64,000 nucleotides of DNA from Candidatus Latescibacterota bacterium (GTDB taxonomy: Bacteria; Latescibacterota; UBA2968; UBA8231): contig CBDCXV010000011.1 of NCBI GenBank assembly GCA_965223905.1, positions 512,001-576,000 on the forward strand, in the 5' to 3' direction. Position 1 is the stretch's first letter; every line of letters begins with the position of its first letter. The notes beneath the pieces were generated by a model that was not told where the DNA came from, did no database searches, and saw nothing but the letters and a program-made list of their open reading frames with translations. Below are positions 1-64,000 of the stretch, piece by piece. A program made the position numbers and the translations under genes.

Positions 1-1592
1 TCCTCGGCTTCCGCGGGTTCGGGGGCCCCGGCTGCGGCGTCGGCGTGGAGGCGGATCCCACCTCCCTGGCCGGGATGCGGCTCGGCCCGCTCAACGGCCA
101 GGTGGACGGTCAGGGCGACTGCCAGTACTACAACCCCTTCGGCAATGCCATCGAGTTCACGGATCAACATGGCTCGGATTATGTAACCCAGGCGAATCCC
201 TCATACCGCGCCAACCTCGCCAACAGCCCCGAGCTGCGGCACTGGCTGGCAGATAATGAAGTCGATCTGCAGAGCACCGCGGACATGCTGGTTGCGGATG
301 CCACGCTGACCGGGACCTGGATCGAGAACGTGGCCAGCTACGCGGCCGGTTACCAGTTCCGCCTGCTCAATGCCAGCGGCGATCCCAACGACGAGGGAGA
401 CGTGACCATCAACCCCTGCCCGGTCGTGGGCGATGACGGTTGCTCGGAGGAGGACAAGTTCGGGCCCTATGCGTTCACCAACGTGAATCGGCCGTACGAT
501 GAATCGCAGACGGTGCATCGCCTCTTTGCCGAGATTCCCCTGAGCCTGGGGCCGCGCTTCGACAGCCAGCTCGCCGCCAACTACGAGTTCCACGACGTGG
601 CGAGCAGTTTCAATCCCAAGTTCGGGTGGCGCTACCAACTGGCCGAATCCTCCGCCCAATCTCTCTTCCTGCGCGGCTCGGTGCAGACGACGTTCCGCAC
701 GCCGTCGCTGGACGATGTGAACGAAAGCCCCCTCTCGACGCTGGAGTGGATCAGCGAGACGGGCGCCTATCAGACGGTGGACCGAATCGGGAGCAAGGAC
801 CTCAAACCCGAACAGGCATTCACCTACAATGCGGGCCTCGCCCTGATCACCGAGGCGGGCCATGAAGCGACCTTCGACTACTGGAGCTACGATTTCAAGG
901 ATGTCATCGGTGCCATGCCGCACGGGGCCATCACGGCCCTGTATGATGCGAACACGGAAGCCCTGAAGCAGTTCATCGTCTGCCCGGACGGGGTCGGATC
1001 CGGCACCTGCGCGGCCTCCGAGCTCGAGCGGGTGCGAGTCGATATCGTCAATTGGCCGGGGGTAAAGACTTCGGGAATCGACTTGCACCTGGGCACGCGG
1101 GCGCCCGCGGGTTCGGGACAGGTCGCCGCCAGTCTGGACGGCAGCTATATCCTGGCGTACGAGACAAAGGCCTTGATGCTGGACGACTTGGAACTGCAGA
1201 AGGCCGCTGACGCGGCGGGCTACCTGAACTTCGGCAATCCCATTGCGACCTCCCTTCCCAAGTTGAAAGGGCGGGCCTCGGCCGGCTATCACTGGAAGAC
1301 CTACAACCTCGTGAGCTACCTGAACTACATCTCTTCGTACGAGGACCGGGGATCGATGGCCTCCGACAATGCTGACGTTAAAGATCTATTCGGTACCATC
1401 GACCCCTTCGTCACCTTGGATGTGAGCTTTCTGTGGAGCTTGTCCCAGGGCGTCAACATGGTGCTCTCAGGGATAAACCTTCTCGACACCAGGGCGCCCC
1501 TGGTCAACATAGAGCAGGCGTACGACGGCTTTACCCACGATCCCAAGGGCAGGCGGGTAAAGCTGGCTGTCACCTGGCAACTGGGGCTGTAA
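1..1592 (+). CDS. TonB-dependent receptor, C-terminal part (5' end outside window)
   Basis: Frame open from position 3; barrel motifs FRTPSLDD, LKPEQAFTYNAG, DYWSYDFKDVI, GINLLD and terminal strand GRRVKLAVTWQL. Confidence 0.88.
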   Translation, partial: LGFRGFGGPGCGVGVEADPTSLAGMRLGPLNGQVDGQGDCQYYNPFGNAIEFTDQHGSDYVTQANPSYRANLANSPELRHWLADNEVDLQSTADMLVADATLTGTWIENVASYAAGYQFRLLNASGDPNDEGDVTINPCPVVGDDGCSEEDKFGPYAFTNVNRPYDESQTVHRLFAEIPLSLGPRFDSQLAANYEFHDVASSFNPKFGWRYQLAESSAQSLFLRGSVQTTFRTPSLDDVNESPLSTLEWISETGAYQTVDRIGSKDLKPEQAFTYNAGLALITEAGHEATFDYWSYDFKDVIGAMPHGAITALYDANTEALKQFIVCPDGVGSGTCAASELERVRVDIVNWPGVKTSGIDLHLGTRAPAGSGQVAASLDGSYILAYETKALMLDDLELQKAADAAGYLNFGNPIATSLPKLKGRASAGYHWKTYNLVSYLNYISSYEDRGSMASDNADVKDLFGTIDPFVTLDVSFLWSLSQGVNMVLSGINLLDTRAPLVNIEQAYDGFTHDPKGRRVKLAVTWQLGL

Positions 1593-1656
1593 AGGGTCCG
1601 GGAAAGACAAGTCGGCTGCGAGCCGGCGGAACGCTGTCGAGAAAAGGAGCGGTCAT

Positions 1657-2387
1657 CTGAAGCCTCGGAGCAGTTCCCTTTCGAAGCTGATCGGCGCCAC
1701 ACTCCTCGGGGCCGCAGCCGCGGTGTGGGCGCAGTCGACGGGTGGTATCGCCGTCACCGCGTCACCGTGGTCGACGACGACAGCGGACAGGCCGTGGAAG
1801 CGGCCCTGGTCTACATCCCCGCCCTGGACCTGGGCGGCTCGTCGGACGCTCAGGGGCGTTTCGAAGTTGTCGACGTGCCGGTGGGAGAGCACGAAGTGAG
1901 GGCGGAGCTGATCGGCTACTCCCGGACGAGCGCGACCGTATCGGTGCAGGCCGGGAAGACGGCGGCCGTCGAGTTGCGACTGAAACCTGCGGCGATCCTG
2001 CTCGAAGAGACCGCGGTGACCGGCACCGCCTTTGTAGAGTCTCCAATCAACGCGCCCTATGCGGTCGCCGTGGCCAGCCGCAAGGCCCTCGAGGAACAAG
2101 GATCGCCGCAGCCGGTTGACTTCTTCAAGAACCTCGGGGCCAGCCACGGGGTGATCGGCGAGGCGAACAGCACCATCGACCCTTTCCTGACCTGGGACCT
2201 GAACTTCCTGTGGAACCTGTCCGGGAAAATCGGCCTCACCTTCTCGGCGCTCAACCTGACCGGCGCCGAGCCGCCTCTGGTCAACCGGGAACACGCCCAC
2301 GACGGCTTGACCCACAGTTCCAAAGGCCGGCGGTTCAAGCTGGCGGTCTCCTTCCAGCTCCCCTCCGAGACGGGAAAGCTGTTCTGA
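1657..2387 (+). pseudogene. Internally deleted, frameshifted TonB-dependent receptor paralog
   Basis: AGGAG RBS, then a signal peptide (LIGATLLGAAAAVWAQ) shifted out of frame by a CGTCACCG x2 duplication (1752-1767). A carboxypeptidase-regulatory-like domain and plug start are joined near 2170 to a C-terminus (TIDPFLTWDLNFLW...KGRRFKLAVSFQL) matching the upstream receptor. Confidence 0.8.
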
Positions 2388-2675
2388 ACGGAGATCCCTG
2401 TTATGAAAACCGCTCTGCAGCGAGGAGGATGCCCCTTTCCAAGCTGGTACGCCCGTTTGTAGGCGACGGCCGCTTCGGCCGAGCCCGCTTGCTTCGCCTC
2501 CTTCAAACCGGACAGGGATCGTCCCGAGCCGGCTGATTCGCCCAGCCTGGAAACCGGCGCTATTCATACCTGCCCTGCCGGGAACAGCGGCAACCCATAC
2601 CCACCACCCCCAGTGTCTTCAGGGGCGAAAACAAGCCCTTCGGCATCGTGAGGGGCGGGCGAGGAAACCTTTGCA

Positions 2676-4232
2676 ATGAGACAAGAGGAAAAGCAACCGC
2701 TACGGCCTGACGACGTACAGTACCGGAAGCTGTTCGGTCTGGAGATTCACTTGACTCCTGTGTTCGTGATTTCCGGTATCACCATCGTCGCCTTCGTCAT
2801 CGGGACGCTGTTGTTCCGGGAAGCGGCAACCGAAGTATTCAACAATACCCGCGAGTGGCTCACCACGAGGTTCGACTGGTTCTTCATGTCAACCGCCAAC
2901 CTCATTCTGCTCTTCTGCCTGTACGTGGCATTCTCCCCTCTCGGCAGGGTGCGCCTCGGGGGCGCCGGAGCAAAACCGGAGTACTCCAACACGACCTGGT
3001 TCTCCATGCTCTTTGCCGCGGGCGTGGGGATAGGCCTGCTGTTCTACGGGGTGGCGGAACCGGTCCACTATTTTCAGAACCCGCCGCTCGGGATTGCCGC
3101 CGGAACCGAGGAGGCGGCCGCGGTCGCCATAGCGGCAACGGTCTTTCACTGGGGGCTCCACGGATGGGGCATATACGGGCTCGTCGGACTCGCCCTCGGG
3201 TACTTCGCCTACAACCGGGGACTTCCCTTCACCATCCGCTCGGCGTTTTACCCGCTGTTCGGCGACCGCGTCTGGGGCTGGCCAGGCCATATCATCGATA
3301 CCTTCGCGATCTTCGCCGGGCTCTTCGGGCTCGCCACCTCGCTTGGCCTGGGGGTCAAGCAGCTGACCTCGGGTCTGAACTACCTGTTCGATGTTCCCGC
3401 TACCGGCACCACCATGGTGGTGCTGATCGTGGTGATAACCTCCATCGCCCTGGCATCGGTGCTGGCAGGCCTCGATGCCGGCATCAAGCGGCTCAGCCAG
3501 CTCAACCTGATCCTCGCCTTCCTGTTGCTTGCGGCGGTCATCCTTCTCGGACCGACGCTCTACATTCTCCAAGGCATGTTCTCCGCGTTTGGCAGCTATC
3601 TTGCAAAGATCGTGCCTCTCAGCAACTGGGCAGGGCGCGAGGATACGAACTTCCTGCATGGCTGGACGACGTTCTACTGGGCGTGGTGGCTCGCCTGGGC
3701 CCCCTTCGTCGGCACCTTCATTGCCCGCATCTCGAAAGGCCGCACTGTTCGCGAGTTCATGGTTTTCGTGCTGATCCTTCCGGTCGTTTCCTGCCTGCTG
3801 TGGTTCGGCGCCTTCGGCGGCACCGCCCTGCACCAGCATGTCGTCGATGGCTATACCGGGGTGACCGAAAACGTCGAGGCGTGGAGGCTGGAGATCGCCC
3901 TGTTCAAGATGTTCGACGAACTCCCGCTGGGTAAGCTGCTTTCGTCCCTTGCGATACTTCTGACGGTCCTGTTCTTCGTCACCTCTTCGGACTCGGGATC
4001 GCTGATCATCGACACCATCGCCGCCGGCGGAAGGGTCGATGCCCCGGTAGCCCAACGCGTCTTCTGGTGCACGATCGAGGGACTGGTCGCCATAGCCCTC
4101 CTGCTCGGCGGAGGGCTGAACTCGCTGCAGGCCGCCTCGCTTGCATCGGGCTTCCCGTTCGCCATCGTCCTGCTGGGTATGGCGGTCTGCGTATGGACGG
4201 GGCTCCGGAGCGAAGTTCGCGAAGCCCGCTGA
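2676..4232 (+). CDS. BCCT family (betaine/carnitine/choline) transporter
   Basis: WFSMLFAAGVGIGLLFYGVAEP, FHWGLHGW, WTTFYWAWWLAWAPFVGTFIARISKGRT, FFVTSSDS. Confidence 0.95.
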   Translation: MRQEEKQPLRPDDVQYRKLFGLEIHLTPVFVISGITIVAFVIGTLLFREAATEVFNNTREWLTTRFDWFFMSTANLILLFCLYVAFSPLGRVRLGGAGAKPEYSNTTWFSMLFAAGVGIGLLFYGVAEPVHYFQNPPLGIAAGTEEAAAVAIAATVFHWGLHGWGIYGLVGLALGYFAYNRGLPFTIRSAFYPLFGDRVWGWPGHIIDTFAIFAGLFGLATSLGLGVKQLTSGLNYLFDVPATGTTMVVLIVVITSIALASVLAGLDAGIKRLSQLNLILAFLLLAAVILLGPTLYILQGMFSAFGSYLAKIVPLSNWAGREDTNFLHGWTTFYWAWWLAWAPFVGTFIARISKGRTVREFMVFVLILPVVSCLLWFGAFGGTALHQHVVDGYTGVTENVEAWRLEIALFKMFDELPLGKLLSSLAILLTVLFFVTSSDSGSLIIDTIAAGGRVDAPVAQRVFWCTIEGLVAIALLLGGGLNSLQAASLASGFPFAIVLLGMAVCVWTGLRSEVREAR

Positions 4233-4422
4233 TTCGCTCCCGCAAAACCAGGGATGGTTATGGAAGTGGGGATTGTCCTTCCCCGGAAACAGATGGCCAT
4301 GGTTCAGGCGCCGAGGCGGATGGATCGGAAATAGAATGGCCAGATATGGACAGGGACAGGGCTTACCCTGAGTAGAGAGTGCCCGTTTTATCGGGGGTAT
4401 TTGAGGGTCAGCCGACGGGCGG

Positions 4423-5556
4423 TCAGCGCAGGGCCGATACTCCCCCGCCGGCGAGGGCCCGGGCTATCTCTTTCTCGACGTCCCCCTGCTTTACGAAGGT
4501 GATGTCGCCGGGGGTCTCCTGCACCAGGATGCCGTGGGCCGCCCCCCACTGCACTGCCTCTTCCGGTCCCTTGCCGTTCAGCGTGGCAGCGACCACACCG
4601 GATGCGAAGGAATCGCCCCCTCCGGTGCGGTCGGCGATCTCGACGTTCTCCCGCACCACTGCCTGGTGCACGGCGTCGCTCTCGACGTCGTAGAGCACCG
4701 CCCCCCAGTCGATGCGATCGGCGCTCAGGGCTCCGCGCAGCTGCGTGCCGATCAGCCTGATGTTGCCGTAGTCGCCGGCGACCTGCCGCAGCATCCCGGT
4801 GTAGGCGTCGAGCCACACCTCGAAGGGGGCGTCCTTCGGCACCGGTTCGGTCTCGTACCCGAGGGCGTCGTCGAAGTCGTCGTGGTTGCCGACCAGGAAG
4901 TCGACGTGGGGGACGATGCCGCGGTTGATTTCGCGGGCCCGTTCCTTGTCCGGCTCGACCTTGGAGCGGTAGTTGAGGTCGAACGACCGCCCGACGCCGT
5001 GCTCCCCCGCTTTCCTCATCCCCTCTTCGGCCAGGGCCGCGGTCTTCGGCGACAGCAGCGTGTAGATGCCGCCGGTGCTGAACCAGCGTGTCCCGACCTC
5101 GCCGAACAGGTGATCCCAATCGATGTCGCCCGGGCCGATCTCCCGGATCGGGGTGTGGGCGCGGTAGTATTCGGTCACCGAGGGAAGCAGCCCTTTCCCC
5201 GCCCAGGTGAAGTTGACGCCGTTGTGCAGCGTCCCCTTGGCGTCGGTGCTGTATTTCCCCTTTCCGGAGTTGTTGAACCAGATGACGCGGCCGGTGTCGA
5301 GACCCACCTCCCTGAGCTGGTTCTCTATGTTGCGGCCGACGCCGTCATCGACGAGGGCGGTCAGGACCGCGGCTCTGAGTCCGAAGGTGTAGCTCAGGCC
5401 GACGGCGACGTTGGTCTCTCCCCCTCCCTGCCATATGCGCGCCGTCCTCGCCCTGGCGGTCGGTACGTCTCCCGGATCGATTCTCAGCAGCACCTCCCCC
5501 AGGGAGACGGCGTCGTAGCGCGTCTCCGCGGCGGTTTTCAGTTGCATCGTCGCCAT
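4423..5556 (-). CDS. PfkB-family sugar kinase, 2-keto-3-deoxygluconate kinase-like
   Basis: GEVLLR, GGGETNVAVGL, SFDLNYR, DRTGGGDSFASG. Confidence 0.9.
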   Translation of the reverse strand: MATMQLKTAAETRYDAVSLGEVLLRIDPGDVPTARARTARIWQGGGETNVAVGLSYTFGLRAAVLTALVDDGVGRNIENQLREVGLDTGRVIWFNNSGKGKYSTDAKGTLHNGVNFTWAGKGLLPSVTEYYRAHTPIREIGPGDIDWDHLFGEVGTRWFSTGGIYTLLSPKTAALAEEGMRKAGEHGVGRSFDLNYRSKVEPDKERAREINRGIVPHVDFLVGNHDDFDDALGYETEPVPKDAPFEVWLDAYTGMLRQVAGDYGNIRLIGTQLRGALSADRIDWGAVLYDVESDAVHQAVVRENVEIADRTGGGDSFASGVVAATLNGKGPEEAVQWGAAHGILVQETPGDITFVKQGDVEKEIARALAGGGVSALR

Positions 5557-5571
5557 TGCTCCTCCTCGGAG

Positions 5572-6441
5572 TTACAGTCTGAGGCCGACCCGTGCGTGCG
5601 GGTGGGCCAGCGATTTCTCGAGACCTTCGAGCACCGCGACCGGGCCGATCATGGTCTCGTCCGTCTCCGAGGTCTCACCGGTCGCGAACATGTGCACGAA
5701 CTCCCGGACCCCGGCGAGGTACATGCTCCTGTCCATGGAGATCACCGAATCCAGGCGCCCCCTCTCCCCGATCGCGGATACGTGAAAGGCGGGAGTGCCC
5801 GCGCCGATAAGGTTCATCGTTCCCACGGATCCGTCGCGATACAGGACGGAGGCGGTGTGGTTGCTGCCGCGGCCCCGGGTGACGCAGCCGCGATAGAAGT
5901 CGTACCCCAGCAGCCGCACCAGCATGTCGACCTGGTGGATGCCGTAGAAGAAGATGCCCCCCCACTTCGACCTGACGTCGCACGGCCCCGTGGTCGTAAC
6001 CGAGTGCAGGGTCCCGAGGCGGGCGACCTTCTCCTGCAGCGACCGGAAGCTCGTCTGCCTGGGCAGCACGGAGAAGGAACATACCGGCACCGAGAGCGCC
6101 CGCGCCCGCTTCAGGAACCGGCGACCCTCCGCGGTCCGGCAGCAGAACGGCTTGTCGATGAACAGGGGCAACCCCTCTTCGAGAAACGGCCGGGCGGGCG
6201 GCAGATGTTCGGCGCCGTGGCGGTGGTCGACCACCACTCCGTCGACCTCGCCGATCATCTGCTCCGGCTCCCGGACTATTGAAGGAATCCGCCCCGGTTC
6301 GGCCGCGGCGCGGGCGTACGCCGCGGTCTCGCCCCAGACATGGGTTACGCGGGCGCCCGGCACCCTCCTGTCGATATTGAGAACCTTGGCGATCGCCGCG
6401 GTGTGGCTGTTCTCGGCGCCGACGATGCCGATGCGGATCAT
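5572..6441 (-). CDS. Gfo/Idh/MocA family oxidoreductase
   Basis: N-terminal RIGIVGA Rossmann strand, FIDKP, YGIHQVD. Confidence 0.85.
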   Translation of the reverse strand: MIRIGIVGAENSHTAAIAKVLNIDRRVPGARVTHVWGETAAYARAAAEPGRIPSIVREPEQMIGEVDGVVVDHRHGAEHLPPARPFLEEGLPLFIDKPFCCRTAEGRRFLKRARALSVPVCSFSVLPRQTSFRSLQEKVARLGTLHSVTTTGPCDVRSKWGGIFFYGIHQVDMLVRLLGYDFYRGCVTRGRGSNHTASVLYRDGSVGTMNLIGAGTPAFHVSAIGERGRLDSVISMDRSMYLAGVREFVHMFATGETSETDETMIGPVAVLEGLEKSLAHPHARVGLRL

Positions 6442-6465
6442 CTCAGGCCTCCACTCGCGGGACGG

Positions 6466-7281
6466 TCACGAGAACGGCCACAGTCGCAGCGCCGTCTTCC
6501 CGAGCACCCATTCCAGGTCTTCGGCCGGGAAGAACTCCATCTCGTCCCTGACCACGCTGAGGGTCTGTCCGTACTCCGCCTTGCCCAGGCAGACGGGCCA
6601 ATCGGTTCCCCACATGATGCGCCGTGGGCCAAAGGACTGGTACACCTCCTCCACCAGGCCGTGGGTGTCCGCCCAGGGATAGGCCTGGCGGGAAATGTTC
6701 CAGGTGTGCGAGATCTTGACGTAGACCCTGGGAAAGCGCGCCAGCTCCATCAGGATCCTTCTGCCCGCGGCGTCCTCGGGATGGACGTCGGCCATGTGAT
6801 CGATGACTACGTCGAGGTCGCCGTGGGCCTCCAGCAGGGGGACCAGTTCCCGGAGCCGGAGCGGCCCGGTCAACAGAAGCAGGGGAACCCGGAGAGACTG
6901 GGCGCGGGCGAAGATCGGCGACATCAGGGGGCCGCCGAACCAGTCGCCGGCGGCGTCGACCGAGGGAGAGAGCCGCACCCCGTGAAGGCCGTGCTCCTCC
7001 GTCCACATGCCGAGGTGGTCGGAGGAGGCCGGGTCTTCCGGGTCGATTCGGCCGACGGCCATGAACTTGCCGGGGTAGCGGCGCACCGCGTCGGCGACGT
7101 AGCGGTTGTCCCAGCGGTAATGGATGACCTGGACAAGCACCGTCCTGTCGACGCCGTGGTCGGCCATCTCCCCCAGCAACATCTCAGCGGTGCGATCCTC
7201 TCGCGGCGGATTGGGGTTTTCCGCCGGCCAGGGAAATTCCGGATCGTTGATCCATACGTGGGTATGGGGGTCGACTATCAA
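6466..7281 (-). CDS. Amidohydrolase_2 family protein, sugar lactonase-like
   Basis: DPHTHVW, VVIDHMA, VYVKIS, RIMWGTDWP; TTG start. Confidence 0.88.
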   Translation of the reverse strand: MIVDPHTHVWINDPEFPWPAENPNPPREDRTAEMLLGEMADHGVDRTVLVQVIHYRWDNRYVADAVRRYPGKFMAVGRIDPEDPASSDHLGMWTEEHGLHGVRLSPSVDAAGDWFGGPLMSPIFARAQSLRVPLLLLTGPLRLRELVPLLEAHGDLDVVIDHMADVHPEDAAGRRILMELARFPRVYVKISHTWNISRQAYPWADTHGLVEEVYQSFGPRRIMWGTDWPVCLGKAEYGQTLSVVRDEMEFFPAEDLEWVLGKTALRLWPFS

Positions 7282-7530
7282 GTCGTCACCTCGTCATCTG
7301 AAACCGGGCGGAAAGGAATGGGTGAGGCTGGTGGGCGCTGTTGCTCCCGGTCTGGGGCAGCGATATTTTCGACGGCTCGCCTCGACAGCAACCGCTGTTC
7401 AATAAAAGCAGCAAAAGCAGCCGCCTCAGGTGAAACCCGTTTTTCCGCCAGGATGAGGGGCGGCCGCAACCCGAACGGATGGAGTGCGATACGCTGCTCC
7501 GCCTCGGGACACTCAACCAGACAAGTGCCC

Positions 7531-8955
7531 ATGGGCCATCGAAGCTGCTTCACTTTCAGGACCCACGGCGGGATCTCGGCCGGTGAGGAATGGATCTACG
7601 ACGGCGATGAGCCGATCGCTCGCTTCGAGAACTGCCTCATCGAGCAGCCGGAGCAGATTCTACGCTATTTCGATGCCAACCTCAAACCGATAAATCTCCG
7701 CGATCTGAAGCTCGCGCCCGGGGGCAGACCCCTCGTCGCCGGGGTGCAGATGTACTGGAAGCTCGGCCACTTCAGCACCTCCGAGCTGATCGACGTCGCC
7801 GTCACAGGCGAGGGAACCGAGCGCCTGACCATGAGCGTCCTTTCCCGGGACCAGGGCGCCGCGGCCACGTCGCTGCGGGTCCTTGTGCTGACGTACGACG
7901 GGGAATCGGGCTCCTACGTCTACGACTTCACCGCCCGCCTCGACCTCCACAGCCCCGAGCTCTTCGACCGCGCCGAGGAAGTCCTCTTCGAGTACAGCGA
8001 TCCCTGGTACAGCGACATTCCGGCTCCGTCGATTGAGTTTCCGGGCATGTGGAAGAAGCGCTACTCCCACCTGCTCGCCGAGAAGGCGGACGGAGGTGTC
8101 TGGCAGATGCCGCTCAACCATCAGGCCGGCATTCCGTCGCCGCAGGGGTTCAAGCGGGGCGGCCTCTTCGTTCTCGCACACGACGAGGGCAACAACCCGG
8201 CATTCGAGTTCGTCGGCGATACCGCGGAGCGGACTGCCGTCGGGGTGTGCAACTGGGGCTACGACATCCACCTGGGTGCCCGGTTCTCCCGAGACGAGCT
8301 GTATGACGTGCCGTCCCCGAGGTTTCGCGTCAGGCTCTGCCCGGACGAACACGCCCGCCGGCTGCAGGAGCGGGCGGAGCCGGTGCCGCCCGTTCTCCAT
8401 CAGGGATTCGCCGAGCTTCCCCGGTACGAGCGCAGGAGCAGTTTCGAGAGCGGATTGCGTCTCGACGAACCGTCCAGCGGCCCCACCGACCCCTGGGTAT
8501 GGCTTCCCGGGGGAGAGGGGTTGGAGTGGTGCCGCGACGAGGGGCGCTCCGACCGCTTCTCCCTCAAGATCTCCAAGCGGACCGCTGGGCCGTCCGAGTG
8601 GTGCCTGCCCCAGGAATCCGAGGGGATGTTCATGCCGAAATGGCGCGATTCAACCGGTTTCCGCATCTCAGTCTGGGCGAAAACCGAAGAGGTCGGGGGC
8701 CGCGGCGCCTCCCTTTCGGTGACATGGAACGTCTTCCACGCGCCGCAGCGCTTCCCGTTCGTGCGTTCCGAACACCTTGCCGGAACGAACGACTGGACCC
8801 GTCTCGAGGTGGAGATTCACGGTCCCCCGCCACCGCAGATCACCGCGATCCTCATCGTCCTCCGCCAGGACGGCCCCGGCACCACCTGGTTCGACGACTA
8901 CGAGCTCGAACCGCTGTCGGAAACCGCCGGCCGGCATATCCCGGCAACTCCATGA
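7531..8955 (+). CDS. Hypothetical protein with C-terminal CBM4/9-like (galactose-binding-fold) domain
   Basis: Protein-like composition from ATG 7531; C-terminal SVWAKTE..GTNDWTRLEV..GTTWFDDYEL; ATGA overlap with the next gene. Confidence 0.7.
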   Translation: MGHRSCFTFRTHGGISAGEEWIYDGDEPIARFENCLIEQPEQILRYFDANLKPINLRDLKLAPGGRPLVAGVQMYWKLGHFSTSELIDVAVTGEGTERLTMSVLSRDQGAAATSLRVLVLTYDGESGSYVYDFTARLDLHSPELFDRAEEVLFEYSDPWYSDIPAPSIEFPGMWKKRYSHLLAEKADGGVWQMPLNHQAGIPSPQGFKRGGLFVLAHDEGNNPAFEFVGDTAERTAVGVCNWGYDIHLGARFSRDELYDVPSPRFRVRLCPDEHARRLQERAEPVPPVLHQGFAELPRYERRSSFESGLRLDEPSSGPTDPWVWLPGGEGLEWCRDEGRSDRFSLKISKRTAGPSEWCLPQESEGMFMPKWRDSTGFRISVWAKTEEVGGRGASLSVTWNVFHAPQRFPFVRSEHLAGTNDWTRLEVEIHGPPPPQITAILIVLRQDGPGTTWFDDYELEPLSETAGRHIPATP

Positions 8956-10514
8956 CAGAAATCGCCATACTCAACGGCACCGTCATCGACGGGACGGGCG
9001 CCGCGCGCTTCAGGGCGGACGTCCTCATCTCCCGCGACCGCATCGCTGCGGTCGGAGACCTGTCCCCTGCCACGGGCGCTCAACGCATCGACGCCTCGGG
9101 AATGATCGTAGCCCCGGGATTCGTCGACACCCACAACCACACCGACGCGTGGCTGCTGAAGACCCCCCACCTGCTCGCCAAGACCTCTCAGGGGTTCACC
9201 ACCGAAGTCATCATGGCCGACGGCATCTCCTACGCCCCGGTCGACCGCGACACCGCACCTGAGTGGATATTTTACATGAAATCGCTCAACGCGCTGTCGT
9301 ACAGCGAGTACGACGGATGGAATACCCTGGGCGAATACATGGATCGGGTCGATGGAGCCAACGTGCAGAACGCCATTGCCCACATCCCGTACGCCAACGT
9401 CCGCAGCATGGCATGCGGCTTCGGCCGCGGCGTCCCCGACGACTTTCAGATGACCCTGATCCGGCGGGAGATCGAGCGCGGCATGATCGAGGGAGCGGTC
9501 GGCGTCTCCACCGGGCTCGATTACATCTCCCAGTGCTTCGCCACCACAGACGAGCTCGTGGAGGCGTGCGAGGTCATGGCGGAGCAGCGAGGCCTCTACG
9601 TCACCCACATGCGCTACCGGAAGGGGATCATCCCCGCCCTGGAAGAGGCGGTCGAGATCGGCAGGCGCGCCGGGGTTCCCGTGCACATATCGCACCTGAA
9701 AGCGGCCGACCAGGAGACCATCGAGCAGGTTCTCGAGTACGTCGACGGAACCGCGCGCCACGAGGTCGACTTCTCCTTCGACGTGTATCCCTACCTGCCG
9801 GGAAGCACGATGCTGAACTTCCTGCTCCCGTACGAGATCTGGGAAGACGGACCGCTCGCGGCGATGAGCAAGCTCAAAGACCCGGCCCTGCGAAGGCAGT
9901 TCGCCGCCGACCTCGAGCCGACCCGCTTCCCCCACACCCATATCGCCTGGCTGCAGAGCGCGGAAAACGCCTGCCATATCGGCAGCTCGGTCGCCGAATA
10001 CATCGAGGCGGTCGGCAAGGAGCCCGCCGACGCCCTCTGCGACCTGCTGATCGAGGAGGGGCTAGCGGTGCTGCTGGTCTTCCACCACGGCGACGACTCG
10101 CTGATCTCCCCTTTTCTCAAACACGACCTCTACATGATGGGTTCCGACGGGATCTACTTCCCGGACGGACAGGTGCATCCCCGGGTGTACGGATCGGCAC
10201 CCCGCCTGCTGGGACCCTGCGTTCGCGACCAGAAGCTGTTCTCGCTGGAGGAGGCGGTTCACAAGCTGAGCGGCCGTCCCGCGGAGCGCTTCGGGCTGAC
10301 CCGGCGAGGCCGAATCGCCGAGGGGTGCCACGCCGACGTCGTCCTCTTCGATGCGGATACCGTCGCCGACCGCGCCACCTACGAGAATCCCCACCAGCTC
10401 CCCACCGGTATCGACGCGGTGCTCGTCAATGGCGTGCCCATAATTTCCGAAGGGGCGGCGGTCGATCCCCTGCCGGAGGTGCTGCCAGGCAGGGCGCTGA
10501 AATTCAACCCCTGA
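8952..10514 (+). CDS. N-acyl-D-amino-acid deacylase (D-aminoacylase) family amidohydrolase
   Basis: NGTVIDGTG, APGFVDTHNH, GVSTGLDY, VHISHLK, DVYPY, HPRVYGS, PTGIDAVLVNG. Confidence 0.92.
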   Translation: MTEIAILNGTVIDGTGAARFRADVLISRDRIAAVGDLSPATGAQRIDASGMIVAPGFVDTHNHTDAWLLKTPHLLAKTSQGFTTEVIMADGISYAPVDRDTAPEWIFYMKSLNALSYSEYDGWNTLGEYMDRVDGANVQNAIAHIPYANVRSMACGFGRGVPDDFQMTLIRREIERGMIEGAVGVSTGLDYISQCFATTDELVEACEVMAEQRGLYVTHMRYRKGIIPALEEAVEIGRRAGVPVHISHLKAADQETIEQVLEYVDGTARHEVDFSFDVYPYLPGSTMLNFLLPYEIWEDGPLAAMSKLKDPALRRQFAADLEPTRFPHTHIAWLQSAENACHIGSSVAEYIEAVGKEPADALCDLLIEEGLAVLLVFHHGDDSLISPFLKHDLYMMGSDGIYFPDGQVHPRVYGSAPRLLGPCVRDQKLFSLEEAVHKLSGRPAERFGLTRRGRIAEGCHADVVLFDADTVADRATYENPHQLPTGIDAVLVNGVPIISEGAAVDPLPEVLPGRALKFNP

Positions 10515-10524
10515 AAGGGCCGCA

Positions 10525-11523
10525 ATGAACCGACCCCCGGAAGAATTCAGACGCATCGCCGAGAAAGACCTGCTCATCCTCGCGACCGCCAGCCTGCAGC
10601 ATGCGGGCATGCCGGGAAACCAGGCCTCGCTGCTGGCCCGCTGCCTCGTCAACTCCGATCTGCGCGGGGTGCGCTCCCACGGGACCCGCGCCCTCGGCGG
10701 CTACTGCGGCTCGCTGCGGGGCGGAGCCGTCAACACCGACCCCGAGATTCGCGTCCTCAAGGAGACGGACGTGGCGATCCACATCGACGGGGGCGGCGGC
10801 CTCGGGTACTCGCCGATGATGATGGCTACCGAGGGGGCCGTCCGGAAGGCCCGCGCCAAGGGGATCGCCGTCGGAGCCGCCTGCAACATCGGCCACTACG
10901 GCTCCGCCGGGCACTACGTGCGCCGCGCCATGGAGGAGGGCTGCACCGCCTTCTCGGTGCAGGGGTCCTACCCGCAGTACTACGAGTCGAACGAGGGGAA
11001 GCGGGCGATGTACTACGGCAACCCGCCCCTCAGCTTCGGCCTGCCGAGCGCCTCGGAGCCCCCGGTCGTCCTCGACTGCGCCACCTGCATCATGGCCGAC
11101 AACTGGCGGGGACCGGAGTACGAGGCGCTGGAAACCCTGATTCCGGCGGCGTTCTTCAAGTCGATGGGGTACACCGCGGTCGCCTCCGCCCTCGGGGGGG
11201 TCTTCGTCGGCCTCGCCGACGAGGCCTGCCAAGAGACGAAGCGCAAATATCCCGCGGCTAGGCTCGGGGGCATGGTCTGGGTGATGGACATCGGCCTCTT
11301 CTGCCCGCCTGACGATTTCCGGCACGGCATCGACGAGATGGTCCGCCTCGCCCGCGAGCAGATGATTCCGCTGCAGGGATACGACGAGACGAACCTGCCG
11401 GGGGCGGTCGAGGACCGCCTGGAAAAGGATCAGCGGGAGAGCGGCATCCGCATCGGCACGGAGGATGCCGCGCGCCTCGACGAGCTGGCCGAGGAGACCG
11501 GGATCGCGATCGACTGGATGTAG
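10525..11523 (+). CDS. Ldh_2 (type 2 malate/L-lactate dehydrogenase) family oxidoreductase
   Basis: SDLRGVRSHG, IDGGGGLG, NIGHYGSAG, GNPPLSFG, VLDCAT. Confidence 0.9.
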   Translation: MNRPPEEFRRIAEKDLLILATASLQHAGMPGNQASLLARCLVNSDLRGVRSHGTRALGGYCGSLRGGAVNTDPEIRVLKETDVAIHIDGGGGLGYSPMMMATEGAVRKARAKGIAVGAACNIGHYGSAGHYVRRAMEEGCTAFSVQGSYPQYYESNEGKRAMYYGNPPLSFGLPSASEPPVVLDCATCIMADNWRGPEYEALETLIPAAFFKSMGYTAVASALGGVFVGLADEACQETKRKYPAARLGGMVWVMDIGLFCPPDDFRHGIDEMVRLAREQMIPLQGYDETNLPGAVEDRLEKDQRESGIRIGTEDAARLDELAEETGIAIDWM

Positions 11524-11608
11524 CTGTCGGTCCGGAAGTCTCGAAAAACCCTTTTTCCAATATCCAGAGGCCGTTTCGAGAATCAACCAGTCCGAACGGC
11601 ATGGACCC

Positions 11609-11775
11609 CTATCTCAACAAGGTCATTTTTTGCAAGAGAGCTGGTCTCCTGCGGTAAGGCGGTAGAAGTAGACGCCGGCGGCCACCGGGCGACCCTGCTC
11701 GTCGCGTCCCTCCCAGTCCACCTCGTGTATCCCGGCGTTCAGGGGGCGGCTCGGTACCTAGGCATGTCCGGAGTG
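11609..11775 (-). pseudogene. Relic 3' end of a secreted protein with FlgD/T9SS type-A-like CTD
   Basis: Minus-strand translation NAGIHEVDWEGRDEQGRPVAAGVYFYRLTAGD, then a frameshift to KMTLLR-stop. Confidence 0.7.
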
Positions 11776-11802
11776 TGAATGATCTTTCAAGGAATCCTTT
11801 TG

Positions 11803-12083
11803 TTTTCGAGCCAGAATGTTGTGTGCGGCCTTTCCGATGTAGACCGGGACCTCCGAACGGATGTTTCGGGCCAAACCGTAGTGGTCTTGGTGGGGATTGC
11901 GAGATCACGACCCCCAGCAAGCTGTCATCCGGCTCCCGAAAACCGGAAACCTGAGGCAGCAGGCCCTCTTCCTCCAGCGCGTCCAAGGGCAGGCCCACGT
12001 CGAGCACGATGCGCTTACCCTGCGCCTCCATCTCGATACAGGTGCCCCGATTTCCTTGGTCCCCCTGTGAATGCAAACCCCAT
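11803..12083 (-). pseudogene. MBL-fold metallohydrolase (RNase J-like) N-terminal relic
   Basis: Pieces in different frames: CIHRGTKEIG, TCIEMEAQGKRIVLDVGLPL, PHQDHYGLARNIRSEVPVYIG. Confidence 0.75.
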
Positions 12084-12223
12084 ATTTGGTTACCCGGGGG
12101 GTACCTGAAATGTGAGGAAATCTTCACACTCCCGCGCTCTGCCCAACCCAGTCATAGAGCAAGTCCCCGGAATACAACGGACGCGAGCACGGGTGGTCCG
12201 CCCATTGCTGTGGGACCGGCACC

Positions 12224-13666
12224 ATGCCGGCCACACCTGTCCGCCCACCCGCGTACCGCCGCCGCGAACCGGAAAAGGAGCCCCTCTACCGGATCCTCGC
12301 CGGGCATCTGGAAACTTTTCTCCAGCACACCCGAACGTCCGAGCACCGACTGCCGCTCCACGTCGAGAAAGAGATGCGCGCCTACCTCGAATGCGGCGTT
12401 CTGGCTTGCGGGTTCGTGCGGGCCCGTTGTGAGGACTGCGGGGCGAGCCGGGCGGTTGCCTTCTCCTGCAAGAAGCGGGGATTCTGCCCCTCCTGCAGCG
12501 GCCGCCGCATGGCCGATACGGCGGCGCGCCTGGTCGACGACGTGCTGCCCCGGGTGCCGGTGCGCCAGTGGGTGCTCAGCTTTCCGTACGAGATTCGCTA
12601 CCGCCTCGCCTACGACGGCGAGTGGGTCTCGAGGGTACTGGGGGTATTTCTGCGCGTGGTGGGCCGCTGGTATCGACGCCAGGCGCAGGCCCTGGGCTAT
12701 GACAGCGGGCGCTGCGGCTCGGTAACCTTCGTCCAGAGATTCGGTTCCTCCTTGAACCTCAATCCTCATCTGCACGTGCTCCTGCTCGACGGGGTTTATG
12801 TCGATGGGGACGAAGCTCGGGTTTTCGTAGCGGCCCCGCCGTTGTCCGACCCAGACGTGCAGCAGATCGTGCAGACGAGTGCGCGCCGCATCATCCGCCT
12901 GTGCACGAAAGGCGGCCTGCTCGACGCCACTCAAGCCGATCGGCTCGCCGACGAGGAGCCCGTGCTGGCCGCCCTGACGGCGGCCTCGGTGGGTGGGATC
13001 ATCGCCACCGGGGCACGCGCAGGTCAGCGCTTGCGACGCGCCCTCAAAGATCCGGCCACCGGGGTGCGTACGGCGCCCTTGTGCGTTGCTTCGCGCGGCT
13101 TTTCCCTGCATGCGGCAACGCGGATCGCGGGCCCTGACCGGCAGGGGCTCGAACGCTTGTGCCGCTATGTGGCCCGGCCGGCCCTGGCCTCGGGGCGCCT
13201 GCGCATCCTCGATTCGCAGCGGCTTTCCTTCGCGCTCAAAACGCCGTGGTCGGATGGCACCAGCCATCTCCTGCTCTCGCCGATGGAACTGCTTGAGAAG
13301 CTGGCGGCTCTGGTCCCCCCGCCCCGGTTTCATCTCCTGCGTTACCACGGGGTCCTGGCCCCCCGGGCCCGGGACCGCGGCCGCATCGTGCCCGCCAAAC
13401 CAGGTGAGGAGTCGACGGCGGCGGACCGCGATTCGAGCGCTCCGCCCTGCGCCCATCGCCTGGGCTGGGCGGCCCTGCTCGCCCGCGTGTTTTCTGCCGA
13501 CCTCAGCGAATGCGCAGCCTGTGGCGGTGGCCTGAGAATCATCGCCGCCCTGACCGATCCCGCCTCGGTCCGGACCTATCTGGAGGGGGTAGGGCTGCCG
13601 GCACGGCCTCCGGCAATGGCCCCGCCGAGGGCCCCGCCGCAGCCGCAGTTCGAGTTCGCCGCCTGA
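12224..13666 (+). mobile_element. IS91/ISCR-type rolling-circle HUH transposase, intact ORF
   Basis: Zn-binding CEDC..SCKKRGFCPSC, RQWVLSFP, HUH motif NPHLHVL, GFSLHA, LERLCRYVARP, HLLRYHGVLAP, C-terminal CAACGG. Confidence 0.93.
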
Positions 13667-13876
13667 CCTGCCTTCTCGACCCGCCTCCGGCGCCGGCCGT
13701 ACGGGGGGTGTGCCCTCAACGGTCCCTCAGGCCCCGGATTGATCCTGATACGGGCCGACAGGAAACAAAACCGAACTGCGAGCTCTGTCGAAGGACCTGC
13801 AAACGATCCTCAGGAACCTGCCGGACCCTTACGGTGCGTTCAGCGCCTTGGCCAAGAGTCCAAAAAGGTGCCTTGG

Positions 13877-14349
13877 GGGTATCCATTTAACCGGACCGCG
13901 TCAAGGCCTCAATCTGGCGTTTAGCCGACCTCCACGGCCGGTTCGCTCGCGGGCGCTCCAGGCTCGTGGGATGACCACGCCGTTTAGGCGGCACGGGTGG
14001 CACCTTCTTCGGCCGTGGGCTGGCGATGAGATCCTGATAACGCATCGGCTCGTTGGGCGACAGCCAGTTCGAGCACTCGGTAGAAGACCCTGCCACGGCT
14101 CCGGGAGCGGCGGCGGTTGAAGCGGAACACGAACTCGTCGAGATAGCTGACCAGATGGGCGTCGTCGACGGAGCCCTGGTGAGTCCCCAGGAGCCAACGC
14201 TTGGCCAGCGAGGCAACCCGATGCACGGCGGGCAAGAGCTTGACGGGATCGTCGCCACGAGCGCGAGCCGCGCCTTGGCTTCGCCGATCATGTACGTAGC
14301 CGAGTTGCGCCAGTCCCTGATAAGGCGGCCACCCGTCGGTGACGATCGC
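13877..14349 (-). mobile_element. IS1595-family (ISXo2-like DDE) fragment: transposase 3' part and element end
   Basis: IVTDGWPPY...HRVASLAKRWLLGTHQGSV...YLDEFVFRFNRR; putative terminus GTCCGGTTAAATGGATACCC (minus strand) at 13877-13896. Confidence 0.85.
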
Positions 14350-14886
14350 GAAGGGCTTGCAGATTCGGAGCCGCCAGGTACAGATAGTTGTTCGTCTTCT
14401 CCAGCATCAACGGCTTGTCCCAATCCACCTCATCGCGCTCCAGGCCGAGGGCAGCTGCGACATCGGCCAGCTCGTACTCCGTGGGCACGAGGTCGATATC
14501 CGGACAATCCAGGACGATGCCGGGAGCGGGCGCGGCCTGGAAGTCGAGGTGTGTCTTCAGGACACCGGCGTTGGTCTCGACGGAGAGTGCCTGTCGACCG
14601 TCTGCGCCGATGCCGAACAGCCCGTGCGTGGCGATGGTGTGCAGGGCGCCGACGGTCGCGTGGCCGCAGAACTTGATCTCGTCGCCCGGGGGCGTGAAGA
14701 ACCTGAGCTTGACGTCGGCCTGCTGGCTGGGCAGCAGGAACACGGACTCGGAGAGATTCATCTCGCGGGCGATCCTGCGCATCTCGTCGTCGTCCAGCGC
14801 TTCGCGTCGCGGACGACGGCCGTCGGATTGCCGCCGAACAGCTCGGTCGTGAATGCGTCGACCTGGTGTACTTGCAGCGTTTTCAC
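14350..14886 (-). pseudogene. PhzF-family isomerase, frameshifted and 3'-truncated
   Basis: QVDAFTTELFGGNPTAVV, frameshift, then IAREMNLSESVF..LRFFTP..KFCGHAT; ends at the IS1595 fragment. Confidence 0.85.
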
Positions 14887-15206
14887 AGCGGATCTGCGCA
14901 AAGGATTGCTCGGATCTGTCAGTGTCATGTTCCGGTGACGGGTGCGGACGCCAGAGCCCGCATGTAATTGTTGGACACGACATCGATAAACGCTACTTAT
15001 TTATCCTATACTCTTCGTGGGGGCAAGGGAGACAATCGACACCCGCCTACCTCGTACAGGGCGATATCGACGACATGGCTGTCTGCGGACGTGCCCGATG
15101 CTCCGGTTCGGCTGAACCCCTCGGATTCGGCACGGATTCCACGTGGCCGCGGGGATGAAAACAATTTGCACAGCACCTCATCTGGGATATATGTTGCGCC
15201 ACGCCG

Positions 15207-15326
15207 GACGACGACGTCTGGGACGTCGTATGGGCGGCACAACTCTCGAACAGATCCGACTATCTGGGGTATCTGGTGACCTTGACCTTACAGACCTTTA
15301 TCACGATTATCGCCGGTCTGGAGTAA
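15207..15326 (+). pseudogene. 3' relic of a paralog of the 18855-21599 gene
   Basis: DDDVWDVVWAAQLSNRSDYLGYLVTL/TLQTFITIIAGLE-stop aligns to 21423-21599 with an in-frame 57 bp gap. Confidence 0.85.
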
Positions 15327-15431
15327 CCGATGCCACATGTCAAACCGTCAGAAAGGAGGTCAAGGGTAGAGTCGTGTGGCTCATCATCGCGAACCATTTC
15401 TTAACATTCTTTACACGTTGTGAGGATATCC

Positions 15432-16397
15432 ATGAAAGCAAAGTATCTGCTCGTAGCAGCGATGGGCCTCATGCTGGGGTTATCGACCAGCGCCTCGGCC
15501 CATTCTGCTGTTCAATCGACGGACGTTTTCGCCGCGGCGTTCCCTGCGGGCACTGAGCCCGTGGTCGATGGTGATCTGGGTGAGTGGGACTGGATCAGAG
15601 AGACCAGTCTCAGAGACGTCTACACCCTTTCCGCTCAGGATTTCAACTACCAGGCCCGGGGTGGAAACCCGGACGGTATCGCGGAAGATTTCTTTCCAGC
15701 CGGTGACAACACCAATCTCGAGGACTTCAACTTCAACATAACCCTGGGCTACGGTCCGGGAACCAATCTCCTGTACCTGGGGATTGAGATCTTCGACAAC
15801 GACCACGTGCGCTGGGCGACCCCGGATCAGTTGTGGCAAGAGGACGGCTTCAACATGTGGATGGATCCCGACCACGATGATGAGTTCGGCGGCACCAGTG
15901 TTCCCCCTCGACCCTTTCAGGAGATTCTCTTTGCTCCCCAAAAGCTGGATGGAGAGAATGCGTTGATCGAGTCCGATGGCAACTCCTGGCAGGTTGCTCA
16001 CGATGAGCTCATTTGCGCCGACCCGGGCAGCTGTCACGACAATCGGGTATTCGACGTTGCCTTCACTAACGACGGTCCGGAGTTCGGAGAAACCACCACC
16101 TTCATCGAAGCGTGGGTCGAACTCTACAACTACCTGGATCCTGACGAGTCATTGCATGCCTCAGACAGCGACCCCCACATCATGAACCCGGAAGGCGTGA
16201 TCGGATTCAACATCTATTTCCAGGACATGGACACGATAGATGGCGAAATCGCCTACACCAACCGTTACTTCAATACCGAGAATACCGGTGACCCAAACGG
16301 GTTCGGGGATGTATTCCTGGCGCCGCTCGAGGCGGACGCCCCGACGGCCGTCGAATCGACGACCTGGGGTCGAATCAAGGCGGCGAATGTCAACTGA
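15432..16397 (+). CDS. Secreted CBM9/DOMON-like protein with C-terminal WGRIK tail (copy 1)
   Basis: Signal peptide ending ASA-H; VDGDLGEW, LYLGIEIFD, EDGFNMWMD, IGFNIYFQD; ends TAVESTTWGRIKAANVN. Confidence 0.8.
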   Translation: MKAKYLLVAAMGLMLGLSTSASAHSAVQSTDVFAAAFPAGTEPVVDGDLGEWDWIRETSLRDVYTLSAQDFNYQARGGNPDGIAEDFFPAGDNTNLEDFNFNITLGYGPGTNLLYLGIEIFDNDHVRWATPDQLWQEDGFNMWMDPDHDDEFGGTSVPPRPFQEILFAPQKLDGENALIESDGNSWQVAHDELICADPGSCHDNRVFDVAFTNDGPEFGETTTFIEAWVELYNYLDPDESLHASDSDPHIMNPEGVIGFNIYFQDMDTIDGEIAYTNRYFNTENTGDPNGFGDVFLAPLEADAPTAVESTTWGRIKAANVN

Positions 16398-16498
16398 AGA
16401 GTCCATGGCGAGATGACCGGGCGGCAACGCATTTCACACCGTGCGGCGCCACGGGATTCTGCCTAGACTCAAAACTGCAACAAGGACATTCACGGTCT

Positions 16499-16532
16499 GG
16501 AGGAGAGAGGGTCGCCCGATCCTCCCTCCTCC
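16499..16532 (+). terminator. GC-rich stem-loop after the WGRIK gene (terminator or mRNA-stabilising hairpin); second copy 22781-22814
   Basis: GGAGGAGAGAGGGTC...GATCCTC(C/T)CTCCTCC inverted repeat; no strong U-tract. Confidence 0.45.
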
Positions 16533-16580
16533 GTCTTGCTGGCACTTCCAGCTGCTTCGAAGTTCGCGTACCGAAATCAG

Positions 16581-16609
16581 TTGGATTAGCGGATGTTTTT
16601 CATTATAAT
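16581..16609 (+). promoter_or_regulatory. Candidate sigma70 promoter
   Basis: TTGGAT-N17-TATAAT about 120 bp upstream of the 16731 start, in an AT-rich spacer. Confidence 0.45.
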
Positions 16610-16730
16610 GGCAGGATGCTTTTCTCTGTCCTTGTATTTCAGCCAGGATTAAGACACGGTAGCGCCCCCATTAACCGGCTGGGTTGGTGGGTTGGGTTGT
16701 TCGCGGGCGGTCGTTTCGATTCGAGAGCAT

Positions 16731-18836
16731 ATGATGGGATCGCGCCGATGTGATGGCCCTGGGGTCCCGCGGCGGGCGCGCGCCAGCACGGTCCGTCGTA
16801 GGCGCTGTAGTGCGCTGCTCTCAAGGTGCGACGGCACTTTTCGCGGCCTCGCGCTGGTTGGCCTGTGCTGCTTCATACCCAAAGCTGCGGACAGCTTTGA
16901 AACCATCGTCGTCGGCGGTGGCTCTGATCCCTGGCAGGAGGGCGGCGACGGCATCGATCCGGAATTCTGGATCGCCCCCCAGGAGGTCGAGGTCGCCAAC
17001 TCCGTGGGCGGAGCCATAGACTTCACCTCCCTCCCCGGCTCGATCCTTCCAGCTTTCATCGACACGACGGAGAATCTCGCGCTCGGAGCGCTGGCCCGCG
17101 GCGGATCCATCAAAGCGCCCAACGTGCTGGAGCAGAGCCGCACCGAGTTGCAGAGGATTCTCGGCGACATCATCGATGGCAGTCCCGGCAAGGCGTTCGA
17201 GCGCAAGAGCACTGATACGCAGCACGTAAACCCCAACGGGATATTCATCGTCCTCGACCTCGGAGGGCGTTTTGGGGTGAACCGAATCCGCTTCTACCCG
17301 CGCAATACGATCCTCGAGAACCCGGGCACACCCTTTCACTTCGATTACCTCCGCGGCTATGAACTCAGCACCAACGATGGATCAGCGGCCACGACTACGG
17401 AAGCCGGGGATCCCGTTTTCGCAGTCCTTCATCGGGAGGATCAGAACAAGGATGCCGTAGTCGATTTCCGCTTCGATCTGCAATTCGTCCGCTATCTCGA
17501 GTTGAAGTCGGTGACGACGGTGGGGTTCGAAATCGATGAACTGGAGGTCTTCGGCAAGGGGTTCGTGCCCGAGGCGGTATTCCTGTCGGACGTCATCGAT
17601 CTCCGCAGGCCCGCACTGTTGGATGCGATCCGGTGGTCGGAAGAGGCGATCGGGGACTCAGCGTTATCCCGATTGCTGATGAGAACCAGGGTGGGCGATG
17701 ACGCCACCCCCCTGGTCTACACCAGGATCATTGAGGGCCTGGGCACGGAGACGCCGCTCTCGGCAAGAACGGGCGAGCCCCTCACCTTGGAGGAGTACGA
17801 CGAGCTCGGAGTGGCGGCAAAAGGACCGGTGAAACCCGACGCCGAAAACTGGAGCCCCTGGTCAGCACCCTACCCCGAGGACGCGGGTAGTGGAACGCAG
17901 ATCGCTTACTCCAGGCCCCGCCGATTCGTCCAGTTCGAGGCTTCGATCCGCAGCAGCCTTGCGGCCACCCGCTCTCTGAGCCTGGTGGAAATGGATTACA
18001 CCATCACTCCTCTGGCTGCCGCTCTAACCGCGGAGATCTTTCCGCGCTCGGTCGAGCCGGCGGTGCCGACACCGTTTACCTACGCCGTGCGAGCCGACTT
18101 GTCTCGCGGCGTGAACTCCGGCTTCGACCGCTTGGTGATTGCCACACCGGAAGCCGTCACTCGGGTGGACAGGATCGAGTTGCGCGACGCAGACGGCATG
18201 GTGGTGGCAGGGCAGGATTTCGGTGATTTTCTGGCCGCGGCGCACCTGCCGTTGCGCCGCGGCGAATTCGGCATAGAGGAACTGCACCGCGATCGTCTGC
18301 ACATCAGTTTTCCGAAGATCACCGTCGACCAGACCCTGCTGCAGGTACAGTTCCACAGCAGCGTATTCCGTCACAGCACCCCGTTCGTGGGACAAGCGTT
18401 GAACAGCGAGCTCCCGGAAGCGAGGCAGCCACTGGAGCCGGGCAATGCAACGGTGTTGGCCGCAGACGATTTGGACAGCTCGTCCGGTCTGGCGGTGGAG
18501 ACCGTCCTGGGAAACCGGTTGATCGCCGCTCTGGTTGCCACACCCAATCCCTTCACTCCAGATGGAGACGGGATCAACGAGGTGACGACGATCTCCTACG
18601 GTATCCTCAAGCTGGATCTCGGCAGGCAGGTGCAGGTAGTCATTTTCGATCTTTCCGGACGCCCCGTGCGTTCGCTCTACGACGGCAACGACAGCAGCGG
18701 AGAGTACCGGTGGGCCTGGGATGGAACGGATGACAGGGGCAAGCTCCTCGTCCCGGGGACTTACCTGTTTCGCGTGTCGGTGGAGGGAGACCTCGAGCAC
18801 CAGCGCGCCGTCGGGGTCATCAATATGGTGTATTGA
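16731..18836 (+). CDS. Secreted protein: discoidin-like domain, WSxWS domain, FlgD-Ig/type-B T9SS-like CTD
   Basis: VLDLGGRFGVNRIRFYP, EIDELEVFGKGF, NWSPWS, PNPFTPDGDGINE..IFDLSGRPV..WDGTDDRGK..PGTYL; ends MVY; start uncertain. Confidence 0.8.
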   Translation: MMGSRRCDGPGVPRRARASTVRRRRCSALLSRCDGTFRGLALVGLCCFIPKAADSFETIVVGGGSDPWQEGGDGIDPEFWIAPQEVEVANSVGGAIDFTSLPGSILPAFIDTTENLALGALARGGSIKAPNVLEQSRTELQRILGDIIDGSPGKAFERKSTDTQHVNPNGIFIVLDLGGRFGVNRIRFYPRNTILENPGTPFHFDYLRGYELSTNDGSAATTTEAGDPVFAVLHREDQNKDAVVDFRFDLQFVRYLELKSVTTVGFEIDELEVFGKGFVPEAVFLSDVIDLRRPALLDAIRWSEEAIGDSALSRLLMRTRVGDDATPLVYTRIIEGLGTETPLSARTGEPLTLEEYDELGVAAKGPVKPDAENWSPWSAPYPEDAGSGTQIAYSRPRRFVQFEASIRSSLAATRSLSLVEMDYTITPLAAALTAEIFPRSVEPAVPTPFTYAVRADLSRGVNSGFDRLVIATPEAVTRVDRIELRDADGMVVAGQDFGDFLAAAHLPLRRGEFGIEELHRDRLHISFPKITVDQTLLQVQFHSSVFRHSTPFVGQALNSELPEARQPLEPGNATVLAADDLDSSSGLAVETVLGNRLIAALVATPNPFTPDGDGINEVTTISYGILKLDLGRQVQVVIFDLSGRPVRSLYDGNDSSGEYRWAWDGTDDRGKLLVPGTYLFRVSVEGDLEHQRAVGVINMVY

Positions 18837-18854
18837 GTTTCTCCCGGCCGATCT

Positions 18855-21599
18855 TTGAACGATCGGGTCGGGCAGATGCTCGTACCGACACCATCGTGCA
18901 GATGGGAGCGGAAAGTGATAGTACCCTCAGGCAGAGCTCGATGTCCCGTGGCAGGGATCGCAGCGGTACTACTGTTGCTCGTCGACCCCTCGACGGTTGC
19001 TGGCGAGGATTTCGGCAGCCGCCTGGGGGCCCGCCGGGGCGGCGAGTTGACCTTTGTTCCGCAGGGCGCAGGAGTGTTGTTCAGCGCGCTCGATCCGACG
19101 GTCAAGCGCTGGTACGTGCCGCAGGAGTTGTTCAATGAATACCGGTGGAAACAGTGGGAATACTCCAACTTCGCGAGAGATCCGTACGAGCGCTATGTCG
19201 ATATTGCCCTCGAGGGTAACTACTTCTACGATCAGTTCGGTGAATTCGTCTCCAAAGGTTGGCTCATCTACGATTGGCGGCAGACCCAACCGCGCCAGTT
19301 CGGCAACTCCATCTACAAAGACGGTCGCTTCAGCAGCTGGTTCAGTCGGGTGCTCATCTCCGCCGATCGCAAAGACGAGCACCACTTCAGCGTCACCGTC
19401 GGCCAACCGATCCGTACGACATTAACGCCGATGACGTTCTCCAAGGTCGCCTTCGATGGCATTCAGGCGGACTATGCCGCGGACAAGTACCACGCCACGG
19501 TGGTCCTCTCCCGCGTCAACAGTCCCGGATTCACGGGATCGGGTATACCGGTCGAGCAGACCAACAGCACCGTTCTGATGGGCGGACGGGCGACCGCGCA
19601 GGTGGGCGATTTCGCTACCGTCGGCGCGACGTACGTGAATGGGCATCAGGCGCAAACCCTGCATGACAACTTCCTCGAGGACGTGTTCAGCGGCAGCCTC
19701 ACGGTGGACCAGAACGCGATTCCCATCTCGTGGATCGAGATTCACCTCAAAGATGACTCACCTGAAGATGGAGAAGGAGGGGCGACCTATTTCCCAGCTG
19801 GATCAGACATCATCATCACCTACGCCGACGGGGTCGAGGAAGAGGGTGAGTCCTTCGGTTTCACCCCGATCATACAGGGGGGATTTTCCGGTCTGGGGTC
19901 CATCTCAGCAGACGGGGAGGAGACCATCCGGATCCGCTACGACTTTGACAGCCAGGCCTTTCTCACCGGGGCACACGCCGGCAAAGCCGATATCGAGCAG
20001 ATCCGCTTCCGCCTGGTCCTGTCGAATGATTACCAGGTATGGGCCACCTCCAATCGCCAGAGCAACCGCTCAGGACAACCGGTCCTGTTGCTGATCACCC
20101 AGGCCAAAGGCAACGTCAAGGACAACTCCAGCCAACGGCTCGTCGAATTCGAGTACGGCTTGCCCACCAGCAACCAGATCCTGGGGTACACCCTGGAGCT
20201 CCACGATGTTGAGGGCTTTCAGCTCTACTTCGAACACAACATCAATCACCGTTTCCGAAAATACCCCAGTGTCGGACTGCAGTCGCACCCCACGTCGTCG
20301 GGGATCCTGGGAGACGAGTTTGGCGAGGCGTGGATGATCAACCTCTCCCGCCAGAGCTACCCATGGTTCTTCTTCGCCGAGGGCTTCAGCATGGACCCCG
20401 AATACGCGACCGATATCTTCCTCACCAGCGGCAACGGGGTGATGGATTACGAGACGGTGAGATTGGGACGTTTCGAGTTCGTGGATGACAACGATGACCA
20501 GGATAGATTTCCTGACTGGGACCGGGTCTTTGAGCCCCATGAAGACGCGGTTTTCCCGGGCTGGGACGAGAACAACGACTTCGTTTCCGATTTCAATCAG
20601 AATGACAATGATCTGCGTCCGAACCTGATCCCCGACTACGAGGAGCCCTTCCTGCGCATCGACGTCGATCCGCCGGAGTTTCTGTTTGGAATCGATCTGA
20701 ACAACAACGTCTGGATCGATCGCTTCGAGAACGACGAAGCGGCAGACTATCCCTACAAGAAGGACCACCGGGGGTACAACGTTTATGTCGGCACCCACGT
20801 GACTCCCGAAACGAGATTGAGCGTCGGCCAGGTGCGGGATCGTTTGATCTCGTCGAACCAGGAGAATGTCACGACCTACGGTCTGGTCACTCTGGAAAAG
20901 GATCTCGCCGGTTTGGGGAGGCTGCGCCTCTTCGACATGGTCAAGAGGGCCGAGGACGACATTCCGGATCACCTATTGCAGTGGGTCCAACCCTTCGATT
21001 CGCGGGGCGAGCACCAGCAGTTGCGCGATCAACGCCTCGCTCGGCGCACCTGGATCAACACGGCATGGTTGGGCTTCGACTATACGGCCATCCGCCGGTT
21101 CAGGCTGGACACCAAACTCAAATACGAAGTGTATGACCAGCGGGGCGAGAAAAGCGAGATCGATGCGCGGGGGGTCAGACCGAGCGACTATTTCTTCGGC
21201 TTGGTCAACAGGGCGAGCTATGTCTTCCAATTCGGGCGCTTGAGAGTACAACCCAATTGGAAGAGCCTGCTGCGCCTGCAAACCTATGACATACTGCGCG
21301 CCGAGAAACGCCGCGAATGGATGCAGATCTACAACCTGCGTCTCAATTTTCCGCTGCTCTCCGGATCGACGATCGATCTGGGCGTCGAGCACATGCGTTT
21401 CAATGACCTGCGCAAGCAGACCGACGACGACTTCTGGGAAGTCGTTTGGGCAGCCCAGCTTTCGAACACATCCGCCTATCTGGGATATCTGGTGACCATG
21501 AAAACGGGCTTCGACGTCAGCACTCGAAAAGCAGCAGACTCGGACGACACGACCAACATCCTGCAGTCGTTCATCACCATCATCGCCGGCCTGGAGTAA
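18855..21599 (+). CDS. Large exported protein, predicted outer-membrane beta-barrel with Asp/Asn-rich Ca-binding loops
   Basis: Hydrophobic N-terminal segment; DDNDDQDRFPD, DENNDFVSD, DLNNNVWID; C-terminal third has alternating aromatic/hydrophobic strands; start uncertain. Confidence 0.65.
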   Translation: MNDRVGQMLVPTPSCRWERKVIVPSGRARCPVAGIAAVLLLLVDPSTVAGEDFGSRLGARRGGELTFVPQGAGVLFSALDPTVKRWYVPQELFNEYRWKQWEYSNFARDPYERYVDIALEGNYFYDQFGEFVSKGWLIYDWRQTQPRQFGNSIYKDGRFSSWFSRVLISADRKDEHHFSVTVGQPIRTTLTPMTFSKVAFDGIQADYAADKYHATVVLSRVNSPGFTGSGIPVEQTNSTVLMGGRATAQVGDFATVGATYVNGHQAQTLHDNFLEDVFSGSLTVDQNAIPISWIEIHLKDDSPEDGEGGATYFPAGSDIIITYADGVEEEGESFGFTPIIQGGFSGLGSISADGEETIRIRYDFDSQAFLTGAHAGKADIEQIRFRLVLSNDYQVWATSNRQSNRSGQPVLLLITQAKGNVKDNSSQRLVEFEYGLPTSNQILGYTLELHDVEGFQLYFEHNINHRFRKYPSVGLQSHPTSSGILGDEFGEAWMINLSRQSYPWFFFAEGFSMDPEYATDIFLTSGNGVMDYETVRLGRFEFVDDNDDQDRFPDWDRVFEPHEDAVFPGWDENNDFVSDFNQNDNDLRPNLIPDYEEPFLRIDVDPPEFLFGIDLNNNVWIDRFENDEAADYPYKKDHRGYNVYVGTHVTPETRLSVGQVRDRLISSNQENVTTYGLVTLEKDLAGLGRLRLFDMVKRAEDDIPDHLLQWVQPFDSRGEHQQLRDQRLARRTWINTAWLGFDYTAIRRFRLDTKLKYEVYDQRGEKSEIDARGVRPSDYFFGLVNRASYVFQFGRLRVQPNWKSLLRLQTYDILRAEKRREWMQIYNLRLNFPLLSGSTIDLGVEHMRFNDLRKQTDDDFWEVVWAAQLSNTSAYLGYLVTMKTGFDVSTRKAADSDDTTNILQSFITIIAGLE

Positions 21600-21714
21600 C
21601 CATGGCCGCATTCATTGCCACGGAAAGGAGGTGCAGAGTAAGGTCGTGTGGCCCTTCCACGCAAGGGAATATTTCATCAATTAACCAGTGAGAGCAATCA
21701 TGAAAGGAGCAATC

Positions 21715-22680
21715 ATGAAAGCGAAGTATCTGCTCGTAGCAGCGATGGGCCTCATGCTGGGGTTATCGACCAGCGCCTCGGCCCATTCTGCTGTTCAATC
21801 GGCGGACATTTTCGCCGCCGCGTTCCCCGCCGGCACTGAACCCGTGACCGATGGAGATCTGGGTGAGTGGGACTGGATCAGAGAGACCAGTCTCAGAGAC
21901 GTCTACACCCTTACCGCTCCGCAGTTCAACTACCAGGCGCGGGGTGGAAACCTGGATGGCCTCACGGAAGATCTCTTTCCAGCCGGTGACAACACCAATC
22001 TCGAGGACTTCAACTTCAACATGACCCTGGGCTACGGTCCGGGAACCAATATGCTGTACCTGGGGATTGAGATCTTCGACAACGACCACGTGCGCTGGGC
22101 GAACCCCGATAATTTGTGGCAGGAGGACGGCTTCAACCTGTGGTTGGATCCCGACCACGACGATGAGTTCGGCGGCACCAGTGTTCCCCCTCGGGAGTTC
22201 GAGAAAATTATCTTTGCTCCCGAAATTCTGGATGGAGAGAATGCCCGAATCGAGTCCGATGGCGCTGACTGGCACGTTGGTCACGATTCGATGATTTGCT
22301 CCGGCCCGGACACCTGTCACGACGATCGGATATTCGACGTTGCCTTCACTAACGACGGTCCGAAGTACGGAGAAACCATCACTTTCGTCGAAGCGTGGGT
22401 CGAACTCTACAACTACCTGGATCCTGACCGGTCATTGCATGCCTCAGACAGCGACCCCCACATCATGAACCCGGAAGGCGTGATCGGATTCAACATCTAT
22501 TTCCAGGACGTGGATTTTGTAGATGGCGAAATCGCTTACACCAACCGTTACTTCAATACCGAGAATACCGGTGACCCAAACGGGTTCGGGGATGTATTCC
22601 TGGCGCCGCTCGAGGCGGACGCCCCGACGGCCGTCGAATCGACGACCTGGGGTCGAATCAAGGCGGCGAATGTCAACTGA
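21715..22680 (+). CDS. Secreted CBM9/DOMON-like protein with C-terminal WGRIK tail (copy 2)
   Basis: 321-aa paralog of 15432-16397; AAAGGAG RBS. Confidence 0.8.
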   Translation: MKAKYLLVAAMGLMLGLSTSASAHSAVQSADIFAAAFPAGTEPVTDGDLGEWDWIRETSLRDVYTLTAPQFNYQARGGNLDGLTEDLFPAGDNTNLEDFNFNMTLGYGPGTNMLYLGIEIFDNDHVRWANPDNLWQEDGFNLWLDPDHDDEFGGTSVPPREFEKIIFAPEILDGENARIESDGADWHVGHDSMICSGPDTCHDDRIFDVAFTNDGPKYGETITFVEAWVELYNYLDPDRSLHASDSDPHIMNPEGVIGFNIYFQDVDFVDGEIAYTNRYFNTENTGDPNGFGDVFLAPLEADAPTAVESTTWGRIKAANVN

Positions 22681-22844
22681 AGAGTCCATGGCGAGATGAC
22701 CGGCGGCAACGCATTTCACACCGTGCGGCGCCACGGGATTCTGCCTAGACTCAAAACTGCAACAAGGACATTCACGGTCTGGAGGAGAGAGGGTCGCCCG
22801 ATCCTCTCTCCTCCGTATTGCTGGCACTTCCAGTTGCTTCGAAG
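21715..22844. repeat. Direct repeat, copy B; partner 15432-16562
   Basis: Direct sequence comparison. Confidence 0.95.
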
Positions 22845-22858
22845 CGGGGCGTGAAAAC

Positions 22859-25417
22859 ATGGCGCACCTCAAATATCTGGCTCTGTGGCGGCTGGCCATC
22901 TGCGCTCTGGCTCTGGTGCTGGTCGTCCCGGCGCCATCCCGCGGACAGGGGTACTCCGTTGAGAGCGGCCGCGTGGTCGTAAACACGGCGAGCCACTGGG
23001 AGGACTGGACCCACCCCGAGGGGGTCATCGACATCGCCGACGGTGTGGTAAGACCCTTCTTCATCCGCAAGAGCATCGACGCCGTAGCGAATGCCGCGCA
23101 GTTCGGCGGGGGCATACGTGCCGCCGGCTCAAACCTCCTGCAGGCCGCCAGGATACTGGACCCGGAGCTGAGCACGTTCTGGGAACCGGACAAGGACGCG
23201 CCGCTCGAGGACTGGTGGGTTGAGGTCGACCTCGGACGATTGGTAGTCGCGACGAGGATCGTCGTGCGCTTTGTGGAAGAGGGCATGGGAGATCCGTTCA
23301 ACCGCTTCGCCGTCCTGAGTTCAACGGGGACGGAAGTCTCGGCCGGCGTCCTGCAGTTCGATCCCGTGGGCAAAGCCCTGGCCCGCGGACGGCGGGTATT
23401 CGAGTTCGAGTTGTCTCCCGAACCAGACCCGATGGGATGGACGGGAGAGCCGATTCGCTTCGTACGCCTCGATGTCACGGACAGCCGTCGGGGTCGGGCG
23501 GAACAGATCACCAAGGCACAGTACGAGGCTTTGGCGGCCAATGACCGGGGTGACATTCAGTACCATGTCAGGAGTCTGGCCGGGATAGAAACGCGGGCCA
23601 GCCGCGAGATTTATCAATCCGTGGCGGCGGAGCGCCGGGGCTCGCTGCACTATTTTCGGCGCGAGCGACCGCGCCTGGCCCACGTCGAGGTATGGACCCT
23701 GGGAGACAACATCAGCCTGGGGTGGGAACAGCGCCACGGCCGCGTGGAAGTGGATTTCAGAGGCGGAAACAATCCGACCCATCTCTTCGACGGCGACTTC
23801 GAAACCGGGTGGAGGAGCAAAGCGTGGGTGGGATTCCCGGACCGCTCCAGACTCGAAGTCGATCTGGGCGCCCATTTCTGGGTAGATACCTTTCGCTTGC
23901 TCTTGAGATCCACGTTGCTGGGTTACAGGCTCCAGGGCTCCGATGGTTCCACCGCGCCGGATGGGACGTTGATCTGGCAGGACTTGAGCCCGGACTCGCG
24001 CACGATTCTCAACAACACGGCCAAGCGCTACGAGGAAGGTTTCGCTCCCTTGAAACTGCGTTATCTGGCCTTCCAAACCCTGAACGCGGCAAGGATCAAT
24101 GACGACCATCGGCTCGTCCGCGAGATCCAGCTCTTCGGCGAGGGGTACGTGCCGGAGGTGACTCTTACTTCGGAGCCGATCGAACTGACACAAGCGGGAG
24201 AGCGCACGGCGAGAACGCGAAACCTGACTTCCATCGAATGGACTGCGGTAAACCAACCGGAGACTGACGTGGTGATTCGGACCCAGACGGGCAATGGGTT
24301 GACGCGACAGATCACCTACTACAACACGAAAGGCGAGCCAGTCTCCAAGGAAGAGTACGATAAGATCCCCAGTTTCAGACTGAAGGATACGCGCCTCGAG
24401 ACTACCTTTGTCGAGGATGCAACCTGGAGCAATTGGAGCGAGAGGTACATCCAACCGGGCGAACGCATCAAATCGCCTAGTCCGCGCAAGTTTCTGAAGA
24501 TCGAGACGACGCTGTTGACGGACGATCCAGAGCTCTTTCCGATGTTGGAGGATATCACAGTCCATTTTCGCGATGCTCTGGTGCAAGGCCTCGTCGGTGA
24601 GATCTGGCCGAACCGTGACGTGGAGCCGCTCCTGCCGCATGAATTCGAGCTCTTCATCGCACCGCAGTTCGTCGGACGGGAGGAAGGCTTTGACCAGATC
24701 CTCGTCGAAAGCCCGCCCGGTATAACCATGGAACTGTTGGATCTGAGCATTGGCCAGGAAGCGGATTCTCTGACGACGGCGAGCGAGTTCTCGCCCACGG
24801 ATTCGGGCAGCTTCAGCGACGACGGTGGCCTGGTGGTGGACGTCTTGAGCGATCGCGGCGACTCACTGTGGATCGCTCTACCCGAAGTCCTCGCCACCCG
24901 GGCGCAGGCGGGGTTGGTCCGCCTGCGTTTCAAGGCCAGCGTGTTCTTCCACGGAACCACCTTCGACGTTTCCGTCAGCAACAGCGCGGCCCCGGGTGAG
25001 TGGCAGGGCGTCGATGCGGGGGATGCTACTTCGCTGCGGCCCGGTCAGACCCTCGCGGTCTCTATTCCACTGGAAAGCAGGAGCCTGATCGGCGATGTGA
25101 CGATCCGGCCAAACCCTCTCACGCCCAATGGAGACGGCATCAACGATGAGGCGCGGATCGGGTTTTCCGTCTTGAGGTTGAATGTCTCGAAGGCTGTGGG
25201 CGTTGAGATATACACCCTCTCGGGGTTTCTCGTGAAGGAGTTTTCCCTGCAGCGAGCCATAACCAGCGGCCGCTACGATGAGATCCGCTGGGCGGGCGAT
25301 GATCTGTCCGGCTCTCTGGTTCCTCCGGGGATCTACCTGGCCAGAATCCACGTCGACACGGATGCAGACGATGGTGAGGACGCCACCGCGCACCGCTTGA
25401 TCCATGTGGTGTATTGA
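22859..25417 (+). CDS. Secreted protein: two discoidin-like domains, WSxWS domain, FlgD-Ig/type-B T9SS-like CTD
   Basis: Signal peptide; WWVEVDLGR, LEVDLGAHFW, REIQLFGEGY, TWSNWS, PNPLTPNGDGIND..PPGIYL; ends VVY. Confidence 0.82.
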   Translation: MAHLKYLALWRLAICALALVLVVPAPSRGQGYSVESGRVVVNTASHWEDWTHPEGVIDIADGVVRPFFIRKSIDAVANAAQFGGGIRAAGSNLLQAARILDPELSTFWEPDKDAPLEDWWVEVDLGRLVVATRIVVRFVEEGMGDPFNRFAVLSSTGTEVSAGVLQFDPVGKALARGRRVFEFELSPEPDPMGWTGEPIRFVRLDVTDSRRGRAEQITKAQYEALAANDRGDIQYHVRSLAGIETRASREIYQSVAAERRGSLHYFRRERPRLAHVEVWTLGDNISLGWEQRHGRVEVDFRGGNNPTHLFDGDFETGWRSKAWVGFPDRSRLEVDLGAHFWVDTFRLLLRSTLLGYRLQGSDGSTAPDGTLIWQDLSPDSRTILNNTAKRYEEGFAPLKLRYLAFQTLNAARINDDHRLVREIQLFGEGYVPEVTLTSEPIELTQAGERTARTRNLTSIEWTAVNQPETDVVIRTQTGNGLTRQITYYNTKGEPVSKEEYDKIPSFRLKDTRLETTFVEDATWSNWSERYIQPGERIKSPSPRKFLKIETTLLTDDPELFPMLEDITVHFRDALVQGLVGEIWPNRDVEPLLPHEFELFIAPQFVGREEGFDQILVESPPGITMELLDLSIGQEADSLTTASEFSPTDSGSFSDDGGLVVDVLSDRGDSLWIALPEVLATRAQAGLVRLRFKASVFFHGTTFDVSVSNSAAPGEWQGVDAGDATSLRPGQTLAVSIPLESRSLIGDVTIRPNPLTPNGDGINDEARIGFSVLRLNVSKAVGVEIYTLSGFLVKEFSLQRAITSGRYDEIRWAGDDLSGSLVPPGIYLARIHVDTDADDGEDATAHRLIHVVY

Positions 25418-25434
25418 GCGCAGAGAGGATAGAC

Positions 25435-27339
25435 ATGGCGGCCAAAGGCATGCATCTGAGGATCATCATGGTGACCCACGTGCTGAGCGTTCTGATGACG
25501 CGAGACGGCCTGGCTTTGGAGCGGTATGTCATCGGTGGAGTGGGGGGACAACCGTGGGCCGAGGCGGGAACCGCCTATCTGCTGGAGAGCGAGTCGACGG
25601 AGATTTCCCCCATACATATCGCACCAGATGAGAACATCGGACCCGCCAGCTATGACCTGGGAGGCGGTTCCCTCAATTGGGGCTTTGGCAGCACCGGGGA
25701 AGGTGATGCCAACGACATGGCGAAAGACGCCATGTTCGACCGCAGCGACACCACGGCCTTCGTGCTGTTTCCCAGTGGCGTCTCCGGCATATTTCGCAGC
25801 TACCGCGCGCGCCTGATGCTGGAGCTGGGTGGTAGGTTTCCGGTCAACCGCGTGCGCTTCTTTACGCGCCCGGACTTCCCCTTCCGGGCCCCCGACGACT
25901 TCGATCTCTACGTGAGTCCGGACCAGAGCGAGGCGCGACTTGGCCCGATCGACGACCTGGTGTGGACCCAGGTTGCCGCGGAACAGGAAAACAGGAATCC
26001 CGAGGTCGAGATAACGTTTCCCGCTCAGTGGGTCCGACGCGTTGTGCTGGATGTCAAGTACCTCGATGTCCCTAACACCCAGGTGACCCAGGGAAGACTC
26101 CCCGGTGAGCACAACTGGGAGATCGCCGAGTTCGAAGTGTATGGGGAAGGTTTTGTGGCGGAAGCCTCGTACACCTCACACATTATCGATTTCGTGGACC
26201 CTGCCATCTGGGGCAAGCTCCGCTGGCCCGGACATCGAGATCCCGAGGCCAAAGTGCTGGTGCGCACGCGGACCGGGACCGACGCTACTCCTGACGTATT
26301 CTGGCGCAACACCGGGGTCGGTGATGAGAGCGAACCCGCCGATCTGACCCGCGCGCAGTACGACCGCCTGTCCGCTGCCGACAAAGGACCGATCACCCCG
26401 GATCTGGAGCATTGGAGCTTCTGGTCTGCGCCCTACGAGTTCGAAGCGGGCCAGGAGGGAACCCCCGTCGTCTCTCCCGGACCGCGCCAGTATTTTCAGA
26501 TCAAGATCGATTTCCTGCCCACGATCACGGCCGGAGCCCGCATCGATTCCCTCGAACTGGAGTTTGACACGGTGCGAGCGGCAAAAAGCGTGACCGCTGA
26601 GATCTGGCCGGAAAAGGTGGAACCGGCCAAGGTGGAGACCTTTGTCTATTCGGTGCGGCCTGTCATTGAAGAGGGCGACACCGGTTTCGACAGGCTGAGA
26701 ATCTTCACTCTGGTGGAGGCCGAAGGCGTGCGCTCGGTTCGCCTAGACGGACAGGAGGTCGACCTGGATGCGTTTGTGCCGCAAATCGGCGCAGACCAAC
26801 TGGTGGTCAGCTTCCCCAAACTCGAGCAGAGGGACACGTTCGCACTGGTCGAGGTCGAGTTCGAGGTGGCCGTGGTGCGGTACGGGATGCAGTTCAACGG
26901 CTGGGTGTACGACCACGAGCACGTAGAGCAGGGCGGGATTCCGCAACTGGTCGAGGCGGGCGATGCCACGGCCGCCTACGCGGGCAACTCGCTGTCGGTA
27001 CAGACCGAATTGGGCACCTCTGTGATTGCCGCCGTCAAGGCCGGGCCCAATCCCTTTACCCCGAACGGAGACGGCATCAACGATCGACTCATCCTTTCCT
27101 ACAGTCTCCTGGGGCTCAACCAGGCCACGCCGGTCACTATCCAGCTGTTCGATCTCAGCGGCCGGCGAGTCAGCGTCCTTCACCGGACACAGGCCGTCAA
27201 CGGCATCTACGAGACGATTTGGGACGGTACATCCGACGACGGCCGACTGCTGCCGCCGGGTTCCTACCTCTACCGGTTGTCGGTGGACACGGATGAAGTG
27301 GAAGCGGTGCACACGGGTGCCGTCTCTGTCGTCTACTAG
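25435..27339 (+). CDS. Secreted protein: discoidin-like domain, WSxWS domain, FlgD-Ig/type-B T9SS-like CTD
   Basis: LELGGRFPVNRVRFF, EIAEFEVYGEGF, HWSFWS, PNPFTPNGDGIND..WDGTSDDG..PPGSYL; ends VVY; start uncertain (25414/25435/25450). Confidence 0.82.
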   Translation: MAAKGMHLRIIMVTHVLSVLMTRDGLALERYVIGGVGGQPWAEAGTAYLLESESTEISPIHIAPDENIGPASYDLGGGSLNWGFGSTGEGDANDMAKDAMFDRSDTTAFVLFPSGVSGIFRSYRARLMLELGGRFPVNRVRFFTRPDFPFRAPDDFDLYVSPDQSEARLGPIDDLVWTQVAAEQENRNPEVEITFPAQWVRRVVLDVKYLDVPNTQVTQGRLPGEHNWEIAEFEVYGEGFVAEASYTSHIIDFVDPAIWGKLRWPGHRDPEAKVLVRTRTGTDATPDVFWRNTGVGDESEPADLTRAQYDRLSAADKGPITPDLEHWSFWSAPYEFEAGQEGTPVVSPGPRQYFQIKIDFLPTITAGARIDSLELEFDTVRAAKSVTAEIWPEKVEPAKVETFVYSVRPVIEEGDTGFDRLRIFTLVEAEGVRSVRLDGQEVDLDAFVPQIGADQLVVSFPKLEQRDTFALVEVEFEVAVVRYGMQFNGWVYDHEHVEQGGIPQLVEAGDATAAYAGNSLSVQTELGTSVIAAVKAGPNPFTPNGDGINDRLILSYSLLGLNQATPVTIQLFDLSGRRVSVLHRTQAVNGIYETIWDGTSDDGRLLPPGSYLYRLSVDTDEVEAVHTGAVSVVY

Positions 27340-27367
27340 TGCGGGCTGACCCCCTGCCGTCCTGCCG

Positions 27368-29350
27368 ATGGATCAGCCTGTTTTCCCGGCACAACGCAAC
27401 AACACTTCGGCCGCCATCGTCAGAGGTTGCACCGCCCGGGCCTTGATCATCGGTTTGGGGGGGGCTCTGTGCATAAGCCTGGGCTCGACCTACAACGACA
27501 TGATCATCAAGGGCCCTCCGTTGGCCCGTTGGAGCGTCACGCCAGCAGCGATCTTCCTGTTCTTCATCCTCGTCGCCGTCGTCAACACCTTCCTGGGTCT
27601 CATCCACCGCCCCCTGGCACTGCAGCGGGGCGAGTTGGCGGTGGCCTACGTGCTCATGGTGCTGGGCAACACCCTGTCGGGCGGGCTCTCGGGATATGTT
27701 TTACCCGTCATCAGTGGGCCCTATTACTACGCGACGCCCGCCAACAACTGGCGCGAGGATGTGCTCCCTTTCCTGCCGGATTGGATAGGCCCTCGGGATG
27801 CCGATGTCATCCGCGACTTCTACGAAGGCAACCCTACCGGCGGCATACCCTGGGAAGTATGGTCTCTGCCCTTGCTCCTGTGGCTCCTGTTCGCGCTGGC
27901 GCTGTTCCTCGTCATGGTCTGCATGATGGTGATCCTGCGCCGGCAATGGGTGGATCACGAGAAGCTCGCCTACCCCATGGCGCAACTCCCGCTCGCCATG
28001 ATCGCCGACGACAAATGGGAAAGACTGGTCAAGCCGTTGTTCCGCAACTCGGTGATGTGGTTGGGTTTTGCTTGTCCTTTCGTGTTGGCGTCGCTGGATG
28101 CCCTTCACAGTTATTCGCCTACCTTCCCCCGCATCGTACTGTCTGTGGGAAGTTTCCAGTTGTTTTTCGAGCGGGCGGGCATCGGCATGCATTTCTACCC
28201 GTCCATCACCGGTTTCTCCTACCTCATCCACCAGAATGTGGCCGCCGGCCTGTGGTTCTTCTACCTCATCAGTCAACTGGAGCGCGGCGTCTTCGACGCT
28301 GTGGGCTGGTACACGCCTGAGAGCTCGGTCGGGAATTTCAGCCAGTACCTGGACCCCATCATCCTGCACCAGTGCATGGGGGCTATGGTCGCACTCGTGC
28401 TCGGATTCCTCTGGATAGGCCGGGATCACCTCAAGGCTGTGGCCCGCAAGGCGTTCTTGGGCGATCCCGAGGTGGACGATTCGGATGAAATCGTCTCCTA
28501 TCGAGTGGCCGTCGGCGGCCTTCTAACTGGCCTCGCGGGCATGGCTTTCTGGTTGTGGCAGACCGGCGTGCCCGCCCCCTACGTACCGCTGTTGCTGTTC
28601 GGGGCCTTCGTCGTATTCCTCACTGCCACGCGAGAAGCGGCCCAGGGGGGTGTGGCGGCGATGTACGCGCCGACCGTGGCCCCTGACATCGCCGTCTCCG
28701 CGGTCGGGGGATCGATTCTGGGACCGCACGGCTTGGCCGGACTGGCCCTGACCTATCCGTGGAGCACCGGTCGGGCGACGATGATGATCATGATGGTGGC
28801 CTGCGCCAACGGACTGAAGGTGATCAGCGAAGTCGATCTACCCCATCGCCGGCGCCTGTTCGGCGGTATCGTCGCCGTCATCGTCTTGAGCCTGACGGCG
28901 ACCGTCAGTCTGATCTTCTATCTCAGCTACCAGCACGGAGCCGTCAACCTGAACTGGTACTTCGAGGTCTTCGCCAAGTACCCGTACGAGTTTATGGCGA
29001 AGAACGTGGGCAATCCCACGGGACCGAACCTGAACGGGTGGATGCACAAGGGCCTGGGAGCCGGCTTGATGGCAGGACTGTTGGTACTGCAGCATCGCTG
29101 CCCCTGGTGGCCCTTCCACCCTCTGGGGTTCCCGATCGGCGCGGTCTTCGGCCGCATGTGGTTCAGCGTGTTCATCGCCTGGTTGGTCAAGGTCCTGATC
29201 CTCAAATACGGCGGTTCGAGGCTCTATTCTCGCATGAGACCGCTCTTTTTGGGCTTGATCCTCGGGGAGCTGGTGGTCGGCGGGTTCTGGGTCGTCATCG
29301 ACTCCATCACCGGCATGCAGGGCAATCATCTGGAAGGGGTGGTTTTTTGA
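27368..29350 (+). CDS. Polytopic membrane protein, DUF6785/DUF6784-like (putative OPT-related transporter)
   Basis: Many TM segments; ILRRQWVDHEKLAYPMAQLP, PWWPFHPLGF, AWLVKVLILKYGG, PLFLGLILGE. Confidence 0.8.
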   Translation: MDQPVFPAQRNNTSAAIVRGCTARALIIGLGGALCISLGSTYNDMIIKGPPLARWSVTPAAIFLFFILVAVVNTFLGLIHRPLALQRGELAVAYVLMVLGNTLSGGLSGYVLPVISGPYYYATPANNWREDVLPFLPDWIGPRDADVIRDFYEGNPTGGIPWEVWSLPLLLWLLFALALFLVMVCMMVILRRQWVDHEKLAYPMAQLPLAMIADDKWERLVKPLFRNSVMWLGFACPFVLASLDALHSYSPTFPRIVLSVGSFQLFFERAGIGMHFYPSITGFSYLIHQNVAAGLWFFYLISQLERGVFDAVGWYTPESSVGNFSQYLDPIILHQCMGAMVALVLGFLWIGRDHLKAVARKAFLGDPEVDDSDEIVSYRVAVGGLLTGLAGMAFWLWQTGVPAPYVPLLLFGAFVVFLTATREAAQGGVAAMYAPTVAPDIAVSAVGGSILGPHGLAGLALTYPWSTGRATMMIMMVACANGLKVISEVDLPHRRRLFGGIVAVIVLSLTATVSLIFYLSYQHGAVNLNWYFEVFAKYPYEFMAKNVGNPTGPNLNGWMHKGLGAGLMAGLLVLQHRCPWWPFHPLGFPIGAVFGRMWFSVFIAWLVKVLILKYGGSRLYSRMRPLFLGLILGELVVGGFWVVIDSITGMQGNHLEGVVF

Positions 29351-29353
29351 GGT

Positions 29354-32290
29354 TTGAAACCAGTATGTTCAATCCTCCTCCTCTGCGGGTGTGTCTCTGA
29401 GACCCGACCCGTAGCCGACGACCCTGCAGCTGACGGCGCGACAGGTCCCGCTGTGGCGCAGGTTCGGTTCGTGGACGTCACGGCCGCATCGGGTCTGGCC
29501 TTCACCCACGTATCGGGCAGTCCCCAGCAACGCTACATCCTGGAGACCACGGGTGGCGGAGCGGCGTTCGTGGACTATGACGGTGATGGTTTCCTGGATG
29601 TCTTCGTCGTCAACGGCACCCGTGTCGAGGAACAGCCGGAGGAGGCTCACAACCGGCTCTTCCGAAACGTCGAAGCAGCGAGTGGGCCGGGACGGCGGCA
29701 GTTCCGGGAGGTGACGGAAGAAGCCGGGTTGAAACGCTCGGGTTGGGGCATGGGTTGCGCCACCGGCGATTACGACAACGATGGCGATGTCGATCTCTAC
29801 GTCACCTACTGGGGAGCGAACGTCCTCTACCGCAACGAAGGAGACGGGACGTTCGTCGACGTGACCTCGTCCGCGGGGGTGGGAGACGAGGGTTGGGGTT
29901 CCAGCGCTGCGTTCGGGGACGTGGACGGGGATGGCCAGCTGGATTTGTACGTCGGCAATTATCTGGTCTTCGACCTGGCAGCGCCGCCCAACGACGGCCT
30001 GCCCTGCGGGGCCCTCAAAGGGTTGAAGGGCTTCTGTGGCCCTGTCGGGATGGAGGCGCAGACCGATGTGCTGTATCGCAACGAGGGCGGGGGCCGGTTT
30101 GCGGATACAGGTCCGCAAACCGGCGTCGGCCAGCACGCTTATCCCACGCTGGGTGTCGTTTTCGGAGATTACGACCAGGACGGCGACCAGGATATCTACG
30201 TGGCCAATGATGCCGAGCCCAACCTGCTGTGGCGCAACGACGGCGGCTGGCGCCTGAGTGAGGTGGGCGCCGTCGCCGGCGTGGCCTACAGCGAGGACGG
30301 CCGGGCCCAGGCCGGGATGGGAGTGGACTTCGGTGATTACGACAACGACGGCGATCTGGATCTGTACGTGACCAACTTCTCTGACGATGTGAATACGCTG
30401 TACCGGAACCGGGGCGACGGTACCTTTGCCGATGCCACGGCTCTGTCTGGCTTGGAAGGAACGGCACGGCCCTACCTGGGCTGGTCCACGTCCTTTTTTG
30501 ACGCGGACAACGATGGTTGGCTCGACCTATTCGTGGCCAATGGCCACGTCTATCCGCAGCTGGAAGAGCATCCGTCGGTGCTGCGCTACCCGCAACGGAA
30601 CCTGTTTTACCACAATCAGGATGGCGTGTTTAGCCCCGTCGATGCCGGTCCGGGCATGGAGGTTGAAAAGGTCAGTCGTGGGACCGCCTTCGGGGACTAC
30701 GACAATGACGGTGATGTGGATCTGCTGGTGATGAACCTGAACGACGCACCGACATTGCTGCGCAATGAGGGCGGCAACGCCAACAATTGGCTTGGTCTGC
30801 AGCTGGTGGGCACCACGAGCAACCGGGATGCGATCGGGGCCCGGGTGCGGGTGCAGGCCGGGGATCTGGCGCTGGTGCGGGAGGTGCAGCGCGGCTACGG
30901 CTACCAGTCTCAGCACGACCCGCGTCTGCTGTTCGGCCTGGGGTCGCGCCAACAGATGGAATGGGTGGAAATCCTCTGGCCTTCGGGACGACGGCAGCAG
31001 CTGGAGGGTCTGCCGCTGCGTCGTTATGTTGTGGTCCGCGAAGGGAGCGCCGACGTACTGGCCGGCGACGTCGTACCGCAGGATGAGTCAGCTGGCACGA
31101 CCCCCTCATCACCCGTTGCGGCAGGCTCGGCCGCCCCTGCTCCGCAGGTCGGGCAGCCGGACTGGACGGCGAAGGATTATTTCCGGGCCGGGGTTTCGTT
31201 CTATGAGCAGGCGCGTCACGGCGAAGCTCAGGCGGCGTTCGAGCAGGCCGTCGAGCACGACCCCGACTATGCTGTCGCCTACATCAATCTGGGCATAATG
31301 CTCTACTTCAAAGGCAGCTACCAGGAGGCCGCTGTCGCGGTGGAAAGAGCAGCCCGGCTGGATCCCTCCCAGGCCGAGACATTTAGCCTGCTGGGCAGGT
31401 TCTATCTCGGCCTCAACCGTCCTGACCTGGCGCTCGTGGCTTTGGGCAGGGCCACCCGGCTGGCTCCGAGCGTCTGGGAGTATCACCATTGGCGGGGACT
31501 GGCTTTTGCGCGCGCCGACAGCACCGAGGCGGCCGTGGCTGCGTTCCGTCAGGCGTCCAAACACGCACCCTGGGAGCCGTGGCCTCATCAGCGCCTCGCC
31601 CGGCAGTACAGCGAGTTGTCGCGGCCGCAGCTGGCAGCCCGCGAGCAGCAGCTGTTCGAACAGCTGGCTCCCCGCAAGCAACGGGTGGTGAGGTACCGAA
31701 GGGAGATCGAGGAATACCCCGAGAAGGCCGCTCTGCACAACAAGCTGGGCCGCGCCTACCTCGAGCAGGGTCGGCCGCGGGATGCCATGCGTCAGTTCGA
31801 CCTGGCCGTCGAGCTCGACGCGGAGTTCGGGTTGGCGCATTACGGCCGCGGAGCTGTGTTGCACCTGCAAAAGCGAACAGCCCTCGCCATCCTGGCCTAC
31901 CAGGAGGCCTGCCGGGTGCAGCCGGATCTGTTTGAGGCCTTTCACGATCTCGGGCTGGCCTACAGTCAGACCGAGCAGTACGAGAAAGCCATCGTCGCTT
32001 ACCGCAAGGCGCTGGCCCTGCAGGGGGACCGACCGTTGGTCCACAGCAACCTGGGCGATATCTATGCGACGCAAAGGCGCTTCGAGCAGGCCGCACGATC
32101 GTACGAAACGGCGCTCGAAATGAACCCAGGCCTGACTCGGACCCGCGATCTTCTCGGGCGTGTGTATGCCGCTCAGGCACGGCTGGAAGAGGCGATTCGG
32201 GAGTGGGAAATGGTGTTGCAGCAGGACCCCGACCATCCGTATGCTGGCAGTCTCCTGCGCCAGGCCCGCAAAAAACTCTCACAGAAGTGA
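29354..32290 (+). CDS. CRTAC1-family protein (FG-GAP repeats, ASPIC/UnbV) with C-terminal TPR repeats; probable lipoprotein
   Basis: Repeated GDYDNDGDxDLYV; NRDAIGARV, GYQSQHDPRLLFGLG; TPR helices; LCGC lipobox-like motif; TTG start. Confidence 0.9.
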   Translation: MKPVCSILLLCGCVSETRPVADDPAADGATGPAVAQVRFVDVTAASGLAFTHVSGSPQQRYILETTGGGAAFVDYDGDGFLDVFVVNGTRVEEQPEEAHNRLFRNVEAASGPGRRQFREVTEEAGLKRSGWGMGCATGDYDNDGDVDLYVTYWGANVLYRNEGDGTFVDVTSSAGVGDEGWGSSAAFGDVDGDGQLDLYVGNYLVFDLAAPPNDGLPCGALKGLKGFCGPVGMEAQTDVLYRNEGGGRFADTGPQTGVGQHAYPTLGVVFGDYDQDGDQDIYVANDAEPNLLWRNDGGWRLSEVGAVAGVAYSEDGRAQAGMGVDFGDYDNDGDLDLYVTNFSDDVNTLYRNRGDGTFADATALSGLEGTARPYLGWSTSFFDADNDGWLDLFVANGHVYPQLEEHPSVLRYPQRNLFYHNQDGVFSPVDAGPGMEVEKVSRGTAFGDYDNDGDVDLLVMNLNDAPTLLRNEGGNANNWLGLQLVGTTSNRDAIGARVRVQAGDLALVREVQRGYGYQSQHDPRLLFGLGSRQQMEWVEILWPSGRRQQLEGLPLRRYVVVREGSADVLAGDVVPQDESAGTTPSSPVAAGSAAPAPQVGQPDWTAKDYFRAGVSFYEQARHGEAQAAFEQAVEHDPDYAVAYINLGIMLYFKGSYQEAAVAVERAARLDPSQAETFSLLGRFYLGLNRPDLALVALGRATRLAPSVWEYHHWRGLAFARADSTEAAVAAFRQASKHAPWEPWPHQRLARQYSELSRPQLAAREQQLFEQLAPRKQRVVRYRREIEEYPEKAALHNKLGRAYLEQGRPRDAMRQFDLAVELDAEFGLAHYGRGAVLHLQKRTALAILAYQEACRVQPDLFEAFHDLGLAYSQTEQYEKAIVAYRKALALQGDRPLVHSNLGDIYATQRRFEQAARSYETALEMNPGLTRTRDLLGRVYAAQARLEEAIREWEMVLQQDPDHPYAGSLLRQARKKLSQK

Positions 32291-32318
32291 TATGACCTTT
32301 CACGCCTGGGATGGGCAC

Positions 32319-33986
32319 ATGAAATACTTCCGGATGGCCTGCTTGGGCGTCGCTTTCCTCTGTGGTGCATGCGGGGAGGCTGGCCCGCCACCCGCGGGTG
32401 AAGCCGTCGTCGCCCGCGTCGGCCGTCAAGAGATCACCGAGGCGCATCTGCTCGCCTATGTAGAGCAGTTGCCTGACAATTTGCGCTCTGAGGAGACCGG
32501 GGATGCGGCTCGTCGGCAGTATCTGCAGGCCCTGATAGACCGCCAGGTGCTGCTCATGGAGGCGCGGGACCTCGGTCTTGACACCACCCAGGCGACGCGC
32601 CAGTCCGTCCAGGAAGCACTGGACAATCGCGTGCGCAGTCTGTTTCAGGCGCGGGAGATCCGTCCCCAGATCGAGATCACGGAAGACGAGATCCGCCGCC
32701 ACTTCGATGAGGAGGGGTACGCGCGCGAACGCAACCTGCATGCGATCATGGTCAAGTCGCGCGCCGACATCGACACCGTCTTGGCGCAGCTGCAGACAGG
32801 ACGCCCCTTCGCGGAGGTGGCCGCCGCCTATTCCCTGGACCAACGCTCGGCCAAACAAGGTGGCGAGGTTGGCTTCATCGGGCGCGACAAGGTGCAGACG
32901 TACTACATCCCACCGGAGGTATTCCGCACGCTGCCCGCCGGCGAGATCTCTGCACCGATGCGGGCTGGCAGCGGCAACGCCTGGCATGTGATCCGTTTCG
33001 TCGAAGAGCGCCCCGCGGTCTACGAGAAGTACCACCCGGTCATCAACGCCCGGCTCTTCAGCGAGCGCCTGGCCCAATTGAGGGACGATCACGTTGAACG
33101 GCTCAAGGAATCGCTGCGGGTGCGCCTGGAGCCTGCGGGTGTGGAAGAAGTGGTCGCTGCCTATGGCCAGAAGAATCCCGATGCGCTCGCCGGGCGTCCC
33201 ACGCATCTGTATGTTTTCGACGGAGGGGCCATCACCGTCGGCGATGCCCGCGAGGCGTTGCAGAAGATTCCACCGCGCGGTTTGGACGACAACACGCAGG
33301 CCGTCCGCGTTTTGGAGCGAGCCGTCCTGCGCCCCGTCCTGCTCTCCGAGGCAGGGCGTCGTGCCGGGCTCTACGAGGAGCCGGAGATCCACCGGCTCGA
33401 AAAGGAAACACTCGAGAACATACTGCTCGAAACGCTCGGAGGAACCGTCTTTGCAGAGCAGGCAGACGTATCCGAAGAGGAAGTGCGGCAGTATTACGCC
33501 GACCATCGGGAGACCTTCCATCACGAAGAGGCCTTCGTGGTGGAAGAGTTGCTGGTGCCAACGGAGCTGGAGGCTGGGCAGTTGAAGGAGCAACTCGCCG
33601 GCGGCGCCACGTTCGCCGAACTGGCGGACCGCAGCCTCAGGCGCGGCGGACGCGAGAGCGAGGGACGGGGCCACTTTCACCCGCGCGAGAAATCCGCGTA
33701 CCCCACGATGGTACCGGCTGTCATGGCGGCCCCTATCGGGCAGCTCGTCGGGCCCCTGGAAGTGAAAGGGGGATATTCCGTGTTCACCTCCCATGGACTG
33801 CAAGAAGGTGAGGCCATGCCCTACGAAGACGCGCGCCGGTGGGCTCGTAACATGCTGCGGCGAGAGCGCGAGGAGCAAGCGCTGAATACCCTGCTACAGC
33901 GCCTGCGCTCGGAGTACGCGTCGCAGATCGAAATCGACGAATCCCGCCTGACCGAAGCCCTGCCCGACAGCCTGGTGCAGGGCTGA
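32319..33986 (+). CDS. PpiC/parvulin-type PPIase lipoprotein (PrsA/SurA-like, tandem domains)
   Basis: Lipobox CGAC; FAEVAAAYSLDQRSAKQGGEVGF, GEISAPM; second unit FAELADRS..VGPLEVKGGYSV. Confidence 0.88.
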   Translation: MKYFRMACLGVAFLCGACGEAGPPPAGEAVVARVGRQEITEAHLLAYVEQLPDNLRSEETGDAARRQYLQALIDRQVLLMEARDLGLDTTQATRQSVQEALDNRVRSLFQAREIRPQIEITEDEIRRHFDEEGYARERNLHAIMVKSRADIDTVLAQLQTGRPFAEVAAAYSLDQRSAKQGGEVGFIGRDKVQTYYIPPEVFRTLPAGEISAPMRAGSGNAWHVIRFVEERPAVYEKYHPVINARLFSERLAQLRDDHVERLKESLRVRLEPAGVEEVVAAYGQKNPDALAGRPTHLYVFDGGAITVGDAREALQKIPPRGLDDNTQAVRVLERAVLRPVLLSEAGRRAGLYEEPEIHRLEKETLENILLETLGGTVFAEQADVSEEEVRQYYADHRETFHHEEAFVVEELLVPTELEAGQLKEQLAGGATFAELADRSLRRGGRESEGRGHFHPREKSAYPTMVPAVMAAPIGQLVGPLEVKGGYSVFTSHGLQEGEAMPYEDARRWARNMLRREREEQALNTLLQRLRSEYASQIEIDESRLTEALPDSLVQG

Positions 33987-34051
33987 CCGATCATGGCACG
34001 ATCTCCCGCCTTCGCCAGTCGGTCAGGGCGGCCCGTCACGGAGCGATAACC

Positions 34052-36304
34052 ATGGGTCAATCTTTTGCGGCTGTTGTGAAGAGCACCGTCCCGATCGCAC
34101 TTGGCTTCTTCCTCGCCTCCTCCTGCGGCAGCGGCTCCGACCACGATCCGCAGGCGGCAGGCGGAGAAACGCCCACCCCCCCGCGCCCGGCGGGACACGA
34201 GCGCATTGTCGCACTGCTGGAAGACGTGGGCAGGCGAGCCCTGGACGAGCACCCCTTTTTCAGGGACAGGGAGGCGCGTGAGCTTCGAGCCAAGTGGGAA
34301 CGGCTTCCACAGGATGCGCCCCCGCGTCAGATCTGGGACTTGAGCGTGACCCTGGGCATGCGGGAGTTGTGGTTGGGCCGTGTGCAGGAAGCGATCGAAC
34401 ATCTGCGGCGAGGCTATGCTTTGTTGAGTGAAATCAATGTGAAGAAGTCCGAATCGGAGCGCACGATCTTTTATCTGGGCGTGGCCTATCTACGGCTGGG
34501 CGAGGTAGTAAACGGCTCCCTGCGCCCCAGCCCCCACAGCTGCATCATGCCGCTTCAGAACGGGGGATTGCACACCGACACCGAGGGTTCCCGTGCCGCC
34601 ATCGAGTATTTCAGTGAGCTCGTGAACCGGGACCCGAAAACCCGCCTGGCAGCGGTGGCTCGCTGGTTGCTGAATGTGGCCTACATGACCCTGGGCGAAT
34701 ACCCGCACAAAGTTCCGCCGGAGCACCTGATCCTGATCGAGGACATTCTCCAGCAGGAGAGAGGTTTTCCCCGGTTCGCGAACATCGCCACGCGGCTCGG
34801 CCTCGACATCTTCGATCTCGCCGGCGGCGCCATAGTCGATGACTTTGATAGCGATGGCGACCTCGACCTGGTCCTGTCGACGTGGGACACCAGCGGACCG
34901 ATGCACTACTTCCGCAACAACGGCGACGGGTCGTTCACCGACCGTACCCGGGATGCTGGCCTTACGGATCTCTACGGCGGGCTGAACATGAGGCACGCCG
35001 ACTATGACAACGACGGCGACCTGGATATTCTCGTGCTGCGCGGCGCTTGGGCGCTTGAATCTGGCCAGCATCCCAATTCTCTCCTGCGCAACCAAGGCAA
35101 CGGAACGTTCACGGACGTGACGTTCGAGGCGGGACTGGGCGATGCCCATTATCCGACGGCGACGGCCGATTGGGCCGACTACGATAACGACGGCGACATC
35201 GACCTCTACATCGGCAACGAGACCGCGGGTGGATTTCGGGCTCCCTGCCAGCTGTTTCGCAACGACGGCGATGGGTCCTTTACGGATGTAGCCGGCGAAG
35301 CCGGGGTCCAGAACTACGGATTCACGAAGGGTGTCACCTGGGGCGACTACGATGGCGACCGCTTCCCCGACCTCTACGTCTCCAATATGGGTCAACCCAA
35401 TCGGCTCTACCGCAACGACGGCGATGGGTCCTTCACAGACCGAGCGCCTGCGTTGGGCGTGACGGAACCGAAGAAAAGTTTTCCCGCTTGGTTCTGGGAT
35501 TTCGACAACGACGGTGCGTTGGACCTGTTCGTGTCGGGATGTCCTGACTTTGCCCAGGTAGCCGCCCACTACATGGGGCAGAAGATGGAAAGAGGTTTCC
35601 CGAGGCTGTACCGCGGCGACGGCAGGGGCGGTTTCGAGGATGTCACCGCCGAGCAGAGCCTGGCCTATCCGATGGTGACGATGGGATCCAACTTCGGCGA
35701 TCTGAACAACGATGGTTTCCTCGACTTCTATCTGGGCACGGGCACTTCGACCTATGAGAGCCAGATTCCCAATGTGATGTTCCTCAATCGACAGGGCCGA
35801 GGCTTCGAGGACATCACCATGGCCGGGGGGTTCGGACATCTGCAAAAGGGCCATTCCGTCGCGTTCGCCGACCTCGACCATGATGGCGACCTCGATGTCT
35901 ACCAGCAGATGGGTGGCGCTTTCCCAGGGGACAGGTTCAACAACGCCCTCTACGAGAATCCGGGATTCGGCAACCACTGGATAACGATCGAGCTGGCAGG
36001 CACCCGCTCCAACCGCGCCGCCGTCGGCGCCCGCATCCGGCTGCAGATCGAAGAGGGGGGGCGTTCACGTGCTATCTACCGCCACATCACCAACGGCAGC
36101 AGTTTCGGCAGCAACCCCTTCAGGCAGACGATCGGCCTGGGCCAGGCGGATGTTGTTCGTGAGCTCGAAGTCTACTGGCCCGCGTCGGACAGCCGACAGC
36201 TCTTCAGGAGCGTTGCCGCCGAGCGTGTTTATCGTATCACGGAAGGCGAGAACGAGTACGAAACCCTCGATCTGCCGAGGATGGTGCTGGGGGTCGGCCA
36301 GTAA
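34052..36304 (+). CDS. CRTAC1-family lipoprotein (TPR, FG-GAP repeats, ASPIC/UnbV)
   Basis: LASSC lipobox-like motif; DFDSDGDLD/DYDNDGDID repeats; GHLQKGH; NRAAVGARI. Confidence 0.9.
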   Translation: MGQSFAAVVKSTVPIALGFFLASSCGSGSDHDPQAAGGETPTPPRPAGHERIVALLEDVGRRALDEHPFFRDREARELRAKWERLPQDAPPRQIWDLSVTLGMRELWLGRVQEAIEHLRRGYALLSEINVKKSESERTIFYLGVAYLRLGEVVNGSLRPSPHSCIMPLQNGGLHTDTEGSRAAIEYFSELVNRDPKTRLAAVARWLLNVAYMTLGEYPHKVPPEHLILIEDILQQERGFPRFANIATRLGLDIFDLAGGAIVDDFDSDGDLDLVLSTWDTSGPMHYFRNNGDGSFTDRTRDAGLTDLYGGLNMRHADYDNDGDLDILVLRGAWALESGQHPNSLLRNQGNGTFTDVTFEAGLGDAHYPTATADWADYDNDGDIDLYIGNETAGGFRAPCQLFRNDGDGSFTDVAGEAGVQNYGFTKGVTWGDYDGDRFPDLYVSNMGQPNRLYRNDGDGSFTDRAPALGVTEPKKSFPAWFWDFDNDGALDLFVSGCPDFAQVAAHYMGQKMERGFPRLYRGDGRGGFEDVTAEQSLAYPMVTMGSNFGDLNNDGFLDFYLGTGTSTYESQIPNVMFLNRQGRGFEDITMAGGFGHLQKGHSVAFADLDHDGDLDVYQQMGGAFPGDRFNNALYENPGFGNHWITIELAGTRSNRAAVGARIRLQIEEGGRSRAIYRHITNGSSFGSNPFRQTIGLGQADVVRELEVYWPASDSRQLFRSVAAERVYRITEGENEYETLDLPRMVLGVGQ

Positions 36305-36540
36305 TCATACCAACCCAATTTCACCGCGTGAGTGGTAAGCTCGATCGGGTCGCTGATCGAGCAACCACCGGCAATGTGCGGCAAGCCGGTCGGCTTCGGG
36401 CCGCAGATGGCCGTCGAACGGAGTGACGACCGGAGACAGCACTCCGCGGCGTTCAACGTCAGTCATTGACTCCTCATCGTTGGAAATATTGCATATTCTT
36501 CCGCCCGTTGCATGACCGCCACCCCTCTGTGAGAGGATCT

Positions 36541-36735
36541 ATGACACCGGAAGAGAGATTCATCTTTGATCTCGATGGTTACCTCGTTGTCAAGAACGCG
36601 TTGAGCCCAACCCAAGTCGAGGAGCTCAATGCGCTCGCCGACGAAAGATCGGAAGGTAACTTCAACGAGTGGGAAGAGTTCAGGGTTGACGACGTCTCAA
36701 AATGGGGAGCGCCCTGTCTCGCCCTCGTCGACTTA
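36541..36735 (+). pseudogene. Phytanoyl-CoA dioxygenase family N-terminal relic
   Basis: GAGGA RBS; MTPEERFIFDLDGYLVVKNALSPTQVEELNA; similarity then stops. Confidence 0.7.
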
Positions 36736-36739
36736 GCTA

Positions 36740-36944
36740 AGTACAACCGCGTAGTCGATCGCCGCGCTCTCGAGGACCGCGGTGACCTTGTCGATGACAC
36801 CGGCTTGCCGCAGGCCCTTGTCGGTGACGATGAGAACGCGGACACCGGCCGGCAGCACCTCGGGCAGGCCATCGATCGATCCGGGACCGTGTATCAGCCG
36901 CGTGGGGCTGCGGAATTCGAGAACTTCCTGGAAGGCCAGGCCAT
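36740..36944 (-). pseudogene. Iron-containing alcohol dehydrogenase N-terminal relic
   Basis: FRSPTRLIHGPGSIDGL...VLIVTDKGLRQAGVIDKV; ATG put out of frame by an AGGCC x2 duplication (36933-36942). Confidence 0.75.
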
Positions 36945-37059
36945 AGCCCTTTCTGTACGATGGGGTTAGGTGGGCAGAAACTCGGCCCGTGCCCCGGGGG
37001 GGGTCAATAAAAATGCCGGCGGGCGCCGGAAGACATCGCGACCCTCTCGAGACGCTGGC

Positions 37060-37238
37060 AAGCCACCTCCGGTAGATCCCGTAAGTGCGTTACCGCCCGC
37101 GACCCGTCCGGAACCGGACGCCAGTTCCCCGTCTGGGCGTCGAACTCTTCCATGGCTCCCGTGCCGACTACCGTCGTCGTTGGTGTAGAGGCCGTAGTGG
37201 TCATACCTGATCAGGTCCGGCTTGACGATGTCGACGTG
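37060..37238 (-). pseudogene. Collapsed relic of a paralog of the 37319-39286 gene
   Basis: Two fused pieces similar to about 37375-37457 and about 38014-38080. Confidence 0.8.
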
Positions 37239-37318
37239 AGCCCTTCAGGGTCCAGCCTGCCAGCGGAATGCCGCTGACTTCCGGCATCTGGCTGCGGCGT
37301 CATGGATTGTGTGTGCAG

Positions 37319-39286
37319 TCAATGCCCGGCCTGTAGGCGTAGCAGTTTGCCGCCGCCGGCCACAAGGGTCACCTCCGCCCGCGACCCGTCCGAAACCGGA
37401 CGCCAGTCCCCCGTCTGGGCGTCGAACTCCTCCATGGCTCCCGGGCCCACAACCGTCCTCGTGATCTCCAGCCCGTGGTCCAGGTTCACGACCAGGACGT
37501 GTGTCGTTTCGCCGGTGGACCCGAAGAAGCCCCAGAGGAGGCCCTTTCTACTGGTCCCGATCGTGTAAGGGGGATCCACCGTAAACGCAGCGTCGGCCGG
37601 CAGTTCATCGACAAACCCGCCCGCTGGCTTTTGACCGGAGTGGTACACGGCGAGGGAAGTCAACGGCTGCAGCTGCTCGGCGACGGCGATGAACTCGGCG
37701 TGGTTTTGGCCCACGGCCTCGCCCAACGGAGTCAACGGCGCTGCCGCGTCGGCGGCGGCACGCTCCTCGGTCCACTCGATGTCTTCGAATTCAGATATGC
37801 CTCCGTGGAAGTCGCTGTAGGCCCAGTAGGTAAAATGCATGATGCCCTGACCGCCGTAAGCCAGCGTGGTGTAGCCCAGGTACCTGCTCTCGTCGCCGTT
37901 GGGCACGCGGTGGGTCTCGCTCAATGAAGCCGCCTGAATGACGTTGATGAAGGGAATGCCGCCGTAGAGTGCTGCCTCACGTACGAGGGCCAGGTTCGTG
38001 AAGTACTGATTGCCGTCGTTGTTCGTGCGGAGGTTGTAGTGGTCATAGCTGATCAGGTCCGGCTTGACGATATCCACGTACTGACGCAAGTGCTCCCGGT
38101 AGGCTTCGACGAGGCCTCCCGAAGTGCCCAGCGCCCCAGCGCTGGCGTAGGTGGGAAACAGATTGATGTGGGCAAGGTGGGCGGGATCGCGCTCGCGGAT
38201 GTACTCCACCAGCCTGGCGAACTCCGGAAATCTGACCGCACTGGGCTCGTCGACGATTCTGTAGGAGTACAGGGCGGGATGGTCCTTCACGGCGTCGATG
38301 ACCGCGTCCATCGTCGCCTTGCGTTCCGGGTCGTCCAGGTAGCTGGGCTCTCTCAGGGCGTAGTCGATCAGGTCTAAGCGTAATCCGTGCGCGTGGGCGA
38401 CGTCGAGATCTTCCACAGTGCTTCCCCAGGCCAGGGTGAAACCCCCGTCGACCAGCTTCTGGGCCATCCCGTGTGTCAATGGACCCCATCGACCCCCTCC
38501 ACCGCCGGGGCCGTGGTAGTAGCCGACGATGGGAGTACCTATCTGCCATTTGCGCTGTACTGTGAAATCGAGTACCGAGTCTTCGTGTAGCACGAGGCCG
38601 CGCTGTTCGAATGGCACAATTCCCGGTTCGGTAATGCTCACTCGATAGGTGGGCCGATTTTGCTGGACGACCACTTTGCCTGTAGCTGTACCTGCTGGAC
38701 CTGGTGCAGAAGGTCCTGCGGCCCCATCGCTGAGAACCATCTTCCTGGTTTCAGCAAAACCCCCTGAAGTGAGTTCGTAGAGGTACACCCCAGCGGCCGC
38801 CCCCTGGCCTGAGTCATCCAGGCCGTCCCAGGTGGTCGAATGGGACCCGGATTCCTGCCAGGCATCGACCAGAGTGCGCAGGCGCTGGCCCAGATTGTTG
38901 TAGATCTCAACCCTGGTGTATCCAGGATCCGGGAGACTGTAGGTAATGACGGTGGAGGAGTTGAACGGATTCGGATAATTCTGATGCAACTGGAAAGACG
39001 AGGGCGTCGTTTCATCCTCCTCTATCACTGTGGGAATGACGAGATCAATCCGGTATCCACCCTCGTCGTCCGTAACATCACTGTACGCCTCCAATGGATC
39101 GTCCTCGTTCGTGAAGGTGATCTCGGCCCCGGCAACGGGCTCGTTGCCGGCCGTTTCCACGGTGCCCGAGACGACGATCCCCCCCCACGCCGGTAAGCCG
39201 ACGAGCGAAACCAGGGCATACAGGGGCATGAGGACTGGGCGGCAAAATGGTTTGACCGAAAAGTCGTTGCAGATTGTCGTTCGCAT
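37319..39286 (-). CDS. Secreted protein: carboxypeptidase-regulatory-like domain, internal FlgD/T9SS type-A-like domain, glycoside hydrolase-like TIM barrel
   Basis: VSGTVET; QNYPNPFNSSTVITYSL..IYNNLGQRLRTLV..WDGLD..GVYLYEL..TRKMVL; YRIVDEP, DLISYDHY. Confidence 0.8.
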   Translation of the reverse strand: MRTTICNDFSVKPFCRPVLMPLYALVSLVGLPAWGGIVVSGTVETAGNEPVAGAEITFTNEDDPLEAYSDVTDDEGGYRIDLVIPTVIEEDETTPSSFQLHQNYPNPFNSSTVITYSLPDPGYTRVEIYNNLGQRLRTLVDAWQESGSHSTTWDGLDDSGQGAAAGVYLYELTSGGFAETRKMVLSDGAAGPSAPGPAGTATGKVVVQQNRPTYRVSITEPGIVPFEQRGLVLHEDSVLDFTVQRKWQIGTPIVGYYHGPGGGGGRWGPLTHGMAQKLVDGGFTLAWGSTVEDLDVAHAHGLRLDLIDYALREPSYLDDPERKATMDAVIDAVKDHPALYSYRIVDEPSAVRFPEFARLVEYIRERDPAHLAHINLFPTYASAGALGTSGGLVEAYREHLRQYVDIVKPDLISYDHYNLRTNNDGNQYFTNLALVREAALYGGIPFINVIQAASLSETHRVPNGDESRYLGYTTLAYGGQGIMHFTYWAYSDFHGGISEFEDIEWTEERAAADAAAPLTPLGEAVGQNHAEFIAVAEQLQPLTSLAVYHSGQKPAGGFVDELPADAAFTVDPPYTIGTSRKGLLWGFFGSTGETTHVLVVNLDHGLEITRTVVGPGAMEEFDAQTGDWRPVSDGSRAEVTLVAGGGKLLRLQAGH

Positions 39287-39359
39287 GGATTCTCTCCACG
39301 ATTCTGCCGAAGAGGCAGCGGGAACTAATCTACACCAATCTGCGTTGATGCCCTACCAT

Positions 39360-39401
39360 GTTAGACGACAAAGAAACCTCGTTAGACGACAAAGAAACCT
39401 C
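39360..39401. repeat. Perfect 21-bp tandem duplication
   Basis: GTTAGACGACAAAGAAACCTC x2. Confidence 0.95.
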
Positions 39402-39469
39402 AGCATAATTTTCTGTAGAAACGAATAGCCAGGCTACTTCCAAAGAAAGGAGCCTTGTGCTCCGTGACC

Positions 39470-39710
39470 ATGAGAGCGGCCGACGAGTGGCCGCAGTGGC
39501 GGGGCCCCGCAGGCGACGGTGTGTGGCGTGAAACTGGAAGCACCCCTCATCCCCCCGAATGAAATGGTCATCTCGATCGCATCACCCGTCTCGATGGCGA
39601 CAGGCTCTTCGTCCCCGCGATCAGCTCAATCAGCGGGATGGCGTGGTGTGGTCGCACCCGGCCTTCGCCAGCAACGACGAGAAGCTGGTCTGCGCCAACC
39701 TGGGGGCCGG
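39470..39710 (+). pseudogene. PQQ-like beta-propeller protein relic (only N- and C-terminal motifs left)
   Basis: ADEWPQWRGPAGDGVWRETG, then about 100 bp later VVWSHPAFA.NDEKLVCANL. Confidence 0.7.
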
Positions 39711-39764
39711 CTCACCGTAGCATCGCTAGCCCTGCGCGACGCAACCATCAGAGGAGGCAATCGC

Positions 39765-39880
39765 ATGACACAGGCCATTCCAACCGCAGGGCTGGGTCGC
39801 ACCGGACTGAAGGTCACGCGGCTCGGCTTCGGCACCGCCATCAGCGGCAATCACGACGACGAGCGCTGGGACGAATTGCG
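39765..39880 (+). pseudogene. Aldo/keto reductase N-terminal relic
   Basis: GAGGAGG RBS; LGRTGLKVTRLGFGT. Confidence 0.75.
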
Positions 39881-40059
39881 TCTCCAACCAGGTCGCTTCC
39901 GCCTCACATCGGTCAGCTGCCTCACCCAATATGCTGACTCCGCCTTCAGGCGATAGAGAGCGATCTCATACTGCTCCTTGAGGAGCGCTGGAGTTCCGTT
40001 CCGTGGATGCGCTGCACCGACTGAAGAAGTGAAACCCCTCACAGTAGTAGCGATGGATC

Positions 40060-41245
40060 TCTCCAGCACACCCGAACGTCCGAGCACCGACTGCCGCTCC
40101 ACGTCGAGAAAGAGATGCGCGCCTACCTCGAATGCGGCGTTCTGGCTTGCGGGTTCGTGCGGGCCCGTTGTGAGGACTGCGGGGCGAGCCGGGCGGTTGC
40201 CTTCTCCTGCAAGAAGCGGGGATTCTGCCCCTCCTGCAGCGGCCGCCGCATGGCCGATACGGCGGCGCGCCTGGTCGACGACGTGCTGCCCCGGGTGCCG
40301 GTGCGCCAGTGGGTGCTCAGCTTTCCGTACGAGATTCGCTACCGCCTCGCCTACGACGGCGAGTGGGTCTCGAGGGTACTGGGGGTATTTCTGCGCGTGG
40401 TGGGCCGCTGGTATCGACGCCAGGCGCAGGCCCTGGGCTATGACAGCGGGCGCTGCGGCTCGGTAACCTTCGTCCAGAGATTCGGTTCCTCCTTGAACCT
40501 CAATCCTCATCTGCACGTGCTCCTGCTCGACGGGGTTTATGTCGATGGGGACGAAGCTCGGGTTTTCGTAGCGGCCCCGCCGTTGTCCGACCCAGACGTG
40601 CAGCAGATCGTGCAGACGAGTGCGCGCCGCATCATCCGCCTGTGCACGAAAGGCGGCCTGCTCGACGCCACTCAAGCCGATCGGCTCGCCGACGAGGAGC
40701 CCGTGCTGGCCGCCCTGACGGCGGCCTCGGTGGGTGGGATCATCGCCACCGGGGCACGCGCAGGTCAGCGCTTGCGACGCGCCCTCAAAGATCCGGCCAC
40801 CGGGGTGCGTACGGCGCCCTTGTGCGTTGCTTCGCGCGGCTTTTCCCTGCATGCGGCAACGCGGATCGCGGGCCCTGACCGGCAGGGGCTCGAACGCTTG
40901 TGCCGCTATGTGGCCCGGCCGGCCCTGGCCTCGGGGCGCCTGCGCATCCTCGATTCGCAGCGGCTTTCCTTCGCGCTCAAAACGCCGTGGTCGGATGGCA
41001 CCAGCCATCTCCTGCTCTCGCCGATGGAACTGCTTGAGAAGCTGGCGGCTCTGGTCCCCCCGCCCCGGTTTCATCTCCTGCGTTACCACGGGGTCCTGGC
41101 CCCCCGGGCCCGGGACCGCGGCCGCATCGTGCCCGCCAAACCAGGTGAGGAGTCGACGGCGGCGGACCGCGATTCGAGCGCTCCGCCCTGCGCCCATCGC
41201 CTGGGCTGGGCGGCCCTGCTCGCCCGCGTGTTTTCTGCCGACCTC
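40060..41245 (+). mobile_element. Truncated second copy of the IS91/ISCR-type transposase
   Basis: 1186 bp matching 12319-13504 (offset 27741), no differences noticed; lacks the start and the C-terminal CxxC. Confidence 0.93.
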
Positions 41246-41515
41246 CTGGAGGAAGCGGTTCACAAGCTGAGCGGCCGCCCCGCCGAGCGCTTCGGGCTGA
41301 CCCGGCGAGGCCTCATCGCCGAGGGATACCACGCAGACATCGTCCTCTTCGATGCGGATACCGTCGCCGACCGCGCCACCTACGAGAATCCCCACCAGCT
41401 CCCCACCGGCATCGACTCGGTGATCGTCAACGGCGTCCAGGTGATTTCCGGGGGAACTGCAATCGATCCCCTGCCGGAGGTGCTGCCGGGCAGGGCGCTG
41501 AAGTACCACTCATGA
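41246..41515 (+). pseudogene. 3' relic of a D-aminoacylase paralog, fused in frame to the transposase fragment
   Basis: Collinear with 10245-10514, with scattered substitutions. Confidence 0.9.
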
Positions 41516-41525
41516 AAGGGCCGCG

Positions 41526-42524
41526 ATGAACCGACCCCCGGATGAATTCAGACGCATCGCCGAAAAAGACCTGCTATTCTTCGCAACCGCCTGCCTGCAG
41601 CATGCGGGCATGCCGGGCGACTAGGCCTCGCTGCTGGCCCGCTGCCTCGTCAACTCCGACCTGCGCGGGGTGCGTTCCCACGGGACCCGCGCCCTCCGCG
41701 GCTACTGCGGCGCCCTGCGGGACGGCGCCGTCAACGCCGACCCGGAGATCCGCGTGCTCAAGGAGACGGACGTGGCGATCCACGTCGACGGCGGCGGCGG
41801 CCTCGGATACTCCCCGATGATGATGGCGACCGAGGCCGCGGTCCGGAAGTCCCGCGAAAGGGGGGTCGCCGTCGGAGCCGCCTGCAACATCGGCCACTAC
41901 GGCTCGGCCGGGCATTACGTCCGCCGCGCCATGGAGGAGGGCTGCACCGCCTTCTCGGTGCAGGGGTCCTACCCGCAGTACTACGAGTCGAACGAGGGGA
42001 AGCGGGCAATGTATTACGGCAACCCACCCCTCAGCTTCGGCCTGCCGAGCGCCTCGGAGCCTCCCGTCGTCCTCGACTGCGCCACCTGCATCATGGCCGA
42101 CGACTGGCGCGGACCGGAGTACGAGGCGTTGGAAACCCTGATCCCGGCGGCGTTCTTCAAGTCGATGGGGTACACCGCGGTCGCCTCCGCCCTCGGAGGG
42201 GTATTCGTGGGCCTTGCCGACGAGGCCTGCCGGGAGACCAAGAGGAGATATCCGTCCGCCAGGCTCGGAGGCATGGTCTGGGTGATGGACATCGGCCTCT
42301 TCTGCCCGCCTGACGATTTCCGGCACGGCATCGACGAGATGGTCCGCCTCGCCCGCGAGCAGATGATTCCGCTGCAGGGATACGACGAGACGAACCTGCC
42401 CGGGGCGGTCGAGGACCGCCTGGAGAAGGATCAGCGGGAGAGCGGCGTCCGCATCGGCACGGAGGATGCCGCGCGCCTCGACGAGCTGGCGGCGGAGACC
42501 GGGGTCGCGATCGACTGGATGTAG
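41526..42524 (+). pseudogene. Ldh_2 family oxidoreductase paralog with a nonsense codon
   Basis: Same length as 10525-11523; CAG>TAG at codon 33 (41622-41624). Confidence 0.88.
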
Positions 42525-42610
42525 CTGCCGGTCCGGAAATCGAAAAGCCTTTTACCAATCAGAGGCTGTAATGAGGTGCCCCCAGGCCTGCCGGGGTTTA
42601 AATCGCCAAG

Positions 42611-42775
42611 TGTCAACTGAACGACCACCGGCTTCAAGCCGGTTGGTTCGTTGTTCGGCTGAAGCGACTGAAGGAATGCGGAGTCAGACTGTTTCACATG
42701 GCTCATGGCCTGCGGCCATTTCGCTGCTACTGCTCCACCTGAAGGCAAGGGGTTTCAACCTTCCCCGGAAGAGAC
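42611..42775. mobile_element. Putative non-autonomous IS200/IS605-type palindromic element (MITE/PATE-like)
   Basis: TGTCAAC then hairpin AACGACCACCGGCTT/AAGCCGGTTGGTTCGTT; degenerate second hairpin CTCCACCTGAAGGCAAGGGG; resemblance recalled from memory. Confidence 0.5.
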
Positions 42776-42800
42776 GCAAAAACCTCCGGATGAGGGGAAA

Positions 42801-43673
42801 ATGAATCGATTACTGATTTTGTTGATCATGATAGGCGTAGCTGGAGCACACAATGGGCACCTATTTCCCTTCTATGAGCTTACGGATGAGATGCTGGAAA
42901 CGATTGATATACATGATGGACTAATCGACGAGTGGTATGAGGTCGGCGAACCCTGTATGACAACGCTGGATTTCAAGACTGTCCGGGACCAAGTTCCGTT
43001 TGATCCCTCCAACCTCGATTTCCAAATCTGGCTGGCTTGGCACGAGGAACTTAATCGGATTTATGTGGCTGTCATTGTCGCTGACGATGAACACAAGAAC
43101 TGGGATAGGATAGACTTCGCGGAGGACGGCATTGATTTCTACCTCGATGCCGATCACAGCGGCGGTAGAGGGTACTTGGATGTGTTGCTAGATGGTACGG
43201 AGGTGGCGACAGAGAAGGTGCATCTGATGTGGGGACAAACGCAAAGGTATCGTGCCATTCCTCAGGCAACAAGCGAGGGGACACGGATAACAGGTGGGGG
43301 ATATGGGTGGAGGATTCACCCTCCTTACGGAGACGCAGGTGGAGAAGCTGCCGGAGAGAATCCCACAATTTGGATAATCGAGATGTATGTTACGCCATTC
43401 AATCAATGGGGATACAGCGTGGAAGAGACTACTTTCGGTGAGCTGTCCGCGCATCGGATCGTAGGATTCGCCCTGGTTATCACCGACTACGATCGCTCTA
43501 AAGACCATACGGGTACTATAGAGTGGAACCCGGAAGCCATAGAGGATATGGAGGCGCTTCATTATCTCGGCCGCCACGTGGCCGAGATCTTCCTCGATGG
43601 ACTGTTGTTTCCCGCTCAGGAAACAGCCGTCGAGTCCCTTGCCTGGGGACGGATCAAGGCATCGCTGCAATAA
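42801..43673 (+). CDS. Secreted CBM9/DOMON-like protein with C-terminal WGRIK tail (divergent third member)
   Basis: Signal peptide ending AGA-H; HDGLIDEW, RIYVAVIVADD, EDGIDFYLDADHSGG; ends TAVESLAWGRIKASLQ. Confidence 0.8.
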   Translation: MNRLLILLIMIGVAGAHNGHLFPFYELTDEMLETIDIHDGLIDEWYEVGEPCMTTLDFKTVRDQVPFDPSNLDFQIWLAWHEELNRIYVAVIVADDEHKNWDRIDFAEDGIDFYLDADHSGGRGYLDVLLDGTEVATEKVHLMWGQTQRYRAIPQATSEGTRITGGGYGWRIHPPYGDAGGEAAGENPTIWIIEMYVTPFNQWGYSVEETTFGELSAHRIVGFALVITDYDRSKDHTGTIEWNPEAIEDMEALHYLGRHVAEIFLDGLLFPAQETAVESLAWGRIKASLQ

Positions 43674-44526
43674 TGGCCTTCTACATCCTCCTGCTCCTGC
43701 TCGCTCAAGTCAGAGCCCACGATCTGAGCGGGAGCGTATACTGCTCGCGGGATGGTGAAGCTCGCCGGCTATCGGATTTTGGAGCCGTCACCCCGATATG
43801 GTCACCGGACGGCCAAAGCATCTGCTACGTCCAGCAAACCGATGATGAGAGCCTGTTTCACCTCATATCGCCTACCGGTAAGAATCTGGAGACCATACCC
43901 CTACCCCCGCCATTGACGCTTACGGGAGGCATGTCCTGGCATCCCAACGGAAAGATCGCCTTCGCCGCAGGTCAGGGGGAGTCGTTCGACATCTACAGCC
44001 TGAATCTACAGACCGGACAAACCCGACAGATCATGTCGGATGGCATTCAGCCGGCCTGGTCTCCGGATGGCCAGCTACTGGGCTTCACTACGTACCGGGA
44101 CAGCAACCTGGAAATCTATCTTGCGGACCACGAAGGACGCTTGCGGAATCTGTCCCGTCACGACGGCCTCGATGCCCGTTCTTCATGGGAGCCCGGGGGA
44201 ACCCGCATCGCTTTCGAAAGCACCCGGTTCGGTAATCTGGAGATCTGTGTAGTTGACGTCGTCAGCGGGGACATAATTCGCCTGACGAATGACCCAGGCA
44301 AGGATTGGAATCCGGCCTGGGCTCCTGATGGCCGGATCGCTTTCGTTTCTGACCGAACCGGGGAAACCAGGATCTTCACATGGCGGCCGACGGGGCGAAC
44401 GTCACACAATTTCCCCAAGGACATGCGGGTGACTGGCAGCTGTCCTGGTCACCCGATGGAAAAAACCTATGCTTCGTATCCAGCAGGCCGGAACCGTTCT
44501 TTGATTGGCTGTTCCGATTGTTCTGA
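43673..44526 (+). CDS. TolB-like PD40 beta-propeller protein, frameshift near 44379
   Basis: Repeated P.WSPDG..IAF motifs; the last repeat (QLSWSPDGKNLCFVS) continues in another frame to TGA 44524-44526. Confidence 0.8.
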
Positions 44527-44638
44527 CTGATGTGAACGGGGGGATCCCGAGGCGGGATCCTCGCCGGGCATCTTGACACCTTTCTCCGGCACCGCCCGAA
44601 CGATGCCCCTCCGGGTAGAGCCGGCGGGGCCGTCGCCC

Positions 44639-45850
44639 TCAACCGATGACACCCTCGGTCCGCAGGCGGGCAAGCTCCGACGCTGAAACCCCGACCAGCT
44701 CCCGGAGCACCTCGTCCGTATGCTGCCCCAGGTCGGGAGCCGGGCGCGGCTCGAGCACACAATCCCCATCCGAGAACTTTAGCGGCGAAGCGGGAACCGC
44801 GATCGAGGCTCCCGCGGCCGGTAGCTCCTGCCGCCTGATGGCGCCCCTGGCGGCGACGTGGGGATCGGCGACCACCTCCCCTATGTCGTGGATCGGTCCG
44901 CAAGGTACCCCTGCCTGCCCGAGAAGTTCGCACCATTCCTCCACCGGACGACGCGCAAGCCGGACGGCCAACAGCTCTTCCATCTCGGCGTGGTTCCGGG
45001 TGCGCAGCTCGTTGGTCGCGAAGCGGGCGTCCTCGCACAGCTCCGGCGAGCCGATGGTCTCGCACAGCGACCGCCACAGGCGGTTGTTGCCGGCGGCGAT
45101 CACGAGATACCCGTCCGCGGCCCGGAAGAACTGGAACGGCGTGATCGCCGGGTGGCGGCTGCCCAGGGGCGCCGGCACCTCGCCGGAGACGTCGTAGCGG
45201 GCGATGGCGTTCTCGAGCAGGGCGACCTGGCAGTCGAGCATGGAGACGTCGAGGTGCTGGCCCCGGCCCGTTTCCCGGGCCCGCGCCAGGGCGGCGATCA
45301 TGCCGATGACCCCGTAGAGGGCGGCGCTGAGATCCGCTATCGAGGAGCCGACCCTGACCGGGGGCTGACCCTCGATCCCGGTGATGCTGGCGATGCCACT
45401 CATCGCCTGGATGATGATGTCGTAGGCAGGCCGTTTCGCGTACGGACCGGTCTGCCCGAAGCCGGATATCGAGGCGTAGACAAGGCGGGGGTGCTCCGCG
45501 TGCAGCCTGTCGAAGTCGAGCCCGAAGCGCGCCATGCTTCCCGGGCGGAAGTTTTCGAGGAGCAGGTCGCACCTGCCGGCCAGGGCGCGCGCCAGCTCCT
45601 GCCCGCGCTCGCTGCGCAGGTCGACGGCGACGCTCTTCTTGCCGCGGTTGACGCTGGCGAAGTAGGCGCTCTCGCCGTTGACGAATGGCCCGAACCCGCG
45701 CGCCTCGTCCCCGGTCCCGGGAAGCTCGACCTTGACTACCTCGGCTCCGAAATCGGCGAGGACCATCGACGCGAACGGGCCGGCGAGGACGCGCGTCAGA
45801 TCGAGGACGCGAACTCCGTTTAACAAACCTGCCTGTTGTTCCTGTTCCAT
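44639..45850 (-). CDS. CaiB/BaiF family (class III) CoA-transferase
   Basis: RVLDLTRVLAGP, VNRGKKS, ENFRPG, ISGFGQTGPY, PAYDIIIQAMSG. Confidence 0.95.
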   Translation of the reverse strand: MEQEQQAGLLNGVRVLDLTRVLAGPFASMVLADFGAEVVKVELPGTGDEARGFGPFVNGESAYFASVNRGKKSVAVDLRSERGQELARALAGRCDLLLENFRPGSMARFGLDFDRLHAEHPRLVYASISGFGQTGPYAKRPAYDIIIQAMSGIASITGIEGQPPVRVGSSIADLSAALYGVIGMIAALARARETGRGQHLDVSMLDCQVALLENAIARYDVSGEVPAPLGSRHPAITPFQFFRAADGYLVIAAGNNRLWRSLCETIGSPELCEDARFATNELRTRNHAEMEELLAVRLARRPVEEWCELLGQAGVPCGPIHDIGEVVADPHVAARGAIRRQELPAAGASIAVPASPLKFSDGDCVLEPRPAPDLGQHTDEVLRELVGVSASELARLRTEGVIG

Positions 45851-45860
45851 CTTTTCCTCC

Positions 45861-47573
45861 TCAGGACGGGGGCTGCAGCAGGGAGGCCCCTTCCCCCGGG
45901 GCGACGACGCTCGACTGCAACTCCATCTCGATTCCCGTGCGCTGGCGAATCGCGGCGGCCAGTTGCCGCGCCGGGGCCCCATCGACACAGTCGCGGCGCA
46001 CCAGGCCGCCGGCCCTTCCCCCCCAGCCGGCGCCGAGCCGCTGCACCGCCCCGGCCTCCTCTCCGCCGACCTCCACGAGACAGCTGTTTACGGCTTCCAC
46101 CACGCGGTCGTACTCGGGGGTCATGCGGCCGTACCCTCCCGCCAGGAAGCAGAGGCGCCAGCGCCCGTCTCTTGCGGCGACCCCGGCGGCATGGCGCGCC
46201 AGCAGCTCGGCATCAACCTCCTGGTCGCGTTCGCCTGAGTGGGAAAGGCGGATCAGCCGCAGGGCGCTGCGCATGTCGCCGCGGCGGAGGAAGTTCTGCA
46301 TCATGTGCACGCGGTCCTGCTCGGCCAGGGCGAAAGCGGCGCGCCGGCGCAGCAGAATCGGATGATCCGCGGACAGGTGCGGGTAGCGGTCGGCGACCTC
46401 GCGGTCGCGAAAGTCGGAGAACTGCGCCTCCCTGCCGGCGTCCCCGGCCCAGCGTTCGACCTCCCTCAAGGAGGTGCGCCGCGGCAGCGCCCGCAGCAGC
46501 TCGAAGATCTGCGCCTGGGAGAGACCGAGGTTCCCCGGGGTCACATCCCGCAGCAGCCGCAGGCACCCCCGTCCCCCGATACCGGAACAATCCGCGTCTC
46601 TTGCGAGCACCGGCAGGATCAGCTCCCGCAGGGCGAACACCGCGAGCGGATAGGAGATTACGGTCTCGTCCTTGGCGGCCTCGTCGTAGCGCCGCGGAAC
46701 GCCTGTGTCGAAGCTGACCGCGGCGTATTCCGGCGGCAGCCGCACCCGTCCCTCGTCGCTGGCCGGCAGCGCCCCGACCGCTACCAGCTCTCCTTCCCTG
46801 CCCATGATCATGCCGCCGTGATCGGAGCAGCCGCCGCGCGTCCCGCGCAGCCACTCGGAGATGCCGATGCCGTCGACGAGATCCTCCAGGGGCATATCCA
46901 CCCGAGGCCTCAGGCCGTTTACTGCCAATGCGGCGCAGGCCGTCGACACCACCACCGCCGAGGAGGACGACATACCTCCGGCGGAGGGGACATTGCTCCA
47001 GAGCACCCCGTCGAATCCACCGATGCGGCCGCGGAAGCGGCTCGACAGATAGGCCAGCTGACCACGAGGCAGCACTCCCCAATCCGCGGCCAGGCTGCTG
47101 CCGGTCTCCTGCTCGCGCCGGGAGCAGACGCCGCTGGCGAAATCGATGAACGCCTCCCGGGAACGGACATCCCTCCCGGGGTCGATGTCGCGCAGGTCGA
47201 GCTCGACAGCCGGGAACGGATCCGCGGCACCGGCGCGTTCGCCGATGGAACGCAGGCGGACGCCGGTCCCCGAGGAGCCTTCCTGCCGGCCCGCTACGGT
47301 TATGACGTCGGCGCCCCTCACCGCCATGCGCAGCGACGGCATGCCGCCGTAGTCGAGGTGCATCCCCATGAGGTTCATCTGCCCGGGGCAGCGCGCCACC
47401 GCAACCCGGGAGGCCCGGCCGTACGACTCGGCATAGGCATCGAGGGCGCGGGCGTACCTCCGCTCCCACAGGGCGACCTGACCTGCGCCGTAGAGGCGGG
47501 AGAATTCATCGGCGAAGGCGCCCTTGTCCAGGGCCTCCCTCCACTCCTGCCAGGAACAGGTGTGGCTGGCCAT
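45861..47573 (-). CDS. Divergent galactokinase-like GHMP kinase
   Basis: CPGQMNLMGMHLDY, VPSAGGMSSSSA, GGCSDH, RLGAGWGG. Confidence 0.8.
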   Translation of the reverse strand: MASHTCSWQEWREALDKGAFADEFSRLYGAGQVALWERRYARALDAYAESYGRASRVAVARCPGQMNLMGMHLDYGGMPSLRMAVRGADVITVAGRQEGSSGTGVRLRSIGERAGAADPFPAVELDLRDIDPGRDVRSREAFIDFASGVCSRREQETGSSLAADWGVLPRGQLAYLSSRFRGRIGGFDGVLWSNVPSAGGMSSSSAVVVSTACAALAVNGLRPRVDMPLEDLVDGIGISEWLRGTRGGCSDHGGMIMGREGELVAVGALPASDEGRVRLPPEYAAVSFDTGVPRRYDEAAKDETVISYPLAVFALRELILPVLARDADCSGIGGRGCLRLLRDVTPGNLGLSQAQIFELLRALPRRTSLREVERWAGDAGREAQFSDFRDREVADRYPHLSADHPILLRRRAAFALAEQDRVHMMQNFLRRGDMRSALRLIRLSHSGERDQEVDAELLARHAAGVAARDGRWRLCFLAGGYGRMTPEYDRVVEAVNSCLVEVGGEEAGAVQRLGAGWGGRAGGLVRRDCVDGAPARQLAAAIRQRTGIEMELQSSVVAPGEGASLLQPPS

Positions 47574-47589
47574 GGAGGCAGGGGCCCCC

Positions 47590-49874
47590 CTACAGGGTCC
47601 CGGAAAGCGCTACGGTGACCCGCCGCAGGGGGCGTACCTCGCGCTCGGACAGGATGTAGTGGTAGCGCAACAGGTTGTCGACGCGGAGGGTGAGCGTCGC
47701 CAGGCCGACCCGGCGCTCGACGAAGGCGTCGACGAGGTACACCGGCAGGTGGTCGCGCCCGCACTCGGCGAACAGTCCCGACACGCGCTCGAAGCGGCTC
47801 GTGTAGCGAAAGCTGAAACCGCCGCGGCTCATCCCCCTCCCCATGCCGAGGCTCGAGGTGACGGCATGGCGGGACCGGTACGGCAGCGGCGCGGTGTCCC
47901 CGGGACGCAGGTCGTCGTGGCAGTACGGCGGCAGCGGCACCCCCTCGGCGAGGAACTCGAGGGCGTCGACGTAGGTGTAGGAGGCCTTCCATTTCGCCCC
48001 GAACGGAAGCGCCAGCTGCTGCTCCAGCTCCAGCCCGCGAATGCGGGCGCGCGAGATGTTGCGAAAGCTGGCCCGCGGGACGACCACTGAGGTCGGTTCG
48101 GGCCTGGCTTCGATCAGGCCTTCGAACTCGTTCCAGAACAGGGCGCCGTCGATGGCGAGCGCCCCTCCGAGGACCCGCCTGATCCCCGCCTCGTACGACC
48201 AACTGCGCTCCGAAGCGAGGCCGGGATTCGGACAGACGAGAATCCCCGAGGCATCGGCCTGGACGTGGATCTCCGTGACCGAGGGGGCCCGGAAACCGCG
48301 GCCGGCCGAGAGCCGGATGGCGCCGGGGGCCGCTTTCCAGGACAGCCCGATCTGGGGGCTGAACTGGGCCTCGGTGTGCGCGGCGATCCGGCGGTTAGCA
48401 TCCGCTGACCCGCACGGCCCCCCGGCTTCCGAACCCTCTCCTGCACCGCGGCGGTGAAGATCGGCGCGCATGCCGAGGGTGAGCTCGAGGTCCCGGAAGT
48501 CCACGACGTTCTGGGCGTACAGGGCGGTGTTGAGAACGGTGCGCTCGCCGAGGAAATCGGCCGGAGACCGCGCCAGGTCGTAGATCCCGGTGGCGCCGAC
48601 GATGACCCCGCGGCTGCCGAGCCGTTCCCCGATGTCGAGCTGCAGTTCGGTCCCGATCTTGTGGCCCGCCGACGCCAGGCCGCCGGCTGCCCGGGTGTTG
48701 TCGAAGTCGGTGCGGAAATAGAACCCCCGCCACCGCAGGTTCGTCCCCGGATTCACGAGGTGGGTCATCTCTGTGTTGAGGTTGAGCTTCCAGGAAACCG
48801 TGGCGGCGTCCCGGTCCCCTTCCGGTACCAACAGCGGGCTGGCGCGGTCCTTCCACTGCAGAAAAACCGCGTGATCGTCGTACGCCCAGTTTGCCAGTCC
48901 GGTCCAGCGAGTATGCCTGCCGAGCTGACGGGTCCCCTTGGCGAACAGGTTGTAGCGGGTCGACTCGCCGTTCTCGCGGTACCCTGTGCCGCGCTTGTGG
49001 CCCGAGGAGACGAGGTAGCCGCCCGCGGCGGTCGTGCGGGAGTGGCTGACGTCGACGCCGCCGAGGTACATGAGGTCCCGCCACTTCCAGGAGGGATGCG
49101 CCGGCTGGTCGTAGAGGCCGCTGACGAGGCGGAAGCGGGTCTCGGGAAGCTCCGACGGGGAGCGAGTCAACACGTTGATGACGCCGCCGAGGGCACCGGT
49201 TCCGTACATGGCCGAACCGGCCCCCTTTATCAGCTCGACCCGCTCCACTTCGGTGACCGGGATGATGTCCCACTTGATGTCCCCCTGGTCGGCCGAAAGC
49301 GCCGGAACCCCGTCCAAAAGCAACAGCACGCGGCTGCCGGTGCCGCGGCTGTACCCGCTCGAACCGCGGATGCTGACCTGGCTGCCCACCTGGCTGACAC
49401 CGGGCAGATGGCGCAGGGGCCCCGACAGGCTGAAGGAGTTGAAGCCGGTCAGCTCCCGCCGGTCGGTCACCGACATGCTGATCGGCGCCTCGGCGAACGG
49501 CTGCGGCCTCCGCGTCGCCGTGACCACTACTCCGGGCAGCTCCACCGCGGTCTCCTCGAGGAGGATGCTGCCGAGATCGAGGGATTGCCCCTCTCCGACC
49601 TCGATGTCGAAACGGAGCGGGTGCGGTAGCCGACAAAGGAGATGACGAGGAGCTGCGGCCCCGGCTCGACCGCGAACCGGAAGCTGCCACCTTCCCCGGC
49701 GAGCGATCCCTCTCCCGTCTTTTCCAGGTAGACGTTCGCCCCGGCAAGCGCGGTGCTGTCGCCCGCCGCCACAATCCGGCCGCTGATCTCGGCGCCGGTC
49801 GCCGGGGCCGCCGATGCGGACGAAAGCAGGCTGCCGGCCAGCAGCAACAGGAGGAGGAAACGGGCGGCCGTCAT
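47590..49874 (-). CDS. TonB-dependent receptor with N-terminal carboxypeptidase-regulatory-like domain, frameshift near 49618
   Basis: Signal peptide and ISFVGY in one frame; VVVTATRR, VLLLLDGVP, VERVELIKGAGSAMYGTGALGGVINV, GFRAPS in another. Confidence 0.88.
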
Positions 49875-50449
49875 CACTGCGAGCCCCCCTGGGCGGCCTC
49901 GATCAGGGCCTCGGGCAGCACCGCGGTGCAGAGGGTGGAACCGACCTCGGGGGGATCGGCGACCAGACCGAGATCGACGGTGAGGTCGATGCCGGTGGTG
50001 ACGCGGCCGGGAGAGACCTCGACCGCCCCCGGAAGCGAATCCCCCTCGACGTGATAGCACCCGAGGAGGGAGGTGAAGTCCCAGAAGGCGTCGGGCCGCC
50101 GCCAGGCGACGATGATCCAGCGGTACACCCCTTCCCGTTCGAGGGGCACGAAGTAGTCGTAGCTGCGGCTTCCCAGGGGGGCGTCCTGATCGGCGCCGCT
50201 GAGGCCGAACAGGTCCGTCGCCTCCTCGGGGAGATCGCGGTACACGGCTACGGCTACCTGGCCGATATCCTCCGTCCACTCCCCAAGGAAGGTCACGGTG
50301 CCCGAGATGCCGGTGAGCGGCGGCTCGGCTTCGAGGCCGCGGTCGCAGGCCGCGGCTGCGAGAAAGGCGGCGATCGCCGCGCCCACTGCCAGGGCCCGGG
50401 AGCGGCAGGCTTGCGGGAGGTGCCTACCTGGTGTCCTCGCCGTCTGCAT
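49874..50449 (-). CDS. Hypothetical lipoprotein
   Basis: FLAAAAC lipobox-like motif, GISGTVTF; TGATG overlap with the receptor gene. Confidence 0.7.
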   Translation of the reverse strand: MQTARTPGRHLPQACRSRALAVGAAIAAFLAAAACDRGLEAEPPLTGISGTVTFLGEWTEDIGQVAVAVYRDLPEEATDLFGLSGADQDAPLGSRSYDYFVPLEREGVYRWIIVAWRRPDAFWDFTSLLGCYHVEGDSLPGAVEVSPGRVTTGIDLTVDLGLVADPPEVGSTLCTAVLPEALIEAAQGGSQ

Positions 50450-50457
50450 GGCTCTCT

Positions 50458-51567
50458 CTACGGAGTCACCACCCGGTGGGCCCGGCAGTAGCGCTCCAGG
50501 GCCTCCAGGTCGAGTTCGCACCCCAGCCCCGGCCGCGACGGCACCGGGACGAAGCCGTCCCGGAACAGGATCGGCTCGAGGATCAGGTCGTCCTCCCGGG
50601 TCCAGGAGCCGACGAAATCGGAGGCCATGGTGCAGTTCGGGGCCAGGGCCGCACAGTGCACGTAGCAGGTGTCGACGATGCCGAGATCGTTCCCCGACCC
50701 GTGCCAGCAGCGCATGCCCCCGGCCGCGGCGACCGCGGCGTTGCGCATGAAGCCGACCGGGCCGCCGTTGAGGTTGAAGCAGTCTACGAGATCGGCCTTC
50801 ATCGCCGCCAGCACCTGCCCGGGGTCGCCGAGGTGCATCGCCAGCGGCAGGTCGATCTCCTCGTGAATCAGGGCGTACCCCTCGACATCGGCCTTGGGGA
50901 TCGGATCTTCGAAGACCTCGACGTTGCCCAGCGGCGCCAGCTCCCCGGCGAGGGCGATCGTCTGCTCGGCGGTGTGGAAGCGCTCGTTGGGATCGACGGT
51001 CACCTTGAACGAGGGGCCGGCGGCGTCGAGCATTGCCCGCAGCCGCTCGACCATCGGCTCCTCGATGCGGCACTTGATCTTGACTCCCCTGAATCCCTGC
51101 TCGAGGGCGCGCTCGACCGTCCGCCTGCCGTCCTCCGGGGTCTGGTGGCCCATCCAGTAGTCGGCGCGCACGCGCTCGCGCACGGCGCCTCCGAGCAGGG
51201 CGTGCAGAGGCAGCCCGCGCATGCGGCCGACCAGGTCGAGCACCGCCATCTCGAAGGCCTCGTACGCCTCCCCGGCGGCGATTACCAGCATCTCCTCGGT
51301 GCCGTCGGCCGGTTCGCGGAAAATATCGCGCAGGGTGATCGACTCCGGATCGCGGCCGACGAGGCGGGCGGCTCCCGCGGCGACCGTCGCCGCCTCCGTG
51401 CCGCGGCCGGTCTCCCCGATCCCGGTGAGCTCGGTGCCGGTGTTGATCCGCAGGATCTGCTTGGGCACCTGGTCCCAGCCGGTCTCCGGCACCCACTCAG
51501 GGCTGTGCACGCGGCCGGGAATCGTCGGCACCACCACCGTCCAGATGTCGATCGAGGTGATCTTCAC
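50458..51567 (-). CDS. Mandelate racemase/muconate lactonizing enzyme (enolase superfamily) protein
   Basis: TGIGE, FEMAVLDLVGR, LLGGAVRERV, GFRGVKIK, VDPNERF, FEDP; GTG start after AGGAG. Confidence 0.9.
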   Translation of the reverse strand: MKITSIDIWTVVVPTIPGRVHSPEWVPETGWDQVPKQILRINTGTELTGIGETGRGTEAATVAAGAARLVGRDPESITLRDIFREPADGTEEMLVIAAGEAYEAFEMAVLDLVGRMRGLPLHALLGGAVRERVRADYWMGHQTPEDGRRTVERALEQGFRGVKIKCRIEEPMVERLRAMLDAAGPSFKVTVDPNERFHTAEQTIALAGELAPLGNVEVFEDPIPKADVEGYALIHEEIDLPLAMHLGDPGQVLAAMKADLVDCFNLNGGPVGFMRNAAVAAAGGMRCWHGSGNDLGIVDTCYVHCAALAPNCTMASDFVGSWTREDDLILEPILFRDGFVPVPSRPGLGCELDLEALERYCRAHRVVTP

Positions 51568-53038
51568 GTGGCATTTCTCCTTTCGGACAGGCGCGAGCCG
51601 GCGCAGCCGGCAGCGCAGACGAGGAGGTTCAACCCGAGGCCGACCACCCCGGCGTGAAAACCCCAGATACGCGCGTGGCCCAGCAGGGTCGCCCCCAGGC
51701 CGAAACCGAGGCCTGCGACCATCCCGGCCAGGACCGTCGTCGCGCGGAGCCGCGGCCAGTAGAGGCCGAGGAAGAAGCAGGGGACGATCTGGATCAGCAC
51801 CTCGAATTTCAGCTCCAGCAGTCTGATCAGGGTTTTCTCGGTGCCGATGGCGACGACCACGAGAACCGCCACGATGGTCCAGGAGCAGAGCTTGCCGACC
51901 CGGGTCAGCTCGGCCTGGCTGCTGCCGGGGCGGATGTGAGCCTGGTAGACGTTGCGGGTGAACATCGACGAAATCGACAGCAGCGCCGAGTCCGCGGTCG
52001 ACATCAGGGCGGCCAGAGCCGCGGCGAACACGAGCACGACCAGCCAGTACCCGAACGCGGACTGGCCCATGATGAGGGCGCAGAGCCGCGGCAGCAGCTG
52101 GTCGGTCGCGGTCCCCTCGAGGCCGGGGATAACTACCGCCCCGGTGAGGCCGCAGACCAGGGCGATCAGGGTGGTAGTCAGCGGCATGAAGGCCATCAGC
52201 GCCAGGGCGCGCTTGAGCCCGGCGACCGAGCGGCCGGAGAAGAGGCGCTGTATCGCCTGCGGGTAGATGGCGGCGCCGGCGCCGACAAGCACGACGTAGC
52301 TGAGCCAGGTCGCGCACTGGCGCAGCGACGGCGCCTCGACCTTGGCGGGATCGGCGACGGACAGCCGTTCCACCACCGCGGTGAAACCGCCCCCGAGTCC
52401 CGGGATCATGAAGAGCAGGGCGGCGAAACCGGTCAGCAGGACGATTCCCTGGATGACATCGGTCCAGGCGACGCTGCGCATGCCCCCCAGGGTCTCGTAC
52501 ACCACCATGATGAAAGCCAGGGCGACGATCCCGTACGCCGAGGGACGGCGCCGTCGGTCAGCCCTTCGACCGCGGCCCCCATCGCCTTCAGCTGCGCCAG
52601 GGTGTAGTTGGCGAGGGCGTAGACCATCATCAGGGTGCTGAGCAGGGTCAGGGAACGGGAGCCGAAGCGAAAGGAGATGTAATCCCCCGGAGTGATGAAA
52701 TCCTGCCTGCGCGCAACGGCGACGAGACGGGGCGCGTACAGCAGGTACCCCGGGATGATGGCGAACATGAACAGCAGCGAGACCGTCCAGTCGAACCCGA
52801 TCCCGTACGACTTGCCCGGGTACCCGAACAGGGTGTTGCCGCTGTACTGGGTCGCGTACAGGGTCAGGAAGAGAACGGCGAAGCCGAGGGAGCGGCCGGC
52901 GAGGTAGAAGTCGGCGAGACTGTCGCCGCGGCGCTGCCGCCTCCCCCACCAGCCGATGCCGATCATCGACAGCAGGTAGAGGGCGACCGCGGCAAGGGCG
53001 CCCGGGCCGAAGGCGAGCGGATCGGCTGCCGAGCCCAT
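51564..53038 (-). CDS. Sodium:solute symporter (SSS) family protein, frameshift near 52542
   Basis: DFYLAGRSLG, ATQYSGNT in the N-terminal frame; GGMRSVAWTDVIQG, AALMSTADS in the C-terminal frame. Confidence 0.9.
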
Positions 53039-53041
53039 TCT

Positions 53042-53296
53042 TCACTCCCCGTCCCGCCAGCAGGCGGCGATCACCCAGCAGGTCCAGCCCGCCAGGAGGA
53101 CGACGCAGAGGACGGTCGCCGCAGCCCACAGCGGGAACCCCAGCAGCAGCGGTCCTCGGTACCCCGCCGGCCAGTACCAGGGAATGGCGAGCGCCAGCAG
53201 CAGGGCGTACACCAGCCAGACCCAGGGTTTCCGCCGCGGCTCCGACCGCAGTCCGGCCGGCGCCAGCGGATCGGAGCAGTTCCTCCTGTCGTTCAC
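53042..53296 (-). CDS. Small two-TM membrane protein (DUF3311/DUF997-like SSS partner)
   Basis: LAIPWYWP..LLGFPLW; directly upstream of the SSS gene. Confidence 0.7.
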   Translation of the reverse strand: MNDRRNCSDPLAPAGLRSEPRRKPWVWLVYALLLALAIPWYWPAGYRGPLLLGFPLWAAATVLCVVLLAGWTCWVIAACWRDGE

Positions 53297-53303
53297 GTCC
53301 GCC

Positions 53304-54782
53304 TCATCGGGCGCCGTGGAACCAGTCCTTCATCGTCGGGTACAGGCGCTCGTAGCGGGCGAAGGCCGCGGCGTAGGCTCGCGCTTCCGGCTCTCCGGGG
53401 CGGACCGTCTCTCCCAGCTGCACCACTTTTTCGCAGGCGGCCTCGAAGCTCTCGAAGAGGCCGCAGCCGACTCCCGCGATCAGGGCCGCCCCGACCGCGG
53501 AGAGGTCCTCGGTGTCGATAACCCGCACCTCCCGTCCGAAGACGTCCGCCTGGATCTGCCTCCACAGGGCCGAGCGCGAGCCCCCCTCTCCGATGCGCAC
53601 CTCCTCCAGGGAAATGCCGATGCCGGAAAAGCACTCGAGGGCGTTGCGCAGCTCGAAGACCACCCCCTCCATCACCGCGCGGATCATCTCGGCGCGGCCG
53701 TGCCGCAGCGTCAGTCCGACGAAGCCGCCGCGCGCTTCCGGGTCGGGGCACGGGGTGGCGGAACCTTCGAGCCAGGGCATGAAGAACAGCCCCTCGCAGG
53801 CGACCGGGGCGGTCTCCGCGGCCGCGGTCATCTCCCCGTACGACATCCCGAAGGTTTCCTTGGCCCAGGTGAAGGAAGCCCCTCCGGTGTAGGAGCACCC
53901 GAGCCAGGCGTATTGCCCCGGGACCGGGTGGCACATCGGCCAGAGCTTGTCGACGCCGCGGGGGTCGAGCTCCTCGACGCAGGTTACCGCGTGGGCGGCG
54001 GTTCCGATCCCCAGCCCCGCGGTACCGGGCCGGACGATGCCGCTGCCAAGCACCATGCAGGGTATGTCCCCTCCCCCGGCGCAGACCGGGGTGCCGGCGC
54101 GCAGGCCGATCTCCGCGGCGGCCCGCGGCGTGACGGCACCGACGACCTCGGAGGACTCGACCGCGGCCGGAAGCTTTTCCGCGTCGATGTCGAGAAGATC
54201 GAGGATCTCCTCCGACCACTGCCGCCGCCGCAGGTCGAAGGCCGCGGTCACCGAGGCGTCGGAGATTTCGCTGGAGGCCACACCGGTCAGGCGCAGGCGC
54301 AGCCAGTCCTTCGGCAGCAGGATGTACGGAGCCCGCCGCAGGAGATCTGCTTCGTGGCGATGCAGCCACAACAGCTTGGCGAGGAAGTTGACCGGGGTTA
54401 CGCGGCTGAAGGCGCGGTCGCGCAGCAGGTCGCCGGCGCGCTCCTCCGCCCACCGGCACTCCTCGGCGGAACGGTGATCGAGCCAGATCAGGGAGTTGCG
54501 CAGGCAGGCCCCGGAGGCATCCGCAACCACGGCGCCGTTGATCTGGCCCGACAGCGCCACTCCGGCGACGTCGCCGGGGTCGGTCCCGGTTTCGGCGAGC
54601 AGCGCTTGCACCGCGGAGCAGGCGGCCCGCCACCAGTCCTCGGGATCCTGCTCGACCCAACCGGGCCGCGGCTTCAGCAGCGGATAGCCGGCGCTCTGCT
54701 TTCCCAGCTCGCGCCCGCTCTCGTCGATGAGGACGACCTTGACGCTGCTGGTGCCCTGATCGATTCCCAGTACCGTAGGCAT
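53304..54782 (-). CDS. xylB: FGGY carbohydrate kinase, xylulokinase-like
   Basis: LGIDQGTSSVK, GWVEQDPEDWW, LSGQING, LLPKDWLR, RAVMEGV, GGSRSALWRQIQAD; substrate not certain. Confidence 0.85.
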   Translation of the reverse strand: MPTVLGIDQGTSSVKVVLIDESGRELGKQSAGYPLLKPRPGWVEQDPEDWWRAACSAVQALLAETGTDPGDVAGVALSGQINGAVVADASGACLRNSLIWLDHRSAEECRWAEERAGDLLRDRAFSRVTPVNFLAKLLWLHRHEADLLRRAPYILLPKDWLRLRLTGVASSEISDASVTAAFDLRRRQWSEEILDLLDIDAEKLPAAVESSEVVGAVTPRAAAEIGLRAGTPVCAGGGDIPCMVLGSGIVRPGTAGLGIGTAAHAVTCVEELDPRGVDKLWPMCHPVPGQYAWLGCSYTGGASFTWAKETFGMSYGEMTAAAETAPVACEGLFFMPWLEGSATPCPDPEARGGFVGLTLRHGRAEMIRAVMEGVVFELRNALECFSGIGISLEEVRIGEGGSRSALWRQIQADVFGREVRVIDTEDLSAVGAALIAGVGCGLFESFEAACEKVVQLGETVRPGEPEARAYAAAFARYERLYPTMKDWFHGAR

Positions 54783-54846
54783 TTTCGGGAGTTGTGATCG
54801 TTTCGAGTTCGCGTCCCGGAGGTTACCTTCTGGCCCCACCCTGCCC

Positions 54847-56754
54847 ATGCCTGACGTCAAGCCCCCCGCTGACAAGCCCGCACTCGACGCCCTCGTACTG
54901 TATAGAAACCGCCCGGCGAGGGTCAAGAATACCCGAAACGACCGCATCGAGATCGAGGTCGACGGCGGTTCCCGCTTGGTGCGTCCAAAGGACGTGACCG
55001 AGCTGCACCCGGGACCGCTTGCCGGCGGCGACCTCGCCTCTCTCGAAGCGGGGTCCGCGGACGCCGATATCGACACCGCCAGGGAGCTGCTCGAGGAGAG
55101 CGGGGAGGGAGTCGATCTGCCCACCCTCTGCGATCTGCTCTACGACTGCTTCACCCCGCCGGCGGCCTGGGCGACCTGGAGGATTCTCAGCGAAGGACTG
55201 TGGTTCGAGGGGACCCCGGAGCGAATCCGCGCGCGCCCGGCCGCGGCGGTAGCCGAGGAGCGCAGGCGGCGCCTCGAGGCCGAGCGGGAGCGGCAGGCAT
55301 GGAAGGAATTCCTGCAGCGCCTGCGCAGCCGCACCTGGATCGAGGAGGACGAGCGTTTCCTCGCCGAAACCGTCCAGATGGCCCGGAGACGCCGCGGCGG
55401 CAGCCGCGCTCTGCGTGCCCTGAAGAGGAGCGAGTCCCCGGAAAACGCCCATGCCCTGCTCCTCGAAATCGGCTTCTGGAAGGAGGGGGACCTCCCCTAC
55501 CCCGAGCGCTGCGGCGCCGTGCTCTCCCCGCCCCCGGAACCGGGCCCTGTCCGGATCCTGGAGGAGGGACGGGTCGACCTGACCCACCTCGAGGCCTGGG
55601 CGATCGACGACGAGGGGAATGACCATCCCGACGACGCGGTCAGCTTCGACCCGGCCGACGGCAGCGTCTGGGTGCACGTCGCCGACGTCGCCGCGGCCGT
55701 TGCCGGCGGCAGCGAGCTCGACATGGAGGCGCGCGGCCGCGGGGCAACCCTGTACATGCCCCACCTCACCGTGCCGATGCTGCCAGAAACGCTGATTCAG
55801 CGGTTCGGCCTCGGCCTGGAAGAGCGCTCCCCTGCGCTCTCCTTCCACCTGCGGCCGGAACCGTCGGGAGGGGCGGCCCTGATCGAAATCGCCGCTAGCA
55901 CCATAGGGGTCACCCGCTTGACCTACGGGGAGGCCGAGCGGCAGCTCGAGGGCGGAAACGACAGTCTCGCCGCCCTCAAGGAGATCGCCGATTGCTCGGC
56001 CGGCCGCCGGCTCGCCGCGGGAGCGGTCGCCATCGACTGGCCGGAAGTCGACATCCGCGCCGACGCCGGGTCCAGCCCCGCGGTTATCGACATTTTCCCG
56101 CTGATTCGCCGGGCCAGCCGCGGCCTGGTCGCCGAGCTGATGATTCTCGCCGGAGAAGGTGCCGCGAAGTACGCCGCCGACCACGGGCTGCCGTTCCCCT
56201 TCGTCCTCCAGGAGCCGGCGGAGACACTGGAAGATCCCGAAGCTGGGTGGGGACTTGCCGGGGCCCTGGCGCTTCGCCGGCGCCAGCTGCCCGCCCGCTC
56301 CTCGGCCACGAAGGTGGGGAGGCATGCCGGCCTCGGGGTGGAAGCCTACAGCCGGGTTACCAGCCCTCTGCGCCGCTACCTCGACCTCGTCGCCCACCAG
56401 CAGCTGCGCCTGCACCTGCGCGGAGAGCGGACCCTGAGCGAAACGGAGATCGTCGAAAGGATGGGGGCTGCCGAAACCGCGGCCCTGTGCGTGAGGAAGG
56501 CGGAGCGGATGAGCCGCCGCCACTGGACCCTTGCCTGGTTGGGGCAGCGCCCCGGCTGGCAGGGAGAGGCGGTGGTCGTCGATCACCGCGGCTCGCGGGC
56601 AGTAGCGGTGATCCCCGATCTCGCCCTGGAGATCGAACTCCAGGGAGGTAGCGAGTTGGATTTGAACGAAGTGGTTCAGGTACGGCTGGCGAGCGTCGAC
56701 CTGCCCCGGCTCGAGTCTCGCTTCGACCTCGCCGGCAGGGGGGGTTCCAGTTAA
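54847..56754 (+). CDS. RNB-domain exoribonuclease (RNase II family)
   Basis: AIDDEGNDHPDDAVS, VWVHVADV, RGATLYMP, HAGLG..YSRVTSPLRRYLDL. Confidence 0.92.
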   Translation: MPDVKPPADKPALDALVLYRNRPARVKNTRNDRIEIEVDGGSRLVRPKDVTELHPGPLAGGDLASLEAGSADADIDTARELLEESGEGVDLPTLCDLLYDCFTPPAAWATWRILSEGLWFEGTPERIRARPAAAVAEERRRRLEAERERQAWKEFLQRLRSRTWIEEDERFLAETVQMARRRRGGSRALRALKRSESPENAHALLLEIGFWKEGDLPYPERCGAVLSPPPEPGPVRILEEGRVDLTHLEAWAIDDEGNDHPDDAVSFDPADGSVWVHVADVAAAVAGGSELDMEARGRGATLYMPHLTVPMLPETLIQRFGLGLEERSPALSFHLRPEPSGGAALIEIAASTIGVTRLTYGEAERQLEGGNDSLAALKEIADCSAGRRLAAGAVAIDWPEVDIRADAGSSPAVIDIFPLIRRASRGLVAELMILAGEGAAKYAADHGLPFPFVLQEPAETLEDPEAGWGLAGALALRRRQLPARSSATKVGRHAGLGVEAYSRVTSPLRRYLDLVAHQQLRLHLRGERTLSETEIVERMGAAETAALCVRKAERMSRRHWTLAWLGQRPGWQGEAVVVDHRGSRAVAVIPDLALEIELQGGSELDLNEVVQVRLASVDLPRLESRFDLAGRGGSS

Positions 56755-57578
56755 TTGCCCCCGGCTTGGGGGCCGCCAGCCTCGAACCTCGCGAGCTCGT
56801 CTCCGCTCATGTGGCGCACGTGCCTTTCCGCGGGAAAGCTCCCTTCCCGCACCCCCTCGACGAAGGCCCTGATGGCCCGCACCCCATCCGCCTTGCTGTC
56901 GGCGAGCCGGTCGACGTGGCGCAGCTCGAGGTCGGCGGCGCCGAGCAGGTCGGAAATGACGATCACCTGGCCGTCGGTGCAGCGGCCCGCGGCGATGCCG
57001 ATCGTCGGGATGGACAGGCGCCGGGTAACGGCCGCGGCCACTTCCTCCGGCACCGCCTCCAGCACGAGGAAATCGGCTCCCGCCCGCTCGAGCTCCAGAC
57101 TCCGGGAGACCAGCTCCGCGGCGCTCTCCGCGGTCTTCGCCTGCAGCGCCCGCTCCCTTTGGAACTGGGGGGTGAGGCCGAGGTGCCCCCACACATCGAG
57201 ACCCTCGGCGCTCAGGGCGCGGACCGCCTCCTGCTTGAACCCTTCGAGCTTGACCCCGTCCGCTCCCAGCGAGGCCAGGCGCCGGCCGTTCTCCACCGCC
57301 TGCTCCGGAATGTCGGCCGAGCCGAAGGGCAGGTCGGCCAGCAGGTAGGCTTCCCTGACCCCGCGGCGCACCGCCTTCAGGTGGTGGGCCATGTCCTCCA
57401 TGGTCACCTCGGTTTCGCTGGCGTACCCGAGAACGTTGGTGCCGACGCTGTCCCCGACGAAGACGACGTCGACCCCTGCTTCCTCCTCCCAAAGGGCGGT
57501 TGGGTAGTCGTAGCAGGTGAGAACGGAGATTTTCCGCCCCCCCCGCTTCATCTCCTGCAGCTGGGCCTTGCCGGCCAT
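56751..57578 (-). CDS. panB: 3-methyl-2-oxobutanoate hydroxymethyltransferase
   Basis: LTCYDY, VGDSVG, ADLPF, VKLEG, GHLGLTPQ, VLEAVP, IPTIGI. Confidence 0.92.
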   Translation of the reverse strand: MAGKAQLQEMKRGGRKISVLTCYDYPTALWEEEAGVDVVFVGDSVGTNVLGYASETEVTMEDMAHHLKAVRRGVREAYLLADLPFGSADIPEQAVENGRRLASLGADGVKLEGFKQEAVRALSAEGLDVWGHLGLTPQFQRERALQAKTAESAAELVSRSLELERAGADFLVLEAVPEEVAAAVTRRLSIPTIGIAAGRCTDGQVIVISDLLGAADLELRHVDRLADSKADGVRAIRAFVEGVREGSFPAERHVRHMSGDELARFEAGGPQAGGN

Positions 57579-58834
57579 CAGCCGAACCGCTCCGGCCGGG
57601 TCAGGGCCAGGTCGATCCCCGGCTCCTCGCCGCAGACGATTTCGCTGACGAGCTCGCCGGTGACCGGTGCCAGGGAGACCCCGATCATGGCGTGGCCCGC
57701 CGCCACCGTGAGGTTGGCGAGACTTTCCGGACGTCCGAGCAGGGGCAGACCGTCCGGGGTGCAGGGCCGCATGCCGCGCCAGATCTCGACCATCTCCAGC
57801 TTTGCAGGGTCCAGGCCCGGCATGTATTCGGGAACCGCCTTCAGGATGGCGGCCACCCTTACCGGATCGAGGTAGAGGGTGAGCCCGGACAGCTCGAGGG
57901 TGCCGGCGAAGCGCAGGAAATCCCCCATCGCCGACACCCCCACCCTGGCCTCGGCCAGGGAGATCGGGACCGACGGCGCCTGGGGCGGGCGTTTGAAGGT
58001 GATGCTGTACCCCTTTCCCCCCTGGATCGGCAGGGACAGGGAGAGGTCGCGCGCCACCACGGGGGACCAGGAACCCGCGGCCAGCACGATCTCCCCGGGG
58101 CTGAAGTCGCCGCGCGTGGTCTTCACCAGGGAAACCCGGGAGCCGTTGCGCTCGAACCCGAGCACCTCGGTGCCGGTGCGGATGTCGGCCCCGAGAGCGG
58201 CTGCCTGCGCCGCCAGCCCGGTGACGAAACGGTGCGGCGACAGGTTCCAGTCCTGGGGAAAGTGGATGGCTCCGCCGATCTCCAGCTCGGTTTCCGGCAC
58301 CAGCTCCTGGGCTTCTTCCCGGGTCAGGACGTTGGCGACGACCCCGGCCTCGTTGAGTATCCGGACCTCCGCGTCGTCTTTGCTGAAGCCCTCCTTTCCC
58401 ACCTGCAGATAACCGTTGCGGACCAGGTCGAAGTCGAACCCCTCGATGCGGTCGAGCTCGTCGTAGAGCTGGAGGCTGGCGAAGCTCAGGTCGCGCAGCA
58501 GGGGCACGGAGCGGCGCACGTGGCGGTGGTTGGCGGAGCGGTAGAACCGCCACAGCCAGCGGATCAGCTGCGCGTCGATGCGGGGACGAATGTAGAAGGG
58601 GCTGTCCCGGCGCCGCATCCACTTCAGCCCCTGAGACACTACCCCGGGAGCGGCCAGGGGCACGCTGTGGCTGGGAACCAGCAGGCCGGCGTTGCCGTAG
58701 GAGCAGCCGGAGCAGATCTCCCCCTTCTCCACCAGGGTGACCGCGACCCCCCTGCGCGCCAGGTAGTAGGCGCTGGCCACCCCGATTGCTCCCCCTCCGA
58801 TCACCAGGACGTCGTTGCGGTCGCCGCTGCTCAT
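57578..58834 (-). CDS. D-amino acid dehydrogenase-like FAD oxidoreductase (DAO family)
   Basis: VIGGGAIG, SYGNAG, GKGYS, WRGMRPCTPDGLP, GHAMIGVSLAP. Confidence 0.9.
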   Translation of the reverse strand: MSSGDRNDVLVIGGGAIGVASAYYLARRGVAVTLVEKGEICSGCSYGNAGLLVPSHSVPLAAPGVVSQGLKWMRRRDSPFYIRPRIDAQLIRWLWRFYRSANHRHVRRSVPLLRDLSFASLQLYDELDRIEGFDFDLVRNGYLQVGKEGFSKDDAEVRILNEAGVVANVLTREEAQELVPETELEIGGAIHFPQDWNLSPHRFVTGLAAQAAALGADIRTGTEVLGFERNGSRVSLVKTTRGDFSPGEIVLAAGSWSPVVARDLSLSLPIQGGKGYSITFKRPPQAPSVPISLAEARVGVSAMGDFLRFAGTLELSGLTLYLDPVRVAAILKAVPEYMPGLDPAKLEMVEIWRGMRPCTPDGLPLLGRPESLANLTVAAGHAMIGVSLAPVTGELVSEIVCGEEPGIDLALTRPERFG

Positions 58835-58916
58835 CGTTGCCTCCTTGGTCTCCTGTCCCCCAACCTCGCCATTTCGGTCAGTAATTCATACCTGAAAAAA
58901 GCCGCGTATGCCCCAA

Positions 58917-60908
58917 TCAACTCCGGGGAACCACGGCCGTCCATCTCACCATCTCTTCCACCGGGGCCGGCCGGGGAGACAGGCGCAGGGAACGCGGCCT
59001 GCCCGTGGCCCGGTACGCCTGCCGGGCCCAGGCCGCGGGAAAACCGGGACCCGCCCCGTGGAGGAACAGGCGGCCTGGAGCCGTGAGGGCCACCGCGGTG
59101 CGCACGTCCCCGGCGCTGCGCACCCCGGGCACGAAACAGTGCCGCAGCCAGCTGCGGTCGTCGAAGGCGAAGGCGGCCAGCGACAGGCAAGTGTTGGCTA
59201 CCCAGGGCGCCAGGGCGCGCCCCAGGAGCGCGCCGATGCCGGTTCCTTTCAGCGCAAGCAGGTTGACGGACGTCCCTCCTGCGCGGTCCCGGGCGAATGC
59301 CAGCGCCGTCAGGATGTCCTGAATCTGATTGGCTGCCGGGGTCCGGTTGTACGTGAAATAATGGTGGATCTCCCCGGCTTCTGCCTCTACGGGGGAGGGG
59401 GCTTCACCGGTTCCGAACAGGTCGACCGCGAGCACCTGCTGCCCCCTGCCGAGGAGCGCGGCTACCAGCCGCGGCATGCGCTCCCCGCGCCAGCCCGCTG
59501 CCTTCCCCGCCGGGTGCAGCAGCAGGGTGACTGGGGCGCGGTCCTGCAGAGGCAGGCGCGACACCAGGATCGCCGGCACCGAATCCCCGGCCCCCGCGCG
59601 GCCGAGGGCGAAGCGCTGCAGGTAGCCGCCTTCAATTCTCGAACGGCCGCAGTCGCGGGCGGCGACCTCGTCCGGAAGGTGCGCGGCAAGGGCGTGTTTC
59701 AGGGCCGGGCCCATGGCCTCGCGGAACCTGTCCAGATCCTCCGGGGTGCGGACCTCGAACGAGCGCATCCGGCTTTCCGCCCGCGCAATCAGGGCAGGGA
59801 CGACAAGGTTGCGGCGCAGCGCCGACCGCGGCCGGGAACCGCGGGAGAATACCCGAAGGTCATCCTCCGCCTCGACCAGCAGCGGTGCTTCCGGACGGCT
59901 GCGGCGCCGCGACCCCAGCAGCCAGCGCTCGAAGAAGGCATACATCGCCTCGCGGCTTTCCCGGTGGTAGTTGTGGGGGGCATCGAAGCGCACGGCCCTA
60001 ACTTTCGCCGCGGCGCCGTAGAGTTCGTACACCGAACGAACGAACGGGTACTCGTGCTCGAGGGTGTGGGCGGTCCAGTCCCCGGTGGCGGCGATGAGCA
60101 GCTGGGGCCTTGGAGCCGCGGCCGCCGCGATCTCGACGTTGTCGATGTCGACGCGAAGGTGGCTCTGGTTCTCGCACAGGCAGCCCCCCTGCATGTGAGC
60201 GGATACCATGTTGACCGGAACCGAGGCGGTTACGCGGTCGTCCACCGCAGCCAGCAGGAAGGTCTGGGTGCCGCCCCCCGAAGCGCCGGTGCAGCCGATG
60301 CGGCCGGCGTCGACATCGGGCAGGCTCTGCAGGAAATCGATGGCCCGGATGCTGTTCCAGAGCTGGATGCCGAGGACCCCGATCCCCCACAGGTCCTCGC
60401 GGGAGCCGCCGAAAGCCCGGTGGGCGATCTGGCCGCTGTCGAGGTACCCGGCCATGTCCCAGGAGAAGCTGACGAATCCCCGCTTTGCCAGCTCGATGCA
60501 GCGGCCCGGGACCGAGCAGGCCTCCCCGTTCTCAAGGCGGCCCCCCGGCCAGTGTCCGTGCGGATGGGCGATCCCGGGGAAGCGGTTCCTCCCCGGCCGC
60601 AGCGGCCGGTAAAGATTGCCGCAGACCAGGTACCCCTGGAAGCTCTCGAAGAACACCTTCTCGACGGAGTATCCTTCCCTTTGAAGCGGCTCGAAGATGT
60701 GAGGGTTGAGCGGCGTCCTCTCCGGTAGCGGCAGCAGTCCGGCGCAGGCGAGGATGTGGTCGCGGATGTATGCGGCGCGTTCCTCCCACTCGGCGCGGCT
60801 GCGCACGGGGGTAAGGGTGCGGGGGGTGTCCTGGGAGATCGAGCGGGCCCGCAGGTCGGGCAGGAGGTTACCGCCGCAGGCGGTCAGGGAGGTGATCGGA
60901 GTTCCCAC
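58917..60908 (-). CDS. Acetylxylan esterase-like tandem alpha/beta hydrolase
   Basis: VEKVFFES, HPHGHW, RIGCTGASGGGTQT, MQGGCLCEN, HNY; start uncertain. Confidence 0.82.
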   Translation of the reverse strand: MGTPITSLTACGGNLLPDLRARSISQDTPRTLTPVRSRAEWEERAAYIRDHILACAGLLPLPERTPLNPHIFEPLQREGYSVEKVFFESFQGYLVCGNLYRPLRPGRNRFPGIAHPHGHWPGGRLENGEACSVPGRCIELAKRGFVSFSWDMAGYLDSGQIAHRAFGGSREDLWGIGVLGIQLWNSIRAIDFLQSLPDVDAGRIGCTGASGGGTQTFLLAAVDDRVTASVPVNMVSAHMQGGCLCENQSHLRVDIDNVEIAAAAAPRPQLLIAATGDWTAHTLEHEYPFVRSVYELYGAAAKVRAVRFDAPHNYHRESREAMYAFFERWLLGSRRRSRPEAPLLVEAEDDLRVFSRGSRPRSALRRNLVVPALIARAESRMRSFEVRTPEDLDRFREAMGPALKHALAAHLPDEVAARDCGRSRIEGGYLQRFALGRAGAGDSVPAILVSRLPLQDRAPVTLLLHPAGKAAGWRGERMPRLVAALLGRGQQVLAVDLFGTGEAPSPVEAEAGEIHHYFTYNRTPAANQIQDILTALAFARDRAGGTSVNLLALKGTGIGALLGRALAPWVANTCLSLAAFAFDDRSWLRHCFVPGVRSAGDVRTAVALTAPGRLFLHGAGPGFPAAWARQAYRATGRPRSLRLSPRPAPVEEMVRWTAVVPRS

Positions 60909-60977
60909 GCAAGATCCTATTGAGGCCGCCCCCCCTTTGAGGGAACCTCCCCGAGCAAGGGAAAAAGAGCACATGGG

Positions 60978-62195
60978 TCATGGAACCCGGAAAAAGCGCA
61001 TGCCCAAGCCTTCGCCGCGAAGCCCCGGGGAGACGTTGTGGCGATTCGCCGACCGCAAAAACCAGGCGGAATCGTCGAAGCGGCCGCCCCGGATGACGCG
61101 GGATGTGCCGGTTTCAGGCCCCTGAGGGTCCACCCGGGGCGAACTTCCATAATAGCCCCCGTCATACCAATCCTGCACCCACTCCCAGACGTTCCCGTGC
61201 ATATCGTGCAACCCCCAGGGATTCGCACCCTTCAGACCCACCGCATGAGCATACTCCTCACCTACCTCCAACGTATTGGCATGATACCACGCATAATCGA
61301 CAAGCTGACTCTCGTCATCCCCGAACGACCACCGCGACCTAGTACCCGCCCGACAGGCATACTCCCACTCCGCTTCACTCGGCAGACGATACTGTGCCTC
61401 ACCCGCGGCACTATTTAACATCTCTATTAACGTCTGCACGTCCTCCCAGGAAACATACACCGCGGGATGAAACGGGTCCTCAACCACGTTGTTTCTTCCA
61501 GTCCACGGCCGCGACCCCATCATCGCCTCCCACTGTCCCTGCGTCACCTCGTACTTGCCCAACCAGAAGCCCGTGCTGATTTCCACCTCATGCACCGGAC
61601 CTTCATGATTTGACCGACTTCCCTCCGAAGACGGAGAGCCCATGGAGAACGTCCCCCGTTCGATCCGGACAAACTCCATCGCCGCCCCACCGGGCAGAAA
61701 AAAAATCTCCGCATCGTCCGGCAGGTCGGCCCCTTGTTCTTCCAAAAGGCGCACTAATTCCCCATCACCCGCCATGGCGGCTATCCTCAAGGCCAGCCTT
61801 AAAGCCCAGGTGCGAGGAGTGTCCCCGGAGCCGATGATCTCGGGGAAGTACCTGTCTGAGAGGTCTGAAACGGAAAAACCAACCTCGATCCCCTCATCCT
61901 GCAGCTCGGTAACGACCTCCAACATCCTGACCTTCCACAACGCTTTCTCACCTTCCCACACACAAGAAACAAAGCAGGCCCCGTAGTCGTCCGATTCGCC
62001 GGTTGCAACCGCAAGAATGCAGCCGTCTTCACACCCTTCACGAACAGCGGCCACGTCCGCAGCGAAAAGCGCAGCCTGGGTATCGGGTTCCGCGACGGGG
62101 TCCGGCCCGGATTCCGGGACAGGCCCCGTACCCTTGTCCTCCTCCCCGCAGGCCAGCACCAGCATGAGCAGCGCAAGCACAACTCTACTGATCAT
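60978..62195 (-). CDS. Lipoprotein with C-terminal FGE-sulfatase (C-type lectin fold) domain
   Basis: LVLAC lipobox; FSMGS, KYEVTQGQW, RLPSEAEWEYACRAG, NPWGLHDMHGNVWEW, RVIRGG. Confidence 0.92.
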   Translation of the reverse strand: MISRVVLALLMLVLACGEEDKGTGPVPESGPDPVAEPDTQAALFAADVAAVREGCEDGCILAVATGESDDYGACFVSCVWEGEKALWKVRMLEVVTELQDEGIEVGFSVSDLSDRYFPEIIGSGDTPRTWALRLALRIAAMAGDGELVRLLEEQGADLPDDAEIFFLPGGAAMEFVRIERGTFSMGSPSSEGSRSNHEGPVHEVEISTGFWLGKYEVTQGQWEAMMGSRPWTGRNNVVEDPFHPAVYVSWEDVQTLIEMLNSAAGEAQYRLPSEAEWEYACRAGTRSRWSFGDDESQLVDYAWYHANTLEVGEEYAHAVGLKGANPWGLHDMHGNVWEWVQDWYDGGYYGSSPRVDPQGPETGTSRVIRGGRFDDSAWFLRSANRHNVSPGLRGEGLGMRFFRVP

Positions 62196-62454
62196 TCAAA
62201 CTGCCTTCCTTGGAAGATCGTGGCCCTCGACGGTGTGTCCCATCAAGAGACAGGGCCGGATCGCCAATCCAATAAGCGTCAGCACCACACCGGGCTGCAA
62301 CATCGATCCCGTCCCCTCGACAGGATCTGATCCGTCGGACACCCCCTTGCGGGTCGACCCCTTGGAGGCGCATCGACATGAGCCCCCGTGTACAGGAATA
62401 CAGGGCGCTTCTGGGGTTATCGTTTCGTAAACCCATCCAATGCCACCAATAGAA

Positions 62455-62737
62455 CTCCGCGGGTTCGTCGCTTCCCACTCCCGAGCGCGGCGTTGTGCAT
62501 GGGCAAGGTTCTCCCGCGTCCGCCGTCCCTGGTCAACTGCGAATCGGTCTTAACCATGACCGGTCGTCTTGCGCCACCACCGAACCGCCTCGCTGGGTGG
62601 CGGGCACCGCCGCGACTTTCGGAACACGTGAGACCGAGGTTGTTCTGGGTGGGAGCGTGCCCCTGCCCGGCGGTTTGTCGCCACTCCCTGACCGCTTCGG
62701 CGTCATCCTGCGGCACACCGCGGCCCCTGATTAACAT
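62455..62737 (-). pseudogene. Degenerate Sel1-repeat gene relic
   Basis: GRGVPQDDAEAVREW..QGHAPTQNNLG and, in another frame, AQRRAREWEA. Confidence 0.7.
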
Positions 62738-62758
62738 GAGCCCTTAATGGCTTGTTGA

Positions 62759-63583
62759 CTACATCCCTTCCACGTTGTGACGGGCAAGCTCGGTGCAGTA
62801 CCTGCCGATCCCATCGAGATCAGGGAACAGACTGAAACCGTTTATGTTCATCAACCGCAATTGATGCATAAACTCCCTTTTGAGGTCAGAACTTATCCCG
62901 TCGGGGATCACGAGCTTGGTGAGAACCCCAGGGTGGTTTCGTAACCCATCTGCGTGGTCTATATGGGGAAGATTGCTGTAGGAAAACAACCCTTGTTGTC
63001 TTTCCATGCGGTCCGTGAGGAGGTTCGTATCCGCGAAGGCAACCAAGTGCGGTAGATCTTCGCCGTACAACATCCCCTCCATTGTATTCCGGTCTTCAAT
63101 GCTTGCTTTTGATCCCAGATAATTGACGAATTCCCGGTACTCGGGTGTATTACACATGTAGCGGTGAAATTTGGTTCGATTCAAACACCACACAGCGCCT
63201 GATTTACATCCGGATTCACAGGCAAAGTAAGCGGCTACAAAGGGAGATTTTGTCCAGTCCAGTATTCGCGTGGGGGCCCCGTGGTGGCGCATTTGTGCCC
63301 ACCACTGGAGGATGTTGTAATGCCGAATGAGTTCTCCAAAGATATTCGGGCTAAGTAACGTGGTGGATCTCCCCTTAAAAACAGCATGCATCCTAATCTC
63401 GTTTTCCATTGCATTGGAAAAGCAGTCCCATATTCTTGCGAGACTGGGCTGCAGGCTCCATGAGGAGTCCTTCTGTCCTCTGTACACGAACTCCTCGGGA
63501 AGGGAATCCAGTTGAGAGACTTTAGACAGAAACCCTTCCCACCTTTCGATTTCGACCTCCTCCACATTGACCTCTTGATCCAT
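62759..63583 (-). CDS. FRG domain protein
   Basis: VYRGQ, LQPSLAR, HHGAPTRILDWTKSPFVAAYFA, RMERQQGLF, SLFPDLDG; visibly lower GC. Confidence 0.9.
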   Translation of the reverse strand: MDQEVNVEEVEIERWEGFLSKVSQLDSLPEEFVYRGQKDSSWSLQPSLARIWDCFSNAMENEIRMHAVFKGRSTTLLSPNIFGELIRHYNILQWWAQMRHHGAPTRILDWTKSPFVAAYFACESGCKSGAVWCLNRTKFHRYMCNTPEYREFVNYLGSKASIEDRNTMEGMLYGEDLPHLVAFADTNLLTDRMERQQGLFSYSNLPHIDHADGLRNHPGVLTKLVIPDGISSDLKREFMHQLRLMNINGFSLFPDLDGIGRYCTELARHNVEGM

Positions 63584-63679
63584 CTGATCTCTCCTGAAGT
63601 CTGGAATAACATTCTTGAGAAGGTTAAACGAATTTCCACCAGTGATGGGAGTACATGTTGGGGCGCGGCACTTTGGATG

Positions 63680-64000
63680 CTACTGCGACATCGGGTGGTC
63701 CGTTTCCCATTCACGCGCGCGGCGGTGTGCCTCGACGAGCGCCTCCGTGGTAATCTTTTCCGCGACTGCGTCACGGGCCTTTTTCGACCGCTCGCGATCC
63801 TCTCCAGTTGCACGGGCAGTAGCCAAGTTGAACCACATGTGTGAAGTGACGTAATCCTGCGGCACACCTCGACTCTGGTCGTACATGACTCCAAGGTTGA
63901 ATTGGCCTTCGGCGTGACCCTGATCGGCTGCTTGTTGGAACCACCGAACCGCTTCCGCATAATCCTTTTGCACCCCCTGACCATTGGCATACCTGATTCC
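63680..64000 (-). CDS. Sel1-repeat protein, 3' part (5' end outside window)
   Basis: YANGQGVQKDYAEAVRWFQQAADQGHAEGQFNLGVMY..VPQDY..HMWFNLA. Confidence 0.9.
   Translation of the reverse strand, partial: GIRYANGQGVQKDYAEAVRWFQQAADQGHAEGQFNLGVMYDQSRGVPQDYVTSHMWFNLATARATGEDRERSKKARDAVAEKITTEALVEAHRRAREWETDHPMSQ

Follow-up and report, generated by a model that had tools for sequence, protein, structure and literature searches.

The SusC/SusD PULs of Bacteroidota are diverged, many-copy loci that encode a large outer-membrane barrel and surface binding proteins, sometimes next to an inner-membrane transporter. Chaperone-usher pathways combine a barrel of about 24 strands, which carries an inserted domain, with a periplasmic chaperone and several paralogous exported subunits. 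Type B cargo of the T9SS is paired with a cognate PorP/SprF protein. Pairs described in the available parts of three papers are SprB-SprF and Fjoh_3952-Fjoh_3951 in Flavobacterium johnsoniae and PG1035-PorP in Porphyromonas gingivalis (PMC12618676, PMC9143113, PMC12635249). The type B cargo gene is described with the porP/sprF gene downstream of it (PMC12618676, in part), and close SprF homologues carry a Cys-Xaa-Cys motif in their periplasmic C-terminal tail (PMC12635249, in part). The type B C-terminal domains of F. johnsoniae share five motifs, named A to E (PMC12618676). In the literature on Latescibacter with T9SS or outer membrane, on DUF6785 and on WGRIK, we found no published description of the module reported here, and the accessible part of a paper on Latescibacter (PMC4454575) does not mention it.

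The locus lies at positions 15207-36304 of the window, the 64,000-nucleotide stretch of Latescibacterota DNA that was analysed. It is one copy of a cell-surface module of Latescibacterota-type bacteria that is repeated about 21 times per genome. The original prediction described a co-oriented 21-kb gene run, and all ten genes are indeed on the + strand, in the order W1, C1, B, W2, C2, C3, D, F1, P and F2. The gaps are short (C1-B, 18 bp; C3-D, 28 bp; D-F1, 3 bp; F1-P, 28 bp; P-F2, 65 bp), and C2 and C3 overlap by 4 bp. C1 (16692-18836, 714 aa), C2 (22859-25417, 852 aa) and C3 (25414-27339, 641 aa) encode proteins with a type-B-like C-terminal domain. B (18855-21599) encodes a 914-aa protein of an unannotated family. 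W1 (15420-16397, likely start 15432) and W2 (21688-22680, likely start 21715) encode CBM9-like proteins of 325 aa, secreted, and 330 aa, respectively.

Pfam assignments for the remaining four genes agree with the DUF6785-like protein, CRTAC1-TPR protein, PPIase and CRTAC1 protein first proposed. D (27368-29350) is a polytopic membrane protein with DUF6785 (396 bits, cut-off 25) and DUF6784 (98.1 bits, cut-off 26.4). F1 (29354-32290) is a probable lipoprotein, with the N-terminus LLLCGC, in which CRTAC1-type FG-GAP_3 and UnbV_ASPIC domains are fused to TPR. P (32319-33986, the likely start of an ORF that is open from 32160) is a SurA-like parvulin PPIase and probable lipoprotein (Rotamase_2, Rotamase, SurA_N_3). 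F2 (34052-36304) is a probable CRTAC1-type lipoprotein with FG-GAP_3 and UnbV_ASPIC and is 31% identical to F1.

The order of barrel end, WGRIK gene and C gene had been noted twice in this sequence. Both occurrences are present, but the repetition is partly due to a 1.35-kb segmental duplication, and the first barrel is only a remnant. Since positions 15207-16562 are a DNA copy of 21423-22844 with 86-89% identity, the repeated barrel end and WGRIK gene represent a recent event. The second barrel copy is reduced to a 121-bp 3'-end remnant on the + strand (15207-15327), which contains an internal deletion, is 86% identical to 21423-21501 and in translation corresponds to the C-terminal residues of B. 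W1 and W2 are 87% identical, and C1 and C2 are old paralogues with 28% identity. The locus is also bracketed by two copies of an IS91-type element that are 100% identical, one on each side. The IS91-type pair and the internal duplication are what one would expect if B and tail genes were adjacent through joint copying of loci, with IS91-type elements helping, and formed no physical complex. We consider this explanation highly improbable: the pairing of B and C genes survives between paralogues with only 24-28% identity and in different families of the phylum, and 80 loci of other genomes show a conserved gene order around B.

The source genome (7.9 Mb, 93.6% complete) contains 35 B-family ORFs in 21 loci, each of which has at least one gene with a Y-ending tail. 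We found a B-family ORF no more than 5 kb away from 44 of the 55 Y-ending tail ORFs, compared to 4 of the 106 other, type-A-like tails. Because of this difference between the tail classes, the pairing of Y-ending tails with B exceeds chance. B loci and their surroundings out to 15 kb make up about 9.5% of the genome. Among the 80 foreign loci, a C gene ends between -60 and 400 bp upstream of 77 of the 103 B ORFs on the + strand, which mirrors the order of type B cargo and downstream porP/sprF genes (PMC12618676, in part). Two to four conserved C paralogues, of the C1, C2 and C3 types, accompany each barrel. In a sample of 151 genomes of the phylum, B was present in 94 and C in 90. The two were distributed alike by family, occurring in 63/63 genomes of one family, 0/30 of a second and 0/19 of a third. 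These results support the existence of a conserved, cognate barrel/tail-protein module, as had been suggested for a lineage other than Bacteroidota.

The tails of C1-C3 consist of a CHU_C/FlgD_ig-type domain that reaches the last residue. The translations contain the PNPxTPxGDGIN(D/E) motif and final VY that had been read from the sequence: PNPFTPDGDGINE and ...MVY in C1, PNPLTPNGDGIND and ...VVY in C2, and PNPFTPNGDGIND and ...VVY in C3. Hydrophobic N-terminal segments were identified by eye in all three. The classification as type B domains held by one profile and for two of the proteins. Pfam CHU_C (cut-off 27 bits) scored C1 (31.1 bits; FlgD_ig, 42.1 bits) and C3 (39.2 bits) above and C2 (19.5 bits) below the cut-off, whereas TIGR04131 (cut-off 35 bits) left both C1 (20.6 bits) and C3 (28.7 bits) below and did not match C2. 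At E ≤ 0.01, CHU_C was found in all 24 C-family members and in all 20 randomly sampled Y-ending tails of the genome, while Por_Secre_tail matched 0/20 of such a random sample. Among K/R-ending tails, Por_Secre_tail was found in 13/20 and CHU_C in 7/20. The profile matches support the Y-ending tail as type-B-like and homologous to T9SS signal domains.

B matched no family in Pfam or NCBIfam at E ≤ 0.01, and its profile had no usable match among PDB sequences. In line with the expectation that the 914-aa protein is a barrel, B models as a large outer-membrane barrel of about 24 strands: its AF2 model has about 23-24 long strands, and the Foldseek matches to this model were large outer-membrane barrels only. 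They included the ushers FimD and PapC, LptD and MtrB, with TM-scores to ushers of only about 0.2, a generic fold similarity. Two inserts, a beta-sandwich (268-427) and an acidic D/N-rich stretch (514-637), are on the side of the model with the long loops, and one insert comes after the sixth strand. An anchor would not need anything near the size of a 24-strand barrel, which is a point against B as a carrier.

A relationship of B to PorP/SprF was not borne out. Neither PF11751 nor TIGR03519 matched B or any of 27 B homologues, which at E ≤ 10 in Pfam yielded three single chance matches and no PorP_SprF. The two PorP/SprF models also found nothing in the whole genome, in searches run without a positive control. 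B ends in ...FITIIAGLE and lacks the Cys-Xaa-Cys motif in its C-terminal tail, and Cys is absent from the invariant and near-invariant columns of the B-family alignment. A lead from the Atlas to DUF6029 (score 0.88) was rejected, as Pfam gave no support. A complex prediction with B 120-914 and the C1 tail 600-714, both supplied as alignments, scored 0.00 without controls and bears neither way.

We then consider the T9SS itself. SprA, PorU and PorV had been named as components to look for in the genome, and SprA (607 bits summed) and PorU (617 bits) were both found above their cut-offs, with a PorV-like gene directly after PorU. Models of GldL, GldM and GldN gave no match in the 93.6%-complete genome, and GldK gave FGE-type partial matches only; these searches had no positive control. 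The genome also encodes 106 type-A-like cargo candidates. SprA occurs in 146/151 of the sampled genomes of the phylum, too many for its presence to be discriminating. Dependence on the T9SS was not supported. The relative G015 (96% complete, 60 contigs) keeps the B-C pair, in the form of a Y-tail gene and, after it, three distant B genes in tandem, with no detectable SprA (best match 21 bits only).

G015, where tail gene and barrel keep their order while SprA reaches at most 21 bits, would fit a T9SS-independent export and assembly route. Here B would be the pore for C proteins in an usher- or two-partner-like manner, the Y-tail would be the signal of B, and P would be a dedicated chaperone. 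The undetected GldL/M/N, the insert after the sixth modelled strand and the size of B, which is that of known translocating barrels such as the ushers, LptD and MtrB among its Foldseek matches, point the same way. So does P, as 14 of the 23 P-type genes have a B locus no further than 15 kb away and 13/21 loci contain such a gene. However, CHU_C in 44/44 tails tested indicates homology to T9SS signal domains, and the genome has SprA, PorU and type-A-like cargo candidates. The likeness to ushers is limited to a TM-score of about 0.2, Pfam detected no usher or PapD-type domain in the locus proteins, and G015 is one genome in 60 contigs. We regard this route as unlikely.

In our preferred reading, to which we tentatively give a little less than an even chance, B would do the work of PorP/SprF without being homologous to them and would bring type-B-like cargo into a lectin-like complex at the surface. 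C proteins would pass the inner membrane via Sec and the outer membrane via the SprA-type T9SS translocon of the genome. The type-B-like tail, with its TPNGDGxN motif and final (V/A)Y, would hand the C protein to the co-encoded B, which would keep it at the surface non-covalently, as SprF does with SprB and PorP with PG1035. The inserts of B (268-427 and 514-637) could provide the docking platform for C. Discoidin-type C proteins and the adjacent CBM9-like W would form a complex that is presumably lectin-like, and the roughly 21 diverged copies per genome may differ in ligand specificity. P, as a SurA-like chaperone, the TPR/CRTAC1-type lipoproteins and sometimes D would be accessory parts. 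The dissimilarity of B to PorP/SprF, the TIGR04131 scores below cut-off, the undetected GldL/M/N and G015 count against a carrier.

W1 and W2 have a common ending, ...TTWGRIKAANVN, which in W1 corresponds to TAVExxTWGRIK. Genome-wide, the WGRIK tail occurs on 82 ORFs, which belong to at least 27 unrelated clusters. Judged from this distribution of sequences, it is a real portable C-terminal tag, and the proposal of two kinds of C-terminal signal gains support. The AF2 model of W2 (pLDDT 69) matched the CBM9 structure 1i82 in Foldseek (E 1e-6, TMt 0.64) and, more weakly, heme-binding DOMON-type subunits. CBM9_1 was found in 9/26 W-family members, W2 itself having no Pfam match, and PDB sequence searches with W2, C2 and D yielded nothing usable. 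As a close sequence pair, W1 and W2 are the only two copies in the genome, while the wider W family is common. F5/8 type C domains occur in 7/24 C proteins, and C2 carries one (F5_F8_type_C, 30.3 bits, cut-off 28.2). The suggested glycan-binding complex is consistent with these domains and with the CBM9-like W fold. The idea that W is a histidine-brace (LPMO-like) protein arose from an invariant His at the predicted start of the mature proteins of the family; it was rejected as a fold, given the CBM9/DOMON matches. A metal or heme site in W is possible.

The binding-type domains of C and W would also suit a SusCD-like nutrient import system, with B as the substrate channel, C and W as ligand catchers for which the tail is merely a tether, and D providing inner-membrane transport. 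With 21 diverged copies per genome, the module is reminiscent of the expansions of PULs or TonB-dependent transporters. At this locus, C3, D and F1 are separated by just 28 and 3 bp. D is present in 13/21 B loci, and in the Atlas the named clusters closest to it are peptide/OPT transporters (score 0.77-0.79), which is no more than a lead. Yet the genome has 54 copies of the D family, with only 14/54 within 15 kb of B and 11/54 within 5 kb of C. No glycoside hydrolase was found in the locus, nor did a scan of 20 of the 89 neighbour clusters of the 80 loci, the commonest unassigned ones, detect any. On these counts, the PUL-like coupling to a transporter that had been envisaged is weak. Moreover, Pfam detected no Plug, TonB_dep_Rec or SusD-type domain in any of the ten locus proteins, and no energy-coupling part was found. 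Import is a rather improbable function for the module. We are similarly doubtful about a bolder reading, in which T9SS-delivered lectins on a gated 24-strand channel of a new family form about 21 capture/uptake machines and TAVExxSWGRIK is a third, undescribed sorting signal. In that case, more than 80 Sec-exported proteins per genome, otherwise unrelated, could owe their delivery to the outer membrane or cell surface to the WGRIK tail.

If B is indeed a carrier for type-B-like cargo, the logic of type B cargo with a private outer-membrane carrier would reach beyond Bacteroidota, via an unrelated and much larger barrel. This would provide a role for 35 barrels and 55 tail proteins in the 7.9-Mb genome, and a context for many of its 82 WGRIK-tail ORFs, 54 DUF6785 genes and 54 CRTAC1-type genes. 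As a candidate sorting signal, the WGRIK tail lends itself to direct tests. The RNA libraries with matching sequence were labelled sponge metagenome (runs with word shares ≤ 0.07 were not used for habitat); the depth of their contigs is unfit for ranking genes, and uncovered stretches are uninformative. The module may hint at the way in which this abundant, uncultured lineage makes contact with its substrates or host.

How does the module compare with the three known systems? Like chaperone-usher pathways, it has a barrel of about 24 modelled strands with an insert, a chaperone-like protein (P) and paralogous exported subunits (C). Unlike them, it contains no usher or PapD domains, its P is a parvulin PPIase, its C subunits are multidomain proteins of 600-1100 aa, and the fold similarity of B is generic (TM about 0.2). 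With SusC/SusD PULs, it shares the many diverged copies, the large barrel with binding proteins and, in some loci, an adjacent D. It differs from these in having no TonB-dependent receptor or SusD domains and no conserved glycoside hydrolases, and in that its binding proteins carry a tail tag instead of being lipoproteins. Compared to the type B T9SS, B is about three times larger than PorP/SprF at 914 aa, with neither a PorP_SprF/TIGR03519 match nor a CxC tail, while the C tails remain below the TIGR04131 cut-off and GldL/M/N are undetected in this genome. As in the type B T9SS with PorP/SprF, however, the C tails match CHU_C, an outer-membrane barrel gene lies directly downstream of C, the link to the barrel is specific to the tail class and missing for type-A-like tails, and SprA and PorU are encoded in the same genome. 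In contrast to the single cargo of the type B arrangement, each B is accompanied by two to four cargo paralogues, in 21 loci per genome and in a lineage outside Bacteroidota.

Ten plus-strand genes fill positions 15420-36304 of the window, in the order W1, C1, B, W2, C2, C3, D, F1, P and F2. W1 and W2 encode secreted CBM9-like proteins with a WGRIK tail, B a 914-aa outer-membrane barrel, and C1, C2 and C3 proteins with a type-B-like C-terminal domain (Y-tail). Pfam assigns DUF6785 and DUF6784 to the membrane protein D, FG-GAP_3, UnbV_ASPIC and TPR to F1, parvulin and SurA_N domains to P, and FG-GAP_3 and UnbV_ASPIC to F2. The nearest named Atlas clusters to D are peptide/OPT transporters (score 0.77-0.79), which is a lead only. 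W1, W2 and B had no match in Pfam or NCBIfam. C1 and B are separated by 18 bp, B and W2 by 88 bp, C3 and D by 28 bp, D and F1 by 3 bp, F1 and P by 28 bp, and P and F2 by 65 bp, while C2 and C3 overlap by 4 bp. Between 45 and 52% of the sampled words of 16692-25417 occurred in four metatranscriptome runs of one study, labelled sponge metagenome. Contigs of these runs matched pieces of W1, C1, B, W2, C2, C3, D, F1 and F2 at 99% identity or more; being contigs of RNA libraries, they show that the sequences occur there but neither prove transcription nor allow the genes to be ranked.

Translation confirmed that all three C proteins have motif-bearing tails (PNPFTPDGDGINE, PNPLTPNGDGIND and PNPFTPNGDGIND) with VY as the final residues. 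Their predicted type-B identity was supported in part. CHU_C matched the C-termini of C1 (31.1 bits; FlgD_ig 42.1 bits) and C3 (39.2 bits; FlgD_ig 26.2 bits), whereas C2 stayed under the CHU_C cut-off (19.5 bits; F5_F8_type_C 30.3 bits) and TIGR04131 (NCBIfam) gave 20.6 and 28.7 bits, both under its cut-off of 35. In the window's own genome (7.9 Mb, 93.6% complete), a tail HMM found C-terminal domains of this fold in 161 ORFs, 55 with a final Y or F plus a TPNGDGxN-type motif and 106 with other ends, mainly LR or LK. We ran curated models on 20 random Y-tails, drawn from 52 outside the window, and on 20 other tails. CHU_C matched 20 and 7, Por_Secre_tail 0 and 13, and FlgD_ig 19 and 18, respectively; by this control the two tail classes are real. 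A 655-aa protein at 37319-39286 (minus strand) carries a type-A-like FlgD_ig/Por_Secre_tail domain near its N-terminus (residues 104-184) and not at its end; CarboxypepD_reg comes first, and the 450-aa region beyond the tail-type domain has no family.

The same genome holds 35 B-family ORFs (hmmsearch): 21 close members score above 700 bits, and 14 distant ones, many of them tandem, score 219-324 bits. A B gene lies within 500 bp of 23 of the 55 Y/F-ending tails, within 5 kb of 44 and within 20 kb of 50; for the 106 other tails the counts are 1, 4 and 7. The B genes form 21 loci, each with at least one Y-tail gene. The pairing of B with Y-tails is genome-wide and specific, and these two components are the core of the module. 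B loci with 15 kb to either side cover roughly 9.5% of the genome and take in 49/55 C, 14/23 P, 23/54 F and 14/54 D copies and 20/82 WGRIK-tail ORFs. Since most of the 54 DUF6785 and 54 CRTAC1-type (FG-GAP/ASPIC) genes are distant from B loci, both belong to wider, unexplained expansions.

The expected synteny of the 914-aa family with C genes recurred elsewhere. With one genome scanned per species, 417 relatives of B came up, and we examined the best 80 loci, whose record titles are mainly Candidatus Latescibacterota, with at most seven loci from a single genome. Recurring orders were 'P C2 B (F or TPR) C1 C3 (B) W', 'C1 B (W) C3 P C2' and 'P W C1 B C3 C2 D'. For 77 of the 103 plus-strand B ORFs in these loci, a C gene ended -60 to 400 bp upstream (29 C1-like, 34 C2-like and 14 C3-like). 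All three C subtypes recur across loci, so they resemble fixed subunits rather than cargo that varies. Unassigned neighbouring ORFs of at least 300 aa formed 89 clusters, and the 20 commonest were scanned. The commonest is a TPR protein directly after B (26 members); among the rest are GDSL esterases, LRR and ABC/SBP parts. In a sample of 151 genomes of the phylum, B occurred in 94 and C in 90, with almost identical spread over families: each was in 63/63 genomes of one family (f1) and in 0/30 and 0/19 of two others (f2 and f3). As the genomes are related, this co-occurrence is not a statistical test.

The original prediction counted the order barrel end, WGRIK protein, CTD protein twice. The order is present, but 15207-15327 codes only the final residues of a B-type protein, including an internal deletion, and the DNA of 15207-16562 is 86-89% identical to 21423-22844. 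This remnant and W1 therefore arose when a 1.35-kb segment, the end of B plus W2, was recently duplicated. C1, C2 and C3, which share 28-32% identity, are old paralogues. Mere co-duplication of B and C would fit the copying seen here, but is very improbable, as the two stay paired across families of the phylum.

An IS91/Y2-type transposase (12224-13666) and gene debris lie upstream of the module. Two IS91/Y2-type copies (12319-13504 and 40060-41245) are 100% identical over 1186 bp in the same orientation, one on each side, so the whole module is bracketed by IS. G+C is about 0.60 inside the bracket versus 0.65-0.70 outside. The arrangement may mean that the segment is mobile or was recently rearranged, or may come from the assembly. 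The copy at 40060-41245 forms an in-frame fusion with an amidohydrolase gene at that gene's 3' end. The debris fills 13700-15200, between transposase and barrel remnant, and includes a putative PhzF-like fragment (14288-14983, minus strand), named from its sequence motifs.

We searched 5.8 billion proteins for B and obtained 889 matches from 8000 scored candidates. The best 120 of these are 'hypothetical protein' entries from MAGs of Latescibacteria, Handelsmanbacteria and Gemmatimonadetes, none with a Pfam domain. A 27-member profile found nothing among PDB sequences, and the 27 homologues found nothing in Pfam at E <= 10 except three single chance matches. The AF2 model (mean pLDDT 65, pTM 0.65) has about 23 long antiparallel strands (residues 165-912), a beta-rich insert after the sixth strand (268-427) and a poorly modelled acidic stretch (514-637); residues 45-165 combine high conservation with low model confidence. 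Tight turns alternate with longer connections, both inserts being among the latter, and the inserts would either point outwards or occupy the lumen. Foldseek against the PDB returned only large outer-membrane barrels (SlpA, MtrB, LptD, FimD/PapC and TonB-dependent receptors), with E-values down to 1e-8; at TM-scores of just 0.15-0.26 the similarity is generic. We therefore take B to be a large barrel; its family has no annotation.

W1 and W2 both end in TTWGRIKAANVN, their WGRIK tails lying at 16340-16397 and 22623-22680; a third tail in the window (43616-43673) closes a further W-family gene (42705-43673, plus strand; ending AWGRIKASLQ), beyond the reported range and followed by a PD40 beta-propeller ORF (43523-44530, plus strand). 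Among own-genome ORFs of at least 100 aa, WGx[IVLM]K occurs 103 times, 83 of them within 25 residues of the C-terminus, and exact WGRIK occurs 34 times in the genome, always C-terminally. The tail consensus is [TS]-A-V-E-x-x-[ST]-W-G-[RQ]-[IVL]-K-A-[SA]-[LF], with 2-7 residues after K in 61 of 82 ORFs. Without their tails, these 82 ORFs resolve into no fewer than 27 unrelated clusters (sizes 36, 9, 6, 5, 2, 2, 2 and 20 singletons). Those with intact starts have signal-like N-terminal segments, a hydrophobic run occurs in 58/82 versus 36% of random ORFs, and no transmembrane segment follows the tail. From this spread and these N-termini, the WGRIK tail is a portable C-terminal tag, the second beside the Y-tail, and a candidate sorting signal. 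In the 80 foreign loci the motif was C-terminal in 58 of 69 occurrences, 56 loci had such an ORF (commonly 290-340 aa), and 26 of 105 B ORFs had one on their own strand no more than 400 bp away. The coding pattern for WGRIK gave 45-74 matches per genome in the own genus (reversed control, 0) and was near background in f2 and f3. W1 and W2, the sole tag-bearing proteins scanned with both Pfam and NCBIfam, matched no model, and our literature search found no relevant paper on the motif.

The W model (pLDDT 69, pTM 0.69; tail a low-confidence helix) was closest in Foldseek to the CBM9 modules 1i82 (with cellobiose; E 1e-6, TMt 0.64) and 7nwn, then to a Bacteroides carbohydrate-binding protein and heme-binding DOMON-type subunits; CBM9_1 was found in 9/26 family members. 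In all 26, a His directly follows the predicted signal-peptidase site (AxA, then H; 21784-21786), alongside Tyr124, Asp131 and a near-invariant His157. Such a set of residues could bind a metal or heme within a fold of CBM9/DOMON type. The CBM9-like fold, with F5_F8_type_C in 7/24 C proteins, fits glycan binding. Against the suggested PUL-like unit, glycoside hydrolases are absent from the 20 commonest neighbour clusters and most D copies lie away from B. A PUL-like import channel is an unlikely role for B, though it can be compatible with a carrier or anchor.

The proposed T9SS relationship was consistent with SprA (607 bits summed over one 2069-aa frame; cut-off 200) and PorU (617 bits; cut-off 420) in the own genome, with a PorV-like gene directly after PorU under its cut-off (91 versus 250 bits). 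Searches run without a positive control found nothing for PorP/SprF or GldL, GldM and GldN, and for GldK only partial FGE-sulfatase-type matches, one at 61038-61412 of the window. The energising part of this T9SS is either very divergent or different. Within C10:1123030-1152502 of the own genome, the SprA gene (1147256-1152502) has a B-C-W locus 4-20 kb upstream, with B at 1126269-1128956, C at 1139013-1141094 and a W-tail ORF at 1142181-1143218; this proximity may be chance. SprA presence is uninformative on dependence, as it occurs in 146/151 sampled genomes, including families without B and C. Four B-positive genomes lack SprA at 1e-10, three of them 64-80% complete. A relative, G015 (96% complete, 60 contigs), whose best SprA match is 21 bits, provides the strongest single case against dependence on the T9SS. 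It has 46 tail-fold matches and a full-length Y-tail protein (C14:61859-62149), after which come three distant B genes in tandem (C14:63294-71454); because it keeps the pair, the pair is old. Self-contained, usher-like export would suit this genome and the FimD/PapC hits, but we consider it improbable. Tests of B against PorP/SprF, and of the locus against SusCD and usher families, were negative.

We found no paper with 'DUF6785' and none joining 'Latescibacter' to 'T9SS' or 'type IX secretion'; the accessible part of the 2015 Latescibacteria genome paper speaks of non-specific porins only. The predicted cognate barrel/substrate module stands in its specific, genome-wide and conserved pairing, but not in any match of B to PorP/SprF. 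The reading we tentatively favour is that B, though not homologous to PorP/SprF, may carry or anchor C proteins exported by the T9SS, which would make a lectin-like surface complex. The closest known logic is that in which type B cargo has a PorP/SprF carrier of its own (PMC12618676; PMC9143113; PMC12635249).
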